Positions 1 through 64,000 of a DNA stretch of 64,000 nt are shown here, piece by piece. The number at the start of each line of letters is the position of its first letter. Positions within the stretch are counted from its first letter, which is position 1. Source of the DNA: a virus (lineage: Duplodnaviria > Caudoviricetes); IMG/VR virus record IMGVR_UViG_3300025018_000001. The stretch is one strand, 5' to 3'. The notes below the pieces were generated by a model that worked only from the letters and a program-made list of their open reading frames with translations, searched no databases and was not told the origin of the DNA. Position numbers and translations under genes: made by a program.

Positions 1-3000
1 GGCTAGTGGTAACTAAGTCCCTAGGGCTATTCTTAAATGAGAAACCTGGACCGTTGGCCCTAGCGAACTCTTGCGCCCGGCGAATCTTGTCAACCGAGCC
101 ATCGGACATAGTAAATCCGCCGTCAGCGTGTCCACTTAAAGTTCTGTCATACTTATCATAAATATTATCTTCATCTTCTGAGTTTGCATAAAGTAATGCA
201 CCACCAGCTGTACCAACCGTAGCAGTAGCTAAAGCACTATATAACCCTGGACTGTTTGTTTTAAAATCATTATAAGCAGAAGAAGTATCTGTAGCTGCTT
301 TTTTTACAAAAGATGAAGTACCTTGAGCACCTTTAGTTAACTTTTTAGCTTTTAATAACTTAGCCAAGCCAGAGACACCAGCAATAGTAGCAGTGGCGCC
401 AGTACCCAAACCTATACCAGCTAAATTTAATAAACCTTTAACGCCGGTGGATATAAAACCACCATTAGCATAAGATCCTTCCTCGGTATTTTTACGCCGT
501 TGTCCTTCCAATATAAGTGCACTAAGACCAACAGTACCTAATGCAGATGCTTCAGCTTTACCTGCCTTATTACCTAATACCATACGTCCTAACTCAGCAG
601 GGATATCAGCTATACCACTAAGCATAGGTTTACCATATTCTAGAACTTTACCACCCATACCATAAGCAGCATCGTCATCGCCTCCAAACATAGAATATGC
701 TCCTAAAATACCTGCTGCACCTGCGGCCAAAGTACCATATCTTGAGTTAGATAGTTTAGAAAAACGATCTTGTAGAGCTAATTTTTTATCCCGTATATCA
801 TCTAAAGTAGGTGCTTTAGTAGTTAATAAATCTTTACCCATCAAAGCACCATCAATCATAAAACTTGCTGCTGTACCTACAACAGGTATATTACTGGCTA
901 GGCCAGAGGCCACTTCTAGTCCAGCACCTAGATAATCACCCGTGGCTGCGCGCTCAGCAGCAAAACCAGCTGCTGCCACTGTACCAACACCAGGTATTTT
1001 CTTTAAGCCTATTTTACTAGCTAGTTTAGCAGAATACTTACTTGTTGTACCACTTATAGCAGAGGTTATACCATTTGAAAAATTAGCGGTACCACTCCTT
1101 AAAGCGTCCAATATAGGTTTAAGTTTTCTACCTTGTTTTGCAGTTAATACTTCTTCCCCAGCAGTAAGAAGAGCTGGTTGTTTATCACCAAAACCTGGGG
1201 TTAACTGTTTAACTGTACCTCCTGTAGCAAACTTCTGTATAAATCCTCCGTGAGCATTACCCTCAGCATTACCATTTACAGCCTCTGTATTTTTTGATAA
1301 AGCCTCCACTAAAGCATCTATAGCCCCTAAAGTTTTTGTAGACGCGTATTCAGCTGTCTTAGAAAGTGTATCAACAGTTGAACCAGTTTTTTCTTTAATA
1401 TCTCCGTAAACATCTCCAGTTTTAGACTTAGTACCTTCGTAAATCTTAGACATTTCTTCTTTAAGATTAACTTCTTCTCCTCTAGCCATTTTTTCTGTAG
1501 CAGACCTCACAGCATCCTGACCAGATGTTTTAATATATTCTTTTAAATCAGCAAATTTATCTTTTAAATCCTGAGCGCTTTGATTTACAGAGTCCTTTGT
1601 ATTACTACGTAGATCTGCATTAGGATTTTCGACTTTACGTTTGAACTCTTTAGCTTTCCATTCAGCATCAAACTTAACATCATCTTTTGTTTTTGTAAAT
1701 GAGTCAGATGCTGCACTATACTTAGCATCCCTATCGGATGAAGTTTTGTTAGGTGTAACTTTCAGGTCAAGAGTCTCTTCTGCAAACTGTTTCATAAACC
1801 CTTCAGAAGCATCCTTGAATCTACTTGTGGCAGCACCTTTCTTTAGTGTACTAAAAATACCGTCATCTTTCATTGCGGCGGCAAATATAGCAACCTCTTT
1901 GCCAAACTCCTTAACCATTTGTGGTAAATCATCACCAGTCATGCCTTGATTCATTTTGGCTGCGCCATAAACACCAAGGGCGGCGCCACCAGCACCTAAT
2001 CTTTTAATGTTATCTTCAGACATACCCATATTACGTGCCAACATCATGCCACCAGAGGCCCCACCAGCAGCATAACGCATAGTACCATACATCCTAGCCT
2101 TCTTAGCTTCCTCATCGCGTGAAGAGGTCAAAGAAGCCATTTGTGGGGCATAGTCAATAAACCCTACTTCATCTTCTCTTTTCTTTAAATCAGCTATTTG
2201 TTTGTCGTAAGCTTCAACTTTTTTATTAGAGAAGTTACTATTAAACGCCTGATAGATACCAAAACCAGCAGTAGCACCTGCTATGTTTTTAGAATTAAAG
2301 ATGCTGCTTTCTTTTGACTTAGCTATATTCTCATCTTGTATTCCCTGTACATTACTTACAGTTTTGTCAAAAGTAGGTGTCCCTTTCTTAGATACTAAAC
2401 CAAACCAAGATGTTTCGTCCTTCATATTAGCTTTCATTTCTGAAGCTAAGGTTTTAAAATCTAAACCTCCGAAAGCACGCTGGATAAGTTCTTCTCCTTT
2501 AAATGCCCCAGAACCAAAGAGACCGCTATCTGCTTTATTAGCTGCTCCAGCAATACCCATACGATCCACTAGTTGCTTAGTTAAGTCGTCTAAAGCTATG
2601 TTAGCTTTAGTAGCTTTTTCAGTATCACCAGAGGACAAAGCGTCATTTCTTATAGAAGCTACTCTATCTAAAGCCTCATTAAGTCTTTCGTTCTTTGTTA
2701 AGTTTGGTGAGATAGGTAAGAAATCTAAAGCATCCATAAAACTAGATTGCATAGCTTCAGAACCCGGTCTATCTGATAGATTAGCTAGTATTTCATCTAA
2801 CTTATCAACAGTCATTGCGGTATTTTCAGCAGTGTTACTAGTGTCTATCTTAAGTTCTGCTAGACCTAGATCACCTGTTTTGGCAACCATTTCAGTGTAT
2901 TTTGAAAAGTCTTTAGCTCCAATACTCGAACCAAAGCCTGAGGATAGATTTTTTATACTTTCCAGAGCAACTTTGGACCTCTCCACAGAGTAAAGCTGTT

Positions 3001-6000
3001 CAGCTGTACCTGACTTCTTGATATCCAATTCTTTTATTCTACTAGCACTCTTAGCAAATTCTGGTGACTTAATTAGTAAACGTTCCTGTGAAGAAAGGTC
3101 TGCTTTATTATATTTACCTAAATCTATATTAGCTAGCGAGGCATCTTTACCTTTAAGTAACCCAGAAGTCTCCACAGCTAAACCAGTTCTAGTTTTTTCA
3201 ACAGCTATATTTTCTTTAACTGCTCTTGTATTGGCCTCCATTGTTTTAGTTAGGTCAGCGAATACAGCTCTATATTGTAAAACTATTTGATTATTTTTAA
3301 GTATATCCTGTAGTTTCCTTATAGAGTCGTATAACCCAGTGGACATCTCAACACTACCAGCGTCTAAGCCGTCTAGATGCATTTTTTCAAGCTGTTCTAA
3401 ACTAGTTTTATATTCATGAAGAGGTTTATTATAATATTTTTCAAAGTCGTCTGACCAACCTTTCTGGAAAGGCGACTCACCAAAACCTTTAGTAGGGTCA
3501 AAGCCTTTATCACCTTGAATGATGGTAGAAGTATTTATATCACTAAAGAAACGCTCACCTAAATTAAAGTCTGTTTTAAAACTTTTCTTAGCAATACCTA
3601 TTAAACCTGCACTAGCACCAGTAACAAAAGTACCTAAGGCTTCGATACGTTCAGACATATCTTGTTCAATAGCTTTGGTGGGTAGTATAGATTCAACTAA
3701 ATCTTGCATGTTACTATCAAATTTACGTTCAGTAACTTTCAGAGTTTTAGTATTAAAGTAAGTAGCTACCCACTCAAAAATACCATCTGATGTTTCTTTA
3801 AGTTTTACAATGGCTTGCTGACCTGCTATATTATATCTATCCGCTGCATCATTAGTAAAAGTAACTAGGTCACCACTTAGTAATTTACCTTCACGTTTAG
3901 CTAACCCCGCAGTCTCTGTATTTGCTACACTTAGTGCCTTAGTAGCACCAAGATTATTTGTATTTGGGAATAAACGCTTCATAACTTCAGCGCCTAATAC
4001 ATCTTCTTTAGTAACATTCCCTTTAATACCTTTTACATTAAACTGAGGTTCTACATCAATCATTAATTGGTACCCTGCCTGTAGCTCATCAGCTCCCATT
4101 ATTCTAGCTATTTCATCTTGACCTAAACCCTCAGTAGGTATGTTGGACAAAGCTCTTTTAAACTCAGAATAAGTGTTATTAAAAGAGTCCTTTACTTTAG
4201 ATAGCTTATCCTGAAGGTTTTTAATATCTCCGTCATATACAGTTGACATAGGTGCGGCATTCTTCTTAGACACTAAGTTATTTAGTTTGCCTGTAAGTAT
4301 TTCTAAACTTTTAGCAGGGGCTATACTAATTTGATTACTAATAAGGTCACCGATTACTGGGATCTCTTTAGTTAAGTCTTTTAATTCACTTTTCCACTTT
4401 TCGGAACCGTCTGTTTTAGTAAGTGCTTCAATATGTTTGGCTGCCACACTAGAGTCTTTGGCGGCAAGATCTCGTATTTTAGACCTTTCAAAAGTACCTA
4501 TAAGTGTTTGGTAGTTATCTGCTGTTCTTAATATAACATTACCTAACTTGTCATAACCAGCGATCATGTTGTAATTTTCTCTAGCAATCTTGTCACTTAA
4601 TTTTAAAGCATCAGACTGTATTGAGGATAATGCATTTAAAGGATTTACATAAGTACCTAAATATTTCTGCTTATCAGCAACCTCAGGGTTTTGACTTCTA
4701 GACACGTCTTTTAATTTTTTCTGTAGATCTCCAGCAGATTTTTGTGTGTCACGTATACTTATTAAGTCTGTTTCATCTTTTGATATTGCCCCAAACATAG
4801 AGTCGGCAAAATCTTGAGAAGACCGTGTTGTATTCATAAACTCTGTTCCCAGAGCTTTTATAGCCGGTGTTAGTAGGCCTAAAGTTAATAACATGGGTGC
4901 TATAGCTTTAACCACACCCGCGTTGTCCTTTGCCCACTCTTTAAAGACATCTCCGCCAGCACCTAACTTCTTGGAAAATTCATCTATGAATATACCACCG
5001 GCAGCTGCACCTAATCCGGCAACTTCCGTAGCTACACCTAGGAAAGATGATGCAACTTTACCTACACCTTTTAAACCACCTGCGGCAAAGGCACCCTTTA
5101 CACCTTCTGATTTAGCGAATTTAGCAGCGGTACCACCGGCTAGGTCTTTGTATGTAACATCTTCACCTTTACCATATTTACCACCGCCAAGTGAAGATAC
5201 AACAGCACTTAACCAGGAGCCACCTCTAACCATAGATTGACCAACACCCTGGCCAGCTCTACCGGTCCCTTGAAGTCCCCCACCTACAGTATCGTTAAAA
5301 GATTTACCCGCAGATACAAGTAAATAAGCTGCCTTACCAATAGCAGATTCAAAGTCTCTAATACTACGCCCTTGTTCTCTACCTGGCTGACCTCCAATTA
5401 ATGTTTTTAATCCTCTAGAAGACGTATCTGTAGAACCTGCACCAATAACTTCAAAGGAAGCTGTTTTAAGTTCGTCTTTTATAGACCCTATTAAATTACC
5501 AACTATTGGTGTGCCACCAGAGAAGAAATTAGATATAGTGTCTAATATTTTAGCACCTTTAGATAAGTATGTAAATAAACCTAAAGCGGCTACGCCAGCA
5601 ATTTTGAAAGATTTAGGTATAGCTGACACAGTTTCTGCCATCGCTTTCATACTTTGTAAACCAAATTTAGCTGCAGGAAAAGCTATCTTACCAAAAGCTA
5701 ATTGTAATTCTAAAAATGCAGCTTTAGTCTGTTCAACTTGTTTCGAATATGTTTGCATTAATTCAGCATTTCTTCTAGAAGCAGAGCCTTGTGAATTCAT
5801 ACTATGCTGAACACCATCTAAAGCTTCTTGCCAATTCTCCATAAGAACAAGTAGAGAGTTATATTGTCTGGTACCACCTATAGCCTGTGCTACTGTCAAT
5901 TTCTGTGCACTATTTAGTTCTTTCCACTTCTCCGCTAAGTCGCCTAGTATTTCAAAACCCCCGCGTAATTCACCTTCACCAGTTACCGTTGCTACGTTTA

Positions 6001-9000
6001 ATTTAGCTAGCTCATTAGGGCCTTTCTCAGAAGACAGTCTTCTCATTATAAATCTTAATGACGTACCAACCTCTTTACCGGACTGTCGGGTAACAGACCC
6101 TATTGAGGCCACAATACCGTTCAATTGGTCAAAAGTTATACCAGCAGTACTAGCAGCAGCAGCCGACTTTTTAATAGCTTCAGCCATATCACCAGCAGTA
6201 ATAGCATGTTTAGATTCAACCTCAGACCATGAATCCAAGAACCGCATAGACCTATCACCCTCTGTCCTAAATATCTTCATGGCAGCTGTTAAAGCTTCAG
6301 TAGCATCTTTAGCTTTTAGAGTTGTAACGTTACTTGCTAGCATAGATGTTTGTGTTCTATCTATTACTTCAGCTTGTGATAGACCCTGCTGTGCGTAAAC
6401 AACCATAGCGTCTAAAACACCTGTTGTAGGTGTACCATATTGCTTGGCCATTCCAACAGCTGAGCTTTGTAGACCCTCAAAATCAGTACCTTTGGAGGGC
6501 ATAACCATTTTTAACTTAGCCATTCCAACTTCAACTTCAGCTACGGTTTCTACGGCTTCTTTGAGCTTATCTACACCACCATAAATTAGAGAAGATGCTG
6601 CACCCCATTTTATGGCACGTTCAATGGCACCTAAGAAACCACGATTAGCTCCCGCTAAAGAGGCAGCCATATCTTCCTGCTTGGCAGTGAATATACCTAC
6701 TGTTTTTCCTGCACTATCAACAGATTCATTAAGTTTATGGAATAGTACGCGTTGGTTTTCTATAGGTTTTCCTGAGTCATCAAATACTTTTGCATCGTAG
6801 GAGTATCTTTCACCAATTTTAGCACCACCCTCAGCACTACCTTTACCATAATATTCACGTAGTTTAGAAATGTTTCTCTTATGTAAATTCTGCTGCATTT
6901 CTGGGTCAGCCCATTTAGGTACTTGTACTACACCTGTCTCACCCCAAACACCTGGGCCTCCAGACTGTGTAGCTCTATCCATACTAACTTTAGATAGCTT
7001 ATTTTCAGCATCTTTAAGTAGTTTTATTGTATTTTCTAAGTTTTTACTTTCAACAGATAAAGGACTATCAGAAACATTAAACTGTTTAAATAACTCTAAG
7101 GCACTGCGTAAACGAGTTATTCTCTCTGAGGCTGCCTCAAAATTCCAAGCCTCGGCTATTTCTGGTCCAAGTCTTTCCAAGAGTTTACCGTTAGCCATTA
7201 ATGCTAATGTTTCATCATTCATCTCTGTAAGATCTTTGATAGCATTTCTTGCCTTATCTGTGGGGGCGGTAATGTTGCCTCTATTTTTACCAGAAAGATC
7301 ACCAGTTATGTCATCAAAAACCTTTTTAAGTAATTCACTATCCGGGTCGGTAGTATCACCTAAATCTCTATTAGACTTCCGTTGTATGTCAACAGGTGAT
7401 TGGTAAACCCCAGCAGCTTTAGCTATATCAGGGAAAGCCCAAACTTTATTAGCAGTGTATATGTCGCTTCTCTTACCAGTATCTGCAATTATTTTCTGCT
7501 GTACGGCGTTGACGGCTGATTCAAAGTTATTGTATGCTTTCCCTTCTTCATTACCACCCATACCCATGACGCTCGTATACATATTCTCAGCGTCATCTGC
7601 CTTTTTAAGTAGGTATTCAATCTCAGCATCTTTATATAAACGCCATGCTGTAGCAATCTCCTCACCAGACATTCCTTGGTTTGGATCTTGTCTATTTAAG
7701 ATTCCTGCATTTTTAGTTAAGTCTAAGAAATCTGAAGTATGTATACCGCCCTGCTTTTTGGCGTTATTAATATAATCCTGTGCTTCCTTAGTTAATTTAT
7801 TTGCTTCATTATCAAAATCCATACCTCTAGCTTTATATAGAGATTTAGATGCATCTCGTAATAAGCGTAGATTAGCTAATTCAGCTACAGGCCCATTACC
7901 CTCATAGGGTTGCATACTCTGCGCTCTACCTGCGGCAGATTTACGTTGTTCCTCAGTTGTTTTGAACTTATCTATTTTTTGGTTTATACCACCAATTCCA
8001 GAATCTTCATCTTTGAATACTCCGCCAGAAATACCTGAAGCACTACTATTTATATTAGATGACGATACTAACTGACCAAGTAATTTAACAGAGAAAACTA
8101 AACTATCATTCAAACCTGCTATGAATACAGGTATGGCTCCACCCCCAGTTGCTGGTAAAGTAGGTCCTCCTGTACCTGGGCCACCACTTGATGGTATATT
8201 TGGTGGTACATCTCCGCCGCTAAATCCTGGATGAGGAGGCTCTTCTCCTCTACTACCTGCATAACTAGAGGTTTCATACTGTGGTGGTATAGTAGTAATA
8301 ATAGAAGTAGTAGACTCTGCACTCTTAGGTGCACCCATAGAAGCTCTTTTTACTTCTTCTTTATCTTCATTTAAACTTAAAGATATGTTTCTACCTGCTT
8401 CAGGTAGTATATCTTTCCTAGTACCGGAAACTTCAGATATTCTATCTAGTCTAGCGATAAGTATTTCCAAATCACCCAGACGTGCATTTGCTTTAGATAT
8501 TTTATTTATATCTTTTTCCTTAGCGTCATCTGGTATATCAGCTAACTTAGCTACATATTCAGGAGATGTAAGTATACTAGCTTGTTTTCTATCACTCATA
8601 GGTGCTAGACCTAAAGTATTCTCCATAGAGCTAATTAACTCTTTTATTGGTCCCATAGAGACTTTACCAGAAGTAAAGTCTTCTCTATTACCACCTATAA
8701 GTTGTTTTGCTTGTATGTAGTCTGCTTGGTTAACACCTTCCTTACCTAAGGATTCAAAAGTTTTTACTAGCTCAGCATATGCACCGCTACTTCTAAATGT
8801 CTTAGCTACGGAGTCCATACCTGTTTTAAAGTCTACATCAAACTTATCATCAACCGAATAACCACCAGTTCTAAACTTGTACATTGGGTCATTAACATCA
8901 GTAACCATTCTTGAGACGTCAATACCTCTAGGTGGTGCACCATCTTTTGATTCATAACGTTTACTTAAAATTTTAAATGCTACTTCAGCACTTATAGGTT

Positions 9001-12000
9001 TTTCGCTATTTGCTTGTATACCTTTAACAGCTAATTGTTCTATTGTGCCTTGTAAATCACGTAGAAATCCCTCAAAACCTAGTTTATTAACTAAGGCGTC
9101 TGTAAGGTCAGACCTACTCATATTAGTAGTATCACCTAAAGGTATACCTGTAGATGCTGCTTGGTCTTTTAATTCCTGAGTAGAAAATTTACCAAAAGTA
9201 TTACGTAGAGAGTCTTCATTTATGGACTTAAACTTCTTTAAATCATCATAGCTTTTATTTTTTTCTAATTTACCAAGTAAACCTTCAAGACCTGCCTTAC
9301 CTGTTGTAACACCTTTAACCAATTCACCAGCTATAGGTCTTTCTCCAGCATGTTTTACATCCATACCTTTCTGAATAGCAAATCTAAAAAACTCATTAAG
9401 TTGTGTATTACGTTCTCTATTGACAAAATTACTATCTATCTTGCCTGACTTGGTTTTACTAGATAAGCCTATTTCTCCAGTACCATCACCAAAGCCTCTT
9501 TTACTTTCATAAGCCCGCATAAGCCTTGTCATGCTTTCAGTATCTGTACCAGTGTTTATCTTAAATAACTGTGCATTTACAGCGGTATCTAACTTCATAT
9601 TAGACAATTCTTCTTTTAAGTAGCCTTCAATAAATGATTTGATTTTTATATCTTTTATCTTATTAAGCTCAGCTACAGCTGCTTCAGAGGCTTCACCTAA
9701 ATCATCTATACCTTTTATAGACTTGTCATCAAACTTAGCCCCTACTTTCTCGTAGATAGCCCGCATAACTCTACTAACAGATTCGCCGCCTGAAGTCATA
9801 TTTAGGTCTTGCTCTTTACTTGCAAGTATACCTACTTTTTCTTTAGGTGATAAGTAAGATAAATCTTCAGTAGTAAAAGGTTTATCAAGGAACGAATACC
9901 CTTTAGAACTATCAAACTTTTTACTAAATGCCTGGGACATATAAGATAGTGGTAAGTCACCTTGTGATGGCTGTTTAGCATCATAAGAATAGTAGTCACC
10001 AAATTTACCAGCTGTCGAATCTATATCTTTAGTAAGCATCTGGAAATGTTTGTAGATGTCATTTCTAGCCTCAGATGTTTTGGCAGTATGAAGTTCAATC
10101 TGGTCACCATCATAATCCAATTTTTGGGCATGAGCTACATATTTAGGTAAAACAGCGGATATAGCGCTATTTAGTTTATCTATAGTACCTGTTAAAGCAT
10201 TAGCTTGTGTATCATCCCCAACAGTACGTGCAGCCTCTCTTTCTTTAGATAAGCTTTTAACTTTATCTTTTATAGAATTATAGACGTCTTCAAAAGCCCC
10301 CATATCCATTTCTGGTGTACCTGGAACCATTAAAGCGTCATCACCTATACCACCAGCAGTTTGTACAAGCTTAGCTTTGTAAGGCTTCAGAGAAGATGTA
10401 CCAGTGAATGGGAAACGCACACTCTCAACAAAGGGGCTTAACTCAGTATCTATATATTTCTTTATATCGTCAGCACGTTCCTTTGGTTGTATCTTACTGG
10501 CAGTTTTTTCCAAAGCACTTGAATATTCTAAAAGATCTTTCAATGTACCTTGAAAATTTTTATCTTCATCTTTATTTAATACAGTACCTTTATCTTTATC
10601 GTATCTCTTAGTGAAGTTAACCTTAAGTTTTTCAGCCAACTTACTGGATACACCCAGTTCATGTTGTTTAAGGACAGGCATACCAATATCTTTGTATTTA
10701 GATACATTTTGTGCGTGTTCTTCGGTAAGTTTCTCTATAGTAGATATTTCTTGTCCTAAGTCTAAACCTTCTATACCTTTTAGTGTTTGAGAAAAAGCAG
10801 TTAGTTCTTCTGTCTTATCCACAGTAGCGTTAGTAGCTTTAGCTAAAACAGATGGTATGTTTCTAGTGAAAAAAGTTCTGGCTACCGACCCTTTTTTACC
10901 TACAAGATTTTTACGTAAAGTATCTTGATAAGACTGTTTTGATCTATCAAGGTCTTCTTGACGTTTAGTTACCTGATTATTATACTTCTCCTCAGAGTTA
11001 GCACCTCTACCATAACTAAATATACTGTCTTTGTTGCCTAAAGCATTAGAGACACCTGTCATAACATCTAACCTAGTAGAAGTATCAGTAGCTTTAGCTA
11101 GAACACTTGTATCAGCAACGTTAGGATTACCTGTACCAATCAGCATATTCTTCATAGCTGCTAAAGCAGTAGGAGAATTAAAACCCTCTTTTGTACCTAA
11201 ATGCTTAACAAAGTCAGACTCACTACCTTTCTGATTGTCAAACTTTCCACTAAGATTATGTTTACTGTTATAGAAGTTTTGTACACCTGTACTTAAGGAA
11301 CCTTCTTCTTTAGATAATTTACCCTGGTCATCCAATTTAACAAGAAGCTGCATAAGTTCTTGTTTAACTTTATTAACTTTAGCAACCGCCTCCTCTGTGT
11401 TTGATTGCTCAAGTCCAGTGGATCTACCTCGGTCATCCTTTGCAAATAGTGAAGACATTGCATTTGCAGCAGTGCTACCAAAAGCGCCCGACATACCAGT
11501 AACGTCAGTATCTAATAACATGCTAGTGTCTTTATTATAGAAAGCCTGTAATGATCTAGACTTGTCAATAACATCTTGAAGTTTACTACCTGTCTTTTTT
11601 ATACCATAAGCGCCCGCTTGCATTGGGTCAGCATAAGATGTTCTAGATATAGACCTTGGAATATATAAGTCTTCACCAGGGGCATCTTTACTTGTGGTAG
11701 ATGGTATAGTTGTCTTGTAAGCTCCTGGTAATTTATCAGTATCAAATATAGTGCCAAGGAGTGATCCTGGGTCGCCTTCATTAAAAGTCTTAGTTGCGTC
11801 TTTATTAACAGATTTAAGATCTTTTATATCAATTGACTTGACTGCACCTAATACTTTATTTTTGTACTCCTCATTAGTATTTACTAAGTAAGTAAGTATA
11901 TTATCGTAGTGTTCGGCCTGTTTGTCAGTGAAATTTTCATTCAGACTTTTCATGAAGGCAGAGTCTTCACCAAACGTAGAAGTATACGCAGCATAAGCAG

Positions 12001-15000
12001 GTATATTTAACTTTATACCTTTACTTAGAGACTCTATGGCACCTTTAGACCATTCTTCTGTCTGTGTAGGTTCTTCTACTATAGATAAGAACTTTTCACC
12101 TACTAAACTCTTTCTTCTATTGTTTAGTTCATCAACAACCTCTACGTAGTAGCTGGATTTTTTCTCCAACTCTATCATGGCTTTTATTGCATCTTGTGTA
12201 CTTTTATCTTGAAGTTTTTCTTTAGAAAACATACTAGTTATCTTGCTCTGTAATTCTTCATCAGTCTTACCTGAACCTGAGAAGCCTAGAGCCTTACTAT
12301 ATTTAGAGAAAGAACCACCAGACTTACCAGATATTAAGCTATTTTTCTGGTCATCAATAGTATTCTTAATTACAGTATTACCCTTACTACTTGCAAGGTT
12401 ATTAGCAACCATTTCTAAAGGCTCAGTTTGTAAGCCACGTTTAGCTGCACCATAAGAACTAATACGTACATCAATAGCTTTTGCTGTAGTTTTCTCTCCT
12501 ACATGCATACCTTTTATTTGGTTTATACCTTCAATATTTTGAGCTAAATTTATATCCAACTCTGCGAAAGCTTTTTTAGCTTTATCAAAAGTGGATAAGT
12601 TCTTAATAGCCTCATTCTCTGTAACTAATCCTTTATTTACATCTGTAAATATATCTAATATAAACTTATTACCTGAGTCTTTAAGTTCTTGGGCTAGTAC
12701 GTCAACATCCATACCTATACCAGCACTTATCTTCTCCTTGGTTTTGGTATCCTGCTGTCCTAAAATATCGGAAGATAATTCACCCATAGATTTAGGCATA
12801 AAGGCTACACCTAATCCAGCTTTCTTCTGCTCATCCCCAGCAAGTACCTTTACATTAGAATCTTTATGTGCTGAAATTATGTCGCCCAAAGTTGATGGAC
12901 TGGTTGGAGTTACAGAAACACCTTTAGAGCCATATCTAGTAGTTAATTTTCTACCAAAATGATTTAAAAATAGTTCTGCTAACTTTGCAGACTGCACCTC
13001 AACCGAAGCACCTCTATTTGTAGTGACTTCATTCTTAACGTTAGAGATAAATGCTTTGTCTGGGCGACGTTTATATTTCTCGTCTATTCCCATAACTGAC
13101 ATTATATTACCGGTCACTTCTTCAATATCAGAGTCTTTTATAGGCCCTTCATTTATTGTAGAGGCTTTACCTGCACTAGCTTTAGGACGCACCAGTTTTC
13201 TAACAGCTGTAGTAGCAGCATCTGCTAACTTTCCAGATACTAAGATTTGATCTTCAAACGTACCAGCTGTATGTCGCAACTCCGCAAGAACGTTATAACC
13301 TATACCTGATTTACCAAACCTTCCTGCCTGAATTACTTTGTCTTCAGACTCGGATCGTAACTTAGGGAACTCTGAGGAAATGCCCTGCTCTTTACCAAAT
13401 AAGCCCGTGTCAAAGCCCTTGGCTGAAGATATACCTGAAATATTTCTTCCTGTTTGTTGATATTCTAAAGAGAACGGTGCTATCTCTCTTAGATTACCTG
13501 TATACATGGGTACTGTTCTACCAGGTCTATTCATAGCATCTGGAGTTGTTTCTAAATTACTTGCAGGGGACTCTGGTAAACCTAAGCTAGTTAGTTGTTT
13601 ATTAGTACCTACATTTAATAAAGCCTGTCTATGTGCAACCTCTGGTGTTACTCCTTGTAAAGAAGGTAAGCTACTGGCTTCATAGAAAAGTTCATTAGCC
13701 CTTCTATTAAAATTAGTAATAAAGGCCTTCTTAGCTTCATTATTTGATTTAAAGCCACGTTCTTCAATGTCTACAGATTCAGACAAGCCATACTTTCCTT
13801 CAGGTGTTAGTAGCTTAGATGCAGCACCTGAATCCATTGAGTGTGCCTTGGAGTAATTAAACATAGCTGAAACAGTATCTCCCTGGTGCATACCTCTTCT
13901 TGGAGCGTTCTTCTCAACTATAGGCATCATACCTTCTAAAGAGGATATGGTTTTTTCAAAGTCACCAATAGCCCCAGTGGATGTTGCTATGTTACCTACT
14001 ATCTTCTCTAACTTAGGCCCTGTAGCTCTTTCTATGGCATCATATACATTTGAAAAATTTAATGAGTCTAAAGATTTTATAACTCTGGTAGCGGATAACC
14101 CCATGGCATCCATATTGGCCATAAATTCATCTACAGAGTTAGAAGACTTTAAAGCAGTATCTACTTGCTTAGACAAAGTTACTAACTCATCCTTCGCTTT
14201 AAGTTCCCCGGAAGTACCTCGTGTTATACGTTGTCTTTCAATACTAATTGGTACTATAGCTTTCTTATAAAAAGATGCAGCGTCTTCTTTATTAGCGGGT
14301 ACACCACCCTTAGAAGCTACCCCTTTTAGCAATAATCTAGAAGCCTCCTCATAGGTACTAGTTGTGTCTGGTACGATGTCACGAGGATCAGTGTTCATGT
14401 TAGCACTTCTAGCAGCTCTAGCTAATTGTAAAATCTCCGGTGTTATACCCTCTTTAAAAGACTCTTGCTTATCTTGTGGTACTTTTTGTAGTAAAGCAGT
14501 AGCATTTTTTATATAACCTTCAAAAGCTCTTTCATGACCTGATTTATATTCAGCTAATTGAAGCGTAGACCTTTGACTTCCATGTTGTGTCTCTAAAACA
14601 GTACTGCCTGTGTTGGTTAATTTAGCTGCTGGAATTGCTATAGTACGTTTAACATCTGCAAGAGACTTCTGAATGTCAGAAAATCCTACTGTTTTTGCAA
14701 AGATATCTTTTAGGTCACTATTAGATGCCTTACTAAATGCAGCTGCTATATCCTCTACTGGTGTACTCCCTATATTAGGTATACTTAACTGGTCTAAAAC
14801 GTCCTTACCTATAGCAGTACGTACCTCAGGATTAAGTCCTTGAACTCCTCCAGACTTTACATTGGATTTTAACCAATCAGCTATCTCCAACTTTAAAGAG
14901 CTTGGCTTATGGCCTTTTTCTCGTAGTAAACTAGTAGCTAATTTGTCTGAGTATGTTTTTAATAGTTCTTTAGGTGAACCATCTTGTTTGCCCGTCAAAC

Positions 15001-16954
15001 TACGAAGTTTTTTCATATCAACAACATCCATGGCCCACTCACGGCCACGTAAATTAAATGCTCTGTTATGTGTACTTCCTGAACCTTCGTTTTCAACAAC
15101 TTTCCAGTCAGTATACTGCTTTTTGCCTGGCGTAGGTTTTAAACCTTCTGATACTTGGTTGTATATAGTCTGTTGTAACTTATCCAAAGACATAGATAAT
15201 TTAGACATATTCTCGTATACTTTTAATTCGTACTCATTCTTTACTTTTTCTGGTGCAGCGTAGGCAACATTAGGCTTGATGAACTTCTCACTATATTTTA
15301 CACTTACTGCTTTTTCAGCATTAGATATAGAATACTTATTAGTCGAAGCTTCTTTTTTAAACTTATCAATGGCATCTGCTAGTTTACCTTTATCTAAAGA
15401 AGCCGTATTTTTATCTATCGCTTGTATAAGTTTAGTATTATCTTGCCCAGCACTAACTTTACCAAGATGGGAAATTAGAGTATTGACTTCTTTAACAAGA
15501 TCCTCTATACCTGATGAGTCTTGTAAAGTAGTTGTTCTACGGTCGCTTTTTACAAATTTACTTATGTCTTCATTTGATAAGGATATTTTTAAATCTTGTA
15601 CCTTACCAAGTTTGGCAAAGTCATGTTCAATAGTAAGTACGTCACTTTTTTTAGTACGGTCGTTAGTTATAAAAGAGGATTCTTTTCTATCTAGAATAGC
15701 ATTCATAGCTACACGTGTTGACTCCAACTCAGCAACTACTTTCTCCAGCTTATCTCTACGAGCTTCTACACCTACACGACTTCTTTCTGGTAACTTAGAA
15801 GAAGCATTTCTATCAGGAAGATTCTGTAGCTCTTTTGTTTTATTATATTGCTCCCTACCTAAAGAACCTTTAACATAATCAAAACCACGTACAAGTTTTG
15901 TTAGTTTATCCTGTAAGTCCTGTACTGCTTTAGTGTCTATGTCTAAAGCTATACCACTATTATTTATATCATTAATTTTATTTTGAAGTTGTTTTAAGCG
16001 GTCATAGATAGCAGGTATAGCGTCTTTTTCTAAATCTATACTAAGTGACATAACATCCTGGTCAATTAGTTTGTCCAGTTTATCTTTGGCTTTAGCTGTA
16101 TCTGCCTCAACAGTTATAGTAGTTGTATTATTTTTAGCTAGCTCCTCGATGTCCTTAGAAGCTTGTGCGGTGTCAGCTGTTACTTTTACTACAACACCGT
16201 CAGCAACTAGCTGTGATATTTTATTTATAGTAGTAGTAAACTGTTTGTTAGCTGCAGATAAAACAGAGACTGCACCAATAGATTGGTCGGAATCGATCCT
16301 TGAAATAGGTGCTCTTACAGACTTATAGCTTTCTTTTGCAGAAGTTGCCGTACTAAGTATAGCTTCTAGTAAATCTACCATCTTACTATTATCTGGAGAG
16401 GCCTTACCACGTTCAGCAGCAAACTCTTTGGATAGGTTAGGTATGGCAGTAAGTGCCTTAGCAATAATGGATAATTCTTGTGCTACCTTAGCTATATCAT
16501 TAGTACCTTGTGTAGGTATACTAGAGGATATACTCTTTACAGCGGAAGTAGTTGCGGTACGTTCATTAGAAACTTTGTTAGCTTTAAATAAACTTTGTAA
16601 ACTTTCAGTAAGGACAGATTTTACTGTAGTTGTTATCTCTTTTTGTAGATCTCTCGCACTGGATGAAGTGTCAGAGCTGGCAGCTTTATTGACTACCTCA
16701 ACTATAGCACCTTTTACATCTCTGGCTAACTGTTTCGAAAATGCCTCATTACTTGAGGAATCAGGAAGAGAGTTAGATAATGCTTTTACTATAGCATTAC
16801 TAATAGTAACCTCCATAGACTTCATGGAGCGATTAAGGGAACTTTCTATAGCAGTACTAATACCATTTATGTCGAAAGTATTGCTTTCAGAACCAGTACC
16901 TTTACTATCCGATGTTGCTTGGATTTTGATTATATGCTCGCTTGTTCCAGCCAA
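1..16954 (-). CDS. Giant tape measure protein fused to a two-barrel RNA polymerase (>5,650 aa, 3' end beyond window)
   Basis: TTG start at 16954 after GGAGG RBS (MAGTSEHIIKIQATSDSK...). The frame was open at every segment I translated (1-180, 8.16 kb, 10.1 kb, 10.4 kb, 12.4-13.3 kb, 16.9 kb). Nearly all plus-strand track ORFs in 942-16970 start at positions 0 mod 3, the antisense-shadow register of one frame. Lies directly downstream of tail tube and chaperone-position genes. Confidence 0.9.
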   Translation of the reverse strand, partial: MAGTSEHIIKIQATSDSKGTGSESNTFDINGISTAIESSLNRSMKSMEVTISNAIVKALSNSLPDSSSNEAFSKQLARDVKGAIVEVVNKAASSDTSSSARDLQKEITTTVKSVLTESLQSLFKANKVSNERTATTSAVKSISSSIPTQGTNDIAKVAQELSIIAKALTAIPNLSKEFAAERGKASPDNSKMVDLLEAILSTATSAKESYKSVRAPISRIDSDQSIGAVSVLSAANKQFTTTINKISQLVADGVVVKVTADTAQASKDIEELAKNNTTTITVEADTAKAKDKLDKLIDQDVMSLSIDLEKDAIPAIYDRLKQLQNKINDINNSGIALDIDTKAVQDLQDKLTKLVRGFDYVKGSLGREQYNKTKELQNLPDRNASSKLPERSRVGVEARRDKLEKVVAELESTRVAMNAILDRKESSFITNDRTKKSDVLTIEHDFAKLGKVQDLKISLSNEDISKFVKSDRRTTTLQDSSGIEDLVKEVNTLISHLGKVSAGQDNTKLIQAIDKNTASLDKGKLADAIDKFKKEASTNKYSISNAEKAVSVKYSEKFIKPNVAYAAPEKVKNEYELKVYENMSKLSMSLDKLQQTIYNQVSEGLKPTPGKKQYTDWKVVENEGSGSTHNRAFNLRGREWAMDVVDMKKLRSLTGKQDGSPKELLKTYSDKLATSLLREKGHKPSSLKLEIADWLKSNVKSGGVQGLNPEVRTAIGKDVLDQLSIPNIGSTPVEDIAAAFSKASNSDLKDIFAKTVGFSDIQKSLADVKRTIAIPAAKLTNTGSTVLETQHGSQRSTLQLAEYKSGHERAFEGYIKNATALLQKVPQDKQESFKEGITPEILQLARAARSANMNTDPRDIVPDTTSTYEEASRLLLKGVASKGGVPANKEDAASFYKKAIVPISIERQRITRGTSGELKAKDELVTLSKQVDTALKSSNSVDEFMANMDAMGLSATRVIKSLDSLNFSNVYDAIERATGPKLEKIVGNIATSTGAIGDFEKTISSLEGMMPIVEKNAPRRGMHQGDTVSAMFNYSKAHSMDSGAASKLLTPEGKYGLSESVDIEERGFKSNNEAKKAFITNFNRRANELFYEASSLPSLQGVTPEVAHRQALLNVGTNKQLTSLGLPESPASNLETTPDAMNRPGRTVPMYTGNLREIAPFSLEYQQTGRNISGISSAKGFDTGLFGKEQGISSEFPKLRSESEDKVIQAGRFGKSGIGYNVLAELRHTAGTFEDQILVSGKLADAATTAVRKLVRPKASAGKASTINEGPIKDSDIEEVTGNIMSVMGIDEKYKRRPDKAFISNVKNEVTTNRGASVEVQSAKLAELFLNHFGRKLTTRYGSKGVSVTPTSPSTLGDIISAHKDSNVKVLAGDEQKKAGLGVAFMPKSMGELSSDILGQQDTKTKEKISAGIGMDVDVLAQELKDSGNKFILDIFTDVNKGLVTENEAIKNLSTFDKAKKAFAELDINLAQNIEGINQIKGMHVGEKTTAKAIDVRISSYGAAKRGLQTEPLEMVANNLASSKGNTVIKNTIDDQKNSLISGKSGGSFSKYSKALGFSGSGKTDEELQSKITSMFSKEKLQDKSTQDAIKAMIELEKKSSYYVEVVDELNNRRKSLVGEKFLSIVEEPTQTEEWSKGAIESLSKGIKLNIPAYAAYTSTFGEDSAFMKSLNENFTDKQAEHYDNILTYLVNTNEEYKNKVLGAVKSIDIKDLKSVNKDATKTFNEGDPGSLLGTIFDTDKLPGAYKTTIPSTTSKDAPGEDLYIPRSISRTSYADPMQAGAYGIKKTGSKLQDVIDKSRSLQAFYNKDTSMLLDTDVTGMSGAFGSTAANAMSSLFAKDDRGRSTGLEQSNTEEAVAKVNKVKQELMQLLVKLDDQGKLSKEEGSLSTGVQNFYNSKHNLSGKFDNQKGSESDFVKHLGTKEGFNSPTALAAMKNMLIGTGNPNVADTSVLAKATDTSTRLDVMTGVSNALGNKDSIFSYGRGANSEEKYNNQVTKRQEDLDRSKQSYQDTLRKNLVGKKGSVARTFFTRNIPSVLAKATNATVDKTEELTAFSQTLKGIEGLDLGQEISTIEKLTEEHAQNVSKYKDIGMPVLKQHELGVSSKLAEKLKVNFTKRYDKDKGTVLNKDEDKNFQGTLKDLLEYSSALEKTASKIQPKERADDIKKYIDTELSPFVESVRFPFTGTSSLKPYKAKLVQTAGGIGDDALMVPGTPEMDMGAFEDVYNSIKDKVKSLSKEREAARTVGDDTQANALTGTIDKLNSAISAVLPKYVAHAQKLDYDGDQIELHTAKTSEARNDIYKHFQMLTKDIDSTAGKFGDYYSYDAKQPSQGDLPLSYMSQAFSKKFDSSKGYSFLDKPFTTEDLSYLSPKEKVGILASKEQDLNMTSGGESVSRVMRAIYEKVGAKFDDKSIKGIDDLGEASEAAVAELNKIKDIKIKSFIEGYLKEELSNMKLDTAVNAQLFKINTGTDTESMTRLMRAYESKRGFGDGTGEIGLSSKTKSGKIDSNFVNRERNTQLNEFFRFAIQKGMDVKHAGERPIAGELVKGVTTGKAGLEGLLGKLEKNKSYDDLKKFKSINEDSLRNTFGKFSTQELKDQAASTGIPLGDTTNMSRSDLTDALVNKLGFEGFLRDLQGTIEQLAVKGIQANSEKPISAEVAFKILSKRYESKDGAPPRGIDVSRMVTDVNDPMYKFRTGGYSVDDKFDVDFKTGMDSVAKTFRSSGAYAELVKTFESLGKEGVNQADYIQAKQLIGGNREDFTSGKVSMGPIKELISSMENTLGLAPMSDRKQASILTSPEYVAKLADIPDDAKEKDINKISKANARLGDLEILIARLDRISEVSGTRKDILPEAGRNISLSLNEDKEEVKRASMGAPKSAESTTSIITTIPPQYETSSYAGSRGEEPPHPGFSGGDVPPNIPSSGGPGTGGPTLPATGGGAIPVFIAGLNDSLVFSVKLLGQLVSSSNINSSASGISGGVFKDEDSGIGGINQKIDKFKTTEEQRKSAAGRAQSMQPYEGNGPVAELANLRLLRDASKSLYKARGMDFDNEANKLTKEAQDYINNAKKQGGIHTSDFLDLTKNAGILNRQDPNQGMSGEEIATAWRLYKDAEIEYLLKKADDAENMYTSVMGMGGNEEGKAYNNFESAVNAVQQKIIADTGKRSDIYTANKVWAFPDIAKAAGVYQSPVDIQRKSNRDLGDTTDPDSELLKKVFDDITGDLSGKNRGNITAPTDKARNAIKDLTEMNDETLALMANGKLLERLGPEIAEAWNFEAASERITRLRSALELFKQFNVSDSPLSVESKNLENTIKLLKDAENKLSKVSMDRATQSGGPGVWGETGVVQVPKWADPEMQQNLHKRNISKLREYYGKGSAEGGAKIGERYSYDAKVFDDSGKPIENQRVLFHKLNESVDSAGKTVGIFTAKQEDMAASLAGANRGFLGAIERAIKWGAASSLIYGGVDKLKEAVETVAEVEVGMAKLKMVMPSKGTDFEGLQSSAVGMAKQYGTPTTGVLDAMVVYAQQGLSQAEVIDRTQTSMLASNVTTLKAKDATEALTAAMKIFRTEGDRSMRFLDSWSEVESKHAITAGDMAEAIKKSAAAASTAGITFDQLNGIVASIGSVTRQSGKEVGTSLRFIMRRLSSEKGPNELAKLNVATVTGEGELRGGFEILGDLAEKWKELNSAQKLTVAQAIGGTRQYNSLLVLMENWQEALDGVQHSMNSQGSASRRNAELMQTYSKQVEQTKAAFLELQLAFGKIAFPAAKFGLQSMKAMAETVSAIPKSFKIAGVAALGLFTYLSKGAKILDTISNFFSGGTPIVGNLIGSIKDELKTASFEVIGAGSTDTSSRGLKTLIGGQPGREQGRSIRDFESAIGKAAYLLVSAGKSFNDTVGGGLQGTGRAGQGVGQSMVRGGSWLSAVVSSLGGGKYGKGEDVTYKDLAGGTAAKFAKSEGVKGAFAAGGLKGVGKVASSFLGVATEVAGLGAAAGGIFIDEFSKKLGAGGDVFKEWAKDNAGVVKAIAPMLLTLGLLTPAIKALGTEFMNTTRSSQDFADSMFGAISKDETDLISIRDTQKSAGDLQKKLKDVSRSQNPEVADKQKYLGTYVNPLNALSSIQSDALKLSDKIARENYNMIAGYDKLGNVILRTADNYQTLIGTFERSKIRDLAAKDSSVAAKHIEALTKTDGSEKWKSELKDLTKEIPVIGDLISNQISIAPAKSLEILTGKLNNLVSKKNAAPMSTVYDGDIKNLQDKLSKVKDSFNNTYSEFKRALSNIPTEGLGQDEIARIMGADELQAGYQLMIDVEPQFNVKGIKGNVTKEDVLGAEVMKRLFPNTNNLGATKALSVANTETAGLAKREGKLLSGDLVTFTNDAADRYNIAGQQAIVKLKETSDGIFEWVATYFNTKTLKVTERKFDSNMQDLVESILPTKAIEQDMSERIEALGTFVTGASAGLIGIAKKSFKTDFNLGERFFSDINTSTIIQGDKGFDPTKGFGESPFQKGWSDDFEKYYNKPLHEYKTSLEQLEKMHLDGLDAGSVEMSTGLYDSIRKLQDILKNNQIVLQYRAVFADLTKTMEANTRAVKENIAVEKTRTGLAVETSGLLKGKDASLANIDLGKYNKADLSSQERLLIKSPEFAKSASRIKELDIKKSGTAEQLYSVERSKVALESIKNLSSGFGSSIGAKDFSKYTEMVAKTGDLGLAELKIDTSNTAENTAMTVDKLDEILANLSDRPGSEAMQSSFMDALDFLPISPNLTKNERLNEALDRVASIRNDALSSGDTEKATKANIALDDLTKQLVDRMGIAGAANKADSGLFGSGAFKGEELIQRAFGGLDFKTLASEMKANMKDETSWFGLVSKKGTPTFDKTVSNVQGIQDENIAKSKESSIFNSKNIAGATAGFGIYQAFNSNFSNKKVEAYDKQIADLKKREDEVGFIDYAPQMASLTSSRDEEAKKARMYGTMRYAAGGASGGMMLARNMGMSEDNIKRLGAGGAALGVYGAAKMNQGMTGDDLPQMVKEFGKEVAIFAAAMKDDGIFSTLKKGAATSRFKDASEGFMKQFAEETLDLKVTPNKTSSDRDAKYSAASDSFTKTKDDVKFDAEWKAKEFKRKVENPNADLRSNTKDSVNQSAQDLKDKFADLKEYIKTSGQDAVRSATEKMARGEEVNLKEEMSKIYEGTKSKTGDVYGDIKEKTGSTVDTLSKTAEYASTKTLGAIDALVEALSKNTEAVNGNAEGNAHGGFIQKFATGGTVKQLTPGFGDKQPALLTAGEEVLTAKQGRKLKPILDALRSGTANFSNGITSAISGTTSKYSAKLASKIGLKKIPGVGTVAAAGFAAERAATGDYLGAGLEVASGLASNIPVVGTAASFMIDGALMGKDLLTTKAPTLDDIRDKKLALQDRFSKLSNSRYGTLAAGAAGILGAYSMFGGDDDAAYGMGGKVLEYGKPMLSGIADIPAELGRMVLGNKAGKAEASALGTVGLSALILEGQRRKNTEEGSYANGGFISTGVKGLLNLAGIGLGTGATATIAGVSGLAKLLKAKKLTKGAQGTSSFVKKAATDTSSAYNDFKTNSPGLYSALATATVGTAGGALLYANSEDEDNIYDKYDRTLSGHADGGFTMSDGSVDKIRRAQEFARANGPGFSFKNSPRDLVTTS
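5600..6620 (-). other. TP901-family tape-measure core domain within the giant ORF
   Basis: Translation: WGAASSLIYGGVDKLKEAVETVAEVEVGMAKLKMVM..AKQYG..VLDAMVVYAQQG..LASNVTTL..DATEALTAAM..LDSWSEVESKHA..GDMAEAIKKSAAAASTAGITFDQLNGIVASIGSVTRQSGKEVGTSLRFI..QAIGGTRQYNSLLVLMEN. Typical PhageMin_Tail pattern. Confidence 0.85.
9900..13700 (-). other. RNA polymerase catalytic region (beta-like then beta'-like double-psi beta-barrel) within the giant ORF; boundaries approximate
   Basis: In-frame motifs: GYNVLAELRHTAGTFEDQILVSGKLA (13300-13223), GRKLTTRYGSKGVSV (12955-12911), AIDVRISSYGAAKRGLQTE (12478-12422), VRFPFTGTSSLKP (10420-10382), AQKLDYDGDQIELHTA (DYDGD 10117-10103). Confidence 0.88.
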
Positions 16955-16958
16955 TAGT

Positions 16959-17975
16959 TTACCCTCCTGAGGTTCTTTTCTTAATATCCGTCCTATCTTT
17001 TATTTTCTGTGCTTCTTTAGGCTTATCATATTTAATATCATAGTAAAGTTCATTTGATTGTGTTATAATAACTTCTTCTGAATCAAATGCCGATAAGTTG
17101 GCTTTACCTTTATTTTTTTTATTTTGGTTTCTTAGTATAGAAGATTCATTATTCATCTCCTTATAATAATCATCCATAAATTTATCAAGAGCCTCATCAT
17201 CCTCTATGGTCGCATCCGGCGGCCTATCTGAAGGTAACATAGAGTAAATTTGCTCATAATAATTAGACCAATATATTAAATTTAATTGGTCTGTGGTATA
17301 ATCTACTAAAGGTACCCCAAATAAAGGCTCAGCTATCTTCAAACTAGATGTATACCTAATACGCCATAAATTACTTCTAGCTATAAACCTTATAGTGCTA
17401 CTACTAAAGCCGCGCATAAATTCCATAAAATAAGAAAAAATATCATTTTTATTTTGTGTATCACGATCTTCCAAGAAGTCTTTATGTGACTTCCAATATT
17501 TTACACCCTGTTCAGTGTAAGTACATTCGCTACACAAAAAACCATACATATCTTCTTCAGCTTTATTATCAGCCGACATATATAGTTTTGAATATTTTTT
17601 AGCTAAAATAGCTGATAACTCTGTTTTTATTTCAGAAATGGTTTTTTTTATTCTATCTTGATTAGCTCTAACTTTTAAAGTTTTTGCTAGGAGAACTTCT
17701 TGACCTTCTAACCTAGACTGTAATTTAGCTACCGCACTTTCATCTGCTTTTGAAAAAATACCTCTAGAAAGAATAAGCTCTTCTAAATCCTTCTTAGGTA
17801 AAAGCCCTTCTTTAAGCGCACTATTGTATGAGTTGTCCCATACTAATTTAGATTTAATTTTTAAAAAATTATTAGGGTAGTGTAGATGCAAGAATGCACC
17901 AGCTACACATACCAAACTCTTACCTAAAGCTATTTTACGAATAAGTAAGTCTGTATCTTCATAAGATATTTCCAT
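16959..17975 (-). CDS. Putative tail assembly chaperone / pre-tape-measure protein
   Basis: 338 aa helical ORF immediately upstream of the TMP. Call rests on synteny only. Confidence 0.45.
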   Translation of the reverse strand: MEISYEDTDLLIRKIALGKSLVCVAGAFLHLHYPNNFLKIKSKLVWDNSYNSALKEGLLPKKDLEELILSRGIFSKADESAVAKLQSRLEGQEVLLAKTLKVRANQDRIKKTISEIKTELSAILAKKYSKLYMSADNKAEEDMYGFLCSECTYTEQGVKYWKSHKDFLEDRDTQNKNDIFSYFMEFMRGFSSSTIRFIARSNLWRIRYTSSLKIAEPLFGVPLVDYTTDQLNLIYWSNYYEQIYSMLPSDRPPDATIEDDEALDKFMDDYYKEMNNESSILRNQNKKNKGKANLSAFDSEEVIITQSNELYYDIKYDKPKEAQKIKDRTDIKKRTSGG

Positions 17976-17985
17976 AATAACCTAA

Positions 17986-18017
17986 ATGTAGGTACTGCTA
18001 TTACACAGTACCTACAT
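17986..18017. terminator. Perfect 12-bp hairpin between the two chaperone-position genes
   Basis: ATGTAGGTACTG-N8-CAGTACCTACAT. Confidence 0.6.
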
Positions 18018-18030
18018 AAATGTAAGTTAA

Positions 18031-18792
18031 TTACTCAGACTTCTTAACCTTTTTTACAGCTTTTTTAGGGCTGTCAGTCGTAAGGTCTTCATTGATTTCT
18101 TCCACGACGTCTGGTACTACATCTGATACTACATCTTCTTCAGAAACTAATTCAGCTAAATCCTTAACTACCTGCATTGAAGCCTCTTCTTGTAGCTCAC
18201 GCATAGCTATTGCTTCGGGTGTATTTTCTAAGAACTTACTATCCAAACCTTGTAGGTATAGCATTGCTTCAAAACGGGATTGCTGAGCCAATGACTGCTC
18301 TTTTTCTGTCAGGTAGTCTTCAAATTTTTCCCAAAGACGCTTACCATCGGCATCAACAATAAGACGTGATGTGAGGTACTCTAACCTAGAGTCATCTGCC
18401 ATTTGCTCGCAAGTATTACCTAATGGTGCAGATAATCGCTGATTCCATTGAAATAGTTCATCTCTTGCCACTGCCACACGATAGGCTAATTCAGATTTCT
18501 CTTGGGAATTTTTAGCATCTTGAAGATCTTCAATTTTTGCTGATAACTCTGCAGCAAGCTCGTTGGACCTTTTTTCAAACTCAGGTCCTATAATACCACG
18601 GCGCATTAAAATATCAGTCATCTCTGCAGTTGTGGTGATACCTGCTACAAGGCTTTTTGTGTATGATTTACTATATTCCCAGTCAGCTCCTCTAATATCC
18701 TCTGCTGTGGGCGCCACAATGAAATATGTGGTGTCTTTCTTAACATTGAAAAAACTTCTCAAACCTTCAGTACTGAATCCTTTGCTTTCCAT
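18031..18792 (-). CDS. Putative tail assembly chaperone
   Basis: 253 aa, acidic and helical, lying between tail tube and TMP genes. Confidence 0.45.
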   Translation of the reverse strand: MESKGFSTEGLRSFFNVKKDTTYFIVAPTAEDIRGADWEYSKSYTKSLVAGITTTAEMTDILMRRGIIGPEFEKRSNELAAELSAKIEDLQDAKNSQEKSELAYRVAVARDELFQWNQRLSAPLGNTCEQMADDSRLEYLTSRLIVDADGKRLWEKFEDYLTEKEQSLAQQSRFEAMLYLQGLDSKFLENTPEAIAMRELQEEASMQVVKDLAELVSEEDVVSDVVPDVVEEINEDLTTDSPKKAVKKVKKSE

Positions 18793-18806
18793 AACCGTCT
18801 CCTTAA

Positions 18807-19046
18807 TTACTTTTTAATTTCAATAATGTCATCACTTATATCTAAGTATTTTACATCATAACAATCCAACTCAGATATAATGGTCCTTATACAATCATTC
18901 CCAATACGTAATATCCTGCCTCTTAGTATCTTGAATGTTCCTGGATCTGAAACTGCTATAGACGTATAATCTAATACAGATTCAAATAGTTTGGTTACTT
19001 CTTTTTTAACCAAAGCGTCTAACTGTTTTCTGTCTACCTCTCCCAT
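18807..19046 (-). CDS. Hypothetical protein
   Basis: 79 aa ORF with GGAGG RBS. Confidence 0.7.
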   Translation of the reverse strand: MGEVDRKQLDALVKKEVTKLFESVLDYTSIAVSDPGTFKILRGRILRIGNDCIRTIISELDCYDVKYLDISDDIIEIKK

Positions 19047-19131
19047 AGTGCCTCCTTTTAAAAACTCCTTTTATAAACTTACTTTAAGCCTACTATTACA
19101 TAGTCAGTTAATTAATGTGTAAATAAAAAAA

Positions 19132-19162
19132 ATGGTACTCATGAAAAAATCATGAGTACCAT
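19132..19162 (-). terminator. Intrinsic terminator after major tail gene
   Basis: ATGGTACTCATG-N7-CATGAGTACCAT followed by a T-run on the minus strand. Confidence 0.8.
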
Positions 19163-19195
19163 CATAAAAACTACGTTTATCTAAAAATCTAGATA

Positions 19196-20785
19196 TTAAC
19201 CACGTCGTCTAATTTTATTACCACCGGTAATATTTCCAATGGAAATGTCACCTTTTATTACGTATAAATCGTTGGTAGAACGGAAGGAGAAAGACTGAGT
19301 AGCATTAGCACCCATATCCAAGGTCATACCCTCATCAGTAATTTTTAAATGCTCAACAATAATTGTTTTCAAAGCTCTTTCTCTATCAGAAGCAGAGTAA
19401 GTAGCCATCGTACCATCTACCCAGTAATGCTGCCCAACTAAGTCAGAGGTAGAAGCAACAACACGGTTGGCACCAGTACCACCAGCTTCCTCATCGGTCT
19501 GTGCGTAAACTTTAACAACAAGTTTCAAATCTTCAGAAGCCATTAAGTCAGCAAGAGCCATACTATCTAAAGTACCTGCTTTAAAAGCAGATAATTTATT
19601 AGCTACCTTAGCCCAGTTCTCTAAGTCACCTGCAGTAGATTCAACAGCTACTGTGATAGGTACAGGAAGAGTCAACGGACGATCATATGGAGAGAGATGT
19701 CCTAACTCAGTTAAAGGCTCACGAGTAAGTGAAGCAGAAATAGAAGCACTAGTTAAACGCCAAGCAATATCAAAACTTGCAGAGGTGTCAGAAACTATAT
19801 GTACTTCAACCTGGCCCTGACGTAAAGCACCAACGAAATCAGGTTTATTCAAACTATCAAGTAGTGCAAAATATTTGTTACTGGTGCCAGAACCATAAGC
19901 ATCAGCGGAGTATATAACAACTAATCTATCACCAGCTACAATAGAAGCACCTGTTGGTAGATAAACTCTATGTTGTGTACCAGTGTCATGATAGATAAAA
20001 GTACTTACAGCAGCAGTAGCACCAACAACAACTTTTGTATTAGTCATTGTATTAGTAGAAGCATCATATACAGTAATAGCAGGAGCACCGTTGGTATCTT
20101 TACGTAAGAAACCAATACCACCAGTAAGTACAGCTATATTTGCTGAGGCGGCTAAACTAAGATCTACATAACCATTGGAAATAGCAGCAGCGTCTAAAGT
20201 GAAATTATCACAGTTTACGAAACGACCGTCATTTAACAACCACATTTTGTTATCTGTCTCAAGCCCATAGTTCTCAGTTGCGTTAGCACCAGAAGAGTAA
20301 CTAAACTCCAAACTGTTTGCGAACACTTTATCTAAGAACAAGGTCTGGTCAATATTAGAAGCCAGAGAACCAGCTGAACATTCTTCCTGTACAGGTGCCC
20401 ATAATGTTACACCAGGAAGCGCTCCACAAGATATAGCAAAGTCAGGTACACAAGCACCATGTAAATATACACCGGTGGTTGTCAAAGTGCTATCAACAAC
20501 TTCTAAGTTTGAGTTTGTATTACTTGCAGTGGCATCCATAGCTCTACGTTCTGGTAGTATCTGAGCTAATTGAGCCATTGTGGTTACATCACCAAAGTCA
20601 TTAGTATTCAAGGTTACAGCAACAGCTGGAACGTCATCAACAACGTCGATGATATCTAAGTGACCTAATTCGAAAATATCTTCACTTGTAAAAGTTGTGG
20701 TACTACCAAAAGATTGTACTCTATATAACAAACTTCCATTGCACCACACACTCTGTGATGCATAAATTATTCTATTTCTAGCCAT
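19196..20785 (-). CDS. Major tail (tube) protein
   Basis: 529 aa, beta-rich, Ala/Thr/Ser/Gly-rich, strong RBS and own terminator. Position between neck genes and chaperones/TMP. Confidence 0.65.
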   Translation of the reverse strand: MARNRIIYASQSVWCNGSLLYRVQSFGSTTTFTSEDIFELGHLDIIDVVDDVPAVAVTLNTNDFGDVTTMAQLAQILPERRAMDATASNTNSNLEVVDSTLTTTGVYLHGACVPDFAISCGALPGVTLWAPVQEECSAGSLASNIDQTLFLDKVFANSLEFSYSSGANATENYGLETDNKMWLLNDGRFVNCDNFTLDAAAISNGYVDLSLAASANIAVLTGGIGFLRKDTNGAPAITVYDASTNTMTNTKVVVGATAAVSTFIYHDTGTQHRVYLPTGASIVAGDRLVVIYSADAYGSGTSNKYFALLDSLNKPDFVGALRQGQVEVHIVSDTSASFDIAWRLTSASISASLTREPLTELGHLSPYDRPLTLPVPITVAVESTAGDLENWAKVANKLSAFKAGTLDSMALADLMASEDLKLVVKVYAQTDEEAGGTGANRVVASTSDLVGQHYWVDGTMATYSASDRERALKTIIVEHLKITDEGMTLDMGANATQSFSFRSTNDLYVIKGDISIGNITGGNKIRRRG

Positions 20786-20916
20786 AATTATTCTCCTTAA
20801 TCAGATTTATAATTTTAAAAAAATTCAGGTTAGTTTTTCGGTTACTTGGCCTTTCCTTTCTATATACTACAGGTTAGTTTATTAGTATATTCCTAATATA
20901 AGAGGTTACTTAATAG

Positions 20917-21777
20917 CTAACAGTAAGATACCAAATTAAAACTAATCTTGGACCTATAAGAGTTTAAATCTGAAAGAATAGCAGACTCATTACGTCTACT
21001 CAGCGCCAGTGGTAAATTAATATTCCTTGCCTCAACATCCTCAAACCTTAAATTAGATGTACCACTAACTACAGTTCTACTAAATAAATTAGTTGCTTTA
21101 TCTATACTATTTTTACTATTATAAAAAGTACCATCGTAGTCTAGTACAGACCCTCTTGGGAAGTCATATATAGGACATGTTTTTAGATATAGACCATCAT
21201 ATATGAGTTCTGTTATATCTCCTCTCTCGGAAGAAGACGACGCAAATATATAAATATTACTTTTCCTTATAACTTTTTTACCACCACCTAGTTGGTAACC
21301 CGTCTTAAGTGTACCTGCTATATCCAAGACTACGACAGGTGCAGACGCTGCTGATAACCTACTCCATTCATCTACTAAACTTATGTAATGCCAATTAAAA
21401 TCAATATATTTAGGCTCTAAATAAGCAGGTAATATTATTTTACCGTCTACATAGTCTACCCTATATAAGTTACCACTTATAGTTGTTAAACTTTCATCAT
21501 ATATAGTTACTCTGTTTGATTGTTCAGGTGTTCCAGATAACGAAGTAATATCTATTAAAGTTTCATCTGTTAGATCGTCAAAATACACTATACCTCTACC
21601 GTGTTCAAAAGGAGAAGGAATAGCTGTAGTTACTATATCATATACACTAGTTGAGTTGTCAGATTTATTTTTATTTAGTACTAGTTCATCTTTATCCTGA
21701 AATTCTATAAAGTCAGTTAGTACTAAATCCCTTAAATATCTATAAACACTTAAATCTTCTTTACGTATTTTATACAT
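20917..21777 (-). CDS. Putative tail completion/terminator protein
   Basis: 286 aa, immediately upstream of the tail tube gene; synteny. Confidence 0.4.
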   Translation of the reverse strand: MYKIRKEDLSVYRYLRDLVLTDFIEFQDKDELVLNKNKSDNSTSVYDIVTTAIPSPFEHGRGIVYFDDLTDETLIDITSLSGTPEQSNRVTIYDESLTTISGNLYRVDYVDGKIILPAYLEPKYIDFNWHYISLVDEWSRLSAASAPVVVLDIAGTLKTGYQLGGGKKVIRKSNIYIFASSSSERGDITELIYDGLYLKTCPIYDFPRGSVLDYDGTFYNSKNSIDKATNLFSRTVVSGTSNLRFEDVEARNINLPLALSRRNESAILSDLNSYRSKISFNLVSYC

Positions 21778-22436
21778 TAGTAAGCTCTCCTTTTTAAGTC
21801 TTTCAATGACTTCTCAACTATGTTATTAGTAAGAGCCTCTTTGTTAGTATTAAAAAAATCTCTACCATCAATAAATAAATCTATGGCTTGCGTATTAGAG
21901 AATGGAAATAATACTAATTTCTTTTTTAAAATATGTTCTAATATTTCATGTATGTGTAGAGCGTCATCTAGAATATAAAAATCCAAATCACTAAATTCTT
22001 CACCTAAAAAACCAGGTAAGTCTTTTAATGTACTTCTAATTTGTTTACTTAATCTATCATAATTAATTAAGTAGTCATAATCATTTTTAGATAATTCATA
22101 ATAAGTTCCTATAACACCCATAGATAACCACTGTAAAAAAGTTAGTCTTCCTTCAAATGTAAAAGTATCTTCATCAGGTACAGTTATCTTAATTTCACCT
22201 TTAGCCACCACAGATATGTACTCGAAATCATCCAAAGCTTCCATGTAGTCCTCATAAAAATATACAGGATTAGCTAAGCTGTTTTCATCAATAGATATAT
22301 TTAGTAGCTCATCAGAGTATGTAGTTAAATATACATCCTTTAATTTAGGTATAAATGTATCAAAAGCATCCATAGTATTTATGAAAAGTAATTTCTCTAA
22401 ATCTTTAGATACCTTATTACTACTGCTAGGTCTCAT
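21777..22436 (-). CDS. Hypothetical neck-module protein
   Basis: 219 aa, translationally coupled to both neighbours. Confidence 0.5.
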   Translation of the reverse strand: MRPSSSNKVSKDLEKLLFINTMDAFDTFIPKLKDVYLTTYSDELLNISIDENSLANPVYFYEDYMEALDDFEYISVVAKGEIKITVPDEDTFTFEGRLTFLQWLSMGVIGTYYELSKNDYDYLINYDRLSKQIRSTLKDLPGFLGEEFSDLDFYILDDALHIHEILEHILKKKLVLFPFSNTQAIDLFIDGRDFFNTNKEALTNNIVEKSLKDLKRRAY

Positions 22437-23020
22437 TAATATACCTTATCACTATCATCTGTAGGAGGTGTCATATTTTCTGTAGTGAATGCTAATATAA
22501 CAAGTAGAGAAGTGTCACCAAGACCGCGCACAATAGGTGGCTTAGATAAAGTACATTTTACGCCATCTACAAACATATACATACAGTCCGTAAATAAATC
22601 TTTATATATTGGCTCAGTCTTAAGCTCCACACTTGTACTTCCAGAAACACCGGAGGAGTCACTTACTAAAGCACCGTCTGCTTCTGGGTCCCAAGTAATT
22701 TTACATTTGGCCCATACTTTGCGCTGTACCTCTAAATAACCTTTGCCCTTACATATAGGGCATCTGCCAGCTGAGAAAAATTTATATTTCAAACCAACAC
22801 CACCTGACTGTAGATATTCATTTTGTTTTTGTAGTGCTTCAGCTAAAGTCCATTTACAAGTGTTGGTACTACTGCCTGTAAGTTTATCAAAATAACAATT
22901 GTAACATTCATGTTTAGTTGGTTTTTTAAAAACCTCTACAGGTCTACCAAGATCTGACATGATGTTTCGTATTGCCTTAGTATATCTATTTTTTGTAAAT
23001 GTACTTATTCTTTTTCTCAT
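22436..23020 (-). CDS. Putative head-closure/neck protein with CxxC pairs
   Basis: 194 aa with CYNC and CPIC motifs; synteny. Confidence 0.45.
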   Translation of the reverse strand: MRKRISTFTKNRYTKAIRNIMSDLGRPVEVFKKPTKHECYNCYFDKLTGSSTNTCKWTLAEALQKQNEYLQSGGVGLKYKFFSAGRCPICKGKGYLEVQRKVWAKCKITWDPEADGALVSDSSGVSGSTSVELKTEPIYKDLFTDCMYMFVDGVKCTLSKPPIVRGLGDTSLLVILAFTTENMTPPTDDSDKVY

Positions 23021-23045
23021 TTTAAACCTTCTAAGTAATTATATG

Positions 23046-24002
23046 TTAATCAATTCTAACCCCGCCAACACTTATAAACCTTTTAGATTTTACAGCTTCA
23101 TCTAATTGTTTTTTAAGTCTAGCAAGTAATTTATCTCTAGCCGACAATCCTGCAGAGGGATTATATGTGTCCCTATTATCAGCGATCTCTGCACCATCTT
23201 CAAAGGCCAGTTCCCAAGATTCACTTGTTAATATATCGTAGGCTGTCTGCATCAAGTAGATGTCCTGTGTGCAATTTGCTACGGTCAAGGGAGCTGGTGG
23301 TGTGGTAGTATCATAGGCATCCATCAACTGTTTATCACTATACCTAAATGATGTATACCAAATATCTATAGCTACATCTACACCAGATACAGTTGTAACT
23401 GATGTGTCTAAAGGTGTATTAAACCTAAGGTATTTATAACCATTTACAGTTGGGTTTGTATTTGTTACATATTGTGTATTGAATAACATAACGCTATATG
23501 GCCAACCTTTATCTGCAAGCTCGAATACACGTCTATCTGAGTGTAGGCTAGATAAAGCCTCTTCACCATGCATTCTAGTTAAGTTGGTAGGGTCACCTAC
23601 TAATAAACGTAATTTATTTATGACTAACTTATCCGAAGCGGTGTATGCAACTTCTGGCGAAAATAATGGGTCATAATTAAATACACCATCAATACCTTGT
23701 ATTGGTGTTGACCACCCGCTTGTTATTGTAGTGTCATAGTTAGTGTACCTACTAATGTACCAATCACTTGTAGTACCTGTAGGATCTTCAAAGTAGTACT
23801 GATTATAAGTCTGACTTAAAAATATATCACTTACGTCATTACGACTACTAACTATATCAATACCATTATCTATAGTAACGTAGTCTAGTATATTTATTAT
23901 AGAGGGAGGGGTATCAGTACCAATATAACGCATCAATTGCACCTTACTAAATATAGCAATTATACCGGTTATATTACTTACAGTTACAGTTAATGTAGTC
24001 AT
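23046..24002 (-). CDS. Putative head-tail adaptor
   Basis: 318 aa. INKLRLLVGD helix and C-terminal ..DTYNPSAGLS..LLARLKKQLDEAV resemble adaptor proteins; synteny. Confidence 0.45.
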   Translation of the reverse strand: MTTLTVTVSNITGIIAIFSKVQLMRYIGTDTPPSIINILDYVTIDNGIDIVSSRNDVSDIFLSQTYNQYYFEDPTGTTSDWYISRYTNYDTTITSGWSTPIQGIDGVFNYDPLFSPEVAYTASDKLVINKLRLLVGDPTNLTRMHGEEALSSLHSDRRVFELADKGWPYSVMLFNTQYVTNTNPTVNGYKYLRFNTPLDTSVTTVSGVDVAIDIWYTSFRYSDKQLMDAYDTTTPPAPLTVANCTQDIYLMQTAYDILTSESWELAFEDGAEIADNRDTYNPSAGLSARDKLLARLKKQLDEAVKSKRFISVGGVRID

Positions 24003-24033
24003 TTAAGTTCCTTAATATAACATTATTAAAATA

Positions 24034-24070
24034 TTGGTACCAACCACATTATTAATATGGTTGGTACTAA
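24034..24070. terminator. Hairpin/terminator
   Basis: TTGGTACCAACCA-N11-TGGTTGGTACTAA. Confidence 0.6.
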
Positions 24071-24075
24071 TTTTA

Positions 24076-24549
24076 TTAGCCATTTGGATGCATACTTAAT
24101 TCCATAATCCTCTTATCTAAAATCCTAATTAAAGATTCTTTATTAGGTAAGGGTTTACATTCTCTTACAGCAAACTTAAGAAGTTTAATATCCATTACTG
24201 TAGGTATAATCTCCCTAGCTTTTCTAACAGGCAGTCCCATGACATCTTGTACACTCATCTTACTTACAACTACGTCACCGTTATTATTAGTTTCATAGCG
24301 TACTTTTTCTTTTTCTTTTGCTGTTGGTGCACTTACGTCAATGTCATCCTCTTCTACAACTATCCAATCATCTGCTGACCCACGTAGTTTCACCTCTCTC
24401 AACCATTTAACAAAGTCTTTTTCTTTTATGTTATGTCGTGTACCGTATAGGTTGTACAACTCGTCTAAAGGAACTTTGCCGCCAGGTCTAACACTCATTT
24501 TAAAAATATGTACCCAGGCTGTTTTTTTACTTTTAATATATCCTTTCAT
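24076..24549 (-). CDS. Hypothetical protein
   Basis: 157 aa ORF with RBS. Confidence 0.7.
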   Translation of the reverse strand: MKGYIKSKKTAWVHIFKMSVRPGGKVPLDELYNLYGTRHNIKEKDFVKWLREVKLRGSADDWIVVEEDDIDVSAPTAKEKEKVRYETNNNGDVVVSKMSVQDVMGLPVRKAREIIPTVMDIKLLKFAVRECKPLPNKESLIRILDKRIMELSMHPNG

Positions 24550-24570
24550 AATTTACCCCTTTTCCAGAAA

Positions 24571-24891
24571 TTAATAATCACTTCGCCTTGTCCGATCTAT
24601 AATATTATGAGTTATATTTGAGCACTTATGTATAAGTAGCCCCACTATAAACCAATCTATCCAACCACTAACTATTTGCATGTCCATAATTACTAGTCCC
24701 ACTAATGTGCCTACCCATACGGATAAACAAAAACCACAGTCTAGTAGGTCGTGTATAAAAGAGAAAATAATATTACTTTTCCTTTTAAAGAACCAGGCCT
24801 TCACCGGCGTGAATAAAGCAGATTTAGAAACTATCTCTGTAATTGCCTCAGTAATTAGTACTGATATAATAAATAATAGTAGATTGCTCAT
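24571..24891 (-). CDS. DUF1360-like membrane protein (possible holin)
   Basis: 106 aa, 2-3 hydrophobic segments, LLDCGFCLSVWVG motif. Confidence 0.6.
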   Translation of the reverse strand: MSNLLLFIISVLITEAITEIVSKSALFTPVKAWFFKRKSNIIFSFIHDLLDCGFCLSVWVGTLVGLVIMDMQIVSGWIDWFIVGLLIHKCSNITHNIIDRTRRSDY

Positions 24892-24924
24892 ATCATATAA
24901 AAGTTAGTTAATTGATTAATAAAA

Positions 24925-24957
24925 AACCCCCTACACAAACACATTGAGTAGGGGGTT
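24925..24957 (-). terminator. Intrinsic terminator after major capsid gene
   Basis: AACCCCCTAC-N13-GTAGGGGGTT plus T-run on the minus strand. Confidence 0.8.
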
Positions 24958-24980
24958 GAATAGCCTAAATATTGTGTCTA

Positions 24981-26048
24981 TTACGAACGGTCAATAACCC
25001 CGATACCTAACATACGACTATCTAAACAAGCAAAACCTAATTCTGCCCAACCAAAGAAACCCTGCTTCTGTACACGTAGAAGAGTTGGGTCCTCATGAGC
25101 TTCGTACTCTTTTCTAACAGGCATAACCAAAGAATCGTTAGCAGTCATATCGAAACCATAAATCTGAGTCTCACCTAAAGCAGTTACAGTACCATCAGCA
25201 TCTGTAACGTTAGGATTATCAAGGGTGTAAGCGTTATACTTATCGGTACCGTCTGCAAGGAATTTACCGTATGCAGAAGTACTTCCATTAATATTATACA
25301 ATCCAGGAGCACCTAAATGCTGAACTTCATGTAAAGTTACGTTCCAGATACTTCCCATACCAGCAGCTACGAAAACTTCTCTACGGGTAATTGGGTCGAT
25401 GTCTGTGTCTGTCCACTCACGTATATCTGCAGCATCTTCTGGAGATACATACAAATCGGTAAGAGTACGGCCTAAACGTTTAAAACCTACCATCATCTTA
25501 TTTACCAACTCTTTAGAAAGATAACCAACACCAGTGAGGCCAGTACCAATTTCATAAATTGGGGCTGGTCGTGCACCTAAGAGGCCTTTTCCAGAAAAAC
25601 CAGAAGTTGCAGCAGGTACAATTACTCTCCAACCACATTCTTCTTCATAATTTGCTAAATCTTTTGCAACTCTAGCGGCGACTCTTTGAACAACGTCGAT
25701 ACGGGAATCACGTGCATAGGTAATCTTCCAGTCTGCGGAAGCATTGATACTGAAAGTAGGGACATAAACCTCTTCACCGATACCCTCGATGAAGTTCTGA
25801 GCTTGATAACCCAACCCAGGAAGAACCCAGACAGGAATCTCAAAATCCTCAGCAACTGGATAAACTGCTTGTGCACCAGGTGCCAAACGTTCAACAGCAA
25901 AAAGCTGGCGCATAATAGATTCAAGCTCTACTTTTTGTAATATAGGTGTAGTAATAGCGGCTGCGAAAGCCCTATAAGCTGCCATACCTTCTGGAGTCTG
26001 AACTTCAGCGGTAGCGGCAAACAATTTTCTCATTTCATTAATATCCAT
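24981..26048 (-). CDS. Major capsid protein (HK97 fold)
   Basis: 355 aa after scaffold and decoration genes. Capsid-like pattern (PILQKVELESIMRQLF..YARDSRIDVVQRVAARVAKDLANYEE) and a strong terminator. Confidence 0.85.
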   Translation of the reverse strand: MDINEMRKLFAATAEVQTPEGMAAYRAFAAAITTPILQKVELESIMRQLFAVERLAPGAQAVYPVAEDFEIPVWVLPGLGYQAQNFIEGIGEEVYVPTFSINASADWKITYARDSRIDVVQRVAARVAKDLANYEEECGWRVIVPAATSGFSGKGLLGARPAPIYEIGTGLTGVGYLSKELVNKMMVGFKRLGRTLTDLYVSPEDAADIREWTDTDIDPITRREVFVAAGMGSIWNVTLHEVQHLGAPGLYNINGSTSAYGKFLADGTDKYNAYTLDNPNVTDADGTVTALGETQIYGFDMTANDSLVMPVRKEYEAHEDPTLLRVQKQGFFGWAELGFACLDSRMLGIGVIDRS

Positions 26049-26120
26049 TTGTAGCTCCTTATATTGTATTTATTTATGGAAGGGTAGGTGTTTAAGCCTA
26101 CCCCTTGATCCATTTGTTAT

Positions 26121-26735
26121 TTAAACTAATAGTTTTACTCTTAGTGCAAATTTAGTACCACCACTGAAAGTGGAAGTAGCCTTAGCTGCAGTAACACCTT
26201 TAACAACCTTAGCAACTACAGTGGAGCTAGCACGCTGACCTAAAATGTCAGTACCAGTGGAAGCAGCAGTAGAGTTAGTAAGTTTGGCTTCATCAGCAGC
26301 AGGGAAAAGGTCTTGTCCAGGTTTTGGTTGATTACCATCTGCAACAGTTGTACCACTAACAGTACATGTGTAATGGATTGTATCATAAATACCTAAGTGA
26401 GCTACACCTACAGGTACAGTAGTTGTACCAGTAATAGCTCCGGTATTGTCGTATGTTGGTTGAGCAATAGCATCACTGGAACCAAGGTCACCAGGCATAA
26501 CAAAACCTACTGGGTGAACTGAGTGATAACCAGTTTTAACTTTTTGCATTAAAAATCCAAAAGGATCTGCAGTTACACCATGGGCATACTTGAGTACTTC
26601 TGATTCCTCTTTGGTACTGTCAAGATAAACAACAGCTCCAGCGTAGGCTATAGCGCCACCGATACCAGTAGTATTTACTGAACTACCGTATAAACAAAAT
26701 TGGTCCTCTACAACAGGGTGTCTTGGGATAAACAT
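26121..26735 (-). CDS. Head decoration/cement protein
   Basis: 204 aa, Gly/Thr/Ala-rich, directly upstream of the MCP. Confidence 0.55.
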   Translation of the reverse strand: MFIPRHPVVEDQFCLYGSSVNTTGIGGAIAYAGAVVYLDSTKEESEVLKYAHGVTADPFGFLMQKVKTGYHSVHPVGFVMPGDLGSSDAIAQPTYDNTGAITGTTTVPVGVAHLGIYDTIHYTCTVSGTTVADGNQPKPGQDLFPAADEAKLTNSTAASTGTDILGQRASSTVVAKVVKGVTAAKATSTFSGGTKFALRVKLLV

Positions 26736-26751
26736 ATATTTTCCTCCTCAA

Positions 26752-27444
26752 TTATTTTTTAGTAATGTTCTTGGCTAATGCTTCTCCCAAATCTTTGTAC
26801 TTCGAAATAAGATCCTGAGAAGGGGTTGTTTCCAAATTTAACGCTGCTTGTACAGATTGCGTAACGTCAACATTGGCTGGTGGTACCACAGTGTCTTCAA
26901 CAACTACCTCTTCAACTACAGTGGCAGCTTCTTCTTTTTTAGCAGTAAGGGAAGCAATAACTTGCGACTTGATAGCTGCTAATTCTTCTTTATAAGATTC
27001 AAATTCTTCTTCAGACATACTTTTTACTTTGTCTCTTTGAATAGAAGCCTCTACACGAACAACACCGGCTTTCTCTAAGGCTACCATACGGGAGTCTGCA
27101 AGTATTTCCATTTTTAATGTGGCATACTCAAGATTAAGCTTTTCAAAGTCAGAGTCAACAGCTGCTTTAGCCTCAATAGCGGCAGTTAGCTCTTCCTGGA
27201 ATTTTTGCTCAAGGGCTGCTTTTTCTTCTTGTAAAGTGTTAACCTGTGTGTTCAAGTCAGTAATTACACTAGCTTGTTCCTGATTACTCTGTGTAGCTGT
27301 AGCTAATTCTTCTTTGATTGCAGTAAGTTTGTCTGCGGATGCGTGAAGAGCATCCTCTGTTTTCTTTCGTTTAGTATCTTCCTCTTTACTAGCGAAAATA
27401 GCTTTAACGACGTTTTCAATTTGATCTTTTAACTTATCTTCCAT
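26752..27444 (-). CDS. Capsid scaffolding protein
   Basis: 230 aa Glu/Ala/Lys coiled coil between protease and MCP. Confidence 0.7.
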   Translation of the reverse strand: MEDKLKDQIENVVKAIFASKEEDTKRKKTEDALHASADKLTAIKEELATATQSNQEQASVITDLNTQVNTLQEEKAALEQKFQEELTAAIEAKAAVDSDFEKLNLEYATLKMEILADSRMVALEKAGVVRVEASIQRDKVKSMSEEEFESYKEELAAIKSQVIASLTAKKEEAATVVEEVVVEDTVVPPANVDVTQSVQAALNLETTPSQDLISKYKDLGEALAKNITKK

Positions 27445-27534
27445 TATATTCCTCCTAATTTAAAATCTAAAAATAAATTGTTTTATAACTAACCTAAGTT
27501 TACGTTAATCCTATCCATGTCCGAACGTACTTTA

Positions 27535-28614
27535 CTATTTAAGTAAATCGTTTATATTTTCTACTAATTTTGCTATCTCTTGTTCTTTCTGTAATTCATC
27601 GAGTTTACGTTTAGCTACATCCATTATAAAATCAGCTGTAAAAACTTTTGCTAGACAGCTTGCGTTTGTGTAATCACCAGTAGTTGTACAAGTTGTATCG
27701 AATTTATTACACCAGTTAGTATTTATTACATTAGAATCTTGGTCTTTGTAAATAGAGTCAATACTTTCTTTATCATAAGAAAGACAAATACCTGGTGAAT
27801 CATCTGCTGCTTTAATTAATTCTACTTTTGTATCTACATTACTAGAGGTTACATTATTACTGGCGTTTTCTACATTATCTAAATTAAATTTAACTGTCTC
27901 AGTAATTTCATCATCTGTACTAGCAGTAGCTTCAAATATTATAGAAGGTTTATTAGCCGGTTGCTTTACAATACCCACACCAGAGAAACAAATACCTCTC
28001 AACACCTTAGCTATGACACCTTCATCTACAACTGCGCCGCCTTTTACAACCTGTGCAGCCTTACCATAAAGATCCTCATTAGCTACATCGAATCCCATGA
28101 GCTGTGCTTCTTCTGCTGTCATTAAAGTGCTACCCACAAGAATGTCGTAAGAGGTGTAATAAGCTTCCATAGAAACTTTCCACTCACCTTCTTTAATTTC
28201 TTTAGCTAAAGCAGGAAATCTTGTTTTATAAACTACACTAGCTATTTCAATGTGCATATCCTGTGCGTCTAGTTTAGACTCCTCATAATTTGCCAACTCC
28301 GCACTATTTAGTTTGTTACCCTTAGCGTCTGTGAATTCACAGGCATAAATGTGACCAATAATTTCATTTTCTTCATGTTCTACATCTACCGCTTTAGCCA
28401 CAACTGTTTTTCTAGCCTTTATTAACTCACTACCCATAAAATGTGCGTTGTTAAGATTCGTACCAGTACTCACAAATCTACTTGTAAAATAAGCTAGGTC
28501 TGGTTGACGTTCATCAATACTGGGTAAAGGTATAACAGATGCTACTTCCTTACGTAAAGCAGCAGTTTCTTTAACATAATCTAAACTAGCTGTCATAAAA
28601 AATTTATGTTTCAT
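27535..28614 (-). CDS. Prohead maturation protease
   Basis: 359 aa, DVEHE and WKVSMEAY motifs (His/Ser), FSGVGIVKQPA; downstream of portal. Confidence 0.7.
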   Translation of the reverse strand: MKHKFFMTASLDYVKETAALRKEVASVIPLPSIDERQPDLAYFTSRFVSTGTNLNNAHFMGSELIKARKTVVAKAVDVEHEENEIIGHIYACEFTDAKGNKLNSAELANYEESKLDAQDMHIEIASVVYKTRFPALAKEIKEGEWKVSMEAYYTSYDILVGSTLMTAEEAQLMGFDVANEDLYGKAAQVVKGGAVVDEGVIAKVLRGICFSGVGIVKQPANKPSIIFEATASTDDEITETVKFNLDNVENASNNVTSSNVDTKVELIKAADDSPGICLSYDKESIDSIYKDQDSNVINTNWCNKFDTTCTTTGDYTNASCLAKVFTADFIMDVAKRKLDELQKEQEIAKLVENINDLLK

Positions 28615-28629
28615 AGTAATATCCTTATA

Positions 28630-30420
28630 TTATAATTTATCTTTTATATTAATAAGCTCTTGTATAAGCAAATTTACATCTTCTTTAGACATACTAGATA
28701 CTACATTATGTAGAGAACTTGTAGCCTTTGTTTGGTCATTAGCTGCTAGCTTACTTGGGTCTGTTTCGGGTGTTTTAGTATTTGTTGTGCCTGTAGGCCG
28801 ACCTCTTGAAGGTGTACCTGTAGGTGAGTTTTGTACATCTTGTATAGTGGTGGATTGTTGAAAAGGACTTCCCACTAACCCGAAAACACCATCTGATACC
28901 AAAGGTAGTTCTTCCTGCATATTACCAAGTTCATTTGTATAATCAAAACCTAAGGTTTCTAGAGCTGTTCTATAAGATATCATCCTTCTATCAACCATAG
29001 CTGATATAACATTTTTGTAAAGGATGTCATTTCTAAGTATATTCTCATCCCACCTGACTCTAGGAAAACGGTCAAAGCCCATAGCTTCTGCTATCTGCCT
29101 GTACTCATTATATATCCATCTAGTAACCTGCTTCCTAGCGTAGTCAATATCCTCTTTAACAGCACCTATGGCCCATTCAGAACCAGCGGTAACGTCGGTA
29201 GCATCAAGAAGAGCACGAGTAAAAGATAAACCACCAGTAATGTCTTCATTAACCTGGTCATACTTACCTTTACCAAGAATCTTTTCTATTTCTGGACTAA
29301 TTATCTTCTCTATTTTAAGAGTGTGGTTCCACACTACATCAAAACTTTTACTTGGTGTGTCAAATAACTTAGCTACAGCTTCAAGTTCTTCTTGGGATAC
29401 TACAGGAAATTCATCATTACCTATAGTTATTTTAAGTATATAATTAGATATACCATCCAAAGTACTAAGATCTGCATTACGAAGGGCCTTCTTATATTCA
29501 ATACTTTCAAACACTCTAGCAGTTCTTGGTCTAGCATACCTTTCATAAGGCTGTTTTTTGTATGTTATATTACCAACTAAACGTGAGTCTAAAGAGTAGT
29601 CACCACCACCTTCGGCGGCCTTCTTGAGATCTGTAGGTAGAGATTTTATAAGTAATTTTTCCTCATCAGTTAAGTCTGATTGGTTTTTCTTAAGTAAATC
29701 CCCTAATTCTTTTGGAGGCGTAAGTGTTACAGAAACTTGGTTGAATAATAGGTTACCTGTCTTATTAACTAATGTTGGGTTCAACACAGTGTACCCTACA
29801 GGTAAATGCCCTTTAGACCAAATTTTCTTTTTTGCTGCAGTAACTAATTGACCTGTTGCTTTTGCCTTAGTTGCAGATTTCTTTTTATTAATAGGCTGTA
29901 TTGTAGATATTCTAGGTTCGTAATTAGCTATGTATTTGTAAGTAACTACGTCAGATGTTTTAAATAACTCTAAAAATATCCAGTCAATAACTTCCTCAAA
30001 ATTTACATCGAATACCCAAGTGTCGAAAAAGTTTTTTATATCAGGGTCATCTATATCATTCTCAAAACCTTTACAGGCTAAAGAGGACAGTAAATTAATT
30101 GTAGACCCTACAATAGGTTCTGTATAATAGTAGCGCATTACTTTTTCATATAATACCTTAGGGTCTTCATCGAAAACATCCTTACTTGAACCTAAATCTA
30201 AATAGGATCTAGACAAGGAGTCCCTAGTAAGGGTAGATGCTTTCTCTTTAAACGTATGAGGTACTAAAGGATTCTCTAGAAAAGCTAAAGCCTTTTTAGT
30301 GGGTTCTACTAAAAACGTAGTTGTACCTGTACCTTCATCAACCGACACAGATTTAATACCTACATCTGGGTAGCGTTTTTGAAGGTCAGCGGTTATCTTA
30401 TTTGCAATTTCCTTTTCCAT
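28630..30420 (-). CDS. Portal protein
   Basis: 596 aa immediately after terminase large subunit; helical with a low-complexity C-terminal tail. Confidence 0.8.
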   Translation of the reverse strand: MEKEIANKITADLQKRYPDVGIKSVSVDEGTGTTTFLVEPTKKALAFLENPLVPHTFKEKASTLTRDSLSRSYLDLGSSKDVFDEDPKVLYEKVMRYYYTEPIVGSTINLLSSLACKGFENDIDDPDIKNFFDTWVFDVNFEEVIDWIFLELFKTSDVVTYKYIANYEPRISTIQPINKKKSATKAKATGQLVTAAKKKIWSKGHLPVGYTVLNPTLVNKTGNLLFNQVSVTLTPPKELGDLLKKNQSDLTDEEKLLIKSLPTDLKKAAEGGGDYSLDSRLVGNITYKKQPYERYARPRTARVFESIEYKKALRNADLSTLDGISNYILKITIGNDEFPVVSQEELEAVAKLFDTPSKSFDVVWNHTLKIEKIISPEIEKILGKGKYDQVNEDITGGLSFTRALLDATDVTAGSEWAIGAVKEDIDYARKQVTRWIYNEYRQIAEAMGFDRFPRVRWDENILRNDILYKNVISAMVDRRMISYRTALETLGFDYTNELGNMQEELPLVSDGVFGLVGSPFQQSTTIQDVQNSPTGTPSRGRPTGTTNTKTPETDPSKLAANDQTKATSSLHNVVSSMSKEDVNLLIQELINIKDKL

Positions 30421-30499
30421 AGTATTCTTCCAATAGTAATAATTAAATTATAGATTACAAATTACTAGTATATGTAGTAGTCTAAATATACTAGTTAGT

Positions 30500-32206
30500 T
30501 TATTTCTTTTTAGTCAATATAGCTAAAGACAAACTTGATGACACATTGTTTAACCCTGTAGCTGTAGACCAATTAGCTGTATTTCTATTTCTAACTAATC
30601 CACCACTACTATGTATTACGGTCTTTGCATCATTGTCCACAATCTCGTGTTCTAACGCCTTAACACCATAACTTGCAAGTATCAGTGCAGAATATAAATC
30701 TTTATTTTGTCCTTTTTTAGGTGTATCAAAGTGCAAGGCACCACCAGCAGTTTGTGTAACAACTATGTTTAAACATTGTTTTTTTAGTTTATCTATAAGT
30801 TCATATTCATCTATTATTAAATCAGATACCACATCTACAGGTAGTAATGGGAATTGTAGGTTCCCATCTTCAAATAAAGATAAAGCTGCAAAGTTGGCGT
30901 CGGCTATCCAAGCTGTACTAAAGGTAGTTAATTCTAATATACGTCTACCCTTAACGCTTAGATTATCCTTATCATTCTTATTTAGTATAGGTTCAACATC
31001 ATTGTAGCCCTCCGCAAGTAAATCGGCTACTGACTTACCACCACCACCCCTATCCATAAATACACGTACTACGTTATAAGCAATACAAATATCTTGTAAA
31101 GAGGTGGTAATGTCTTGGGTTGTTTTACCATCTAATGCAAGTACTCTAACTATTTTATTTGGTTTACCTAATTTAATAATTACTACACCGCATTTAGCTT
31201 TACCACCTTGATTAGGATCTATACCTACAATATATGAAGCACCATTCTCACCGGTTAGTTCCATAGCGTAATCTGTTACAGAACATTTTTCTAATATAGA
31301 GGCCTTAAAAAATCCTTCAGAGTCAGATACCATTGCTGCTAAATATTCCATAGCAAACTCATGACTAGACATGACTCTTAAAGCGTTCTCAATATTCTTA
31401 GGGTCCAAGAACCCATCAGGTAATGCAGTATGAGGTATTTGAAATACGGCGTGATCTTTTGAACCTTCTTCAATCTGAGTCCAATATTCCCGCATACGTT
31501 TGTACATATGATTAAACTTGTAATATCCAGAAGAAGTACCTATCATTTTATTAATTGAGTCTTCTTCAAAATCATCCTCAAAAGCTAAACCTGCTTCAAT
31601 CAAAGAACGTCGTCTCTCTAACTCCCTAACTTTTTTCATAGGGTCAAGCTTGGTTATACTCATTGGTGCAAGTACAGTTTCAATAATTTTAGAAGGTACC
31701 TGAGCAAACTCATCTACTATTACACAATAAAAACGGGAGCCACGGATTTTACCACCGTCAGCTCCCAAAGGTAACGCTTCAATGAAGGCCCCATTATGGC
31801 CTCCTATAGACCTAAACTTTAAATAGCATGTGTCTGACCCACGTATAGGTCTTTTTTCTGTAGCCGCCCTAAGAATAGGTGAACTGGCATAAAGCTTTTC
31901 TATTTCAGCAAATATCATTTTTGCTTGTCTAAAGGAAGGGCCTATTAAACCAACACGATAACCTGGATATAATAATGCTAATAAAGCGGAAAGAGTTCCA
32001 GATAAGAAAGTTTTACCAAAACCCCTAGTAGCAACAGACAGTATGTAAGGTTTAAACCACATAGCCTCAAATACAATTCGTTGGACCGGGGCTAGGTCAA
32101 CACCAAGTAGCTCATAGGCAGCTATACAAGGATTCTCCCTGTAAAACTCTATAAGATCCGGACCTTGTTGTAAAACAATATCCATATTTTTAGTTAATTT
32201 AGACAT
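30500..32206 (-). CDS. terL: Terminase large subunit
   Basis: Walker A ATRGFGKT, Walker B VIVDEF preceded by IRG, nuclease IVGIDP and KDLYSA. Confidence 0.93.
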   Translation of the reverse strand: MSKLTKNMDIVLQQGPDLIEFYRENPCIAAYELLGVDLAPVQRIVFEAMWFKPYILSVATRGFGKTFLSGTLSALLALLYPGYRVGLIGPSFRQAKMIFAEIEKLYASSPILRAATEKRPIRGSDTCYLKFRSIGGHNGAFIEALPLGADGGKIRGSRFYCVIVDEFAQVPSKIIETVLAPMSITKLDPMKKVRELERRRSLIEAGLAFEDDFEEDSINKMIGTSSGYYKFNHMYKRMREYWTQIEEGSKDHAVFQIPHTALPDGFLDPKNIENALRVMSSHEFAMEYLAAMVSDSEGFFKASILEKCSVTDYAMELTGENGASYIVGIDPNQGGKAKCGVVIIKLGKPNKIVRVLALDGKTTQDITTSLQDICIAYNVVRVFMDRGGGGKSVADLLAEGYNDVEPILNKNDKDNLSVKGRRILELTTFSTAWIADANFAALSLFEDGNLQFPLLPVDVVSDLIIDEYELIDKLKKQCLNIVVTQTAGGALHFDTPKKGQNKDLYSALILASYGVKALEHEIVDNDAKTVIHSSGGLVRNRNTANWSTATGLNNVSSSLSLAILTKKK

Positions 32207-32703
32207 TAATCTACATCATCCTTACAGGTATTTTCTTCAAGTATTTCATTTATAGGTGCTTGTTCTGCCCGCATTTTTCTAGCTTGTGCTTCTAGTTTAA
32301 GTTTTTTATTATCATCAAAACCCACAGCTAGATCAATAATTGAAAAGCCTTTAAACTCATTTACATCTACACGGTCTTTACGTCTAGAAGCTAGGTTATC
32401 CTTAATTTTATCACTCTGTTTCCTAAGTTTTTCCATGGAACTTGAATAATTTAAATGATCAGTTGCTGAGCCTTTACTAGACTTAAGTAGTCTAACTTCG
32501 ATTACCTTATTAGTAGCAAGGGTTAAAATATCATCTACATCACTAGAGGTTAAGTCATCCTCATCAAAATCTTTAAGATATATGTCGATAAGTCCATTGT
32601 AAATAGGGAGTTCATCTTCTTCGAACATGTCATTAATAGGCATGATCTCAGTTAATAACTCCCTAGCTTTAGGTGGACTTTTAGGTCTGCCTACTTTTGC
32701 CAT
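32206..32703 (-). CDS. Putative terminase small subunit
   Basis: About 165 aa (MAKVGRPK...), coupled to terL; synteny. Confidence 0.5.
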   Translation of the reverse strand: MAKVGRPKSPPKARELLTEIMPINDMFEEDELPIYNGLIDIYLKDFDEDDLTSSDVDDILTLATNKVIEVRLLKSSKGSATDHLNYSSSMEKLRKQSDKIKDNLASRRKDRVDVNEFKGFSIIDLAVGFDDNKKLKLEAQARKMRAEQAPINEILEENTCKDDVD

Positions 32704-32704
32704 A

Positions 32705-33169
32705 TTATAATTTAACCCCCAAGGCGTGGCATACTGTGTCAAAGTCTAAATCAATATCATCACATTGTTGTCTTAGTTCACAAATATCTTCTGGACTATT
32801 TAGTAGCTGTGATATATGAGGATTTTCTTCAACACTAATATTATATTCTATAGATATTTCCCGATATCTCTTTGAGTTTAAAGATCTCTCAGTACATATA
32901 TCTGTTGTAGCATCATACTCTGTCCTAATCTTATTAAACCACTCTCTAACTTCTTTTGAATTTTTTATTTCATTTTTATATTGTAAATACAATTCATCGG
33001 ATAATGGATACATATTTCTAAAATATTGCATTAGTGTTTTAGAAATCTTTTCTTTTGTAGACTCTGAATGATGCTGCCCTTTTTTAGAATCACTAATTGC
33101 TTGTTTACTAACATCACTAAGTCTAAAGCCTAGTGGTCGTCCTCTTCCCCTTGTTGGTTCATTATCCAT
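32705..33169 (-). CDS. DNA-binding protein with AT-hook-like RGRGRP and NUMOD3-like motif
   Basis: KGQHHSESTKEKISKT matches the NUMOD3 pattern; no GIY-YIG or HNH motif seen. Confidence 0.55.
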   Translation of the reverse strand: MDNEPTRGRGRPLGFRLSDVSKQAISDSKKGQHHSESTKEKISKTLMQYFRNMYPLSDELYLQYKNEIKNSKEVREWFNKIRTEYDATTDICTERSLNSKRYREISIEYNISVEENPHISQLLNSPEDICELRQQCDDIDLDFDTVCHALGVKL

Positions 33170-33500
33170 TTAATTCCACCTCCTTTAAAGAGGAGTATTT
33201 ACCACATGACCTACAAATAACACCAACTGCATTGGTATGCACTAATACTTCAGCGTCACAGTTAGCACATAATTTAATAGTAGTTTTCTTTGCACCACTA
33301 AATGTAGGTTTAGAAAAAGAAAATGGAAGGTTTTTATGTTTATCTACAAAAGAGGATTCTTTATGAATTCTTGCATTGTGTTTAGCTACACCACCCTCTG
33401 GTTCGTATCTTCTTGGTGCACCTGGGGCCAACTCAGAAGACACTGTAGTTTTAGCTACAAACTTATTTAGATCTTTTTTAAAGGTTTCATTAACCATCAA
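33162..33500 (-). CDS. Zinc-ribbon protein
   Basis: C-terminal CANC..CRSC. Confidence 0.6.
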   Translation of the reverse strand: MMVNETFKKDLNKFVAKTTVSSELAPGAPRRYEPEGGVAKHNARIHKESSFVDKHKNLPFSFSKPTFSGAKKTTIKLCANCDAEVLVHTNAVGVICRSCGKYSSLKEVELNG

Positions 33501-34065
33501 ATCTGTCCTCTTGTTTAACTGTAAGTGTTTTTTTACTTGCTACGTAGTCAGATAAGTAAACACATAGCTCCTCTGGTGTATAATCAGATAAAGGTTTCAA
33601 CCAAGGTTTAATACTCCACGGCCCATAATGGTACCCGACACAACTTCTAATCATATTGTAGTCTTTTTCTGATACCAATTTTAAATCTCTGTAAACCTCT
33701 TCTACTAGTTTTGCCCCCAAGTCTGGGTGCCATTTCACAGTATGTCCTGACTTTTCAGTACCTTGTTTTCTAAGATCATGTAAAATACAAGCAGATATTA
33801 TCTGGTCTCTATTATGTTCACAGCTTAAACCCCTAGCAAGGTCATAGGCAATAGTTACTACTCTTTTAGTATGTATAATTGTACCATAACCTGAAAGCTC
33901 ATCTAGAGGATGGTACTTACCTGATGTAGAGGCTGGGGCGGAATAAAATATATAATCCGGTGCCATCATAACACAAACTTCTGTAAAGCTTTTTATATCC
34001 TTGTTAAAAACCAAATCTAACTCAGACTTAAGTGCTGCCAATTTCTCATCTGGAGATAATTCCAT
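33490..34065 (-). CDS. HD-domain phosphohydrolase
   Basis: H(TKRV)..ACILHD..H..HYG..D pattern. Confidence 0.8.
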   Translation of the reverse strand: MELSPDEKLAALKSELDLVFNKDIKSFTEVCVMMAPDYIFYSAPASTSGKYHPLDELSGYGTIIHTKRVVTIAYDLARGLSCEHNRDQIISACILHDLRKQGTEKSGHTVKWHPDLGAKLVEEVYRDLKLVSEKDYNMIRSCVGYHYGPWSIKPWLKPLSDYTPEELCVYLSDYVASKKTLTVKQEDRFDG

Positions 34066-34137
34066 AATTTCAACTCCTTTAATAAATTTAATAGAAAAAA
34101 AAACAAACCTACTTGTACATTACATACAATATTACAT

Positions 34138-34166
34138 ATTATAACACACAAGTGTAATAATTACAA
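34138..34166 (-). promoter_or_regulatory. Sigma70-type promoter
   Basis: TTGTAA-17 nt-TATAAT with extended TG, upstream of the HD gene. Confidence 0.65.
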
Positions 34167-34182
34167 GTGTAAACTAAAAAAA

Positions 34183-34230
34183 TTACATACCATTACAGTT
34201 TAGTATGTAACTAGCTGTAATGATATGTAA
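34183..34230 (-). terminator. Long hairpin/terminator
   Basis: TTACATACCATTACAG...CTGTAATGATATGTAA, T-run on the minus strand. Confidence 0.6.
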
Positions 34231-34242
34231 TTATATTTACAA

Positions 34243-34479
34243 CTACATGTATGGTGGTAGAGCAAGCTCATCCTTATCCAATGCTATTGGTCTTATATTA
34301 GGAGAATTAGCTTCCACATTGTAACCAGGTTGTGGGAAAGACTCTCCATGGAACCTACGTAAATTGTTATTATTAGTAAGACCATCCATAAATTTAGCTT
34401 TACTATCTTCAATAAAAGGTTTCTTTTCTGTTAACCTAACCCATCTAGGTAATTGATACTCAGTTATTGATATTGGCAT
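34243..34479 (-). CDS. Hypothetical protein
   Basis: 78 aa ORF with RBS. Confidence 0.6.
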   Translation of the reverse strand: MPISITEYQLPRWVRLTEKKPFIEDSKAKFMDGLTNNNNLRRFHGESFPQPGYNVEANSPNIRPIALDKDELALPPYM

Positions 34480-34488
34480 AATATCACC

Positions 34489-34806
34489 TTAGATTTTTTC
34501 GGTACTATCTTTAAATCTTTTTAAGAAGTCGTCAAACTCTTTTTTGTTTTCAATACTAGCCATAACTTTATTACCATCTGGACCTACTGGAGCTTCTTTA
34601 AAGAAGTTTGCCATGTCCATAACAAAATCAGGAATCATATCACCTTCCCACTCGTAGTTAATATTCATGTATTGATCTTTACCCTTCTTAATACCTACGG
34701 ATGCGTAATTGTAACCATTCTTACTTTTATATAAACTTACATTCATTATTTCCCCAGAATTAAATGCTAGGGCATATTTTGTATCTACCATACTTTTGTC
34801 CTCCAT
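34489..34806 (-). CDS. Hypothetical protein
   Basis: 105 aa ORF. Confidence 0.6.
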   Translation of the reverse strand: MEDKSMVDTKYALAFNSGEIMNVSLYKSKNGYNYASVGIKKGKDQYMNINYEWEGDMIPDFVMDMANFFKEAPVGPDGNKVMASIENKKEFDDFLKRFKDSTEKI

Positions 34807-35396
34807 ATATAAGATAGTTGATTTCTTAGATCTTCTAATGTACCATCATTAGTGATACAAACTCTATTATCATGCGACATAAAAGATGGTAGAGCATTTT
34901 CAGATATGTGTTCTTGATTATTAACAAAAGTACGGTCTTCCCTTTCAATATGGATATGTAGACCATTTGCTTCATCTAAAACCCAATCTATTTCATTAGC
35001 AAATCTTCCATCAGTTATAATTGTATTAGCTGCGTCACTACCAAAAAGAGCATTACTTTTTATAACATTAACCCAACAGTCTGGGTTAATTTTTCTAAAT
35101 ACATCTGTACCAATAAACTGCAAAAGCTCCCTAGGTGTCCAAAATCTTTCTTGTTCTAGGTGGATAGCTGAATGTATTTTAAGCCCCTCAATAGGCTGTT
35201 CCTTAGCATCACCATATAGCTGTTCCTGGGTTAATAAAAAACACTTACCTAATATATTTTTAAGAAAATCTGCATAAGCCACAACTCTAACAGTTTTTTT
35301 ATTTTCATAAAACATATCTCTTAATATACATGCTACTGTATCCTTACCTGACCTTGCCTTACCACTTAATACTATTATCATATCTAGCCTTCCCAT
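34785..35396 (-). CDS. Deoxynucleoside monophosphate kinase
   Basis: IIVLSGKARSGKDT P-loop, YADFLK, PRELLQFIGTD, ITDGRFANE. Confidence 0.88.
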   Translation of the reverse strand: MGRLDMIIVLSGKARSGKDTVACILRDMFYENKKTVRVVAYADFLKNILGKCFLLTQEQLYGDAKEQPIEGLKIHSAIHLEQERFWTPRELLQFIGTDVFRKINPDCWVNVIKSNALFGSDAANTIITDGRFANEIDWVLDEANGLHIHIEREDRTFVNNQEHISENALPSFMSHDNRVCITNDGTLEDLRNQLSYIWRTKVW

Positions 35397-35809
35397 TTAG
35401 TTATTAAATCACTATGTAATACTGCCAAATAAATACTTTGATACTCCTCAAACAATGTGTCGTTTTTAGAAAACAATGTAGATATATCCACAGTTACAGC
35501 AGCATTTGATTCTATGAAGTCTGTAAATGTTTTTATTTTAGCCTCTAAAGTTCGAAGTAGATGAAGTGCTTCGAACACACTAAGTTCTACATTACTAACA
35601 CTAATATATGTTTCTTTATTTAAATTGTCTATTAATATATCATGACTACGAATTTTACTTAACAACTCAAATTTATAAGATACTGCATTAGTATACAAAT
35701 CAGGAGTTCTACTTGTGTCAAAACTACTTATGTACTTGATATATCTATTTATAGTTTTTAGTTTGTCATCTAAGTAGCGCTTCCTTAAAAGTATTTCACG
35801 TAGTATCAT
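35384..35809 (-). CDS. Hypothetical helical protein
   Basis: 141 aa ORF in operon context. Confidence 0.65.
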   Translation of the reverse strand: MILREILLRKRYLDDKLKTINRYIKYISSFDTSRTPDLYTNAVSYKFELLSKIRSHDILIDNLNKETYISVSNVELSVFEALHLLRTLEAKIKTFTDFIESNAAVTVDISTLFSKNDTLFEEYQSIYLAVLHSDLITKWEG

Positions 35810-35811
35810 AT

Positions 35812-36030
35812 TTAAATTATCTCTACTTCTGTAGCTTGAATACCTTTTTCAGTATCTTTTAAAACAAAAGATATGGCTTGTTTAGCCTTTAAAGTTTTAT
35901 AACCTTCCATATTAATTACGGAGTAGTGTAGAAAAAATTCTTGTTCTTTCTTATCACCATCAACAACAGCAAAACCATAACCACGGTCATTACTGAACCA
36001 TTTAACAAAACCAGTAACTCTCTCACTCAT
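35812..36030 (-). CDS. csp: Cold-shock domain protein (CspA family)
   Basis: GFVKWFSNDRGYGF and FFLHYSVI RNP motifs, GYKTL..Q. Confidence 0.92.
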   Translation of the reverse strand: MSERVTGFVKWFSNDRGYGFAVVDGDKKEQEFFLHYSVINMEGYKTLKAKQAISFVLKDTEKGIQATEVEII

Positions 36031-36111
36031 AATAAAACTCCTAACTAAAAATAATAATTATAGATTAAATAAAATATGTAATCCTCTGTTAATAACGCAT
36101 GGTTAGATTAA

Positions 36112-36612
36112 TTAAGCTAAATTCCATACAGCAACTTCTGCTGCTCTACGTCTAGTAAGCCCATTTAAAACTTTACCCTTTGATTTATTCCAACGTTTAA
36201 ATTGTGCTGGAACTGACTTATAATCACCGTTGTTGAGATAGCGTAATAATGTAGACTTCTTAAAGGCACCTAAACCAATATTAAATACTAGACTTATTAA
36301 GGCACACAACTGGTTATTACTAATAGGTACCGTGACTAAAGACTGCACACCCATGGTGAATCTTCTCAAGTCATCGTTTAACAAAACAACTGCTTCGTCC
36401 ATGGTGATACCTTTAGGGTAAATAGCATAAGCTAAAGCTTTGTTCTCTTTACCTTTAATTTGTCTACCATAAGCATCCAAAACAACATGACCCCAACCTA
36501 TAGTCCAGTACCCAGCCGGGCATAAATATGGATCTAGATTAACCGTTGATGGATCTCCATCTAGTATACCCTCGAAAGCTTTTATAAGATTAACCGCATT
36601 AGTTAGATCCAT
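36112..36612 (-). CDS. Endolysin, GH24 lysozyme
   Basis: FEG..PYLCPAGYWTIGWGH, ALISLVFNIG, GLTRRRAAE. Confidence 0.92.
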   Translation of the reverse strand: MDLTNAVNLIKAFEGILDGDPSTVNLDPYLCPAGYWTIGWGHVVLDAYGRQIKGKENKALAYAIYPKGITMDEAVVLLNDDLRRFTMGVQSLVTVPISNNQLCALISLVFNIGLGAFKKSTLLRYLNNGDYKSVPAQFKRWNKSKGKVLNGLTRRRAAEVAVWNLA

Positions 36613-36615
36613 AAT

Positions 36616-36876
36616 TTAGTCACTCTTATTTTTTGAAGATTTAACTTCCTTAGTTGAAGTTTGTTCGGCTTTTAGTGCCTTTATAATAGATTCTTTTTTA
36701 GCAAGTTCTTTATTAACCTTATCTAGCTCTGCTTGTATAGCCTCAAACTCAGAAGCAACTTCATCTTCTGTATAAACAGTAGCTTCTTTAGAAGCCTTTA
36801 TTTGTTTTTGTATATCTCTAGGTGATTTAATAACTGGTCTTACACGTGTATCTGAATTATCTTTATTATATTCCAT
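36616..36876 (-). CDS. Hypothetical coiled-coil protein
   Basis: 86 aa ORF with RBS. Confidence 0.6.
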   Translation of the reverse strand: MEYNKDNSDTRVRPVIKSPRDIQKQIKASKEATVYTEDEVASEFEAIQAELDKVNKELAKKESIIKALKAEQTSTKEVKSSKNKSD

Positions 36877-36887
36877 ATCTTTTCTCC

Positions 36888-37460
36888 TTAAATGATTTTA
36901 TCAACCAGACCATACTTAACTGCTTCTTCCGCTGTCAAATAAAAGTCTCGCTGCATATCTTTTTTAATTTTGGCCAACGATTGACCGGTCATAGCTACGT
37001 ACTGCTTAGCCATCTTATCATGAAGTTTTTTTAATTTTTCCACTTCATTAAATATATCCCCTGCCTTTCCTTGAGTACCACCTGAAAATTCATGAATCAT
37101 AATTTCTGTATTAGTTAACACGGAGCGTTTACCCTTAGCACCAGCGGCTAGTATAAAACTACCGGCAGAACAATTCTGACCAATACCTACTGTACATACA
37201 TCCGGCTTGATATAATTCATTACATCGAATATAGCATACATAGATGTTATGGCGCCGCCTGGACTATTGACATACATATGAATGTCCTTGGCATCGTCTT
37301 GTGAACTAAGATACAATAACTGTGCTACTGTATTATTAGCCATCTCATCATTAAAAACACCTTGTATGTATACTATTCTATCCTTCAATAATCTACTAAA
37401 AATTTCGTAACTTCTTTCTTCTTTTGGGTTGTCGCCTTCAATAACATAAGATAAATTCAT
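36888..37460 (-). CDS. clpP: ClpP protease proteolytic subunit
   Basis: IFSRLLKDRIV, YVNSPGG, GQNCSAGS (Ser), MIHEF (His), RDFYL (Asp), YGLVDKI. Confidence 0.93.
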   Translation of the reverse strand: MNLSYVIEGDNPKEERSYEIFSRLLKDRIVYIQGVFNDEMANNTVAQLLYLSSQDDAKDIHMYVNSPGGAITSMYAIFDVMNYIKPDVCTVGIGQNCSAGSFILAAGAKGKRSVLTNTEIMIHEFSGGTQGKAGDIFNEVEKLKKLHDKMAKQYVAMTGQSLAKIKKDMQRDFYLTAEEAVKYGLVDKII

Positions 37461-37511
37461 AATTGTCTCCTTTAAAAGATATTAAAATACTACCAAACTC
37501 GTAATTACTAT

Positions 37512-37539
37512 ATTATAACACATAATTAAAAATATGCAA
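37512..37539 (-). promoter_or_regulatory. Sigma70-type promoter upstream of clpP
   Basis: TTGCAT-16 nt-TATAAT with extended TG. Confidence 0.55.
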
Positions 37540-37545
37540 CCCTTA

Positions 37546-39777
37546 TTAAAGTTTTCTTTCAAATACTATGCGTCTTATACCAAACCAACTTTGTGGTGCA
37601 TAATAACCAGTTATTCTACATATCATGTATTGATATTCATTTTCATTATCAAATGTAAATATATTCGGAGATGACATATTATATGGTATATGTTCTGGTA
37701 CAGTTATAGTGGTGATGTATGTTGTACTACTCATGTCATTGCCATCAACATTAACAAAAGCTGTATATGAATTTGAACCATATATCTCTAGAGTTTTAAT
37801 ACCATTACTAGTTGTACCACCACTATTATGTGAGTTTTCAATATATATTCTATTAGGTATAAAGGGTTCAGCATAGGCCATATTAAACTTTTGAGGTAGA
37901 GTTAGAGCACCAGAACCAGCAATGAAACAATTACCTTCTAAAGCACCTAAAAGATTTTTAGATGGGTCTGCCGCATAATGAGCTGCGTAATTTGAGCTGA
38001 AAACTGTAGAAGATACTACACTAGCAAGATCAAATGAAGCTGGATACACAGGAATACAATTATACGGTTTTACATTTCTAAAAGAGTGATCTACGGGTAA
38101 ATTAGCTGTTAAGTCATGTTCCCATGCCAGATAACCTTCCATAACTACCCTATCATATGCCGTGGCTGACGATGGTAATATTACTAATTCTTTTATAATA
38201 CCCTTCATATTAAACTGAGGATAAGCAGCATCGTAGTAGAATAAATCCATAAAATTCCAGCTTTGTAACTCAACACCCTCTAAACATAATATAGAAAACT
38301 TATTATATAGTGCTGTATATACCTGTACCCTATCCGTCCATGGGGAATAAATACCATCATTGGTAATTATTGGATTACCAAAATTAGCACTAGTTTCTAC
38401 AGCTCTATTATACTCCCCAGCCACACCATACCATGCCTGACTGCCTGACCCAAACACAACAAATATATCATCCAGACTTTTTAACACAATGTAAATATTC
38501 TGTAGTGATTGTTTTGGCCCAGTTATACGCAAAGTCTGTGTGATACCATCAAAAAGTATACCGTCTATAGTAAGAGATGGTTGTCTAGAAGGTGTAAGCT
38601 GTATAGCATCTCTATTGTTGCTTGATTTATCTCTCCAAGCAGCTACCCCATCCACAGATTCCTCAACAGTCGCTAGTTCATTAACTGTAAACCAGTTATC
38701 AGTATACACCAAATCAGGTGTCCAAAATTCCGGTACTGGTGGCGGTGGAGGTGGTAAAACAACTGGTGGTAATGTACCTGCTGCTGGTACCCTATCATAT
38801 ATTATAGCATTAAACCCTTCTTTAAAAGCAACAACTGTATAATAAGATTTACCTATTTCTAAAGTATTAAATCTAAAATAACCATTTTCATCCGACTTAG
38901 TTATATCAATTAATAAGCCATCTACATTATAATATAGTCTAACTTTTACATTTGGCCATACAGTACCACTAACAGTCACAGTTCCTTCGATATAACCATC
39001 TACATTAGTTGTTAAATCACCATTGTTATATGTTGTAGAAGTTCTCTTAATAATATCAGTGCGATCTATAAAAATAACATCAGGTGTAGCACATATAAAT
39101 GTATTTTGAGCTGAGCTAGCTAGAATAGATTTTAAAGACCTTTTCCAAACATTATATGCAGCTATGAAATCAGGTACTATATTTTTTGTTATATGAAATT
39201 TTTGTTCTTTGTAAGCCCATAACATATAAGGGTCAATACGTGTATATGTATCTACTACCTCCTGAAGCTTAAAAAAAGTAATCTTTCGTAAACCTACATA
39301 ACTTACACTACCATAAGAGTCTGTAATTATTACTACGTAATATCTAAAACTTCCTGCCCCTACTACATCAAAATATTGTAGCACCTCCTGTGTAGCGTTA
39401 GCTGTATGTTCTAAAGCAAGATAACTACCTAATAAGGTCAAATCTGTTACGTCACTACCTGTAGTGTTATTAAAGGCTGTTGCTGAATTTGTACCATATA
39501 AATTAAAGTTTTTAACACCTGCGTTTGTTGCTGAACCATTGGTGTGGTAATTTACAAAAGATATTCTATCAATAACATATTCCACGCCTAAGTCTGTATT
39601 CAGTTTCTGAGGAAAAGTTGCCGTTGAAGACAACCAGCACATATTTGCAGAAGCATTAATTATCTGCAAACTTGGATCAATAGCAAACCACGGGTAATAA
39701 CTACTGGAATAATATGACGTAGCCTTTACAGAGTTTGTATCAAAGACTAAGGGATATTTTGGTACAAATATAGCCAT
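37546..39777 (-). CDS. Multidomain virion adhesin/fibre-like protein (two discoidin-like domains, Ig-like domain, poly-Pro linker)
   Basis: 743 aa. N- and C-terminal ~160 aa are mutually similar; PPPPPP linker; GTVTVSG..VRLY..SDENGYFRF carboxypeptidase-regulatory-like strand pattern. Confidence 0.55.
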   Translation of the reverse strand: MAIFVPKYPLVFDTNSVKATSYYSSSYYPWFAIDPSLQIINASANMCWLSSTATFPQKLNTDLGVEYVIDRISFVNYHTNGSATNAGVKNFNLYGTNSATAFNNTTGSDVTDLTLLGSYLALEHTANATQEVLQYFDVVGAGSFRYYVVIITDSYGSVSYVGLRKITFFKLQEVVDTYTRIDPYMLWAYKEQKFHITKNIVPDFIAAYNVWKRSLKSILASSAQNTFICATPDVIFIDRTDIIKRTSTTYNNGDLTTNVDGYIEGTVTVSGTVWPNVKVRLYYNVDGLLIDITKSDENGYFRFNTLEIGKSYYTVVAFKEGFNAIIYDRVPAAGTLPPVVLPPPPPPVPEFWTPDLVYTDNWFTVNELATVEESVDGVAAWRDKSSNNRDAIQLTPSRQPSLTIDGILFDGITQTLRITGPKQSLQNIYIVLKSLDDIFVVFGSGSQAWYGVAGEYNRAVETSANFGNPIITNDGIYSPWTDRVQVYTALYNKFSILCLEGVELQSWNFMDLFYYDAAYPQFNMKGIIKELVILPSSATAYDRVVMEGYLAWEHDLTANLPVDHSFRNVKPYNCIPVYPASFDLASVVSSTVFSSNYAAHYAADPSKNLLGALEGNCFIAGSGALTLPQKFNMAYAEPFIPNRIYIENSHNSGGTTSNGIKTLEIYGSNSYTAFVNVDGNDMSSTTYITTITVPEHIPYNMSSPNIFTFDNENEYQYMICRITGYYAPQSWFGIRRIVFERKL

Positions 39778-39781
39778 ATTA

Positions 39782-40957
39782 TTATGTCCAAGTTGGCGAT
39801 ATCTCTAACATAAGTTGTCCGAAGTTAGTAGTTGCAGGACACACAGTAAACGCCATAAAAGTACGTCCAGCTAACTCACCATTCCCCTCAAATATATCAC
39901 CATTATTCAAAGGCACACTGTGTAAAGGATTCCATATACCATACATCCTTCCACGTAATACGGCCTGTGCAGCAACACCTATACCGTCTCCTACTGTGAC
40001 TGGGCACATATATAAACCCCCATCAACAGGGTTGGGATAAGGCATTCCTGTACCAGTAAAACCCATACCACTTTGGGCGGCTTTAGAGTAATCACCCATT
40101 TTACCTTGAGGTACTGAAGAACCTACTTGCGTATAGTTTCTTGCAGAGTACATATAAAATAATGAGGTACTTAATATTGAGTTTAGATTAGATACTAAAT
40201 ATGGGAAATATTGATATTGGTATGAACCATTGTTACTATTAGCTGAAAGGAAAGTATTATATTGATCACCTGCTTTATATGAGTAGTAATCACCAAATCC
40301 CATAAAAGAATAAGCTCCATAATCAGTGCCTGTAGTGTATCTAACCCACATATATATGGTTTTATCATCTGCTACAATAACCCAATCTCTGAAATTGATA
40401 GCATCCGTAGTATTGGCTTTCTGCCAGTATAAACCACCATTCATTTGTGCAGTTGTTGGAAAAGGTCCTGTTCCGGTACTTACAGCTGACATAGCTTCAT
40501 AACCAATGCACCTTGCTGATCCAGTGTAAGTATCATTAATGTGTAGGTAGTGTTGATTACCACCACCTTGCCTATATGCAGCTAAGTTAGTACCTGAATA
40601 AGCTTTAGTCCACCCAGCACCAGCTGATTTTATTGTAATAGTTCCAGTAGCAGGTGAGGTAGATATACCTGAAGCGGTATAATAGAATGAGAAAGCGTCT
40701 ATAATAGTTATAATATATTCACCATTATATCCGGCTTCATTGGCCCCGGCAACAGTCTGTCTAGAGTGTGGTTGTAGTCCGTGTGCTTGTCCAGTAGCAG
40801 CGGTAACTATACCATTACTATGGGTCATAGTTATAATTGTTTGCTGACCATAACCATCGACTAAACATGCATCTAATACTCCTATAAGATAACCTGCGGC
40901 GCCATATAATGTAGGAGCACCGTAATCATTATGTCTATAAATTTTAACATTACTCAT
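39782..40957 (-). CDS. Tail-fibre-associated structural protein
   Basis: 391 aa, GAPTLYG..LIGVLDACLVDGYG N-terminus, Gly/Tyr/Thr-rich. Confidence 0.5.
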   Translation of the reverse strand: MSNVKIYRHNDYGAPTLYGAAGYLIGVLDACLVDGYGQQTIITMTHSNGIVTAATGQAHGLQPHSRQTVAGANEAGYNGEYIITIIDAFSFYYTASGISTSPATGTITIKSAGAGWTKAYSGTNLAAYRQGGGNQHYLHINDTYTGSARCIGYEAMSAVSTGTGPFPTTAQMNGGLYWQKANTTDAINFRDWVIVADDKTIYMWVRYTTGTDYGAYSFMGFGDYYSYKAGDQYNTFLSANSNNGSYQYQYFPYLVSNLNSILSTSLFYMYSARNYTQVGSSVPQGKMGDYSKAAQSGMGFTGTGMPYPNPVDGGLYMCPVTVGDGIGVAAQAVLRGRMYGIWNPLHSVPLNNGDIFEGNGELAGRTFMAFTVCPATTNFGQLMLEISPTWT

Positions 40958-40979
40958 TTTACTTCTCCTATATTAAAAA

Positions 40980-41240
40980 TCAAATATTAGAAACTGTTGG
41001 TTCTATTAGAAAGAACTTAGTACAGTCTAACACTATATGGTCTAAGTCAATACATAACTTTGTACAGTACTCATGTGTAAAGCTATCAAAACCCTCTTCT
41101 GGGGCATTGGAGGTGGCCTCTTCAGTTTCATCCACATCGTAATATTCTACATCTAGACCTTCCAAACTGACTACCCTGGAAACTCTATGATCACAATGTT
41201 TACAAAGTGAGTTGTTAAGCATATAAATAGGGTCCATCAT
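40980..41240 (-). CDS. Cys/His-rich hypothetical protein
   Basis: CKHCDH..HEYC..C..C. Confidence 0.6.
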   Translation of the reverse strand: MMDPIYMLNNSLCKHCDHRVSRVVSLEGLDVEYYDVDETEEATSNAPEEGFDSFTHEYCTKLCIDLDHIVLDCTKFFLIEPTVSNI

Positions 41241-41443
41241 TTTGGCTTCTCCTTATGCGCTCTAGAAACTGTTTCTGGCGTTTTATGTGTTAGTATTTTA
41301 TTTTGCTTACGCATCCTCTTTATCTTACAATTAATAGAATCCTCATCTCTACCTGGCAGCTGATCCATAAGCTCAAAAATAGTACTTGTAGCGTAATTAT
41401 CTATTAATATTTTTTCTTCTGAAAAAGTCCACATCTTGCTCAT
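41237..41443 (-). CDS. Small Myb/SANT-like DNA-binding protein
   Basis: WTFSEEKILIDNY..LPGRDEDSINCKIKRM. Confidence 0.55.
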   Translation of the reverse strand: MSKMWTFSEEKILIDNYATSTIFELMDQLPGRDEDSINCKIKRMRKQNKILTHKTPETVSRAHKEKPK

Positions 41444-41642
41444 ATAGTTCCTCTTCTAAGTAATCATTCATGGAAGTACATATCTTTATTTCATTTAATA
41501 AGTCTTTCATTATTAATAAAGTCTCTTCCTGTTCGCTTCCTCTAGCTATGGCTATATCTAAACTAGACCCAAGAGTATTAATTGTGGAATCTAAATCATT
41601 AATAGATATTTTACGTGACATTGAATTCTCCAAAGTGTGCAT
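41397..41642 (-). CDS. Hypothetical protein
   Basis: 81 aa ORF with GAGGAG RBS. Confidence 0.55.
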   Translation of the reverse strand: MHTLENSMSRKISINDLDSTINTLGSSLDIAIARGSEQEETLLIMKDLLNEIKICTSMNDYLEEELYEQDVDFFRRKNINR

Positions 41643-41667
41643 TATCTCCTCTAAAATAAGTTAACAT

Positions 41668-41696
41668 ATTATATTTATAACTTGTTGTTATCACAA
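41668..41696 (-). promoter_or_regulatory. Sigma70-type promoter
   Basis: TTGTGA-17 nt-TATAAT. Confidence 0.45.
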
Positions 41697-41747
41697 AATA
41701 GTTACAGTTTATATAACAAAACTAACCTATATTAAAGCTTAGTTAGT

Positions 41748-42389
41748 TTAATTACTTCTGATGCCCTGCCAGGTGGGTGTATAGGGGATTGCTGAATATA
41801 TAATTACCTGTCCAGACGGAGCACTAACTTGTGTACCTGCTGTATTTACAAAAACCATATTCAGTACTTGAAAGTAGTCAGTACTTTTTGATAACATCAT
41901 TTTGGTATAATCTGGGATGGCCATAGGATTAGTAAATTCAAACGTGGGAGTTGTTGTTATGTAAACCTTTGTTCCATCTATTGTAGTTGGATTCTCAGTA
42001 CACCAACTTAGACCAAAAGTCGTAGAAGATACTGTTATGAAGAAGTCTTGTATGAATGCTACAGTCTGTAGATTATTCTGGTCCACACCTTTAACTATTA
42101 CCTTGTAATATCCAGGTTCTAAATTATCATATCTTAAATTATTATAATCAGTAGGTTTACTACCTAATAAAGTTAATGTGGTATTACCACAAGAATCACC
42201 TAGAGTTACTTTATGCATTTCTACAAAAAAGGAACTATAGGTGACTATGGTATCTTTCCAAAATACAAATAAAGTTTTAGCCTCAAAATTATAATCCCCG
42301 TATACATCAACACTTAATGTTTCAGAGTATACGGGTTTTACTAATGAAAGCAAAAACACCACCATTATAAGTAGTTTGCGTATCACCAA
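41748..42389 (-). CDS. Secreted beta-rich (FN3-like) protein
   Basis: N-terminal signal peptide (MVIRKLLIMVVFLLSLVKPVYS), beta-strand-rich body. Confidence 0.55.
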   Translation of the reverse strand: MVIRKLLIMVVFLLSLVKPVYSETLSVDVYGDYNFEAKTLFVFWKDTIVTYSSFFVEMHKVTLGDSCGNTTLTLLGSKPTDYNNLRYDNLEPGYYKVIVKGVDQNNLQTVAFIQDFFITVSSTTFGLSWCTENPTTIDGTKVYITTTPTFEFTNPMAIPDYTKMMLSKSTDYFQVLNMVFVNTAGTQVSAPSGQVIIYSAIPYTPTWQGIRSN

Positions 42390-42390
42390 T

Positions 42391-42738
42391 TTATTCCTTC
42401 AAGTGAATACCAGATGGAAGAGGTGGTAATGTTTTTGCGTAAGAGAAAGGGACGGCTGTAGAACTTCCCCACATATTTGTGTAAGTTACGGCAACAACGT
42501 TGTTACCATTAACGGAAGAGGCTATATCGAATACGCAAATACTTTTGGTGTCATCTTCTTGTGCGATAGGTGCTACATCCACAGCTGATCCACTATTCAA
42601 TGTAAATTTACATGTAGTTACGACATCAGACGGGAATTCTCCAGTTACAGCAAATGGAGCAGCTACAACAGGAGAGGCAAAGCATACTACAAACAACATA
42701 GCTATACAACTAAGTAGTTTTTTCATATTTTTCCTCAT
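42391..42738 (-). CDS. Small secreted protein
   Basis: Signal peptide MKKLLSCIAMLFVVCFASPVVA. Confidence 0.6.
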   Translation of the reverse strand: MRKNMKKLLSCIAMLFVVCFASPVVAAPFAVTGEFPSDVVTTCKFTLNSGSAVDVAPIAQEDDTKSICVFDIASSVNGNNVVAVTYTNMWGSSTAVPFSYAKTLPPLPSGIHLKE

Positions 42739-42825
42739 TAATAAAATTAATAAAATGTTACCTGAATGTGATAAAAACTAACTTACCACACTTATAGTAA
42801 GTAAGTTAGTTTATTTTAATATAAC

Positions 42826-44103
42826 CTAAAAAGTCTTGTCCTGTAGTTTTTCGGCTAACTCTAGTAAAGCACTTCTATAAGAATATTTTAAATTAACATA
42901 TGCCAATGATGGGTGAGGTAAGGCTCTAAGTAACTTGAGTAAACCACTATTGGAAGGCTTAACACTATAACTCTGGATTAAGTCTCCAGTCATAATTATC
43001 TTTGACTCCTCCGTGGCCCTACTTAAACAAGCTGATACTAAGTCTATTGTACATAGCTGGACCTCATCAAGTAATAAATAGTCATCCATTAAACTCAAAC
43101 CTTGTATACTATTTATGTCTATAAGTTCAAAAAACTTATTAAACAATTCTGTCTTTACAAAGTCAAATGATTTACCCTCTTTAGATTGCCCTTTAGTGTT
43201 ACCATAAAGATAATATAACGAACTAAGGAAACCCATTGCCCAAGAAAACAATTTATCATCAGTTGTTCCAGGAAGGAACCCAATGTTATACCTATGGTCT
43301 ATCCCTATAGGAGGCCTACTTATAAATGTCTTTTTATTGTTTGTAGCTAAAGCATAAGCTGAACTAATTAAACTTTTACCTGAACCCCATTTACCTGTTA
43401 TCAAAACATTATCAGCGTTGGCCAAAGCGTAGAAGGCACATATCTGATAAACATCTTTTGATTTTAATTTAAAGCTTGGACCTTCTATAACTCTATATTT
43501 TGGATTGTTGTCAATGCGCTCAAACATAAATGTTTTTGGATTATTTGCATATACTGCTATGTCTTCTCCTAAAGGGTCTTGAACAAACAAAAAGAACCAG
43601 CTATGTCTCGTAGCCTTCTTAATATGTTCAATCCAACCAACCAAGTCATCATAACTTTTATCGTAATATTTTTGTAGAAAACAAAAATCTTTTGGTAAAT
43701 CAGCTTCTTTCATGTAGACATACGGATCAAATATTCCGTTGGCTATATTACCATACATTTTAACTGGTACACCTTTACTTTCAGCTATGATACTCATGGA
43801 TATATCTTTAGTAGCTAAAGACGCGCCTGTCTGTTTAGCTGCTGAGATAATTAAATCATCATTACTTGATATGTCCTGAGTATTAACTACAAACTCAATA
43901 ACACCTGGATTGGTCTTTTGGAACTCTTTAATAGAGTTAATAGCTGCCCTGGCAGAGAAAGATAAGTCTGGATTGACTTTATGCTTATCTAATTCTTTTA
44001 ACACCACTGCTGATAAAACTATACTAGTATACTCTTTATGAAGTTTAAAAAGAATATTAGGGTCATCCAACAGTAAGTTAGTATCTACAAGTATTTTCGA
44101 CAT
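42826..44103 (-). CDS. phoH: PIN-PhoH fusion (PhoH2-type) protein
   Basis: PIN VDTNLLLD..VLKELD..NDD..TKD. PhoH P-loop TGKWGSGKS, FLPG, LLDEVQ, IMTGD..Q. Start placed at MSKILV after GGAGG. Confidence 0.88.
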   Translation of the reverse strand: MSKILVDTNLLLDDPNILFKLHKEYTSIVLSAVVLKELDKHKVNPDLSFSARAAINSIKEFQKTNPGVIEFVVNTQDISSNDDLIISAAKQTGASLATKDISMSIIAESKGVPVKMYGNIANGIFDPYVYMKEADLPKDFCFLQKYYDKSYDDLVGWIEHIKKATRHSWFFLFVQDPLGEDIAVYANNPKTFMFERIDNNPKYRVIEGPSFKLKSKDVYQICAFYALANADNVLITGKWGSGKSLISSAYALATNNKKTFISRPPIGIDHRYNIGFLPGTTDDKLFSWAMGFLSSLYYLYGNTKGQSKEGKSFDFVKTELFNKFFELIDINSIQGLSLMDDYLLLDEVQLCTIDLVSACLSRATEESKIIMTGDLIQSYSVKPSNSGLLKLLRALPHPSLAYVNLKYSYRSALLELAEKLQDKTF

Positions 44104-44146
44104 TGAGCCTCCAAAATAGAAAGGCGCCAATACTTAATTAAAAGTA

Positions 44147-44593
44147 CTAGCGCCCGTTAGTAGTAGTGCCTGGAATGTTACTAAAAAACCAAATATAAAT
44201 CCAAGCGATTAAAAAAACAATTAAACTGGATGTCACGATGACATAAAGTTTTCTTACTAAATTGTATATGTAGGTTACTCTTGGTACTTGAAAATTAGAA
44301 TAGATTTGTATAAACAACTCATACAGACGCTGTTCCATTAACTGTAAGTCATGTATTACTACTATACCAAACATTATAAGTGATAGTAAAATAAAAGATA
44401 CAAATATTCCTATAGGAAAGTACATACCGTTTGCTTGAAATTGCTCGCGGGCTGGATAAACTTTGCCAAGAAGCGTTAATATAAATACAGAAGAAGACAA
44501 CCACCAGGCTAATCCTGAACTCCAAGTAAGAGTAATTAAAGAGAAACTATTACTAATTACTATTTTAGATACTTCAATATCTGTAGGAGTCAT
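44147..44593 (-). CDS. Membrane protein (about 3 TM)
   Basis: 148 aa with three long hydrophobic segments. Confidence 0.6.
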   Translation of the reverse strand: MTPTDIEVSKIVISNSFSLITLTWSSGLAWWLSSSVFILTLLGKVYPAREQFQANGMYFPIGIFVSFILLSLIMFGIVVIHDLQLMEQRLYELFIQIYSNFQVPRVTYIYNLVRKLYVIVTSSLIVFLIAWIYIWFFSNIPGTTTNGR

Positions 44594-44997
44594 TAATGCT
44601 TAACTTTTTTTGTGGCGTCAGTTTTAATACTAGGTACTTCGTAAGACTTTACTTCTTGATTATTAGATTGTGCTTCACTATTAATATCCTTATTATTTTT
44701 CCTTATTAATGAGGAATTACTTAATAATAAATTTGTTAAGCTATTCATCTGGTTTTTTACATCAATGTTTAGGTCTTTTACTGATGTAGATAGATCACTA
44801 AAATCTGATTTCATTTCTGATAATATTTCGTCATGTCCTGCTTCTTTTAAAGCAAACTTTTCGAATGTCTTGTTTTGTAGAGTTTGTAACACATTAATTC
44901 TTGAGTCCATGTGAAAATACAAACCTGTCATTGTTGCCATGTAGATTATTATAATGTACACGGCAAACTTTTCTATTTTTAGTGCTAAGCTTGTCAT
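44593..44997 (-). CDS. Single-TM coiled-coil protein (inner-spanin-like topology)
   Basis: N-terminal TM followed by heptad-rich polar body. Confidence 0.45.
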   Translation of the reverse strand: MTSLALKIEKFAVYIIIIYMATMTGLYFHMDSRINVLQTLQNKTFEKFALKEAGHDEILSEMKSDFSDLSTSVKDLNIDVKNQMNSLTNLLLSNSSLIRKNNKDINSEAQSNNQEVKSYEVPSIKTDATKKVKH

Positions 44998-45148
44998 GAT
45001 GTTTGTATCTCCAAAATTAAGTAAAATTATAAGTGGTACTCACAATATACTTCCCTCACACTTATTACAGGTTACTTTAATTGAGATATTACTACTATAT
45101 GTACTATATACTACAGTTGTGCATTGTTTTGCACAATATTGTGCGTTA

Positions 45149-45496
45149 TCAGTTAGTTGATAGTAAACTGTTTTTATATAAATTTTTAATTAATCTAACT
45201 TCCTCAATAAAACCATCTATATTCTCTGAATTTGCAATGATAGCACCAGCCGCTAGTTCGAATAGGGTGCTTTGTTTGGAAGTTAACAATTCAAGTTCTG
45301 ATCTTTTCTGTGCTATAATCTGTTGTTCCCAATTATCTAAAACTAGATCTACAAAAGCTTCCTTATTAGGCATAGCTGAAATTAATTCCCTAAACATTAC
45401 TAACGTAATAGTTTCAATAAAGTCGTTAGTGATTTGTCTGGGTTTGTTGGTTAGTTTAGATAATTCGTACATAATTTTAGCGCTGTTTTCATCCAT
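45149..45496 (-). CDS. Hypothetical protein
   Basis: 115 aa ORF with AGGAG RBS. Confidence 0.65.
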   Translation of the reverse strand: MDENSAKIMYELSKLTNKPRQITNDFIETITLVMFRELISAMPNKEAFVDLVLDNWEQQIIAQKRSELELLTSKQSTLFELAAGAIIANSENIDGFIEEVRLIKNLYKNSLLSTN

Positions 45497-45509
45497 TGTA
45501 ATTCTCCTA

Positions 45510-45713
45510 TTAGTTTTTGTTAGTTGGATCTAAAATACTTAAACGTCTGTTAGTTAGATCGTAAGATAGGTCATCAGCGAAAGATACATCATCTATTATG
45601 ATAAAATCAATTGTTTTACCTCTAAGACTAGAGGATCTAAGATTAGACTCAACTACATCAATGTTTGTGTAGTTATTTTTATTACTATTTCGTCTAAAAC
45701 ATTTCAAACCCAT
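45510..45713 (-). CDS. Small protein with Walker-B-like segment
   Basis: 67 aa, AAGGAG RBS, LRGKTIDFIIIDD. Confidence 0.55.
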   Translation of the reverse strand: MGLKCFRRNSNKNNYTNIDVVESNLRSSSLRGKTIDFIIIDDVSFADDLSYDLTNRRLSILDPTNKN

Positions 45714-45729
45714 AATTACTCCTTACTAG

Positions 45730-45759
45730 TTATTGTACTACTTGGCTGTTTCAATAAAA
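45730..45759. repeat. 30-bp element, copy 1 (candidate operator)
   Basis: TTATTGTACTACTTGGCTGTTTCAATAAAA; 28/30 identical to 48802-48831. Confidence 0.7.
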
Positions 45760-45762
45760 CTA

Positions 45763-45791
45763 ATTATACATCATTAGTACCTACTTGTCAA
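45763..45791 (-). promoter_or_regulatory. Consensus sigma70 promoter
   Basis: Exact TTGACA-17 nt-TATAAT on the minus strand. Confidence 0.85.
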
Positions 45792-45989
45792 TGTTTATGT
45801 ACTATATTTATTACTACTATAGAAGGTTACTAAGAAGAGATGTTTTATAAGTTGTTAACTACATTAACATATAATAACTAATATAACATGTATTTGTTGT
45901 TATGTAGTTGTTGTACTACATAACTTGATAGAGAGAGTGCAGTGAGTACTTATGCCCCCCCATGTACGAAGATTAAAAAATAATACATC

Positions 45990-46220
45990 GCACAAGAGGG
46001 GCAGAAGAAACTTGATTAACTTGACGTCGATCGTTTGTTTCGTTTAAGGGGAATAACGTGCCCAGGTCTACCTTTACCACGCAGAGACTAGTCCTATCAC
46101 CAAGTCTCTTACCCCTTATTCTGGATGTTTCCATCTAGGACGGCTGGATGCAATTTACGCACCCTGTCAGGGTTTCCCTATTAATTTCATAGCCGGGCGA
46201 CGCTATACCTGCAAAGCAAT
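45990..46220 (-). ncRNA. Candidate structured non-coding RNA
   Basis: GC-richer, ORF-free island with several hairpins and a long-range helix; upstream TTGACT-17-TACGCT promoter; family not recognised. Confidence 0.4.
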
Positions 46221-46314
46221 TTATTTATTGTTTTAATTAAATAATTCCTAATGCACCCTCAAAGGCTTTACAAAATCAGAGGGATTTAAATATTAAGATA
46301 AGTATGTATATAAC

Positions 46315-46343
46315 AGCGTAACAAAAAAATTCTATAAAGTCAA
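46315..46343 (-). promoter_or_regulatory. Sigma70-type promoter upstream of the structured island
   Basis: TTGACT-17 nt-TACGCT. Confidence 0.45.
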
Positions 46344-46346
46344 TAC

Positions 46347-46979
46347 TTATTTTATTAACTCTTCTCTAGAACCTAAACTATCAATCGCATAATGGCAATC
46401 TATAAAGGTTGCATTTATATTTCCAGCGTTGGCGTCTGTGCGTGCTAATTTTATTTGTATCATAGAGGATAAACCTTTACCTGTAGTTGATATATCCCCA
46501 AGACGTGATATTTGGTTTAATGTACCAGAGGTATAAGTAAAAGAATTAACACCTGCAGTGGCAGTATTAACTACTATATTAGATGACCATGTAGTTACTT
46601 TAGGTTGGCCTTGTCCCTGAACACGGTATTTAAAGGTAAATGTTCTCGCTACTGCAGAAGGTTGCTCCCAATGGATATGTAGTTTTAGTGGTGTATCTAA
46701 TACAGCTCTATGGCGTAGTTGCAATGTGATATCTACTATATCACCTAAAGTAGTTATAGACCCATCTGGCTGAAGCACTACACACTGCTCATCAAAATCA
46801 TAATCAGCTTTTCCTGCTACTGAGTATAGGTTAGCCCCTGTTATAGGTCCTTGTAGATCATCATACGCTGTAGCGGAGCCTTCTAGTTTCATTGAACCAT
46901 CTGGTTCTATTGTGAGTCTATCAACACCATTTCCTATATGTAGTGGGTTAGTTAAAGCTGTTACATCTATGTTTGTCAT
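46347..46979 (-). CDS. Hypothetical beta-rich (possibly structural) protein
   Basis: 210 aa ORF, coupled operon. Confidence 0.65.
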   Translation of the reverse strand: MTNIDVTALTNPLHIGNGVDRLTIEPDGSMKLEGSATAYDDLQGPITGANLYSVAGKADYDFDEQCVVLQPDGSITTLGDIVDITLQLRHRAVLDTPLKLHIHWEQPSAVARTFTFKYRVQGQGQPKVTTWSSNIVVNTATAGVNSFTYTSGTLNQISRLGDISTTGKGLSSMIQIKLARTDANAGNINATFIDCHYAIDSLGSREELIK

Positions 46980-46981
46980 AT

Positions 46982-47440
46982 CTATGCTCCAATTGTAAGA
47001 TTATCACCATTAGATACTAAGAAACTTCCATCACCGTCTACTAGATAAATTGTGTTTATTATTATCTTTAGGTATTCTATGATGTGAGCAGCGTGCTCAC
47101 CAGTTTGCGCTTCTGAATAAACTAATACACCACGGCTTCCTGCAAAGAATGTGGGGCCGCTACCAAAGTTTTTTAAAGTTAATCCCGTAATTACTTTTGG
47201 TACACCTGTTGATGTGTATAAGGTATGATCTACATCATTAACCCACCCTGAATAAGTTCTATAATCATCAGAGTCCGGTAATGTGTAGGTGTCTGTATCA
47301 CCTATATAGTTTGTGGAAGAACCACTAACGTGTATTATGTCGTAGCCCCCAATAACACCTATTAGGGGTTTGTTTAACCCAACTATTAAGTGTCTATTAG
47401 GTAATATATGATGTCGTTTTAATAGTCCGAATTGAAGCAT
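46982..47440 (-). CDS. Hypothetical protein
   Basis: 152 aa ORF. Confidence 0.6.
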   Translation of the reverse strand: MLQFGLLKRHHILPNRHLIVGLNKPLIGVIGGYDIIHVSGSSTNYIGDTDTYTLPDSDDYRTYSGWVNDVDHTLYTSTGVPKVITGLTLKNFGSGPTFFAGSRGVLVYSEAQTGEHAAHIIEYLKIIINTIYLVDGDGSFLVSNGDNLTIGA

Positions 47441-47442
47441 GA

Positions 47443-47700
47443 TTAAGCCAAATGAAATTTGCCGGAACTGGCTGGTTCATTGAGAGTTATTGTGTCTGCG
47501 CCATCAACTGTGAAGCTGTCTCCTTCTACTAAAGCTACTACTGTCTCTGTACCATCTTCCCAATTTAATGTTATATTACCATCTATAGCACAATATATTA
47601 AGTTTGCTTCAAAACTACCAGAGGTTAAATTAATGAACCCCTTCCTTAAGGGCATTGCTTGTACAACATTATTTTTACCAGTATAAGATAGTGTCTCCAT
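47443..47700 (-). CDS. Hypothetical protein
   Basis: 85 aa ORF with AGGAGAG RBS. Confidence 0.65.
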   Translation of the reverse strand: METLSYTGKNNVVQAMPLRKGFINLTSGSFEANLIYCAIDGNITLNWEDGTETVVALVEGDSFTVDGADTITLNEPASSGKFHLA

Positions 47701-47794
47701 CTTCTCTCCTATATGTATTTAGACTTTTATAGAATAAAAGGCACTCTTTAGAAGCAGTGCCTTAATATAGTTACTTAATTAAATCATTTTTTTT

Positions 47795-48265
47795 TTATTC
47801 TTGACTTATGGACCTATCTAGTCTCACCTTAGCCGTTGCGTTAACTATTTCAACAACTTTCCAGGCTACAACCAGCTTATCACTATCCAACATAGGTGTA
47901 GAATCAATTTGCTGCATCAAACTAGCCTTTACAAGAACAATCAAATCATTAAATGATTGCAGAGTAAGTGGGTCTAGATCCAGTTTTGCAACCTCGGCGC
48001 CCAAGATGGAATCTAAATTAGCCAAGTCTACTATATCCATAGTACTACCTTCTTTCAATGCTAATAGCACGTTAGTGACTTGGAACGACGGTACAATCAA
48101 CTTAGGATTAGCGGCCATAGTAGCCCCAACAGATAACTGAATCAAAGCTGACTCTACGGGGTCTACTTTACCGTCACCAATTGTAGATGTTCCATCAGTG
48201 GCGCAACCTTGCAACACCAAAAACACACTTAATACCAAACCTAATACTAATTGCTTTATCTTCAT
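47795..48265 (-). CDS. Lipoprotein
   Basis: Signal peptide II with lipobox VLQGC. Confidence 0.75.
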   Translation of the reverse strand: MKIKQLVLGLVLSVFLVLQGCATDGTSTIGDGKVDPVESALIQLSVGATMAANPKLIVPSFQVTNVLLALKEGSTMDIVDLANLDSILGAEVAKLDLDPLTLQSFNDLIVLVKASLMQQIDSTPMLDSDKLVVAWKVVEIVNATAKVRLDRSISQE

Positions 48266-48306
48266 TCTGTTCTCCTTTACTTAATTATAATTAGACTGAT
48301 TGAGGT

Positions 48307-48492
48307 TTATTCCTCAGGATAGTACTTCTTATTCAGCCTAACTAGTTGCCTTTCGGCTTCTTCACGCATATCATATTCCTTTGTAACAGCGGTCTCTTCT
48401 TTATCATTTACGACCACTCTATATTTATAATTCTTAGGATTCAACGAAACTCTAAACCACGGTTGTTTTAAATCAGGTATTTTAACTTTCAT
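48307..48492 (-). CDS. Hypothetical protein
   Basis: 61 aa ORF. Confidence 0.55.
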   Translation of the reverse strand: MKVKIPDLKQPWFRVSLNPKNYKYRVVVNDKEETAVTKEYDMREEAERQLVRLNKKYYPEE

Positions 48493-48689
48493 ACGCCGCC
48501 CACTGTGCCAGGTTTATACATACGCTCTCCTCTCTTATTAATTATTTAACTTCTTTACTCCTTTTATATATCTCAGTTAGTTAATTTGTACGGCAAGTTT
48601 TGGGCTTTTCGACGCACACATATCTCCCCTCTCCACACGACCACTAGTAGCCCAACACGCGGCTAGAGGCGAAATAAGGTACCATCACG

Positions 48690-56254: not shown

Positions 56255-56566
56255 ATGAACAACTTATTAAAATTGTACAGAGAGCTGAAACCTGAGAATA
56301 ATGAAGAAGCCAAACTCGCAGTTGTACTTGCCGCTGCTGAGGTTTCATTTCCCCTTGGTTGTAAAGTGAAAGTAATGGGAACAGGTTATATTGCTGAGGT
56401 TGTGAAGTACAACAAAAACCTCGGTGGATTTTATCCTGGTGTACGTTATCCTGTTCTTGTAAAGATTATACGGTCAAAGGATAAGAAGTTCAGGAAAGCA
56501 GTTGGAATGATATTCGAGTATACACCTGACCAGCTCAAAAAGATTAAGGTGAAGGCTAATGTCTAG
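56255..56566 (+). CDS. Early hypothetical protein
   Basis: 103 aa; preceded by GCCCTC-TTCG-GAGGGC hairpin. Confidence 0.7.
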   Translation: MNNLLKLYRELKPENNEEAKLAVVLAAAEVSFPLGCKVKVMGTGYIAEVVKYNKNLGGFYPGVRYPVLVKIIRSKDKKFRKAVGMIFEYTPDQLKKIKVKANV

Positions 56567-56753
56567 AATCATTCTAATAACCGGTCATTATCCTATTATT
56601 GTTAATGGAGAAGACACAGGTAAAACGGAATTCGTTGTATCTCACGGTATTAATGAAGATACTGGAGATGCTATTATACTACCTAATGATCCACCTCATA
56701 CATTCGAAGGTTCTTACTATAGTCCTGAAATGAATGAGTGGATTCTACCATAA
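56559..56753 (+). CDS. Early small protein
   Basis: 64 aa, coupled to upstream ORF. Confidence 0.65.
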   Translation: MSRIILITGHYPIIVNGEDTGKTEFVVSHGINEDTGDAIILPNDPPHTFEGSYYSPEMNEWILP

Positions 56754-56764
56754 GGAGCTTTATC

Positions 56765-56992
56765 ATGTCATCAGAAGAATTAACATGCTCAGTTTGTGAA
56801 CGAGCTGGTTGTGAATGTATTTGTGATTTGGTTGTTAATAAAGAAGATTATGATGCCGTTGTACATCTGGCAAAGAAACTTCTTAAAGGCGCCAACATCT
56901 GTATGGAAGAACAATCTTTAATCCAGCCTTTCTTCTCTATTGTAAAGGACAATGCTGCTATCATCGGTAAGTTGAATCTATTCGATGAATAA
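56765..56992 (+). CDS. Early Cys-rich small protein
   Basis: CSVC..CECIC, AAGGAG RBS. Confidence 0.7.
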   Translation: MSSEELTCSVCERAGCECICDLVVNKEDYDAVVHLAKKLLKGANICMEEQSLIQPFFSIVKDNAAIIGKLNLFDE

Positions 56993-56994
56993 CA

Positions 56995-57040
56995 AGACTC
57001 CCTGCCAGGCACTAGCCTGGTGGGGTTTCTTCATCTTTTT
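56995..57040 (+). terminator. Intrinsic terminator
   Basis: AGACTCCCTGCCAGGC-ACTA-GCCTGGTGGGGTTT followed by a T-rich run. Confidence 0.65.
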
Positions 57041-57123
57041 TAAAAAACCCTGGAGCTTCGTGAAGAACTCTTGTGGTAGTTCGAACGTGGGGACCCTGCA
57101 GCTTCGGGCCGAGTACCGTGCTA

Positions 57124-57210
57124 GTACCATCGCTGTTTGGGGATGGGGATTAGTGGTACGGGTTTTTTGAGTATAGTCTATGTTTATCCACCAATTTAAA
57201 GGAGTTTGCT
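57124..57210 (+). promoter_or_regulatory. Early regulatory cassette 11 (degenerate)
   Basis: GTACCA...GGGGATGGGGAT-TAGTGGTAC (57161) GGG T6 GAG...AAAGGAG. Confidence 0.65.
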
Positions 57211-57450
57211 ATGAAACTAGTTCAGCTTGTTGTATTCATTTCTGTGGTTCTTTACGGCCAGTTCGTTTTCGCGGCTATATCTTACGAGAAAATCAGCTGT
57301 CTTGTGGGCGATTCAGTTATGTTCTTGACCGTTCCTATGGACAGTAACTGGGACAATTTGCAAATGGAGGATGCGGGCAAAGCAGTATGCGAGTCAATGG
57401 CGTTGGTAAGAATAATTCCGGGGCAGGTACTTGATGCAGAGGAGGAGTAA
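57211..57450 (+). CDS. Small exported protein
   Basis: Signal-peptide-like N-terminus, 79 aa. Confidence 0.65.
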   Translation: MKLVQLVVFISVVLYGQFVFAAISYEKISCLVGDSVMFLTVPMDSNWDNLQMEDAGKAVCESMALVRIIPGQVLDAEEE

Positions 57451-58299
57451 ATGGAAGCATGGACGGCGCAGTACCGTTATACTGGACCCTATAGACTGGA
57501 TGTTACGGTCAAAGGTCAGGACATGACGGGTAAGTTATTCGCACCTACTTGGGATATGGTCATGAATTATAAGGCATCCAAGGGAACGGAAGCGGATAAA
57601 AAGATTTACATTGAGCAGTACCATAAGGTAATTCTTAATGTAATCAAAAATCATCGCAAGGAATGGGATGAATTGCTGGCACGCAAGTACGTGGTGATTG
57701 TGTGCTTTTGTAAGGCAGGTGAGTTTTGTCATAGACACCTGCTAATGCATTACCTTACACAGTATGGTGCTGTATGCCATGGGGAGATTACTGACTTCTC
57801 ACGCTGGAGCAAAGAACGTAAGGTGATTAGTGAATTCAAAGGCCAATACGGTTGGGCATCCAACTTCGCGCCGTGTAAGTTCACGCATGAGAACATTGAA
57901 TATGATTCTACCGAGACATTTTATCAGGCAATGAAGTATGGGCCTAATGATATGTTGAAGATTAAGGTGGATAATAAATTCATTGAAGTCAATGCACGTG
58001 AGTATATTTCCAAACTACCGGCGGGTAAAGCCAAACGCATGGGCAAGAAAGCAAAACTGCCTTGGAACTGGGACACCCTGCGAGTGGATGTTATGGAACT
58101 TGCGTTGAATTACAAGTATGACCAGCCTTACTACAAAAGTCTGTTGCTTAGAACGGACGATGCCTTGATGATTGAAGGCAATTGGTGGCATGACAATTTT
58201 TGGGGAGACTGCTCCTGCCCTAAGTGCGAGCATATCAAAGGTGCAAATACGCTTGGTCAGTTGACTATGCGTAAGCGTGATGCACTACGGAAAGTTTAA
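57451..58299 (+). CDS. DUF488-like + NADAR (YbiA) fusion protein
   Basis: N-half FAPTW..VCFCK..FCHRHLL. C-half FKGQYGWASNF..STETFYQAMK..AKRMGK..W..VMELAL..K..LLRT..LMIEGNWWHDNFWG..GANTLGQLTM. Confidence 0.85.
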   Translation: MEAWTAQYRYTGPYRLDVTVKGQDMTGKLFAPTWDMVMNYKASKGTEADKKIYIEQYHKVILNVIKNHRKEWDELLARKYVVIVCFCKAGEFCHRHLLMHYLTQYGAVCHGEITDFSRWSKERKVISEFKGQYGWASNFAPCKFTHENIEYDSTETFYQAMKYGPNDMLKIKVDNKFIEVNAREYISKLPAGKAKRMGKKAKLPWNWDTLRVDVMELALNYKYDQPYYKSLLLRTDDALMIEGNWWHDNFWGDCSCPKCEHIKGANTLGQLTMRKRDALRKV

Positions 58300-58301
58300 C
58301 A

Positions 58302-58360
58302 TAGTGGTACTGCTCTTTCGGGAGTAGTATCACACTCAATTCTAACGAAGGAGAATTTGT
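58302..58360 (+). promoter_or_regulatory. Early regulatory cassette 12 (variant)
   Basis: TAGTGGTAC on the 5' arm of GTGGTACTGCTCT-TTCG-GGAGTAGTATCAC; AAGGAG RBS. Confidence 0.6.
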
Positions 58361-59917
58361 ATGAATCATTACAATGAAGTTGCTGGGGTTCTTGAAACAG
58401 GTGCTGAATTAGTATCTCCTCATCTGCGTTGGTTAATTCGTAACGCAATTCTGGAGCACTGCGGACCTGCGGCAGTAAATCTGATTGCTTACAATGAGTC
58501 AGTCCCTGCTGAACACTACGGCATAGCTCATGCACCAAGCAAATCTCTGGTGTTGAATCTTGAGAAGCATTTCTACAATGCCGTCATCAAGGTTCAGGAA
58601 GATGAGAATATGTATGCATCACTGCGTACACTAATTCTCCATGAGCTTTTGGACACTGCCAAGCATGAAGCACATCATCTGCTGGTAGCTTTCGAAGAAG
58701 GTAACTTTGAAGATAGCGACCTTGACGAAGAAGGTGCTAAAGTTGCGGGCAAACTTTCATGGCAGGTTGCACGTGATTGGGATGTTAACATAGTCCTATT
58801 CGGCACATTCCTTGATACGCTTATTGATGATTTCATTGCTGATGTCAAAGAAGCTACCTTGGAAACACCAACCATGTGGAAAGACCTGCAGGTATACATG
58901 CATGAGAATTGTCTGGGGTATTACAATCCAGATAAAGATATGGAACTCTCAATCATGAATACTTTCGAGGCCCTTGCCAAAGATGACAATCCATGGATGA
59001 CGGAACCTGCTAAGTTCCTTGATACTACTATCTGCGAAACTGAACGCACTCAGGTGCCAACAGTTCCTGCGGTGGACGGTATTGATATACCTGTGGATAA
59101 TTACGAGTCGCAGATGCCTATTCATCCTCAAGAAGTTACTCCTGCGGGTATGAGTATGTTTGAAGCTTTGGCTCTGGTGCAAAACAGTGGAGCACAGCCT
59201 ATAATCAGTCAAAGTACTTTCGAAAGATTTATGGCGCAGTCATTAAAGGAGGATGGGTACGTACCACCCTCACTACCTGCTATGGGTGATTCTTATCCAG
59301 TGTACGATGGCGGTGATGACTATGACTGGAATGAAGAGCCTGAATTGGCGCCTGTTGCTCCGATAACTCCGGTCATGCAACCTATGACACAAACAGCTCC
59401 TGTAGCTCCTGTAGCTCAAGGTGCTGGTGGCCATGGCATGGCTAAGGTTATCGAAACGGTATTCCGTACTATATTCTGGCATGTAGTCAATAAAGGTGAA
59501 TTCACACATGAGGGTAGTTATAATAACCCTGCGGTTGTGATGCAACCTGTTAGTATTGCACACATTCCGGGTGCTTTGGATATATTCACCAACATGGATA
59601 CCTTGGACAAGAATGGTAAGTATGCCAAGAATCAGCCGTGTTCCATGGGTATAACTGGTATGTTAACTAAGGAAATGCTTCCTAAGTATACCATGTTCCT
59701 GAACATTGCTGGAACCGTTCACCGACGCTCATTGGTTGCACAAAATCCGAATGCAGTTGACGGACAAGGTGCACTCAAAACTTGGGCGAAGGAAGCTCGT
59801 CAAGGTACCAAGATTATGTACGTACTTGGTGATGAGAAAAATCCCGGAGTTCGTGCAAGTATTAAGCTCACTGCTGGAAGTCCTCTCGGTCAGGAGGAAT
59901 ACAAGCTGTGGACCTGA
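58361..59917 (+). CDS. HExxH metallopeptidase-like protein with acidic Pro-rich linker
   Basis: AKHEAHHLL motif; two globular halves separated by a P/A/D/Q-rich stretch. Confidence 0.55.
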   Translation: MNHYNEVAGVLETGAELVSPHLRWLIRNAILEHCGPAAVNLIAYNESVPAEHYGIAHAPSKSLVLNLEKHFYNAVIKVQEDENMYASLRTLILHELLDTAKHEAHHLLVAFEEGNFEDSDLDEEGAKVAGKLSWQVARDWDVNIVLFGTFLDTLIDDFIADVKEATLETPTMWKDLQVYMHENCLGYYNPDKDMELSIMNTFEALAKDDNPWMTEPAKFLDTTICETERTQVPTVPAVDGIDIPVDNYESQMPIHPQEVTPAGMSMFEALALVQNSGAQPIISQSTFERFMAQSLKEDGYVPPSLPAMGDSYPVYDGGDDYDWNEEPELAPVAPITPVMQPMTQTAPVAPVAQGAGGHGMAKVIETVFRTIFWHVVNKGEFTHEGSYNNPAVVMQPVSIAHIPGALDIFTNMDTLDKNGKYAKNQPCSMGITGMLTKEMLPKYTMFLNIAGTVHRRSLVAQNPNAVDGQGALKTWAKEARQGTKIMYVLGDEKNPGVRASIKLTAGSPLGQEEYKLWT

Positions 59918-60267
59918 TACGAACTGGCATTGTATTAAACGCTAGGGAAATCCGAAATGAATTTGGGTACACACATAAGTATCCGAATTCATTTGGGAAA
60001 GGCACAAAGGTGTGGATTCACTATGACAATAGTGGAAACATACTTAAGATTGAACCTATGGAGGTTTGTGGGGAGTAGTGGTACTGCTCTGTGATGGTTT
60101 GGGTTCTGCTGTTCCCTGCTGTTTCGTTCTCCTTTCCCTGCCCCTTCTTGGGGGTGGGGATGGGGATGGGGATTTTGGGGGATAGTGGTACTGGGTTGAT
60201 GATGGGCTTGTGGGTGTTCCCTTGCCTTGTTGTACTTTCGTTTTATCATTTTTTAAGGAGATTTATC

Positions 60268-61215
60268 ATGAGTAATGCATCCAAATTCGTAGCTATTGCT
60301 GTTGCTGTACGTGCCGCTGGTTCCAAGAATGCCGCTACCGGTCAGTCTCATGGTGGTGTTTACTACCCAGAGCACGTTGTGAATGGCGTCAAGAACACTG
60401 CGCGCTTTGAGGCTAATGTGTATATTAACGGTATGAATTACACCGACCCTGAAACCGGCACCGTGAAGGAAGGACGGAATGAAATCGTGCGCATCGTTGC
60501 GTGGAATGGCCGTAATGCTAAGCCGGGTTCTGGACTCGCTGACCTGTGTGCAAAGGCTATCACCAAAGGCAAAGAGTTCTCCTGTGAGCTGGACATCCGC
60601 ACCTTCAAAAAGCGTTTGTTCATTGACGACAAACCTCAGGTTGACCATATGGGTCGTGAGATTCTTGTCAACGGTACCAACTTTGTCATGAAAGGTCTCC
60701 CTATCTGGGGAAATGATTCTGACCAAGTTATCCTTGACGAAATTCAGAACTACCGTCAGACCGGTCAGGCTACTTTTGCCGCTCGTCCACCTTTCTGGAA
60801 TGTTGTTGGTCATGCTGACGCCGCTATCTGGGATGTTATCAAGAAGTCCCGTCGTGCCGCTCAGTATATTCCGGGTAGCACCACTTTCGGTCATGCCCGT
60901 GTTGTAGTTCCGAATGGTGCTCAGCTCCTGAATGCTGGTGGTAACGCTGGCAACATGGACCAAGCCGGTCTTATGGCGATGCTTCAAGCATTGATGGCTG
61001 GTCAGCAGAAACCGGCTCCTGTTGCAGTACCTGAACCTGTTGCTCCTGTTGTTCAGACTCCTGCTCTTCCTGCCGGTATCGACCCTGCTATGATGGCAGC
61101 TCTTCTGGCTCAGTTCGGTGGGGGTGCTACTCCTGCTGTTCAGACTCCTGCTGTTCAGACTCCGCCTGTTACTGCCGCCGCTGGTTCTGTACTCAACGGT
61201 CAGATGCCTATCTAA
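60268..61215 (+). CDS. Single-stranded DNA-binding protein (OB fold, long P/A/Q tail)
   Basis: VRIVAWNG..LADLCAKAITKGKEFSCELDIRT parallels the bacterial SSB pattern; low-complexity tail ending QMPI. Confidence 0.65.
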   Translation: MSNASKFVAIAVAVRAAGSKNAATGQSHGGVYYPEHVVNGVKNTARFEANVYINGMNYTDPETGTVKEGRNEIVRIVAWNGRNAKPGSGLADLCAKAITKGKEFSCELDIRTFKKRLFIDDKPQVDHMGREILVNGTNFVMKGLPIWGNDSDQVILDEIQNYRQTGQATFAARPPFWNVVGHADAAIWDVIKKSRRAAQYIPGSTTFGHARVVVPNGAQLLNAGGNAGNMDQAGLMAMLQALMAGQQKPAPVAVPEPVAPVVQTPALPAGIDPAMMAALLAQFGGGATPAVQTPAVQTPPVTAAAGSVLNGQMPI

Positions 61216-61224
61216 TCTCTTCCT

Positions 61225-61270
61225 TGTGCCGTGCCATCCTTCGGGGTGGTGCGGTACATTTTTTCTTTTT
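61225..61270 (+). terminator. Strong intrinsic terminator closing the early module
   Basis: TGTGCCGTGCCATCC-TTCG-GGGTGGTGCGGTACA then T-run. Confidence 0.85.
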
Positions 61271-61602
61271 TAAGTGGCTTCGCTAAGAAACAGCAGGTAC
61301 CCTGGGGGTGTTAGCTTAGGTGGTCGGTTATACTATCATTAGGTCATTGGTTGGAGGATACGCTTTGTCTAGCTTACTGTTTCATTTCTTCGGAATTTTC
61401 GGTGGTACGTTTTATTTTTTTCTTTACAGCTGGCCTATGGTTAAAGACGTTACTGGGAAGTTTGGCCTGGAGGAGTTGCCGCTTTTTTGTTCTCTAGACC
61501 GGATCGTGATTCATACCTGTGACTTTTTACAGATGGTTACTTTTGGGCAGGGATTATTATGTGGGAAGAATTAGTATCTTTAACTAACCTCCCCACTATT
61601 TA

Positions 61603-62238
61603 CTATTGTATAAATTCTGCATTAACTATGTCCATGTCCCATGCTGGGGGTGGGGTGGCTGCTTTATATTGGTCACGTACTTTAACAAAGACTTTAAATA
61701 GTTTCTCATTTGTTAAATGCTCATCTTTTAAAACAGTGCATTGGATTTCATTACCATACTTTTGTACGAATTCATATACTTTTTGTCTAGTTATACCTTT
61801 GGTAAGTTCTTCAACGGGCGCGGTAACAATAACATCTGGGCTTGATAAAGTTGCTATAACTTCTTCAAACTCTGCAATGATTTTTGCAAGTACTGCTCTG
61901 TGTTCTTCTATAGTAATATATTTAGTAGTATCTACTACACAATCATTAGTAGTACTATTATCTACCATTGGTACATCAAGTGGTACCAAATTGTTGGTAC
62001 ATGTACCAACTTTTTTAGTATCAGACTTGGTACATGTACCAACTTTTTGTGCACGCTTGTATGATTGTCTTAATGTATTTGCCTTAACAGTGGCACCATC
62101 ATTCTTTGCATTGAACTCTTCTGCTACTTGTTTACATGCTTTATTTACGGATAAACCTCCTACTACTAATTTAGTTACTGCGTCTAAAGCGGATTCACCA
62201 CAGATGTCTACATTAATTTTTACTTTGCAATCGCTCAT
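61603..62238 (-). CDS. Putative DNA-binding regulator or replication initiator carrying internal palindromes
   Basis: 211 aa from MSDCKV (AAGGAG RBS); HTH-like LSVNKACKQVA..ANTLRQSYKR; two KVGTCT repeats encoded by palindromes. Confidence 0.55.
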   Translation of the reverse strand: MSDCKVKINVDICGESALDAVTKLVVGGLSVNKACKQVAEEFNAKNDGATVKANTLRQSYKRAQKVGTCTKSDTKKVGTCTNNLVPLDVPMVDNSTTNDCVVDTTKYITIEEHRAVLAKIIAEFEEVIATLSSPDVIVTAPVEELTKGITRQKVYEFVQKYGNEIQCTVLKDEHLTNEKLFKVFVKVRDQYKAATPPPAWDMDIVNAEFIQ

Positions 62239-62312
62239 ATGTTTCTCCTTAATTAAAAAATACTTGGTACATGTACCAACTTTTATAGTTAATTGTTGGT
62301 ACATGTACCAAC
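61993..62312. repeat. Four copies of palindrome TTGGTACATGTACCAA
   Basis: 61993-62010, 62027-62042, 62264-62279, 62295-62312; degenerate copy at 63024-63043. Confidence 0.92.
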
Positions 62313-62324
62313 TTTGTAATGCGT

Positions 62325-62352
62325 ATTATACCACATCTAAACTAAAAGTCAA
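62325..62352 (-). promoter_or_regulatory. Sigma70-type promoter for the 62238 gene
   Basis: TTGACT-16 nt-TATAAT with extended TG. Confidence 0.65.
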
Positions 62353-62426
62353 TAGGATAATTTAACCTATAATATAATAGTAGCAGTATGACACGGTGTC
62401 ATATTAAAAAATTCACGGGGGAATTT

Positions 62427-62732
62427 ATGAAGAGAAAACCATTTATTTCAAGACGCTTCAAAGAGAGGGAACCAAGAGAGGGGTATGCTCAAACACTACA
62501 ACTGAGTTTAATACCTGCTACGAAACTAAGCATATGCTTCTGGTGTATTATGACTGTCATAAGTGTATTGCTGGCCTATATGTTACAGGATAATCAGGTT
62601 GGACTTTACGTGCACATTACTTTGACTTTGGGCGCGGCGGCAATAGCATTAAGGCATTCACTTGAATTATGCCGTCTTAAAGGAGAGCTAAGCGTAATGC
62701 TAGATGAGCATCCAGAATACAAATTGGATTAA
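62427..62732 (+). CDS. Two-TM membrane protein
   Basis: 101 aa from MKRKPF, two hydrophobic segments. Confidence 0.6.
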   Translation: MKRKPFISRRFKEREPREGYAQTLQLSLIPATKLSICFWCIMTVISVLLAYMLQDNQVGLYVHITLTLGAAAIALRHSLELCRLKGELSVMLDEHPEYKLD

Positions 62733-63095
62733 ACAAAAATGATTAACGTTAATAATAGTACTACTATACTAGAACAAAATTAGAATAGTAGTACTATTGT
62801 GTTATTAATTCTGCACAAAATGAAGGAAAATCACCTATGCCTGATCCGGCACTATCTCAGCTAATTCATGCTATATTATACATAGTACTATACTTTCCAT
62901 TGGGTAATGCAGTACAAAGATATTTTGATAGACTACATCCCATATCACTACTCTATTCACCGGTACTACCATTATTACTAGGTAGTAATTTGGCTGATGC
63001 TATGGGTATTTATTTTAAATAGGTGGGGACATGTCCCAACTTTCAACTAGGGACACTGTCCCCACCTACAATAAAATTTTTGGGGGTTTATTGAA

Positions 63096-63347
63096 ATGGC
63101 GTTATCAACAATATGTCTAGTAGTATCTATACTATTTACTATCCTATGTGGAGCAAGTTTAATAGCAATATCAAAATGGATTGATGATACAAAGTATCGT
63201 ATAAGATTCATGTGCTATACTATAATATGTGCCGTAGTAGCAGGTGCTAACCTAATACTATATTTCCTACTGGAATGTCTAGAGTATGCTGATAAGGTTA
63301 TTACCTTACTTCCTTCTTCGTCAGCTATAGTACTATGCTACTGTTAG
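63096..63347 (+). CDS. Small membrane protein
   Basis: 83 aa, hydrophobic. Confidence 0.45.
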   Translation: MALSTICLVVSILFTILCGASLIAISKWIDDTKYRIRFMCYTIICAVVAGANLILYFLLECLEYADKVITLLPSSSAIVLCYC

Positions 63348-63367
63348 TGTGGTACTCTTGTGCCATT

Positions 63368-63677
63368 ACTATTGTACTATTCTACTAGTATATTATTACT
63401 ATTTTCTAAAATTATTGTGAAATTTTTCTTTATGAAAAAAAAGTGTGACTAATTTGCACCCATGATGTGTAATTACACTGTAATAGTAAAAATATAGTAG
63501 TAGTAATATAGTAGTAGAATAGTACAATAGTGGTGGTAGAATTCAGTACAATGATGATAGTAGAATAGTACAATAGTGGTGGTAGAATGAGTAGCAAAGT
63601 TATGGTAGATTCAGTAGTAAAATTGTGGTAGGATAGTAGTAATATGTGTGTCGTATAAGAGTAGCAAAGTTATGGTA
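63368..63677. repeat. Direct and inverted repeat tract
   Basis: 31-bp direct repeat 63512-63542/63558-63588; 19-bp repeat 63589-63607/63659-63677; inverted 20-bp copy 63368-63387. Confidence 0.85.
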
Positions 63678-63811
63678 AAAATGCATGAGAAAATCAGTAC
63701 AAAAAGATTATGTTTTGTATAGGGTAGAATTGTACTTTGTTATGGTATATATTTTACTAGCTCATCTGGAGGGTATTCCTCGCCCGCGCCAATAAATATA
63801 AGGATAACGTT

Positions 63812-63973
63812 ATGAGTACTGCTACTGAAGAACTGCAAGAAGTATTATGTGTTTTGCTAGAGGCTGATGTAGATGTTAGAAAAATAGCTACAATAAATAT
63901 AACACCTATAGCTGTAGGTAATTCATCCGATGTTATTATAAAAAATAAGATAGAAATAAGTATGTTTAAATAG
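63812..63973 (+). CDS. Small hypothetical protein (not in track)
   Basis: AAGGA RBS, MSTATEELQEVLCVLLEAD...SMFK*, 53 aa. Confidence 0.5.
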   Translation: MSTATEELQEVLCVLLEADVDVRKIATINITPIAVGNSSDVIIKNKIEISMFK

Positions 63974-64000
63974 TAGTATAACTATAAAGGAGTAGCATTA

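What the first reader, a model, noticed from the sequence alone, without database searches (positions are those of the whole stretch)
1..16954. Tape measure protein of >5,650 aa carrying an RNA polymerase active site (putative tail-packaged virion RNAP)
Seen: one minus-strand frame from TTG 16954 runs off the window and is absent from the ORF track. In order it encodes GYN..FEDQILVS (aa ~1219-1244), GRKLTTRYGSKGV (aa ~1334), IDVRISSYGAAKRG (aa ~1494), RFP (aa 2180) and DYDGDQIELH (aa 2280), then a TP901-type TMP core (aa ~3450-3790). Established: these parallel E. coli beta GQN..FEDSILVS (E813/D814), GDKMAGRHGNKGV (K1065/K1073) and VDIVLNPLGVPSRM, and beta' RAP (R425) and NADFDGDQMAVH. A TMP-fused virion RNAP is known from Thermus phage P23-45 (gp96). 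Inference: this phage injects its own polymerase as part of the tape measure to transcribe early genes. It appears to be a different, AT-rich lineage whose motifs read as very cellular-like.
Basis: partly seen in the sequence, partly recalled or inferred. Interest (0 to 1): 0.95.

Follow-up and report, generated by a model that had tools for sequence, protein, structure and literature searches.

The report
Giant tape measure protein carrying RNA polymerase
The 7,498-residue tail tape measure protein of an uncultured ~264-kb groundwater phage contains an intact-looking cellular-type RNA polymerase core, so the phage probably injects its own polymerase through a very long tail, as shown so far only for Thermus phage P23-45.

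Summary
Window 2..16954 (minus strand) is one stop-free frame of 5,651 codons. It is the first three quarters of a 7,498-aa protein. Every quoted motif is present, and the motifs are invariant or nearly so in about 100 diverged relatives of 6,500-8,000 aa. A curated tape-measure domain (PF10145, E 8e-28) lies downstream in the same frame.

The cited precedent, gp96, is real (Chaban et al. 2024). This family shows no detectable sequence link to gp96 outside the generic catalytic barrel. Its polymerase starts about 1,000 residues in, and it seems to keep a clamp-like domain. The giant protein has no cysteines; the standalone paralogue has 15.

Virion packaging, enzyme activity and early transcription are inferred, not shown. 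Another first-stage reader noted the same stretch and the standalone polymerase in this genome. Verdict: a new variant of a known kind, of high interest.

The parts
2..16954 (-). First 5,651 codons of the giant tape measure gene. The full product is 7,498 aa and the gene runs off the window start.
16963..16968 (-). AGGAGG ribosome-binding site 8 nt upstream of the TTG start. The stop codon of the upstream gene is at 16959-16961.
13979..16954 (-). N-terminal extension, aa 1-992. It is conserved within the family, matches no known family, and has no counterpart in P23-45 gp96.
9335..13978 (-). RNA polymerase module, aa ~993 to ~2540. The N-terminal boundary comes from profile homology to the standalone polymerase. 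The C-terminal boundary is provisional, set at the last conserved block, the FxIQKGMDVKHAG motif.
13247..13258 (-). FEDQ, aa 1233-1236, the counterpart of E. coli beta F812-E813-D814-S815. E-D-Q is invariant in the family.
12917..12955 (-). GRKLTTRYGSKGV, aa 1334-1346, the counterpart of the beta GDKMAGRHGNKGV loop (K1065, K1073). K1336 and K1344 are invariant.
12434..12475 (-). IDVRISSYGAAKRG, aa 1494-1507, the counterpart of beta VDIVLNPLGVPSRM. A ~130-aa family-specific insertion precedes it.
10400..10420 (-). VRFPFTG, aa 2179-2185, the counterpart of beta' RAPTLH (R425). R, P, T and G are invariant.
10088..10117 (-). DYDGDQIELH, aa 2280-2289, the metal-binding loop of the beta'-type barrel. 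D2280, D2282 and D2284 are invariant.
8135..8263 (-). Gly/Pro/Ser-rich linker, aa ~2898-2940, followed by a hydrophobic stretch at aa 2941-2959. It lies between the polymerase part and the tape measure part.
5873..6448 (-). Tape measure core, Pfam PF10145 PhageMin_Tail, aa 3503-3694.
4847..5044 (-). Hydrophobic, membrane-type segments after the core, aa 3971-4036.
2..4846 (-). Distal tape measure region, aa 4037-5651, continuing outside the window to aa 7498. It has repeated GGF/ASGG-type motifs and a weak PHROG 'peptidase' match at aa ~5184-5376.
19196..20785 (-). Probable tail tube protein upstream of two small genes and the tape measure gene. This is a language-model lead only (Phage_tube_2-type clusters, score 0.92).

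Best explanation
The gene encodes the tail tape measure protein of a huge, probably non-contractile-tailed phage. A single-chain two-barrel RNA polymerase is built into its N-terminal third (aa ~993 to ~2540). This module is the C-terminal half of beta fused to the N-terminal half of beta'.

Shown:
- One continuous frame holds the polymerase and the tape measure core.
- The active-site residues are invariant across a large family.
- The fold matches beta and then beta'.
- The module is homologous to a standalone polymerase of the same genome.
- The fused copy has no cysteines.

Inferred by analogy with P23-45 gp96:
- The protein lies in the tail lumen and leaves the tail at infection.
- The tape measure part helps form the channel through the cell envelope.
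- The polymerase part, which would lie at the head-proximal end next to the incoming DNA (an assumption from the TMP polarity reported for other siphophages, recalled and not checked here), refolds and transcribes the first phage genes to enter.
- This would make the phage independent of host polymerase until the standalone paralogue (nvRNAP) is made.
For: 1. The frame is continuous: window; five relatives with frames of 7,488-7,760 aa and no stops inside the match.
2. Tape measure identity: PF10145 at E 8e-28 and PHROG tape measure families at E 1e-80. The gene follows terminase, major head and a probable tube gene.
3. Polymerase motifs are invariant in 41 relatives at 30-45% identity. D[FY]DGD is present in 95 of 97 family proteins of at least 3,000 aa.
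4. Pfam RNA_pol_Rpb1_2 is hit by 29 of 41 members, best E 2.9e-4. No other family is hit by more than 4.
6. hhalign to the standalone phage polymerase family: 98.75% probability, E 1.5e-16, 464 columns. The match extends N-terminally to aa ~993 (93.4%). That family hits bacterial beta in the PDB at E 1.3e-4, and many members carry PF00562 and PF00623.
7. The standalone polymerase is in the same genome: P0153 lies on a 264,359-bp contig, and another reader noted it 41 kb beyond the window.
8. There are 0 Cys in 7,498 aa, and 75 of 97 relatives also have none. The paralogue has 15 Cys and other window proteins have 1-7. This fits a protein that is stored and moved unfolded outside the cytoplasm.
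9. Precedent: gp96 is active in vitro and is present full-length in virions (PMC10770324).
Against: - There is no virion proteomics, activity assay or expression data, and the phage is uncultured.
- The beta-type lysine loop is modelled at pLDDT below 50.
- Pfam models for beta found nothing in the fused copy.
- Foldseek E-values are weak, 0.1-1.
- The bridge helix and trigger loop were not identified. The second model is all-helical with no informative match. hhalign of aa 2140-2760 to the standalone enzyme is weak beyond DFDGD (14%).
- The module has large helical insertions compared with its paralogue.
- The model seems to keep a clamp-like domain. That is hard to reconcile with passage through a tail tube unless the protein is unfolded.
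- The standalone polymerase was found in only 3 of 8 relatives' records tested. The 5 records without a match are 57-89% complete.
Confidence: 0.74

Rival explanations
1. The polymerase part is made as a fusion but is cut off at the Gly/Pro-rich linker. It is then packaged elsewhere, such as in the head as for N4 or crAss-like virion polymerases, or it acts only inside the producing cell. In that case it is not delivered as part of the tape measure.
For: A Gly/Pro/Ser-rich linker at aa ~2898-2940 separates the two parts. Family coverage drops at aa 2700-3000. The folded module with a clamp-like domain looks too bulky for a tube lumen.
Against: The fused copy has no cysteines along its whole length, including the polymerase part. 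That suggests the whole chain shares one fate outside the cytoplasm. [quoted passage not shown] About 990 residues of non-polymerase sequence also lie on the N-terminal side, so a single cut would not release a clean enzyme.
Confidence: 0.12
2. The module is a catalytically dead relic. It serves as a structural or DNA-end-binding pilot domain of the tape measure and makes no RNA.
For: Bridge helix and trigger loop were not identified. There are large insertions in both barrels. The lysine loop has low model confidence.
Against: The three aspartates, the two lysines and the E-D pair are invariant in relatives that are only 30-35% identical overall. That pattern is expected of purifying selection on catalysis, not on a scaffold.
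Confidence: 0.06
3. The module is active but does not transcribe genes. It could act as a primase or replication starter, as an RNA-dependent polymerase like QDE-1, or as a motor that pulls the 264-kb genome out of the capsid.
Against: The nearest relatives by sequence and fold are DNA-dependent transcriptases. Another reader noted PolA, primase and DnaB in the same genome (not checked here). Pulling by transcription would still be transcription.
Confidence: 0.07
4. The long frame is an assembly or gene-calling artefact that joins a polymerase gene to a tape measure gene.
For: The NCBI copy of this genome splits the protein into 5,619 + 1,872 aa.
Against: That split lies far downstream, near aa 5,600, and is a local frame change in one assembly. 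It is not between the polymerase and the tape measure. In one library, 63 relatives from JGI, ENA, NCBI and Logan assemblies match the polymerase region and nearly all carry the tape measure domain in the same protein. A second search of 1.84 billion representatives found 111 proteins, nearly all giant or fragments of giant ones.
Confidence: 0.01

Closest known systems
Thermus phage P23-45 gp96, a tape-measure-fused virion RNA polymerase (Chaban et al. 2024, PMC10770324; PDB 8H2M, 8H2N)
   Same: A two-barrel RNAP with a DFDGD-type loop is fused in frame, upstream of the tape measure part, in a giant protein. A paralogous standalone polymerase is encoded in the same genome. The protein has no cysteines. 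A very long tail is expected.
   Different: - No sequence link was detected: hhalign 0.3% and no phmmer or profile hit.
- The polymerase starts at about aa 993 here, against aa 1 in gp96. The metal loop is at aa 2280, against 779.
- The protein is 7,498 aa, against 5,002.
- The model seems to keep a beta' clamp-like region, whereas gp96 is clamp-less and flat.
- The host genome context is a ~264-kb phage from cold groundwater, against 84 kb in a thermophile.
- No Pfam metallopeptidase domain was found here.
Standalone ~1,085-1,100-aa fused beta/beta' polymerase of the same phages (P0153, P0152; at least 361 relatives)
   Same: It is the closest detectable relative of the fused module (hhalign 98.75%). 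It has the same motif order: (F/W)EDQ, K-loop, IDV block, RFP, DFDGD.
   Different: It is not fused to anything and has 15-16 cysteines. It lacks the ~130-aa, ~320-aa and ~60-aa extra segments of the fused copy. It reaches Pfam beta and beta' models more easily.
Cellular multisubunit RNAP beta and beta' (E. coli rpoB, rpoC)
   Different: This is a single chain. Only ~100 aa lie between FED and the K-loop, against 251 in E. coli, so there is no full flap/SBHM insert. The beta N-terminal lobes and the beta' C-terminal half are not recognisable.
Virion polymerases inside large proteins of crAss-like phages (phi14:2 gp66) and N4-like phages
   Same: A polymerase is carried in the particle as part of a very large protein and is used for the first transcripts.
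   Different: Those are head-packaged proteins of short-tailed phages, not tape measures. N4 vRNAP is T7-like, not two-barrel. gp66 did not appear among the listed fold matches, which is not evidence of absence.
QDE-1 / YonO-type single-chain two-barrel polymerases
   Different: Those are soluble cytoplasmic enzymes. There is no sequence link, and the motifs here are closer to the cellular consensus.

Membership tests
Two-barrel (double-psi beta-barrel) RNA polymerases | beta'-type barrel with a metal-binding DxDxD loop preceded by the R-x-P strand | tested here: met
Two-barrel (double-psi beta-barrel) RNA polymerases | beta-type barrel that supplies two lysines and the E-D pair | tested here: met
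Two-barrel (double-psi beta-barrel) RNA polymerases | The two barrels face each other to form one active site | tested here: inconclusive
Two-barrel (double-psi beta-barrel) RNA polymerases | Bridge helix and trigger loop after the beta'-type barrel | tested here: inconclusive
   Conserved blocks (LFKIHTG.ETE..YRL and F.IQKGMDVKHAG, aa 2463-2537) and a 50-residue helix are candidates. The fold search gave only generic helical hits and hhalign gave 14%.
Two-barrel (double-psi beta-barrel) RNA polymerases | Template-dependent RNA synthesis | not testable with these tools
   Needs purified protein.
Phage tail tape measure proteins (TP901 / PhageMin_Tail type) | PF10145 core domain above Pfam's gathering score | tested here: met
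   98.1 bits against a cut-off of 33.2, E 8.3e-28, aa 3503-3694. PHROG tape measure families at E 1e-80.
Phage tail tape measure proteins (TP901 / PhageMin_Tail type) | Position in the late operon after head genes, tail tube and two small genes | tested here: met
   Terminase at 30500-32206 and major head protein at 24981-26048. Probable tube protein at 19196-20785 (lead only). Two ORFs follow, then the gene with a coupled start.
Phage tail tape measure proteins (TP901 / PhageMin_Tail type) | Hydrophobic segments after the core | tested here: met
   Kyte-Doolittle peaks at aa 3971-4036.
Phage tail tape measure proteins (TP901 / PhageMin_Tail type) | Presence in the tail lumen, with tail length set by protein length | not testable with these tools
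   No particles are available.
P23-45 gp96-type tape-measure-fused virion RNAP | Two-barrel RNAP and tape measure in one polypeptide | tested here: met
P23-45 gp96-type tape-measure-fused virion RNAP | Sequence homology to gp96 | tested here: not met
   hhalign of the family profile against gp96 1-1200 gives 0.3% probability. PDB sequence and profile searches did not return 8H2M or 8H2N. Only the standalone paralogue's profile touches the gp96 barrel (79%, 76 columns).
P23-45 gp96-type tape-measure-fused virion RNAP | Polymerase at the extreme N-terminus | tested here: not met
   Homology to the standalone enzyme begins at about aa 993. About 990 residues precede it.
P23-45 gp96-type tape-measure-fused virion RNAP | Clamp-less, flat architecture | tested here: inconclusive
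P23-45 gp96-type tape-measure-fused virion RNAP | Paralogous non-virion polymerase in the same genome | tested here: met
   P0153, 1,084 aa, lies on the 264,359-bp contig. hhalign gives 98.75%. Another reader noted it in the same genome.
P23-45 gp96-type tape-measure-fused virion RNAP | Present in virions and transcribes pre-early genes | not testable with these tools
   Uncultured phage; no RNA holder was listed.

The most novel reading that the evidence does not exclude
Fusing a polymerase to the tape measure is not a Thermus-phage oddity. It is a recurrent solution of phages with extremely long tails. A world-wide family of 230-330-kb phages, with tape measures of ~7,500 aa and predicted tails above 1 um, would deliver an unfolded, cysteine-free, clamp-bearing, cellular-type polymerase through the tail. 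The polymerase would refold at the channel exit and transcribe the entering DNA, so that transcription also helps draw the huge genome into the cell. The arrangement either arose independently of P23-45 or predates the split of these very distant phage groups.
Probability: 0.3. Interest if true: 0.9.

Novelty: new variant of a known kind. Interest (0 to 1): 0.74.

Why it matters
A tape-measure-fused virion polymerase has been described only for P23-45 and its close Thermus-phage relatives. This finding adds a second lineage with no detectable sequence relationship, about 100 clusters at 50% identity. It comes from huge phages of groundwater and other habitats and has a different layout: internal position, clamp-like domain, many insertions.

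This makes several questions testable:
- How can a ~170-kDa enzyme be stored in and threaded through a tail tube?
- Must it be unfolded? The complete lack of cysteine points that way.
- Did vRNAP/nvRNAP pairs arise repeatedly by duplication?

The proteins are also among the largest phage proteins on record. They imply tails of roughly a micrometre, scaling from 5,002 aa for ~800 nm in P23-45 (an inference). The fused and free paralogues form a natural pair for studying which parts of a two-barrel polymerase are dispensable.

Tried and rejected
- Single-sequence and profile searches of the PDB with the fused module found no polymerase.
- hhalign of the family against gp96 1-1200 found nothing.
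- hhalign of the standalone family against gp64 found nothing.
- GenBank phages gave no DNA or protein match.
- No whole genome is held for the window.
- Pfam and PHROG found nothing in aa 1-2000.
- Pfam beta models did not hit the beta-like part in any of 33 members.
- The second AlphaFold model (aa 2140-2760) cut the barrel and came out all-helical. Its fold search gave only generic helical hairpins, so bridge helix and trigger loop stay unassigned.
- Foldseek against the PDB and BFVD gave only weak E-values. One BFVD 'minor tail protein' scored E 0.002 and was not followed up.
- The two most distant giant hits, P0126 and P0127, are not gp96 relatives.
- The standalone-polymerase profile found no copy in five further, incomplete relatives' records. 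This shows nothing either way.
- The TAGTGGTMC box is not enriched around the standalone polymerase gene. It is only modestly enriched in relatives.
- No RNA holder was listed among public runs.
- gp96 and phi14:2 gp66 were not among the 50 listed fold matches. This is not evidence that the folds differ.
- Another note says that gp96 is proteolytically processed. The paper's main text does not support this; it reports the full-sized protein in virions.

Full report
**Observation.** The window holds a single minus-strand frame from a TTG at 16954 to the window edge. It is 5,651 codons long with no stop. An AGGAGG box lies 8 nt upstream of the start, and the stop codon of the preceding gene is 4 nt before it. 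Their E. coli counterparts, read from the K-12 record, are as quoted. The tape measure core is a curated Pfam hit: PF10145 at aa 3503-3694, E 8.3e-28. PHROG tape measure families support it, and hydrophobic segments follow at aa 3971-4036.

**The family.** A word-indexed search found 63 relatives, nearly all 7,000-7,955 aa and nearly all carrying PF10145. They are homologous to the query over at least aa 1-5100. A full HMMER pass over 1.84 billion representatives with aa 1160-2359 found 111 proteins. Nearly all are giant or are fragments of giant proteins, and no cellular polymerase was reached. Among 97 family proteins of at least 3,000 aa, 78 exceed 6,500 aa (median 7,483) and 95 carry D[FY]DGD. 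In alignments at 30-45% identity the invariant residues are the expected catalytic ones. These are E-D-Q of FEDQ, the R/K and two lysines of the GRK..GSKGV loop, R.S..G..KRG, R.P.TG and D.DGD. IMG/VR holds 50 loci on contigs up to 268 kb. In five of these records the frame is open for 7,488-7,760 aa with no stops inside the match. Public runs holding this exact DNA are aquifer and cold-spring metagenomes.

**Is it a polymerase?**
- By sequence alone the link to known families is weak. Rpb1_2 scores E 0.08 for the window protein. However, 29 of 41 members hit that model, best E 2.9e-4, and no other family is hit by more than four.
- An AlphaFold model of aa 1165-2360 (pLDDT 78, pTM 0.57) was compared with 48,161 PDB representatives without Foldseek.
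- The helical matches that crowd the lower ranks fall on a helical hairpin inserted in the barrel and carry no weight.
- Weak points: the lysine loop is modelled at pLDDT below 50, the relative placement of the barrels could not be inspected, and the bridge helix and trigger loop remain unassigned.

**A second polymerase.** Scanning a complete 268,764-bp relative with the DFDGD-region profile gave a weak extra hit. It proved to be a 1,102-aa protein with WEDQ, NKGV, IDVIV, ERFPCLG and DFDGD in beta-then-beta' order. Homologues are present in two further relatives. At least 361 proteins belong to this family, and many carry Pfam PF00562 and PF00623. Its profile hits bacterial beta in the PDB at E 1.3e-4. 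The member closest to this phage, P0153 (1,084 aa), lies on a 264,359-bp contig. Another first-stage reader noted a 1,084-aa two-barrel polymerase 41 kb beyond this window in the same genome.

Profile-profile comparison ties the fused module to this standalone family at 98.75% probability (E 1.5e-16, 464 columns). The match extends N-terminally to about aa 993 of the giant protein (93.4%). The genome therefore has a fused copy and a free copy, as P23-45 has gp96 and gp64. Relative to the free copy, the fused one has about 130, 320 and 60 extra residues between the conserved blocks.

**Comparison with the known case.** Chaban et al. (PMC10770324) showed the following:
- The N-terminal ~1,200 aa of the 5,002-aa gp96 tape measure is an active two-barrel polymerase.
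- It is present in virions as part of the full-sized protein.
- It binds and transcribes pre-early genes.
- It is clamp-less and flat.
- It is a paralogue of the non-virion gp64.

**Mechanism.** The shown facts are a continuous frame, intact catalytic residues under strong conservation, a beta/beta' fold, a paralogue, and a tape measure core with membrane-type segments. One further fact bears on mechanism. The 7,498-aa chain has no cysteine, and 75 of 97 relatives also have none. The paralogue has 15, and neighbouring structural genes have 1-7. This is what one expects of a chain that must stay extended or partly unfolded in the tail lumen and cross an oxidising compartment.

The rest is inferred. 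The protein would fill the tail tube, with its C-terminal end at the tip as reported for other siphophage tape measures (recalled, not checked here), and be expelled on infection. The hydrophobic part would contribute to the envelope channel. The polymerase part would come last and next to the DNA end, then refold and transcribe the first genes. Scaling from P23-45 (5,002 aa, ~800 nm) predicts a tail of roughly 1.1-1.2 um if the whole chain counts.

**Rivals.** Cleavage at the Gly/Pro linker, an inactive relic, and a non-transcriptional activity cannot be excluded without experiments, but each is less likely. An assembly artefact is excluded.

**Verdict.** The finding is a new, widespread and architecturally distinct variant of the tape-measure-fused virion polymerase.

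Noticed in passing
window 49193-60191 (+), also 48694 (-): TAGTGGTMC occurs 20 times in the window against 1.2 expected. Sixteen copies are co-oriented and intergenic in the array of small plus-strand genes. Most form the 3' arm of a conserved hairpin followed by a T-run and GA. They could be start or stop signals of one of the two phage polymerases; P23-45 has conserved motifs at vRNAP promoters and terminators. Enrichment in relatives is only modest.
   Followed up: partly
outside the window; L065:6001-9255, L062:1414-4671, L060:3212-6520: Standalone 1,084-1,102-aa fused beta/beta' RNA polymerase of the same phage group, with at least 361 relatives in metagenomes. It is the nearest relative of the fused module.
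   Followed up: yes
window 2-16954 (-), whole protein P0002: There are no cysteines in 7,498 residues, and 75 of 97 family members have none. The paralogous free polymerase has 15.
   Followed up: yes
L001:9698-10120: The NCBI assembly of this phage (GCA_902725485.1, 264,154 bp) has a local frame change near aa 5,600. It splits the tape measure into 5,619 + 1,872 aa. The window and the JGI and ENA copies read through.
   Followed up: partly
P0002 aa ~7270-7400 (outside the window): The C-terminus of the giant protein carries about a dozen tandem leucine-rich-repeat-like units of the 'IKIEGLxxLxxI' kind (weak Pfam LRR_EndoS hit, E 3e-5).
   Followed up: no
L065:291-3559 and 11572-12666: Genes around the standalone polymerase encode COOH-NH2 ligase-type, Peptidase_C26/GATase and GGACT domains and a DEAD/ResIII helicase. 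This may be a nucleotide or DNA modification module.
   Followed up: no
window 42826-44130 (-) and 57451-58299 (+): A PIN-PhoH fusion protein, and a DUF488-N3/NADAR fusion protein in the early-gene array.
   Followed up: no
window 50000-62000: GC content is 41-49% here, against 30-40% in the structural module. GC skew changes sign at about 50 kb, which coincides with the switch of coding strand.
   Followed up: no
BFVD entry A0A8S5SD80_1: The best viral fold match of the polymerase model is the first segment of a 'minor tail protein' of an uncultured Siphoviridae (E 0.002, probability 0.93). It may be another tail-protein-fused polymerase.
   Followed up: no

What the first reader, a model, noticed from the sequence alone, without database searches (positions are those of the whole stretch)
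1..61215. System-level hypothesis: self-contained early transcription unit (tail-delivered RNAP + hairpin cassettes + phage SSB)
Seen in one window: an RNAP-TMP fusion, a motif-defined early module lacking host-type promoters, an SSB as the last early gene, host-type sigma70 promoters on accessory genes, and a third motif on structural genes. Established: N4 virion RNAP uses hairpin promoters with SSB assistance. Inference: a three-tier programme that starts independently of host RNAP, in a lineage I cannot match to a described phage.
Basis: inference. Interest (0 to 1): 0.8.

Follow-up and report, generated by a model that had tools for sequence, protein, structure and literature searches.

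The report
Tape-measure-fused RNA polymerase, early gene cassettes
An uncultured giant groundwater phage carries an RNA polymerase inside its 7,498-residue tail tape-measure protein, next to a block of short early genes with phage-specific start and stop signals, so it probably starts its own transcription the way Thermus phage P23-45 was shown to do in 2024.

Summary
The sigma70 one does not exceed chance.

- **Fusion:** the minus-strand ORF 2..16954 is the first 5,651 aa of a 7,498-aa tape-measure protein. It holds a single-chain two-barrel RNA polymerase at about aa 1140-2750, with invariant GSKGV and D[FY]DGD motifs.
- **Early module:** the plus-strand block 49.2-61.3 kb holds about 25 short genes. 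They are punctuated by 17 co-oriented TAGTGGTMC boxes, 14 of them followed by G exactly 10 nt later.
- **Last gene:** it has an SSB fold, and a strong terminator follows it.

The N4 analogy is not supported. The hairpins favour the sense strand through G.U pairs, covary and are followed by T-runs, so they read as RNA terminators and 5' leader stems, not template-strand DNA hairpin promoters. Five boxes have no hairpin at all. The SSB is encoded in the module, so it cannot assist the first round of transcription.

The closest known system is Thermus phage P23-45 (gp96 virion RNAP plus gp64 non-virion RNAP). Close relatives of this phage also encode a separate 1,085-aa RNAP.

No sequence homology to gp96 was found. 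The polymerase sits inside the protein, not at its N-terminus, and the genome is about 260 kb. Verdict: a new variant of a known kind. Which polymerase reads which motif is inferred, not shown.

The parts
2..16954 (-). Giant tape-measure protein gene, first 5,651 of 7,498 codons (the C-terminus lies beyond the window start)
   Evidence: PF10145 and phrog_4211
8705..13537 (-). Single-chain two-barrel RNA polymerase module, about aa 1140-2750 (beta-like half first, then beta'-like half)
   Evidence: AF2 model; fold searches; motif conservation; hhalign to the free-standing RNAP
12917..12931 (-). GSKGV (aa 1342-1346) within the invariant GRK(L/F)TTR(Y/F)GSKGV, the beta-subunit-type catalytic lysine motif
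   Evidence: present in all 13 family proteins
10103..10117 (-). DYDGD (aa 2280-2284), metal-binding motif of the beta'-like barrel
   Evidence: PF00623 matches this spot in the orthologues of G001, G002, G007 and G008
8120..8347 (-). Gly/Pro-rich low-complexity linker (aa ~2870-2945) between the polymerase and tape-measure parts
4991..6637 (-). Tape-measure core domain (phrog_4211 aa 3440-3988; PF10145 aa 3503-3694)
24981..26048 (-). Major head protein
   Evidence: phrog_2522, E 9e-11
30500..32206 (-). Terminase large subunit
   Evidence: phrog_2, E 2e-24
49193..61268 (+). Early module: about 25 short plus-strand genes with strong AAGGAG ribosome sites, 17 TAGTGGTMC boxes, GC 41-49% against 30-38% elsewhere
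49193..49267 (+). Two stand-alone boxes (49193, 49259) heading the module, with no hairpin: candidate entry promoters
   Evidence: same arrangement in G004
49672..55178 (+). Array of ten full cassettes (boxes at 49689, 50003, 50441, 51036, 51661, 52040, 52402, 53132, 53389, 55099). Each has a terminator hairpin whose 3' arm is the box, a T-run, G at +10, a leader hairpin, and a small hairpin before AAAGGAG
50023..50045 (+). Example of the leader hairpin (9-bp covarying stem, conserved AUAUC loop). Five more copies lie near 50461, 51056, 51681, 52422 and 55119
   Evidence: 5 of 9 pairs have both-side changes
58302..58310 (+). Stand-alone box ahead of the 518-aa HEAHH protein gene (58361-59917)
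60076..60191 (+). Two stand-alone boxes, each behind a G-run, ahead of the SSB-fold gene
   Evidence: conserved in G004 and of the same type in G001
60268..61215 (+). SSB-fold protein (315 aa): N-terminal OB fold, extra alpha/beta domain, disordered Pro/Ala tail
61225..61268 (+). Strong intrinsic-terminator-like hairpin (15 pairs) plus T-run that closes the module
45763..45791 (-). Perfect sigma70-type consensus (TTGACA-17-TATAAT) in the intergenic region upstream of gene 45510-45713
20861..20878 (-). Example of the ACTAAC-N-TATA motif upstream of gene 19196-20785. Others lie at 24896-24908, 30487-30499, 41728-41747, 42793-42810 and 48565-48581

Best explanation
The window is part of an uncultured siphovirus-type phage of about 260 kb from aquifer and cold-spring water.

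Its tape-measure protein (7,498 aa) carries a complete single-chain beta-beta' (two-barrel) RNA polymerase at about aa 1140-2750. A Gly/Pro linker joins it to the tape-measure core and membrane-type segments.

Inferred mechanism:
- The tape-measure protein leaves the tail at infection, and its polymerase transcribes the plus-strand module 49.2-61.3 kb without host RNAP.
- The box TAGTGGTMC, with a T-rich 9-nt spacer and a G start, is the promoter.
- In the array the same box is the 3' arm of the preceding gene's terminator hairpin, and the spacer is that terminator's U-tract, so stop and restart signals overlap.
- Transcripts begin with a covarying leader hairpin, and a small hairpin sits before the ribosome site.
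- The module encodes small host-takeover ORFans, a DprA/SLOG-like protein, a cell-wall hydrolase, a DUF488-NADAR protein, an HExxH protein and, last, an SSB that most likely serves replication or recombination.
- A second, free-standing ~1,085-aa RNAP encoded outside the window, together with host RNAP, then expresses middle and late genes. The ACTAAC-N-TATA motif and a few sigma70-like sites would serve these.

Shown here: the domain architecture, folds, motifs, their orientation and conservation. Inferred: delivery of the polymerase, and which polymerase reads which motif.
For: Fusion and fold:
- TMP domains.
- The family has members of 7,280-7,998 aa (one listed protein, P0008, is 3,984 aa) and 29 IMG/VR loci.
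- D[FY]DGD is invariant and GRKxTTRxGSKGV is invariant.
- The AF2 model has pLDDT 81.7.
- In the representative-wide VIA search 13 of the top 20 matches are two-barrel RNAPs or QDE-1/RDR2, Z 6.2-8.4.
- All 50 top rows of the second-look search are entries containing an RNAP (the matched chain is its largest subunit) or QDE-1, Z 7.3-8.4, with 194-470 residues aligned.
- PF00623 hits the DFDGD region of the orthologues (E 0.002-0.005).
- hhalign links the family to the free-standing RNAP at the beta PF..RN/FEDQ motifs (E 0.0013) and at DFDGD (E 0.0032).

Module and signals:
- Box counts, orientation and the N9-G rule.
- Sense-strand bias of the hairpins. Covariation in the leader stem.
- Terminator-like sites: 31 found against 12.5 expected.
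- No plus-strand sigma70 match of 10/12 or better in the module.

Conservation:
- G004 (SSB 66-70% identical) keeps the synteny, the box positions and the cassette layout.
- G001 (81% identical in the RNAP part) is syntenic up to the second cassette, where its contig ends.

Second RNAP: a 1,085-aa ORF in G001 with PF00562 plus PF00623 and a 1,109-aa ORF in the complete genome G007.

Precedent: P23-45 gp96 virion RNAP, gp64 non-virion RNAP, and a pre-early cluster with one conserved promoter motif and a conserved terminator motif (PMC10770324). The P23-45 intergenic cassettes read directly show the same order: hairpin plus T-run, second hairpin, AT-rich motif, ATG.
Against: - No transcript data exist. 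No RNA run is on record as holding this DNA, and contigs cannot show RNA ends.
- No virion proteomics exist, so delivery of the polymerase is inferred from the tape-measure context and from P23-45.
- The box also occurs outside the module: in G001 at 3819 and 13013, and in the own genome up to about 31 kb beyond the window end according to note e1-5402159. It could therefore be the promoter of the free-standing RNAP.
- More distant relatives with the fusion (G006, G007) have the SSB block but no TAGTGGTAC cassette array. The cassettes are therefore not obligatory partners of the fusion.
- Fold Z-scores of 7-8 are middling by the tool's own calibration.
- No profile link to gp96 was found.
Confidence: 0.6

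Rival explanations
1. The TAGTGGTMC-N9-G box is the promoter of the free-standing ~1,085-aa RNAP, not of the tape-measure-fused one. The fused polymerase would start from other, unrecognised sites (for example in the AT-rich repeat fields that flank the module), or would only make the first transcript that includes the second RNAP gene.
For: Boxes of the stand-alone type occur far from the module, on the strand that carries the second RNAP gene (G001 3819 and 13013, with the RNAP gene at 23334-26591). In P23-45 the non-virion enzyme covers the larger region, 49 kb against 9 kb. Degenerate box-like words fill the flanking repeat fields at 48.7-49.1 kb and 62.75-63.7 kb.
Against: The second RNAP gene lies downstream of box-headed units and has no other recognisable phage motif before it, so something must read a box or a host promoter first. 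The module next to the divergent junction is the densest box field and has no host-type promoter.
Confidence: 0.22
2. The cassettes are ordinary host-RNAP units: intrinsic terminators followed by promoters for the unknown host's sigma factor. They would then be mobile promoter/stem-loop cassettes that shuffle early genes, like the promoter-early stem-loops of T4-type phages (recalled from memory). The polymerase domain would serve another purpose, such as pulling DNA in or priming.
For: The hairpin plus T-run is a textbook intrinsic terminator. Wastewater relatives show joints exactly at cassettes, that is, gene shuffling between cassettes (table 5). TTGA(A/G)G follows the T-run, and a TAnAAn word follows the leader stem.
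Against: The TTGAAG to TAAAAC spacing is 21 nt, and only one copy has TATAAT. No plus-strand sigma70 match of 10/12 or better exists. A 9-nt invariant box at fixed distance from a G, also present without any terminator, is not a sigma70 feature. The minus-strand genes of the same phage do carry canonical sigma70-type sites.
Confidence: 0.1
3. N4-type mechanism: the hairpins extrude as DNA structures that the injected polymerase recognises, helped by the phage SSB.
For: The box is embedded in an inverted repeat in 10-12 cassettes, and an SSB-fold gene is linked to the module in the window, G004, G006, G007 and G008.
Against: The stems rely on G.U-type pairs that exist only on the sense strand. 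The complementary strand folds 5-12 kcal/mol worse. Five boxes have no hairpin. Stems and loops are far longer than the N4 5-7 bp stem with 3-nt loop (general knowledge). The polymerase is of a different superfamily. The SSB is made only after the module is transcribed.
Confidence: 0.05

Closest known systems
Thermus phage P23-45 gp96 (tape-measure-fused virion RNAP) with gp64 non-virion RNAP; Chaban et al. 2024, PMC10770324
   Same: Both have a two-barrel RNAP with DxDGD inside a giant tape-measure protein. Both have a second free-standing two-barrel RNAP in the genome. Both have a cluster of short genes transcribed opposite to the structural genes, each flanked by a sequence-conserved hairpin plus T-run and a conserved start motif. 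Later genes carry host-type promoters.
   Different: No detectable sequence or profile similarity. Here the polymerase is internal (aa ~1140-2750 of 7,498) behind about 1,100 aa of unknown function, not N-terminal (327-1124 of 5,002). It keeps cellular-type beta motifs (FEDQ, GSKGV), and its model aligns to an RNAP clamp domain (3qqc_A, Z 8.4), whereas gp96 is clamp-less. The genome is about 260 kb against 84 kb, from cold water rather than a thermophile. The second RNAP gene is not inside the cassette module.
Coliphage N4 virion RNAP with hairpin promoters and SSB (general knowledge)
   Same: An injected polymerase that transcribes early genes independently of host RNAP, with an SSB involved in the programme.
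   Different: N4 vRNAP is a T7-like single-subunit enzyme. Its promoters are short DNA hairpins on the template strand, activated by host SSB. Here the enzyme is two-barrel, and the hairpins behave as RNA structures.
crAss-like phage phi14:2 gp66 virion RNAP (PDB 6VR4; cited in PMC10770324)
   Same: A single-chain two-barrel virion RNAP that is part of a very large protein in some relatives.
   Different: Podovirus-type virion with no tape-measure domain. It belongs to the QDE-1-like clade. No sequence match here.
Promoter-early stem-loop (PeSL) cassettes of T4-type phages (recalled from memory, not checked here)
   Same: Repeated promoter/stem-loop units between small early genes, which also act as recombination points. 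Joints at cassettes are seen in relatives.
   Different: PeSL promoters are sigma70-type. The box here is not.

Membership tests
Tape-measure-fused virion two-barrel RNAP (P23-45 gp96 type) | The RNAP catalytic DxDGD motif and a tape-measure domain lie in one ORF | tested here: met
   DYDGD at aa 2280; PF10145 and phrog_4211 at aa 3440-3990 of the same frame
Tape-measure-fused virion two-barrel RNAP (P23-45 gp96 type) | Two double-psi beta-barrel polymerase fold | tested here: met
   The AF2 model matches RNAP largest subunits, QDE-1, AR9 and P74-26 gp62. A designed DPBB aligns 86 of 86 residues at 2.0 A (7dww_A). The beta-type GSKGV/FEDQ motifs lie upstream.
Tape-measure-fused virion two-barrel RNAP (P23-45 gp96 type) | Sequence homology to gp96 | tested here: not met
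   hhalign of the family profile against gp96 aa 1-1250: probability 0.2%, E 0.31. tblastn against all deposited phages: no match.
Tape-measure-fused virion two-barrel RNAP (P23-45 gp96 type) | N-terminal position and clamp-less flat architecture | tested here: inconclusive
   The position differs (internal). The model's N-terminal part aligns to an archaeal RNAP clamp domain (Z 8.4, 167 residues), but a predicted model cannot settle the architecture.
Tape-measure-fused virion two-barrel RNAP (P23-45 gp96 type) | Polymerase present in virions and active on DNA templates | not testable with these tools
   Needs virion proteomics and enzymology.
Tape-measure-fused virion two-barrel RNAP (P23-45 gp96 type) | Cluster of pre-early genes with its own conserved promoter and terminator motifs | tested here: met
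   17 boxes, N9-G rule, hairpin plus T-run. The layout matches the P23-45 cassettes.
Tape-measure-fused virion two-barrel RNAP (P23-45 gp96 type) | Second, non-virion two-barrel RNAP in the genome | tested here: met
1,085-aa ORF in G001 (PF00562 plus PF00623) and 1,109-aa ORF in G007.
N4-type virion RNAP / hairpin promoter system | T7-like single-subunit polymerase | tested here: not met
   The fold is two-barrel. The PF00940 search was uninformative because its controls did not ring.
N4-type virion RNAP / hairpin promoter system | Promoter is a short DNA hairpin on the template strand | tested here: not met
   Stems of 8-15 bp, stabilised by G.U pairs on the sense strand only. Five boxes have no hairpin.
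Bacterial-type SSB (PF00436, OB fold) | OB fold superimposable on SSB | tested here: met
   The top 50 PDB matches are all SSBs: best E 3.6e-6, probability 1.00, target TM 0.55-0.76.
Bacterial-type SSB (PF00436, OB fold) | Passes the Pfam SSB model | tested here: not met
   No Pfam hit for this protein. Only 4 of 57 family members reach E <= 0.01 (best 3.2e-5).
Bacterial-type SSB (PF00436, OB fold) | Acidic C-terminal tip (D-D-D-I-P-F type) | tested here: not met
   The tail is Pro/Ala-rich and ends ..NGQMPI. It keeps only the hydrophobic-Pro-hydrophobic end.
Intrinsic (factor-independent) terminators | GC-containing RNA hairpin directly followed by a U-run | tested here: met
   Consensus scan: 31 found against 12.5 expected. 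The cassette hairpins are the top plus-strand sites. Folding energies are -13 to -26 kcal/mol.

The most novel reading that the evidence does not exclude
This may be an independent, convergent fusion of a cellular-type beta-beta' RNA polymerase to a tape-measure protein in a widespread clade of ~260-kb cold-water siphophages. Overlapping terminator/promoter boxes would let the tail-anchored enzyme stop and restart at every gene as the DNA enters. Transcription by the anchored polymerase could then be what draws the first part of a quarter-megabase genome into the cell.
Probability: 0.25. Interest if true: 0.8.

Novelty: new variant of a known kind. Interest (0 to 1): 0.6.

Why it matters
So far a tape-measure-fused polymerase is known only from four closely related Thermus phages.

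This finding shows the same strategy in a second lineage that profile searches cannot link to gp96 by sequence. That lineage is common in groundwater and wastewater metagenomes: 29 IMG/VR contigs, proteins of 7,280-7,998 aa, and identities down to 26%. It has a much larger genome and a polymerase that keeps cellular-type motifs.

That widens the case that tail-delivered transcription is a general solution for long-tailed phages. It also gives a rich alignment for structure work. Finally, it offers a very regular natural array of overlapping terminator/promoter/leader units that could be tested as orthogonal transcription parts.

Tried and rejected
- **Deposited phages:** megablast of 24 kb and tblastn of the RNAP part found no match.
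- **PDB by sequence:** phmmer/hmmsearch with P0001:1-3500, A1, A4, the SSB and A2 gave only coiled-coil or chance hits.
- **Pfam/PHROGs:** nothing on aa 1-2000 or on aa 5000-7498 of the giant protein, nor on the small early proteins.
- **gp96 link:** hhalign of A1 against P23-45 gp96 found none.
- **Own genome:** not held.
- **RNA evidence:** no RNA holder is listed. Two wastewater runs labelled RNA-Seq look like DNA and are contigs only, so no transcript ends could be read.
- **SSB homologue in G001-G003 and G005:** none found, but these records are fragments, and G001 ends inside the module.
- **Tape-measure N-terminus in G004 and G011:** none found. In G004 the expected position lies at or beyond the contig end.
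- **PF00940 search:** nothing rang, controls included, so it says nothing.
- **Box pattern across IMG/VR:** apart from G004, G001 and G011 there were only single, probably chance, hits. Co-occurrence could therefore be scored in only two genomes (the window and G001).
- **Box arrays in G006/G007:** a k-mer and repeat search found none. G006 has a related GGTAGTG-T6 word twice.
- **AACTAACYT as the third motif:** marginal (8 against 3; 3 of 100 shuffles reach 8). The looser ACTAAC-N-TATA pattern is the better description.
Full report
**What the window is**

The window has no tRNA genes. No genome is held for it, and it has no relative among deposited phages.

Genes on the minus strand from 48.5 kb down to 17 kb include:
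- PhoH (42826-44130)
- a ClpP-like protease (36888-37460)
- an endolysin (36112-36612)
- a dNMP kinase (34785-35396)
- terminase large subunit (30500-32206)
- major head protein (24981-26048)

The strand ends in one giant ORF, 2..16954.

The identical protein in public data is 7,498 aa long. Relatives sit on contigs that CheckV rates as 86-100% complete at 228-269 kb, so the genome is about 260 kb. The DNA is held by many aquifer runs and one cold-spring run.

**The fusion**

Tape-measure models match aa ~3440-3990 (PF10145 E 2e-27; phrog_4211 E 2e-85). Upstream, the only D-x-D-G-D in the protein (DYDGD, aa 2280) is invariant as D[FY]DGD in 12 full-length homologues and 18 IMG/VR loci, at identities down to 25-30%.

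An AlphaFold model of aa 1650-2750, built on 27 sequences, has mean pLDDT 81.7. The fold searches gave:
- **Foldseek:** mostly RNAP beta' chains, at weak E-values.
- **Representative-wide VIA search:** an RNAP clamp domain, RDR2, QDE-1, Pol I/II/III/IV, ASFV, vaccinia, archaeal, plastid, AR9, phiKZ and P74-26 gp62 polymerases at Z 5.8-8.4, plus a designed double-psi barrel (86/86 residues, 2.0 A).
- **Second-look search:** all 50 top rows are entries containing an RNAP (matched through the largest subunit) or QDE-1, at Z 7.3-8.4 with 194-470 aligned residues.

Z of 7-8 is middling on the tool's own scale. The uniformity of the list and the motif evidence carry the call.

There the beta-type hallmark GRK(L/F)TTR(Y/F)GSKGV is invariant at aa ~1342 in all 13 proteins. 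It is preceded by APF..QQ.GRNIS and FEDQI.

Sequence links are weak but consistent:
- These motifs align to the free-standing phage RNAP of relative G001 at E 0.0013.
- The DFDGD region aligns to it at E 0.0032.
- Pfam's Rpb1 domain 2 model touches the DFDGD region of four orthologues at E 0.002-0.005.

The polymerase module therefore spans about aa 1140-2750, beta half first. A Gly/Pro-rich linker follows at aa ~2870-2945. The first ~1,100 aa and the last ~3,500 aa apart from the TMP core have no recognisable domain.

**The early module**

From 49.2 to 61.3 kb the coding strand flips, and GC rises to 41-49%. About 25 short genes with AAGGAG ribosome sites follow.

Seventeen copies of TAGTGGTMC (one is TTGTGGTAC) lie on the plus strand between 49193 and 60183. 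Only six further copies occur in the other 52 kb, counting both strands. With one mismatch allowed there are 27 matches against 6.2 expected.

Fourteen of the 17 are followed by G exactly 10 nt after the box (background G is 24%), and 16 of 17 by a purine. In 12 of 17 that G lies 41-67 nt before the next start codon.

In ten to twelve copies the box is the 3' arm of a hairpin followed by T5-7. Two stem types exist: an 8-bp stem with a conserved ~10-nt loop, and a 13-15-bp stem with a tetraloop. Left arms change in step with the box variants (GGTAC/GTACC against GGTCC/GGGCC).

The stems contain G.U-type pairs, so the sense strand folds far better than its complement: -25.0/-16.2, -25.8/-14.2, -25.2/-17.3 kcal/mol in the window, and -28.6/-18.1 in G004. 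That is what an RNA terminator looks like, not a template-strand DNA hairpin.

Five boxes (49193, 49259, 58302, 60076, 60183) have no hairpin. Two head the module and two precede the SSB gene, each behind a G-run.

After the G, six cassettes have a 9-bp leader stem with a conserved AUAUC loop. Across these six and two G004 copies, five of the nine pairs show both-side changes, and two pairs are mostly G.U. A small covarying hairpin abuts AAAGGAG.

My reading is that the box plus T-rich spacer plus G is a phage-specific promoter. In the array it is superimposed on the previous gene's intrinsic terminator. No plus-strand sigma70-type match of 10/12 or better exists in the module.

**The SSB**

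The ORF called from the GTG at 60091 really starts at the ATG at 60268, behind AAGGAG.
- Pfam, PHROGs and PDB sequence searches are blank.
- An exhaustive HMMER search finds 194 representatives, and 4 of 57 aligned members reach the Pfam SSB model.
- The AF2 model (pLDDT 83.9) gives only SSBs as its top 50 PDB matches (best E 3.6e-6, probability 1.00).
- The protein has an extra domain and a Pro/Ala tail without an acidic tip.
- A 15-pair hairpin plus T-run follows it.

The block DprA/SLOG-like, hydrolase, 518-aa HExxH protein, small gene, SSB is syntenic in G004, G006 and G007. It looks like a replication/recombination set, not a transcription factor set.

**Other signals**

Sigma70-type matches are not enriched anywhere. 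A perfect TTGACA-17-TATAAT sits upstream of gene 45510-45713, and an 11/12 site with TG lies at 62352-62325. Two identical TGTGTTATAAT boxes precede genes 33490-34065 and 36888-37460.

ACTAAC-N2-10-TATA occurs 14 times against 4.9 expected. Twelve copies are on the minus strand and most are intergenic, before structural or first-in-cluster genes. The word AAACTAACCT followed by TATA also recurs in the distant relative G007.

**Relatives and co-occurrence**

- **G001** (81% identical in the RNAP part) is collinear with window 33.3-51.1 kb and ends inside the second cassette, with a box plus T-run at its last bases.
- **G004** carries the whole module with boxes at the same relative positions. 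It runs out about where the tape-measure gene should begin.
- **G006 and G007** are more distant fusion-bearing genomes. They keep the SSB block but have compact operon-like early regions without the box array. G006 has a related GGTAGTG-T6 word.

So the fusion is older and wider than the cassette array.

**A second polymerase**

G001 encodes a free-standing 1,085-aa protein with Rpb2 domain 6 and Rpb1 domain 2 matches, and the complete genome G007 has a 1,109-aa one. Stand-alone boxes of the G-run type lie upstream on the same strand in G001.

**Comparison with the known**

Chaban et al. 2024 (PMC10770324) showed that P23-45 gp96, a 5,002-aa tape-measure protein, carries an N-terminal two-barrel virion RNAP. 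It transcribes a 9-kb pre-early cluster from a conserved AT-rich motif and stops at a conserved 26-nt motif. One pre-early gene encodes the non-virion RNAP gp64.

Reading the P23-45 intergenic regions directly shows the same order of elements as here.

The differences are:
- no detectable homology
- internal position of the polymerase
- cellular-type beta motifs and a clamp-like region
- genome size and habitat
- the second RNAP gene lying outside the cassette block

I therefore file this as working like P23-45, but as a distinct family: a new variant of a known kind.

**Limits**

Nothing here shows transcription, packaging or injection. The assignment of the box to the fused enzyme, rather than to the free-standing one, is inference (about 60:22).

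Noticed in passing
window 61603-62352: The minus-strand gene 61603-62304 (233 aa, RBS AAGGAG) is more plausible than the overlapping plus-strand ORF 61559-62365. Four copies of the 16-bp perfect palindrome TTGGTACATGTACCAA surround it: two in its promoter region beside a TTGACT-16-TATAAT site with TG before the -10 hexamer, and two inside the gene. It looks like an autoregulated DNA-binding protein. A homologue is present in G004.
   Followed up: partly
window 48690-49100 and 62750-63690: AT-rich fields of degenerate direct repeats (TAGTAGTA, AATAGTGGTGGTAGAAT) flank the early module on both sides and resemble the box core. Public assemblies break at 63541/63559. Possibly an origin, packaging or protein-binding field.
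   Followed up: no
window 46044-46153 (minus strand): Rfam EGFOA RNA (RF02955), 44.2 bits against a gathering score of 37.7, in the long intergenic region upstream of gene 45973-46134.
   Followed up: no
window 58361-59917: A 518-aa protein with an HEAHH (HExxH) motif. The language-model search points to DUF2201_N putative metallopeptidases (score 0.90, lead only). It is conserved next to the SSB in G004, G006 and G007.
   Followed up: partly
window 50000-61500 (relatives in wastewater runs X22, X23): Contigs of related strains join one cassette to another (for example 50474>53863, 50514>51026, 53888>58297). Gene content between cassettes therefore differs between strains, and the cassettes appear to act as recombination points.
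   Followed up: partly
window 54094-55072 and 57451-58299: The early module encodes a DprA/SLOG-like protein (phrog_768), a cell-wall hydrolase (PF07486) and a DUF488-NADAR fusion. A wall hydrolase among early genes is unusual.
   Followed up: no
L040 (P23-45) 1-2100, minus strand: Read directly, P23-45 pre-early intergenic regions show a conserved hairpin plus T6, then a second hairpin (CTCCGTAC..GTACGGAG), then TTATTCCTTT abutting ATG. This is the same order of elements as in this window.
   Followed up: partly
L066/L067 (G001 1-32000): Around the free-standing RNAP gene lie a CCA-adding/poly(A) polymerase-type enzyme, an ATP-dependent DNA ligase, a helicase interrupted by a LAGLIDADG domain and a phiEco32-like COOH-NH2 ligase.
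   Followed up: no
L048 (G007) 11700-11835 and 6125-6250, 9950-10230: Six tandem 17-bp repeats (TAAACTAGTAACCACCG) lie near the early region. Two paralogous genes are built of 15-bp (pentapeptide-type) repeats.
   Followed up: no

What the first reader, a model, noticed from the sequence alone, without database searches (positions are those of the whole stretch)
9900..13700. Single-chain beta-beta' polymerase with altered spacing: short flap region and lineage-specific insertions
Seen: both barrels lie in one chain, beta half first. FED to the first catalytic Lys is ~100 aa (about 250 in E. coli, where the sigma4-binding flap lies). KGV to the D..I...G..R motif is ~150 aa (about 25 in E. coli). 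RFP to DYDGD is 100 aa (35 in E. coli), filled by a helical insert. HTAKTSEARND after the motif echoes beta' HVPLTLEAQLE. Inference: a sigma-independent enzyme with its own promoter-recognition element, possibly a new branch of non-canonical two-barrel RNAPs.
Basis: partly seen in the sequence, partly recalled or inferred. Interest (0 to 1): 0.75.

Follow-up and report, generated by a model that had tools for sequence, protein, structure and literature searches.

The report
RNA polymerase inside phage tape measure
The flagged stretch is a complete cell-type (beta plus beta-prime) RNA polymerase core built into the front third of a 7,498-residue tail tape measure protein of an uncultivated ~230-270 kb phage. 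This design has so far been proven only in Thermus phage P23-45, and here it sits in a separate, unannotated family.

Summary

The polymerase is residues ~560-2730 of one giant ORF (window 2-16954, minus; full length 7,498 aa). That ORF continues into a tape measure core (Pfam PF10145, E 3e-27) with two hydrophobic segments, and it follows the head and tail genes.

Two AlphaFold models match the large subunits of multisubunit RNAPs, in the same order:
- Residues 1201-1631 match beta 701-1241 (Z 9-10).
- Residues 1694-2324 match beta-prime 23-503.
- Residues 2001-2730 match beta-prime/Rpb1 (Z 10-12.5). P23-45 gp96 scores Z 8.1.

A profile comparison links the module (E 7e-28) to ~1,000-1,100-aa single-chain beta-beta-prime polymerases. 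Those proteins hit Pfam Rpb2_6 and Rpb1_2, and they are encoded in three of the six relatives examined.

Most likely this is a virion polymerase delivered with the tape measure, plus a second non-virion polymerase, paralleling P23-45 in a family with no detectable sequence relationship to gp96. Sigma independence and the enzyme's promoter remain untested.

The scan has flagged this design before on other DNA.

The parts
2..16954 (-). Giant ORF. These are the first 5,651 of 7,498 residues of the tape-measure/RNAP fusion protein (P0002); the C-terminus lies beyond the window start.
   Evidence: identical to P0002 residues 1-5651
15278..16954 (-). N-terminal residues 1-559. Poorly conserved and Ser/Lys/Ala-rich; function unknown.
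   Evidence: only 8-12 of 38 homologues align over residues 1-500, 22 over 501-600
14009..15277 (-). Conserved block, residues 560-982. No recognisable family.
   Evidence: no hit
13259..14008 (-). Beta-like region upstream of the first barrel (residues 983-1232). It is homologous to residues 124-291 of the stand-alone single-chain polymerases.
   Evidence: hhalign E 2.3e-11, prob 97%
12425..13258 (-). Beta-type barrel (DPBB-B), residues 1233-1510. It holds FED (E1234/D1235), the Lys pair K1336/K1344 in GRKLTTRYGSKGV, and IDVRISSYGAAKR with R1506.
12476..12915 (-). Lineage-specific helical insert of ~150 aa inside the beta-type barrel (residues 1347-1493). Invariant residues include G1382, P1387, G1428, N1429 and F1431.
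   Evidence: gap in the paralogues
10418..12424 (-). Connector, residues 1511-2179. Equivalent to the beta C-terminal part plus the beta-prime N-terminal/clamp part. It includes the motifs VPG..AR.TY (cf. beta-prime PPDLRP) and GKKGSV...F.R.IP (cf. GKQGRFRQNLLGKRVD), and a variable stretch at 1800-2000.
   Evidence: (Z 8.5-9.8 to beta-prime 23-503)
10055..10417 (-). Beta-prime-type barrel (DPBB-A), residues 2180-2300. It holds RFPFTG, a helical hairpin insert at 2218-2268, and the catalytic DYDGD at 2280-2284 (window 10103-10117).
9506..9649 (-). Candidate bridge helix, residues 2436-2483. A long kinked helix with invariant K2465 and G2469.
   Evidence: position inferred from alignment ranges
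9305..9433 (-). Candidate trigger-loop helices, residues 2508-2550. The motif GMDVKHAG has invariant K2534 and near-invariant H2535.
   Evidence: inference by analogy with E. coli TMRTFHIGG
8765..9304 (-). C-terminal end of the conserved polymerase module, residues 2551-2730. Helical.
   Evidence: alignments to beta-prime/Rpb1 run to model residue 685-727
5873..6448 (-). Tape measure core, Pfam PF10145 PhageMin_Tail (residues 3503-3694). It lies within a conserved block at residues 3050-5000.
   Evidence: E 3e-27; phrog_4211 E 1e-79
4859..5041 (-). Two hydrophobic, membrane-span-like segments (residues 3972-3990 and 4014-4032).
49192..58318 (+). Block of small genes carrying 11-13 copies of a conserved hairpin plus T-run element (invariant TAGTGGTAC). 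Candidate signals for the phage polymerases.
   Evidence: (11 hits against 0.07 expected)

Best explanation
The flagged region is the catalytic core of a single-chain beta-beta-prime (two-barrel) DNA-dependent RNA polymerase. The polymerase forms residues ~560-2730 of a 7,498-residue tail tape measure protein of an uncultivated jumbo phage.

Shown:
- The fold and motif content are of the multisubunit-RNAP type.
- Every catalytic residue checked is invariant across the family.
- The same polypeptide carries a tape measure core and hydrophobic segments.
- The gene sits behind the terminase, capsid and tail genes.

Inferred, by analogy with P23-45 gp96:
- The protein is built into the tail as the length ruler.
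- On infection it is expelled ahead of the DNA. Its tape-measure part spans the envelope. The N-terminal polymerase, which is the part nearest the DNA end, enters last.
- The polymerase then transcribes the first genes to enter, without host RNA polymerase.
- Those early genes probably include a second, ~1,100-aa stand-alone paralogue (a non-virion polymerase), found in three relatives, which takes over later transcription.
- With most of the flap missing, classical sigma-region-4 docking is unlikely. Promoter recognition is therefore probably intrinsic or uses a phage factor.
- The conserved hairpin elements in the small-gene block are candidate signals.
For: Sequence:
- Motifs and spacings are as described.
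- Invariant residues: E1234/D1235, K1336/K1344, R1506, R2180/P2182, D2280/D2282/D2284, K2465, K2534.
- 24 of 38 members hit Pfam RNA_pol_Rpb1_2 at the aspartate triad.
- hhalign to the ~1,000-aa family gives E 7e-28 over 403 columns and E 2.3e-11 upstream.
- That family hits Pfam Rpb2_6 and Rpb1_2, some members above the gathering cut-off. It also matches E. coli beta 1031-1123 at E 3e-6.

Structure:
- Model of residues 2001-2730: pLDDT 88.5, pTM 0.87.
- In an unbiased search of 48,161 chains, the top 12 are all largest subunits of multisubunit RNAPs. Examples: Z 12.5 over 336 aa at rmsd 5.8; Z 11.5 over 169 aa at rmsd 2.9.
- Foldseek gives probabilities of mostly 0.75-0.96 to beta-prime chains.
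- Model of residues 1201-2400 matches beta 701-1241 and then beta-prime 23-503, in the same order.

Tape measure context:
- PF10145 E 3e-27 and phrog_4211 E 1e-79.
- Hydrophobic segments.
- Terminase, protease and major head genes lie upstream.
- The fusion is kept in about 60 representative clusters of 6.8-8.0 thousand residues and in 46 IMG/VR contigs.

Second polymerase: found in G001, G002 (100% complete) and G003.

Precedent: P23-45 gp96 was shown to be in virions and to transcribe pre-early genes (PMC10770324).
Against: - No experiment exists. No member of the family is cultivated, so presence in virions, activity and timing are all inferred.
- The beta-type barrel and the flap replacement are modelled at low confidence (pLDDT 40-60). 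Foldseek E-values to PDB never pass 0.001.
- A folded ~235-kDa enzyme with a clamp-like region is too bulky for a tail-tube lumen. It would have to travel unfolded or sit elsewhere.
- The second polymerase is not in this window. It was not found in three less complete relatives.
- The bridge-helix and trigger-loop assignments rest on alignment ranges and motif resemblance only.
Confidence: 0.68

Rival explanations
1. The module is an active polymerase, but it is cut from the tape measure part during assembly. It either stays in the infected cell or is packed as a free ejection protein, so the fusion is only a way of making the two together.
For: Residues 2700-3050 between the polymerase and tape measure blocks are poorly conserved and could be a processing linker. 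A ClpP-like head maturation protease is encoded nearby. Many large tape measure proteins are known to be processed (general knowledge).
Against: In P23-45 the polymerase domain was detected in virions as part of full-size gp96 (PMC10770324). No cleavage motif was identified here. The one-ORF arrangement is kept in about 60 divergent clusters.
Confidence: 0.15
2. The two-barrel enzyme has a role other than early mRNA synthesis. For example, it might prime replication or synthesise RNA on single-stranded templates, as QDE-1-type enzymes can.
For: Two-barrel enzymes also include RNA-dependent polymerases and archaeal PolD (PMC10770324; PMC7824862). QDE-1 and gp96 appear among weaker structural matches (Z 7.8-8.1).
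Against: The best structural and motif matches are to DNA-dependent multisubunit enzymes. The beta-prime motifs GK.G...R and PP.LRP-like are present. A paralogue pair mirrors the proven P23-45 transcription cascade.
Confidence: 0.09
3. The module is an inactive relic of a polymerase, kept for a structural or DNA-piloting role in the tail.
For: Sequence similarity to canonical enzymes is very low. There are large inserts inside both barrels.
Against: Every catalytic residue examined is invariant over 38-68 sequences down to 22% identity. A relic would not be expected to keep them.
Confidence: 0.05

Closest known systems
Thermus phage P23-45 gp96 (Oshimavirus): tape-measure-fused virion RNA polymerase (Chaban et al. 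2024, PMC10770324; PDB 8H2M)
   Same: A two-barrel polymerase sits in the N-terminal part of a giant tape measure protein, beta-type barrel first. A second stand-alone paralogous polymerase is encoded in the same phage lineage. The gene sits behind the head and tail genes.
   Different: - Similarity to gp96 is confined to the aspartate-triad barrel region: the RNAP-module profile (A4) gives E 0.049 at prob 1%, and the stand-alone paralogue profile gives E 2.2e-5 over 82 columns.
- Structural match is Z 8.1, against 10-12.5 for beta-prime/Rpb1.
- The module here is ~2,100 aa, against an 800-aa minimal enzyme in gp96.
- It starts ~560 residues into the protein.
- The connector is ~670 aa with a predicted clamp-like region, where gp96 is flat and clampless.
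- The whole protein is 7,498 aa against 5,002.
- The host is unknown, the genome is ~35% G+C and about 230-270 kb.
Multisubunit RNA polymerases of jumbo phages (PhiKZ, AR9) and of cells (beta, beta-prime)
   Same: The order beta C-half then beta-prime N-half is kept. Motifs FED, G.K....G.KGV, R.P and D.DGD are present. Structural matches are Z 9-12.5. The weak tblastn hits of the paralogue family that fall on annotated genes are mostly on jumbo-phage beta and beta-prime genes.
   Different: - One chain instead of two to five.
- Most of the flap is absent.
- Only ~450 aa follow the aspartate triad, against ~940 in E. coli.
- Helical inserts sit in both barrels.
- No canonical beta or beta-prime reaches E 0.001 in a profile search of 1.84 billion proteins.
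YonO of Bacillus prophage SPbeta: single-chain two-barrel polymerase
   Same: Both barrels are in one chain, it is phage-encoded, and it has no flap domain (PMC7824862).
   Different: hhalign of the paralogue family against YonO finds nothing (E 0.38). tblastn of the vRNAP region (residues 1201-2400) and of one stand-alone paralogue found nothing in phage records at E <= 0.001; a second paralogue at E <= 10 gave only weak hits, none in SPbeta. YonO is not fused to a virion protein.
crAss-like phage phi14:2 gp66 and phage N4 virion polymerases
   Same: A polymerase embedded in a very large virion protein and delivered with the DNA (PMC10770324).
   Different: gp66 belongs with QDE-1. N4's enzyme is T7-like, not two-barrel. 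Neither is part of a tape measure protein.

Membership tests
Two-barrel (DPBB) RNA polymerase superfamily | Beta-prime-type barrel with an R.P motif and a D.D.D metal-binding triad | tested here: met
   R2180/P2182 and D2280/D2282/D2284 are invariant in 68 sequences. Pfam PF00623 is hit by 24 of 38 members. DPBB folds and beta-prime chains are matched.
Two-barrel (DPBB) RNA polymerase superfamily | Beta-type barrel supplying two basic residues and the E-D pair | tested here: met
   E1234/D1235 and K1336/K1344 are invariant. hhalign gives E 7e-28 to a family that hits Pfam PF00562. Z 9-10 to beta 701-1241. The model has low confidence in this part.
Two-barrel (DPBB) RNA polymerase superfamily | Bridge helix and trigger loop after the catalytic barrel | tested here: inconclusive
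   Long helices at 2436-2483 and 2508-2550 carry invariant K2465, G2469 and K2534. Alignments to beta-prime/Rpb1 extend to model residue 685-727. No residue-level superposition was available.
Tape measure protein (Pfam PF10145, TP901 type) | PhageMin_Tail domain in a long protein encoded after the tail genes | tested here: met
   E 3e-27 at 96 bits against a cut-off of 33. phrog_4211 E 1e-79.
P23-45 gp96-type tape-measure-fused polymerase (Oshimavirus) | Polymerase and tape measure in one polypeptide | tested here: met
   One ORF without a stop. The same is true in about 60 clusters.
P23-45 gp96-type tape-measure-fused polymerase (Oshimavirus) | Sequence homology to gp96 beyond the universal triad | tested here: not met
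   hhalign E 0.049, prob 1%, around DFDGD only. tblastn against phage records, which include P23-45, finds nothing.
P23-45 gp96-type tape-measure-fused polymerase (Oshimavirus) | Clampless flat architecture with a short connector | tested here: not met
   The connector is ~670 aa. Residues 1694-2324 align with beta-prime 23-503 at Z 8.5-9.8 and pLDDT mostly 80-90. This is a prediction only.
P23-45 gp96-type tape-measure-fused polymerase (Oshimavirus) | Present in virions and transcribes pre-early genes | not testable with these tools
   No cultivated member. No match in 50,697 phage records.
YonO-like single-chain polymerases | Detectable sequence relationship to YonO | tested here: not met
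   The paralogue-family profile against YonO gives E 0.38 in an irrelevant region. The giant-protein profile itself was not compared with YonO.
Jumbo-phage multisubunit polymerases (PhiKZ/AR9 type) | Beta and beta-prime split into several polypeptides | tested here: not met
   Single chain. Structural similarity is present (Z 9.1-10.2).

The most novel reading that the evidence does not exclude
This is a second, independently evolved fusion of a virion RNA polymerase to a tail tape measure. It derives from a multisubunit-type beta-beta-prime enzyme that keeps a clamp. Together with a paralogous stand-alone polymerase it runs a host-independent transcription cascade in a whole clade of uncultivated ~230-270 kb phages, whose 7,000-8,000-residue rulers imply tails of about a micrometre. 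The conserved TAGTGGTAC hairpin elements are this system's own promoter or terminator signals.
Probability: 0.4. Interest if true: 0.8.

Novelty: new variant of a known kind. Interest (0 to 1): 0.7.

Why it matters
Only one tape-measure-fused RNA polymerase has been studied (P23-45, 2024). Its authors explained it by a unique flat, clampless shape that could pass through the tail.

Here the same fusion recurs in a family with no detectable sequence relationship to gp96. It is far larger and has a predicted clamp. It is conserved in dozens of large uncultivated phages.

- That makes the fusion a recurring solution for starting infection without the host enzyme.
- It also challenges the "flat enzyme fits the tube" explanation.
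- It gives a compact single-chain version of the cellular polymerase core for studying the minimal catalytic machinery.
- It flags what may be the longest phage tape measures on record.

Tried and rejected
- crAss-like origin: my first guess from the giant ORF. Dropped once the tape measure domain and gene order were seen.
- Direct family searches: Pfam and PHROGs on the polymerase region alone gave nothing significant. phmmer against PDB sequences gave nothing.
- hhalign of the family profiles against single E. coli beta, beta-prime and gp96 sequences gave only short motif matches.
- Foldseek of the 1,200-residue model against PDB gave no significant row. The 730-residue model reached only E 0.009. 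BFVD gave one row at E 7e-4 and no close viral relative.
- The ESM Atlas feature search on residues 560-1260 gave no usable hit, so the first ~980 residues remain unexplained.
- tblastn of the vRNAP region and of one stand-alone paralogue against 50,697 phage records found nothing at E <= 0.001. A second paralogue at E <= 10 gave only weak hits, three Vibrio-phage hypothetical proteins at E 3e-3 to 6e-3 and the rest at E 0.4 or above.
- Host assignment failed. Only three short MAG contigs with inconsistent taxa carry the family, and no genome is held for the window.
- Tail type (contractile or not) could not be decided. The genes just upstream of the giant ORF have no family hits.
- Sigma-70-like promoters are not enriched in the small-gene block (17 found against 19 expected).


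Full report
WHAT IS THERE

The coordinates 9900-13700 lie on the minus strand inside a single ORF, window 2..16954. It has 5,651 codons without a stop and runs off the window start. It is letter-for-letter the first 5,651 residues of a 7,498-residue database protein, P0002.

The window looks like a tailed phage. On the same strand, upstream of the giant ORF, lie a large terminase (30500-32206), a ClpP-like head maturation protease (36888-37460), a major head protein (24981-26048), PhoH and a dNMP kinase. No tRNA was found, and no whole genome is held for the window.

CHECK OF THE OBSERVATION

Every motif is present at the stated place:
- FED at residue 1233
- GRKLTTRYGSKGV at 1334
- IDVRISSYGAAKR at 1494
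- RFPFTG at 2180
- DYDGD at 2280
- HTAKTSEARND at 2289

The spacings are 101, 151 and 100 residues. In E. coli rpoB/rpoC, fetched here, the corresponding spacings are 251, about 22 and 35.

The motifs are not chance. In 38 homologues of 28-81% identity, D[FY]DGD and G[ST]KGV stand at the corresponding positions in nearly all. In alignments of 38 to 68 sequences the following are invariant: E1234, D1235, K1336, K1344, R1506, R2180, P2182, D2280, D2282, D2284, K2465, G2469 and K2534.

IS IT A POLYMERASE?

Direct family searches fail. Pfam and PHROGs find nothing significant in residues 1-2651, and phmmer finds nothing in PDB sequences. Three independent lines nevertheless agree.

(a) Weak direct Pfam signal. 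24 of 38 members give weak hits, best E 5e-4, to Pfam RNA_pol_Rpb1_2, where shown at the aspartate triad.

(b) A transitive sequence link.
- A profile search of 1.84 billion proteins finds 140 clusters and no canonical beta or beta-prime. It does find a set of ~1,000-1,160-residue proteins.
- Most of the stand-alone proteins scanned carry both Pfam Rpb2_6 and Rpb1_2, some above the curated cut-offs: 39.9 bits against 23.4, and 32.7 against 25.3.
- They match E. coli beta 1031-1123 at E 3e-6.
- Profile-profile comparison of the giant-protein module with this family gives probability 99.8%, E 7e-28 over 403 columns. It gives E 2.3e-11 for the region upstream of FED.

(c) Structure.
- The model of residues 2001-2730 is confident: pLDDT 88.5, pTM 0.87.
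- In a Foldseek-independent search of 48,161 representative chains, its 12 best matches are all largest subunits of multisubunit RNAPs:
  - human Pol I: Z 12.5, 336 aligned, rmsd 5.8
  - plant Pol IV: Z 12.2
  - Pol II Rpb1: Z 11.6
  - Sulfolobus Rpo1N: Z 11.5, rmsd 2.9, 169 aligned
  - ASFV, vaccinia, Pol III
  - AR9: Z 10.2
  - M. tuberculosis beta-prime: Z 10.1, 317 aligned, model 1-720 on 374-1246
- Foldseek gives probabilities of mostly 0.75-0.96 to beta-prime chains, though E is only 0.009-0.05.
- The less confident model of residues 1201-2400 (pLDDT 74.6, pTM 0.46) matches only RNAP large subunits in the re-alignment of Foldseek's candidates. The matches fall in the same order as in the cellular enzyme. 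Model 1-431 matches E. coli beta 701-1241 (Z 9-10, rmsd 3-4, ~180 aligned). Model 494-1124 matches beta-prime 23-503 or Rpb1 20-522 (Z 8.5-9.8, 240-285 aligned).
- The ~675 residues between the barrels equal the sum of the beta C-terminal part and the beta-prime N-terminal part in E. coli (237 + 425).
- Two beta-prime motifs of that region are recognisable: VPG..AR.TY, like PPDLRP, and GKKGSV...F.R.IP, like GKQGRFRQNLLGKRVD.

The short FED-to-Lys distance is shared with the stand-alone paralogues. It means that about 160 residues of the flap have no counterpart. What remains is poorly modelled.

The 150-residue insert after KGV is specific to the giant protein and appears as a gap in the paralogues. 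It is helical and carries invariant residues.

The insert between RFP and DYDGD is a confident helical hairpin at 2218-2268.

After the triad only ~450 conserved residues follow. Long helices at 2436-2483 and 2508-2550 carry invariant K2465/G2469 and the motif GMDVKHAG. I read these as the bridge helix and the trigger loop. That is an inference from position and resemblance, not a residue-level superposition.

Conservation along the protein shows a polymerase block at about residues 550-2700 and a second block at 3050-5000. The second block holds Pfam PhageMin_Tail (E 3e-27), the tape measure PHROGs (E 1e-79) and two hydrophobic segments. The polymerase is therefore part of the tape measure protein.

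This arrangement has one published precedent. Thermus phage P23-45 gp96 (5,002 aa) has an N-terminal domain that is a virion RNAP. It was found in virions as part of the full-size protein. It transcribes pre-early genes, including that of a second, non-virion polymerase, gp64 (PMC10770324).

The present family is not that one:
- hhalign to gp96 matches only DFDGD (E 0.049).
- The structural match is Z 8.1, against 10-12.5 for beta-prime.
- gp96 is a flat, clampless 800-residue enzyme. This module is about 2,100 residues with a predicted clamp-like region.

Library searches found no paper describing another tape-measure-fused family. No record among 50,697 deposited phage genomes holds a relative.

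DISTRIBUTION AND THE SECOND POLYMERASE

The family has about 60 full-length representative clusters of 6.8-8.0 thousand residues. It occurs on 46 IMG/VR contigs of up to 268,764 bp.

Three relatives also encode a stand-alone ~1,085-1,180-residue single-chain paralogue:
- G001: 228 kb, 86% complete
- G002: 268,764 bp, 100% complete
- G003: 87% complete

It was not found in three less complete records or in this window.

The host is unknown. The only hits in species-representative genomes are three short MAG contigs of unrelated taxa.

POSSIBLE SIGNALS

A plus-strand block of small genes at 49.2-58.3 kb has higher G+C than the rest of the window. It carries 11-13 copies of a long hairpin with an invariant TAGTGGTAC arm followed by a T-run. 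The search pattern gives 11 hits, all on one strand, against 0.07 expected.

Sigma-70-like promoters are not enriched there. The element recurs in G001 on the same strand as the stand-alone polymerase gene.

P23-45 likewise has a conserved vRNAP promoter and a 26-nt conserved terminator motif. Whether the element here is a promoter, a terminator or both is open.

MECHANISM (INFERRED)

The protein serves as the tail ruler and is expelled ahead of the DNA. The tape measure part spans the envelope. The N-terminal polymerase follows, next to the leading DNA end, and transcribes the first genes. The stand-alone paralogue then takes over.

The size and clamp of the module make passage in a folded state implausible. 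This is the main open problem.

Using ratios from my own knowledge of lambda and P23-45 (about 0.15-0.18 nm per residue), a 7,498-residue ruler would predict a tail of roughly one micrometre.

VERDICT

This is a new variant of a known kind.

Earlier notes of this scan describe the same design in other genomes. I did not use them as evidence.

Noticed in passing
window 49192-58318 (+): 11-13 copies of a 14-16-bp hairpin with an invariant TAGTGGTAC arm plus a T-run, one after each small gene. Several copies are followed by a second hairpin (GAGCTAGC-ATATC-GCTAGCTC) that shows compensatory changes. Candidate phage-polymerase promoter or terminator signals.
   Followed up: partly
window 48780-48940 and 62370-63680: AT-rich clusters of TAGTAGTA-type short repeats flank the small-gene block on both sides. 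Their role is unknown; an origin or a module boundary is possible.
   Followed up: no
window 50000-62000: G+C rises to 0.41-0.49 against 0.30-0.40 elsewhere, and the coding strand switches to plus at about 49 kb. PHROG hits (a DprA-like protein and unknown-function phage families) show it is still phage DNA.
   Followed up: partly
L006:5335-8592 (+) (IMG/VR relative G001, 23334-26591): A stand-alone 1,085-aa single-chain beta-beta-prime polymerase (Pfam Rpb2_6 and Rpb1_2), paralogous to the module in the tape measure protein. Also present in G002 and G003.
   Followed up: yes
L006:9439-11877 (+): Next to that polymerase gene lies a ResIII/DEAD helicase interrupted by a LAGLIDADG domain (intein or homing-endonuclease insertion). 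It is followed by a phiEco32-like COOH-NH2 ligase.
   Followed up: no
homologues P0040 and P0037: Some giant tape-measure/polymerase proteins carry further enzyme domains: helix-hairpin-helix and PolX-type domains plus a cpYpsA SLOG domain in P0040, and an RNase T-type exonuclease (PF00929) in P0037. This suggests more cargo enzymes fused to the same ruler.
   Followed up: no
cluster of P0002: In one NCBI-sourced 264-kb contig the same gene is called as two ORFs (5,619 and 1,872 aa). The break lies beyond this window in the poorly conserved part. It could be a sequencing error or a real frameshift.
   Followed up: no
window 61988-62321 (+): Four copies of a palindrome, TTGGTACATGTACCAA followed by CTTTT, lie inside or beside the ORF at 61559-62365.
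   Followed up: no
window 37546-39777 (-): A 743-aa protein with galactose-binding-like (F5/8 type C, DUF5000) and carboxypeptidase-regulatory-like domains. It may be a virion surface or receptor-binding protein lying within the head-gene region.
   Followed up: no
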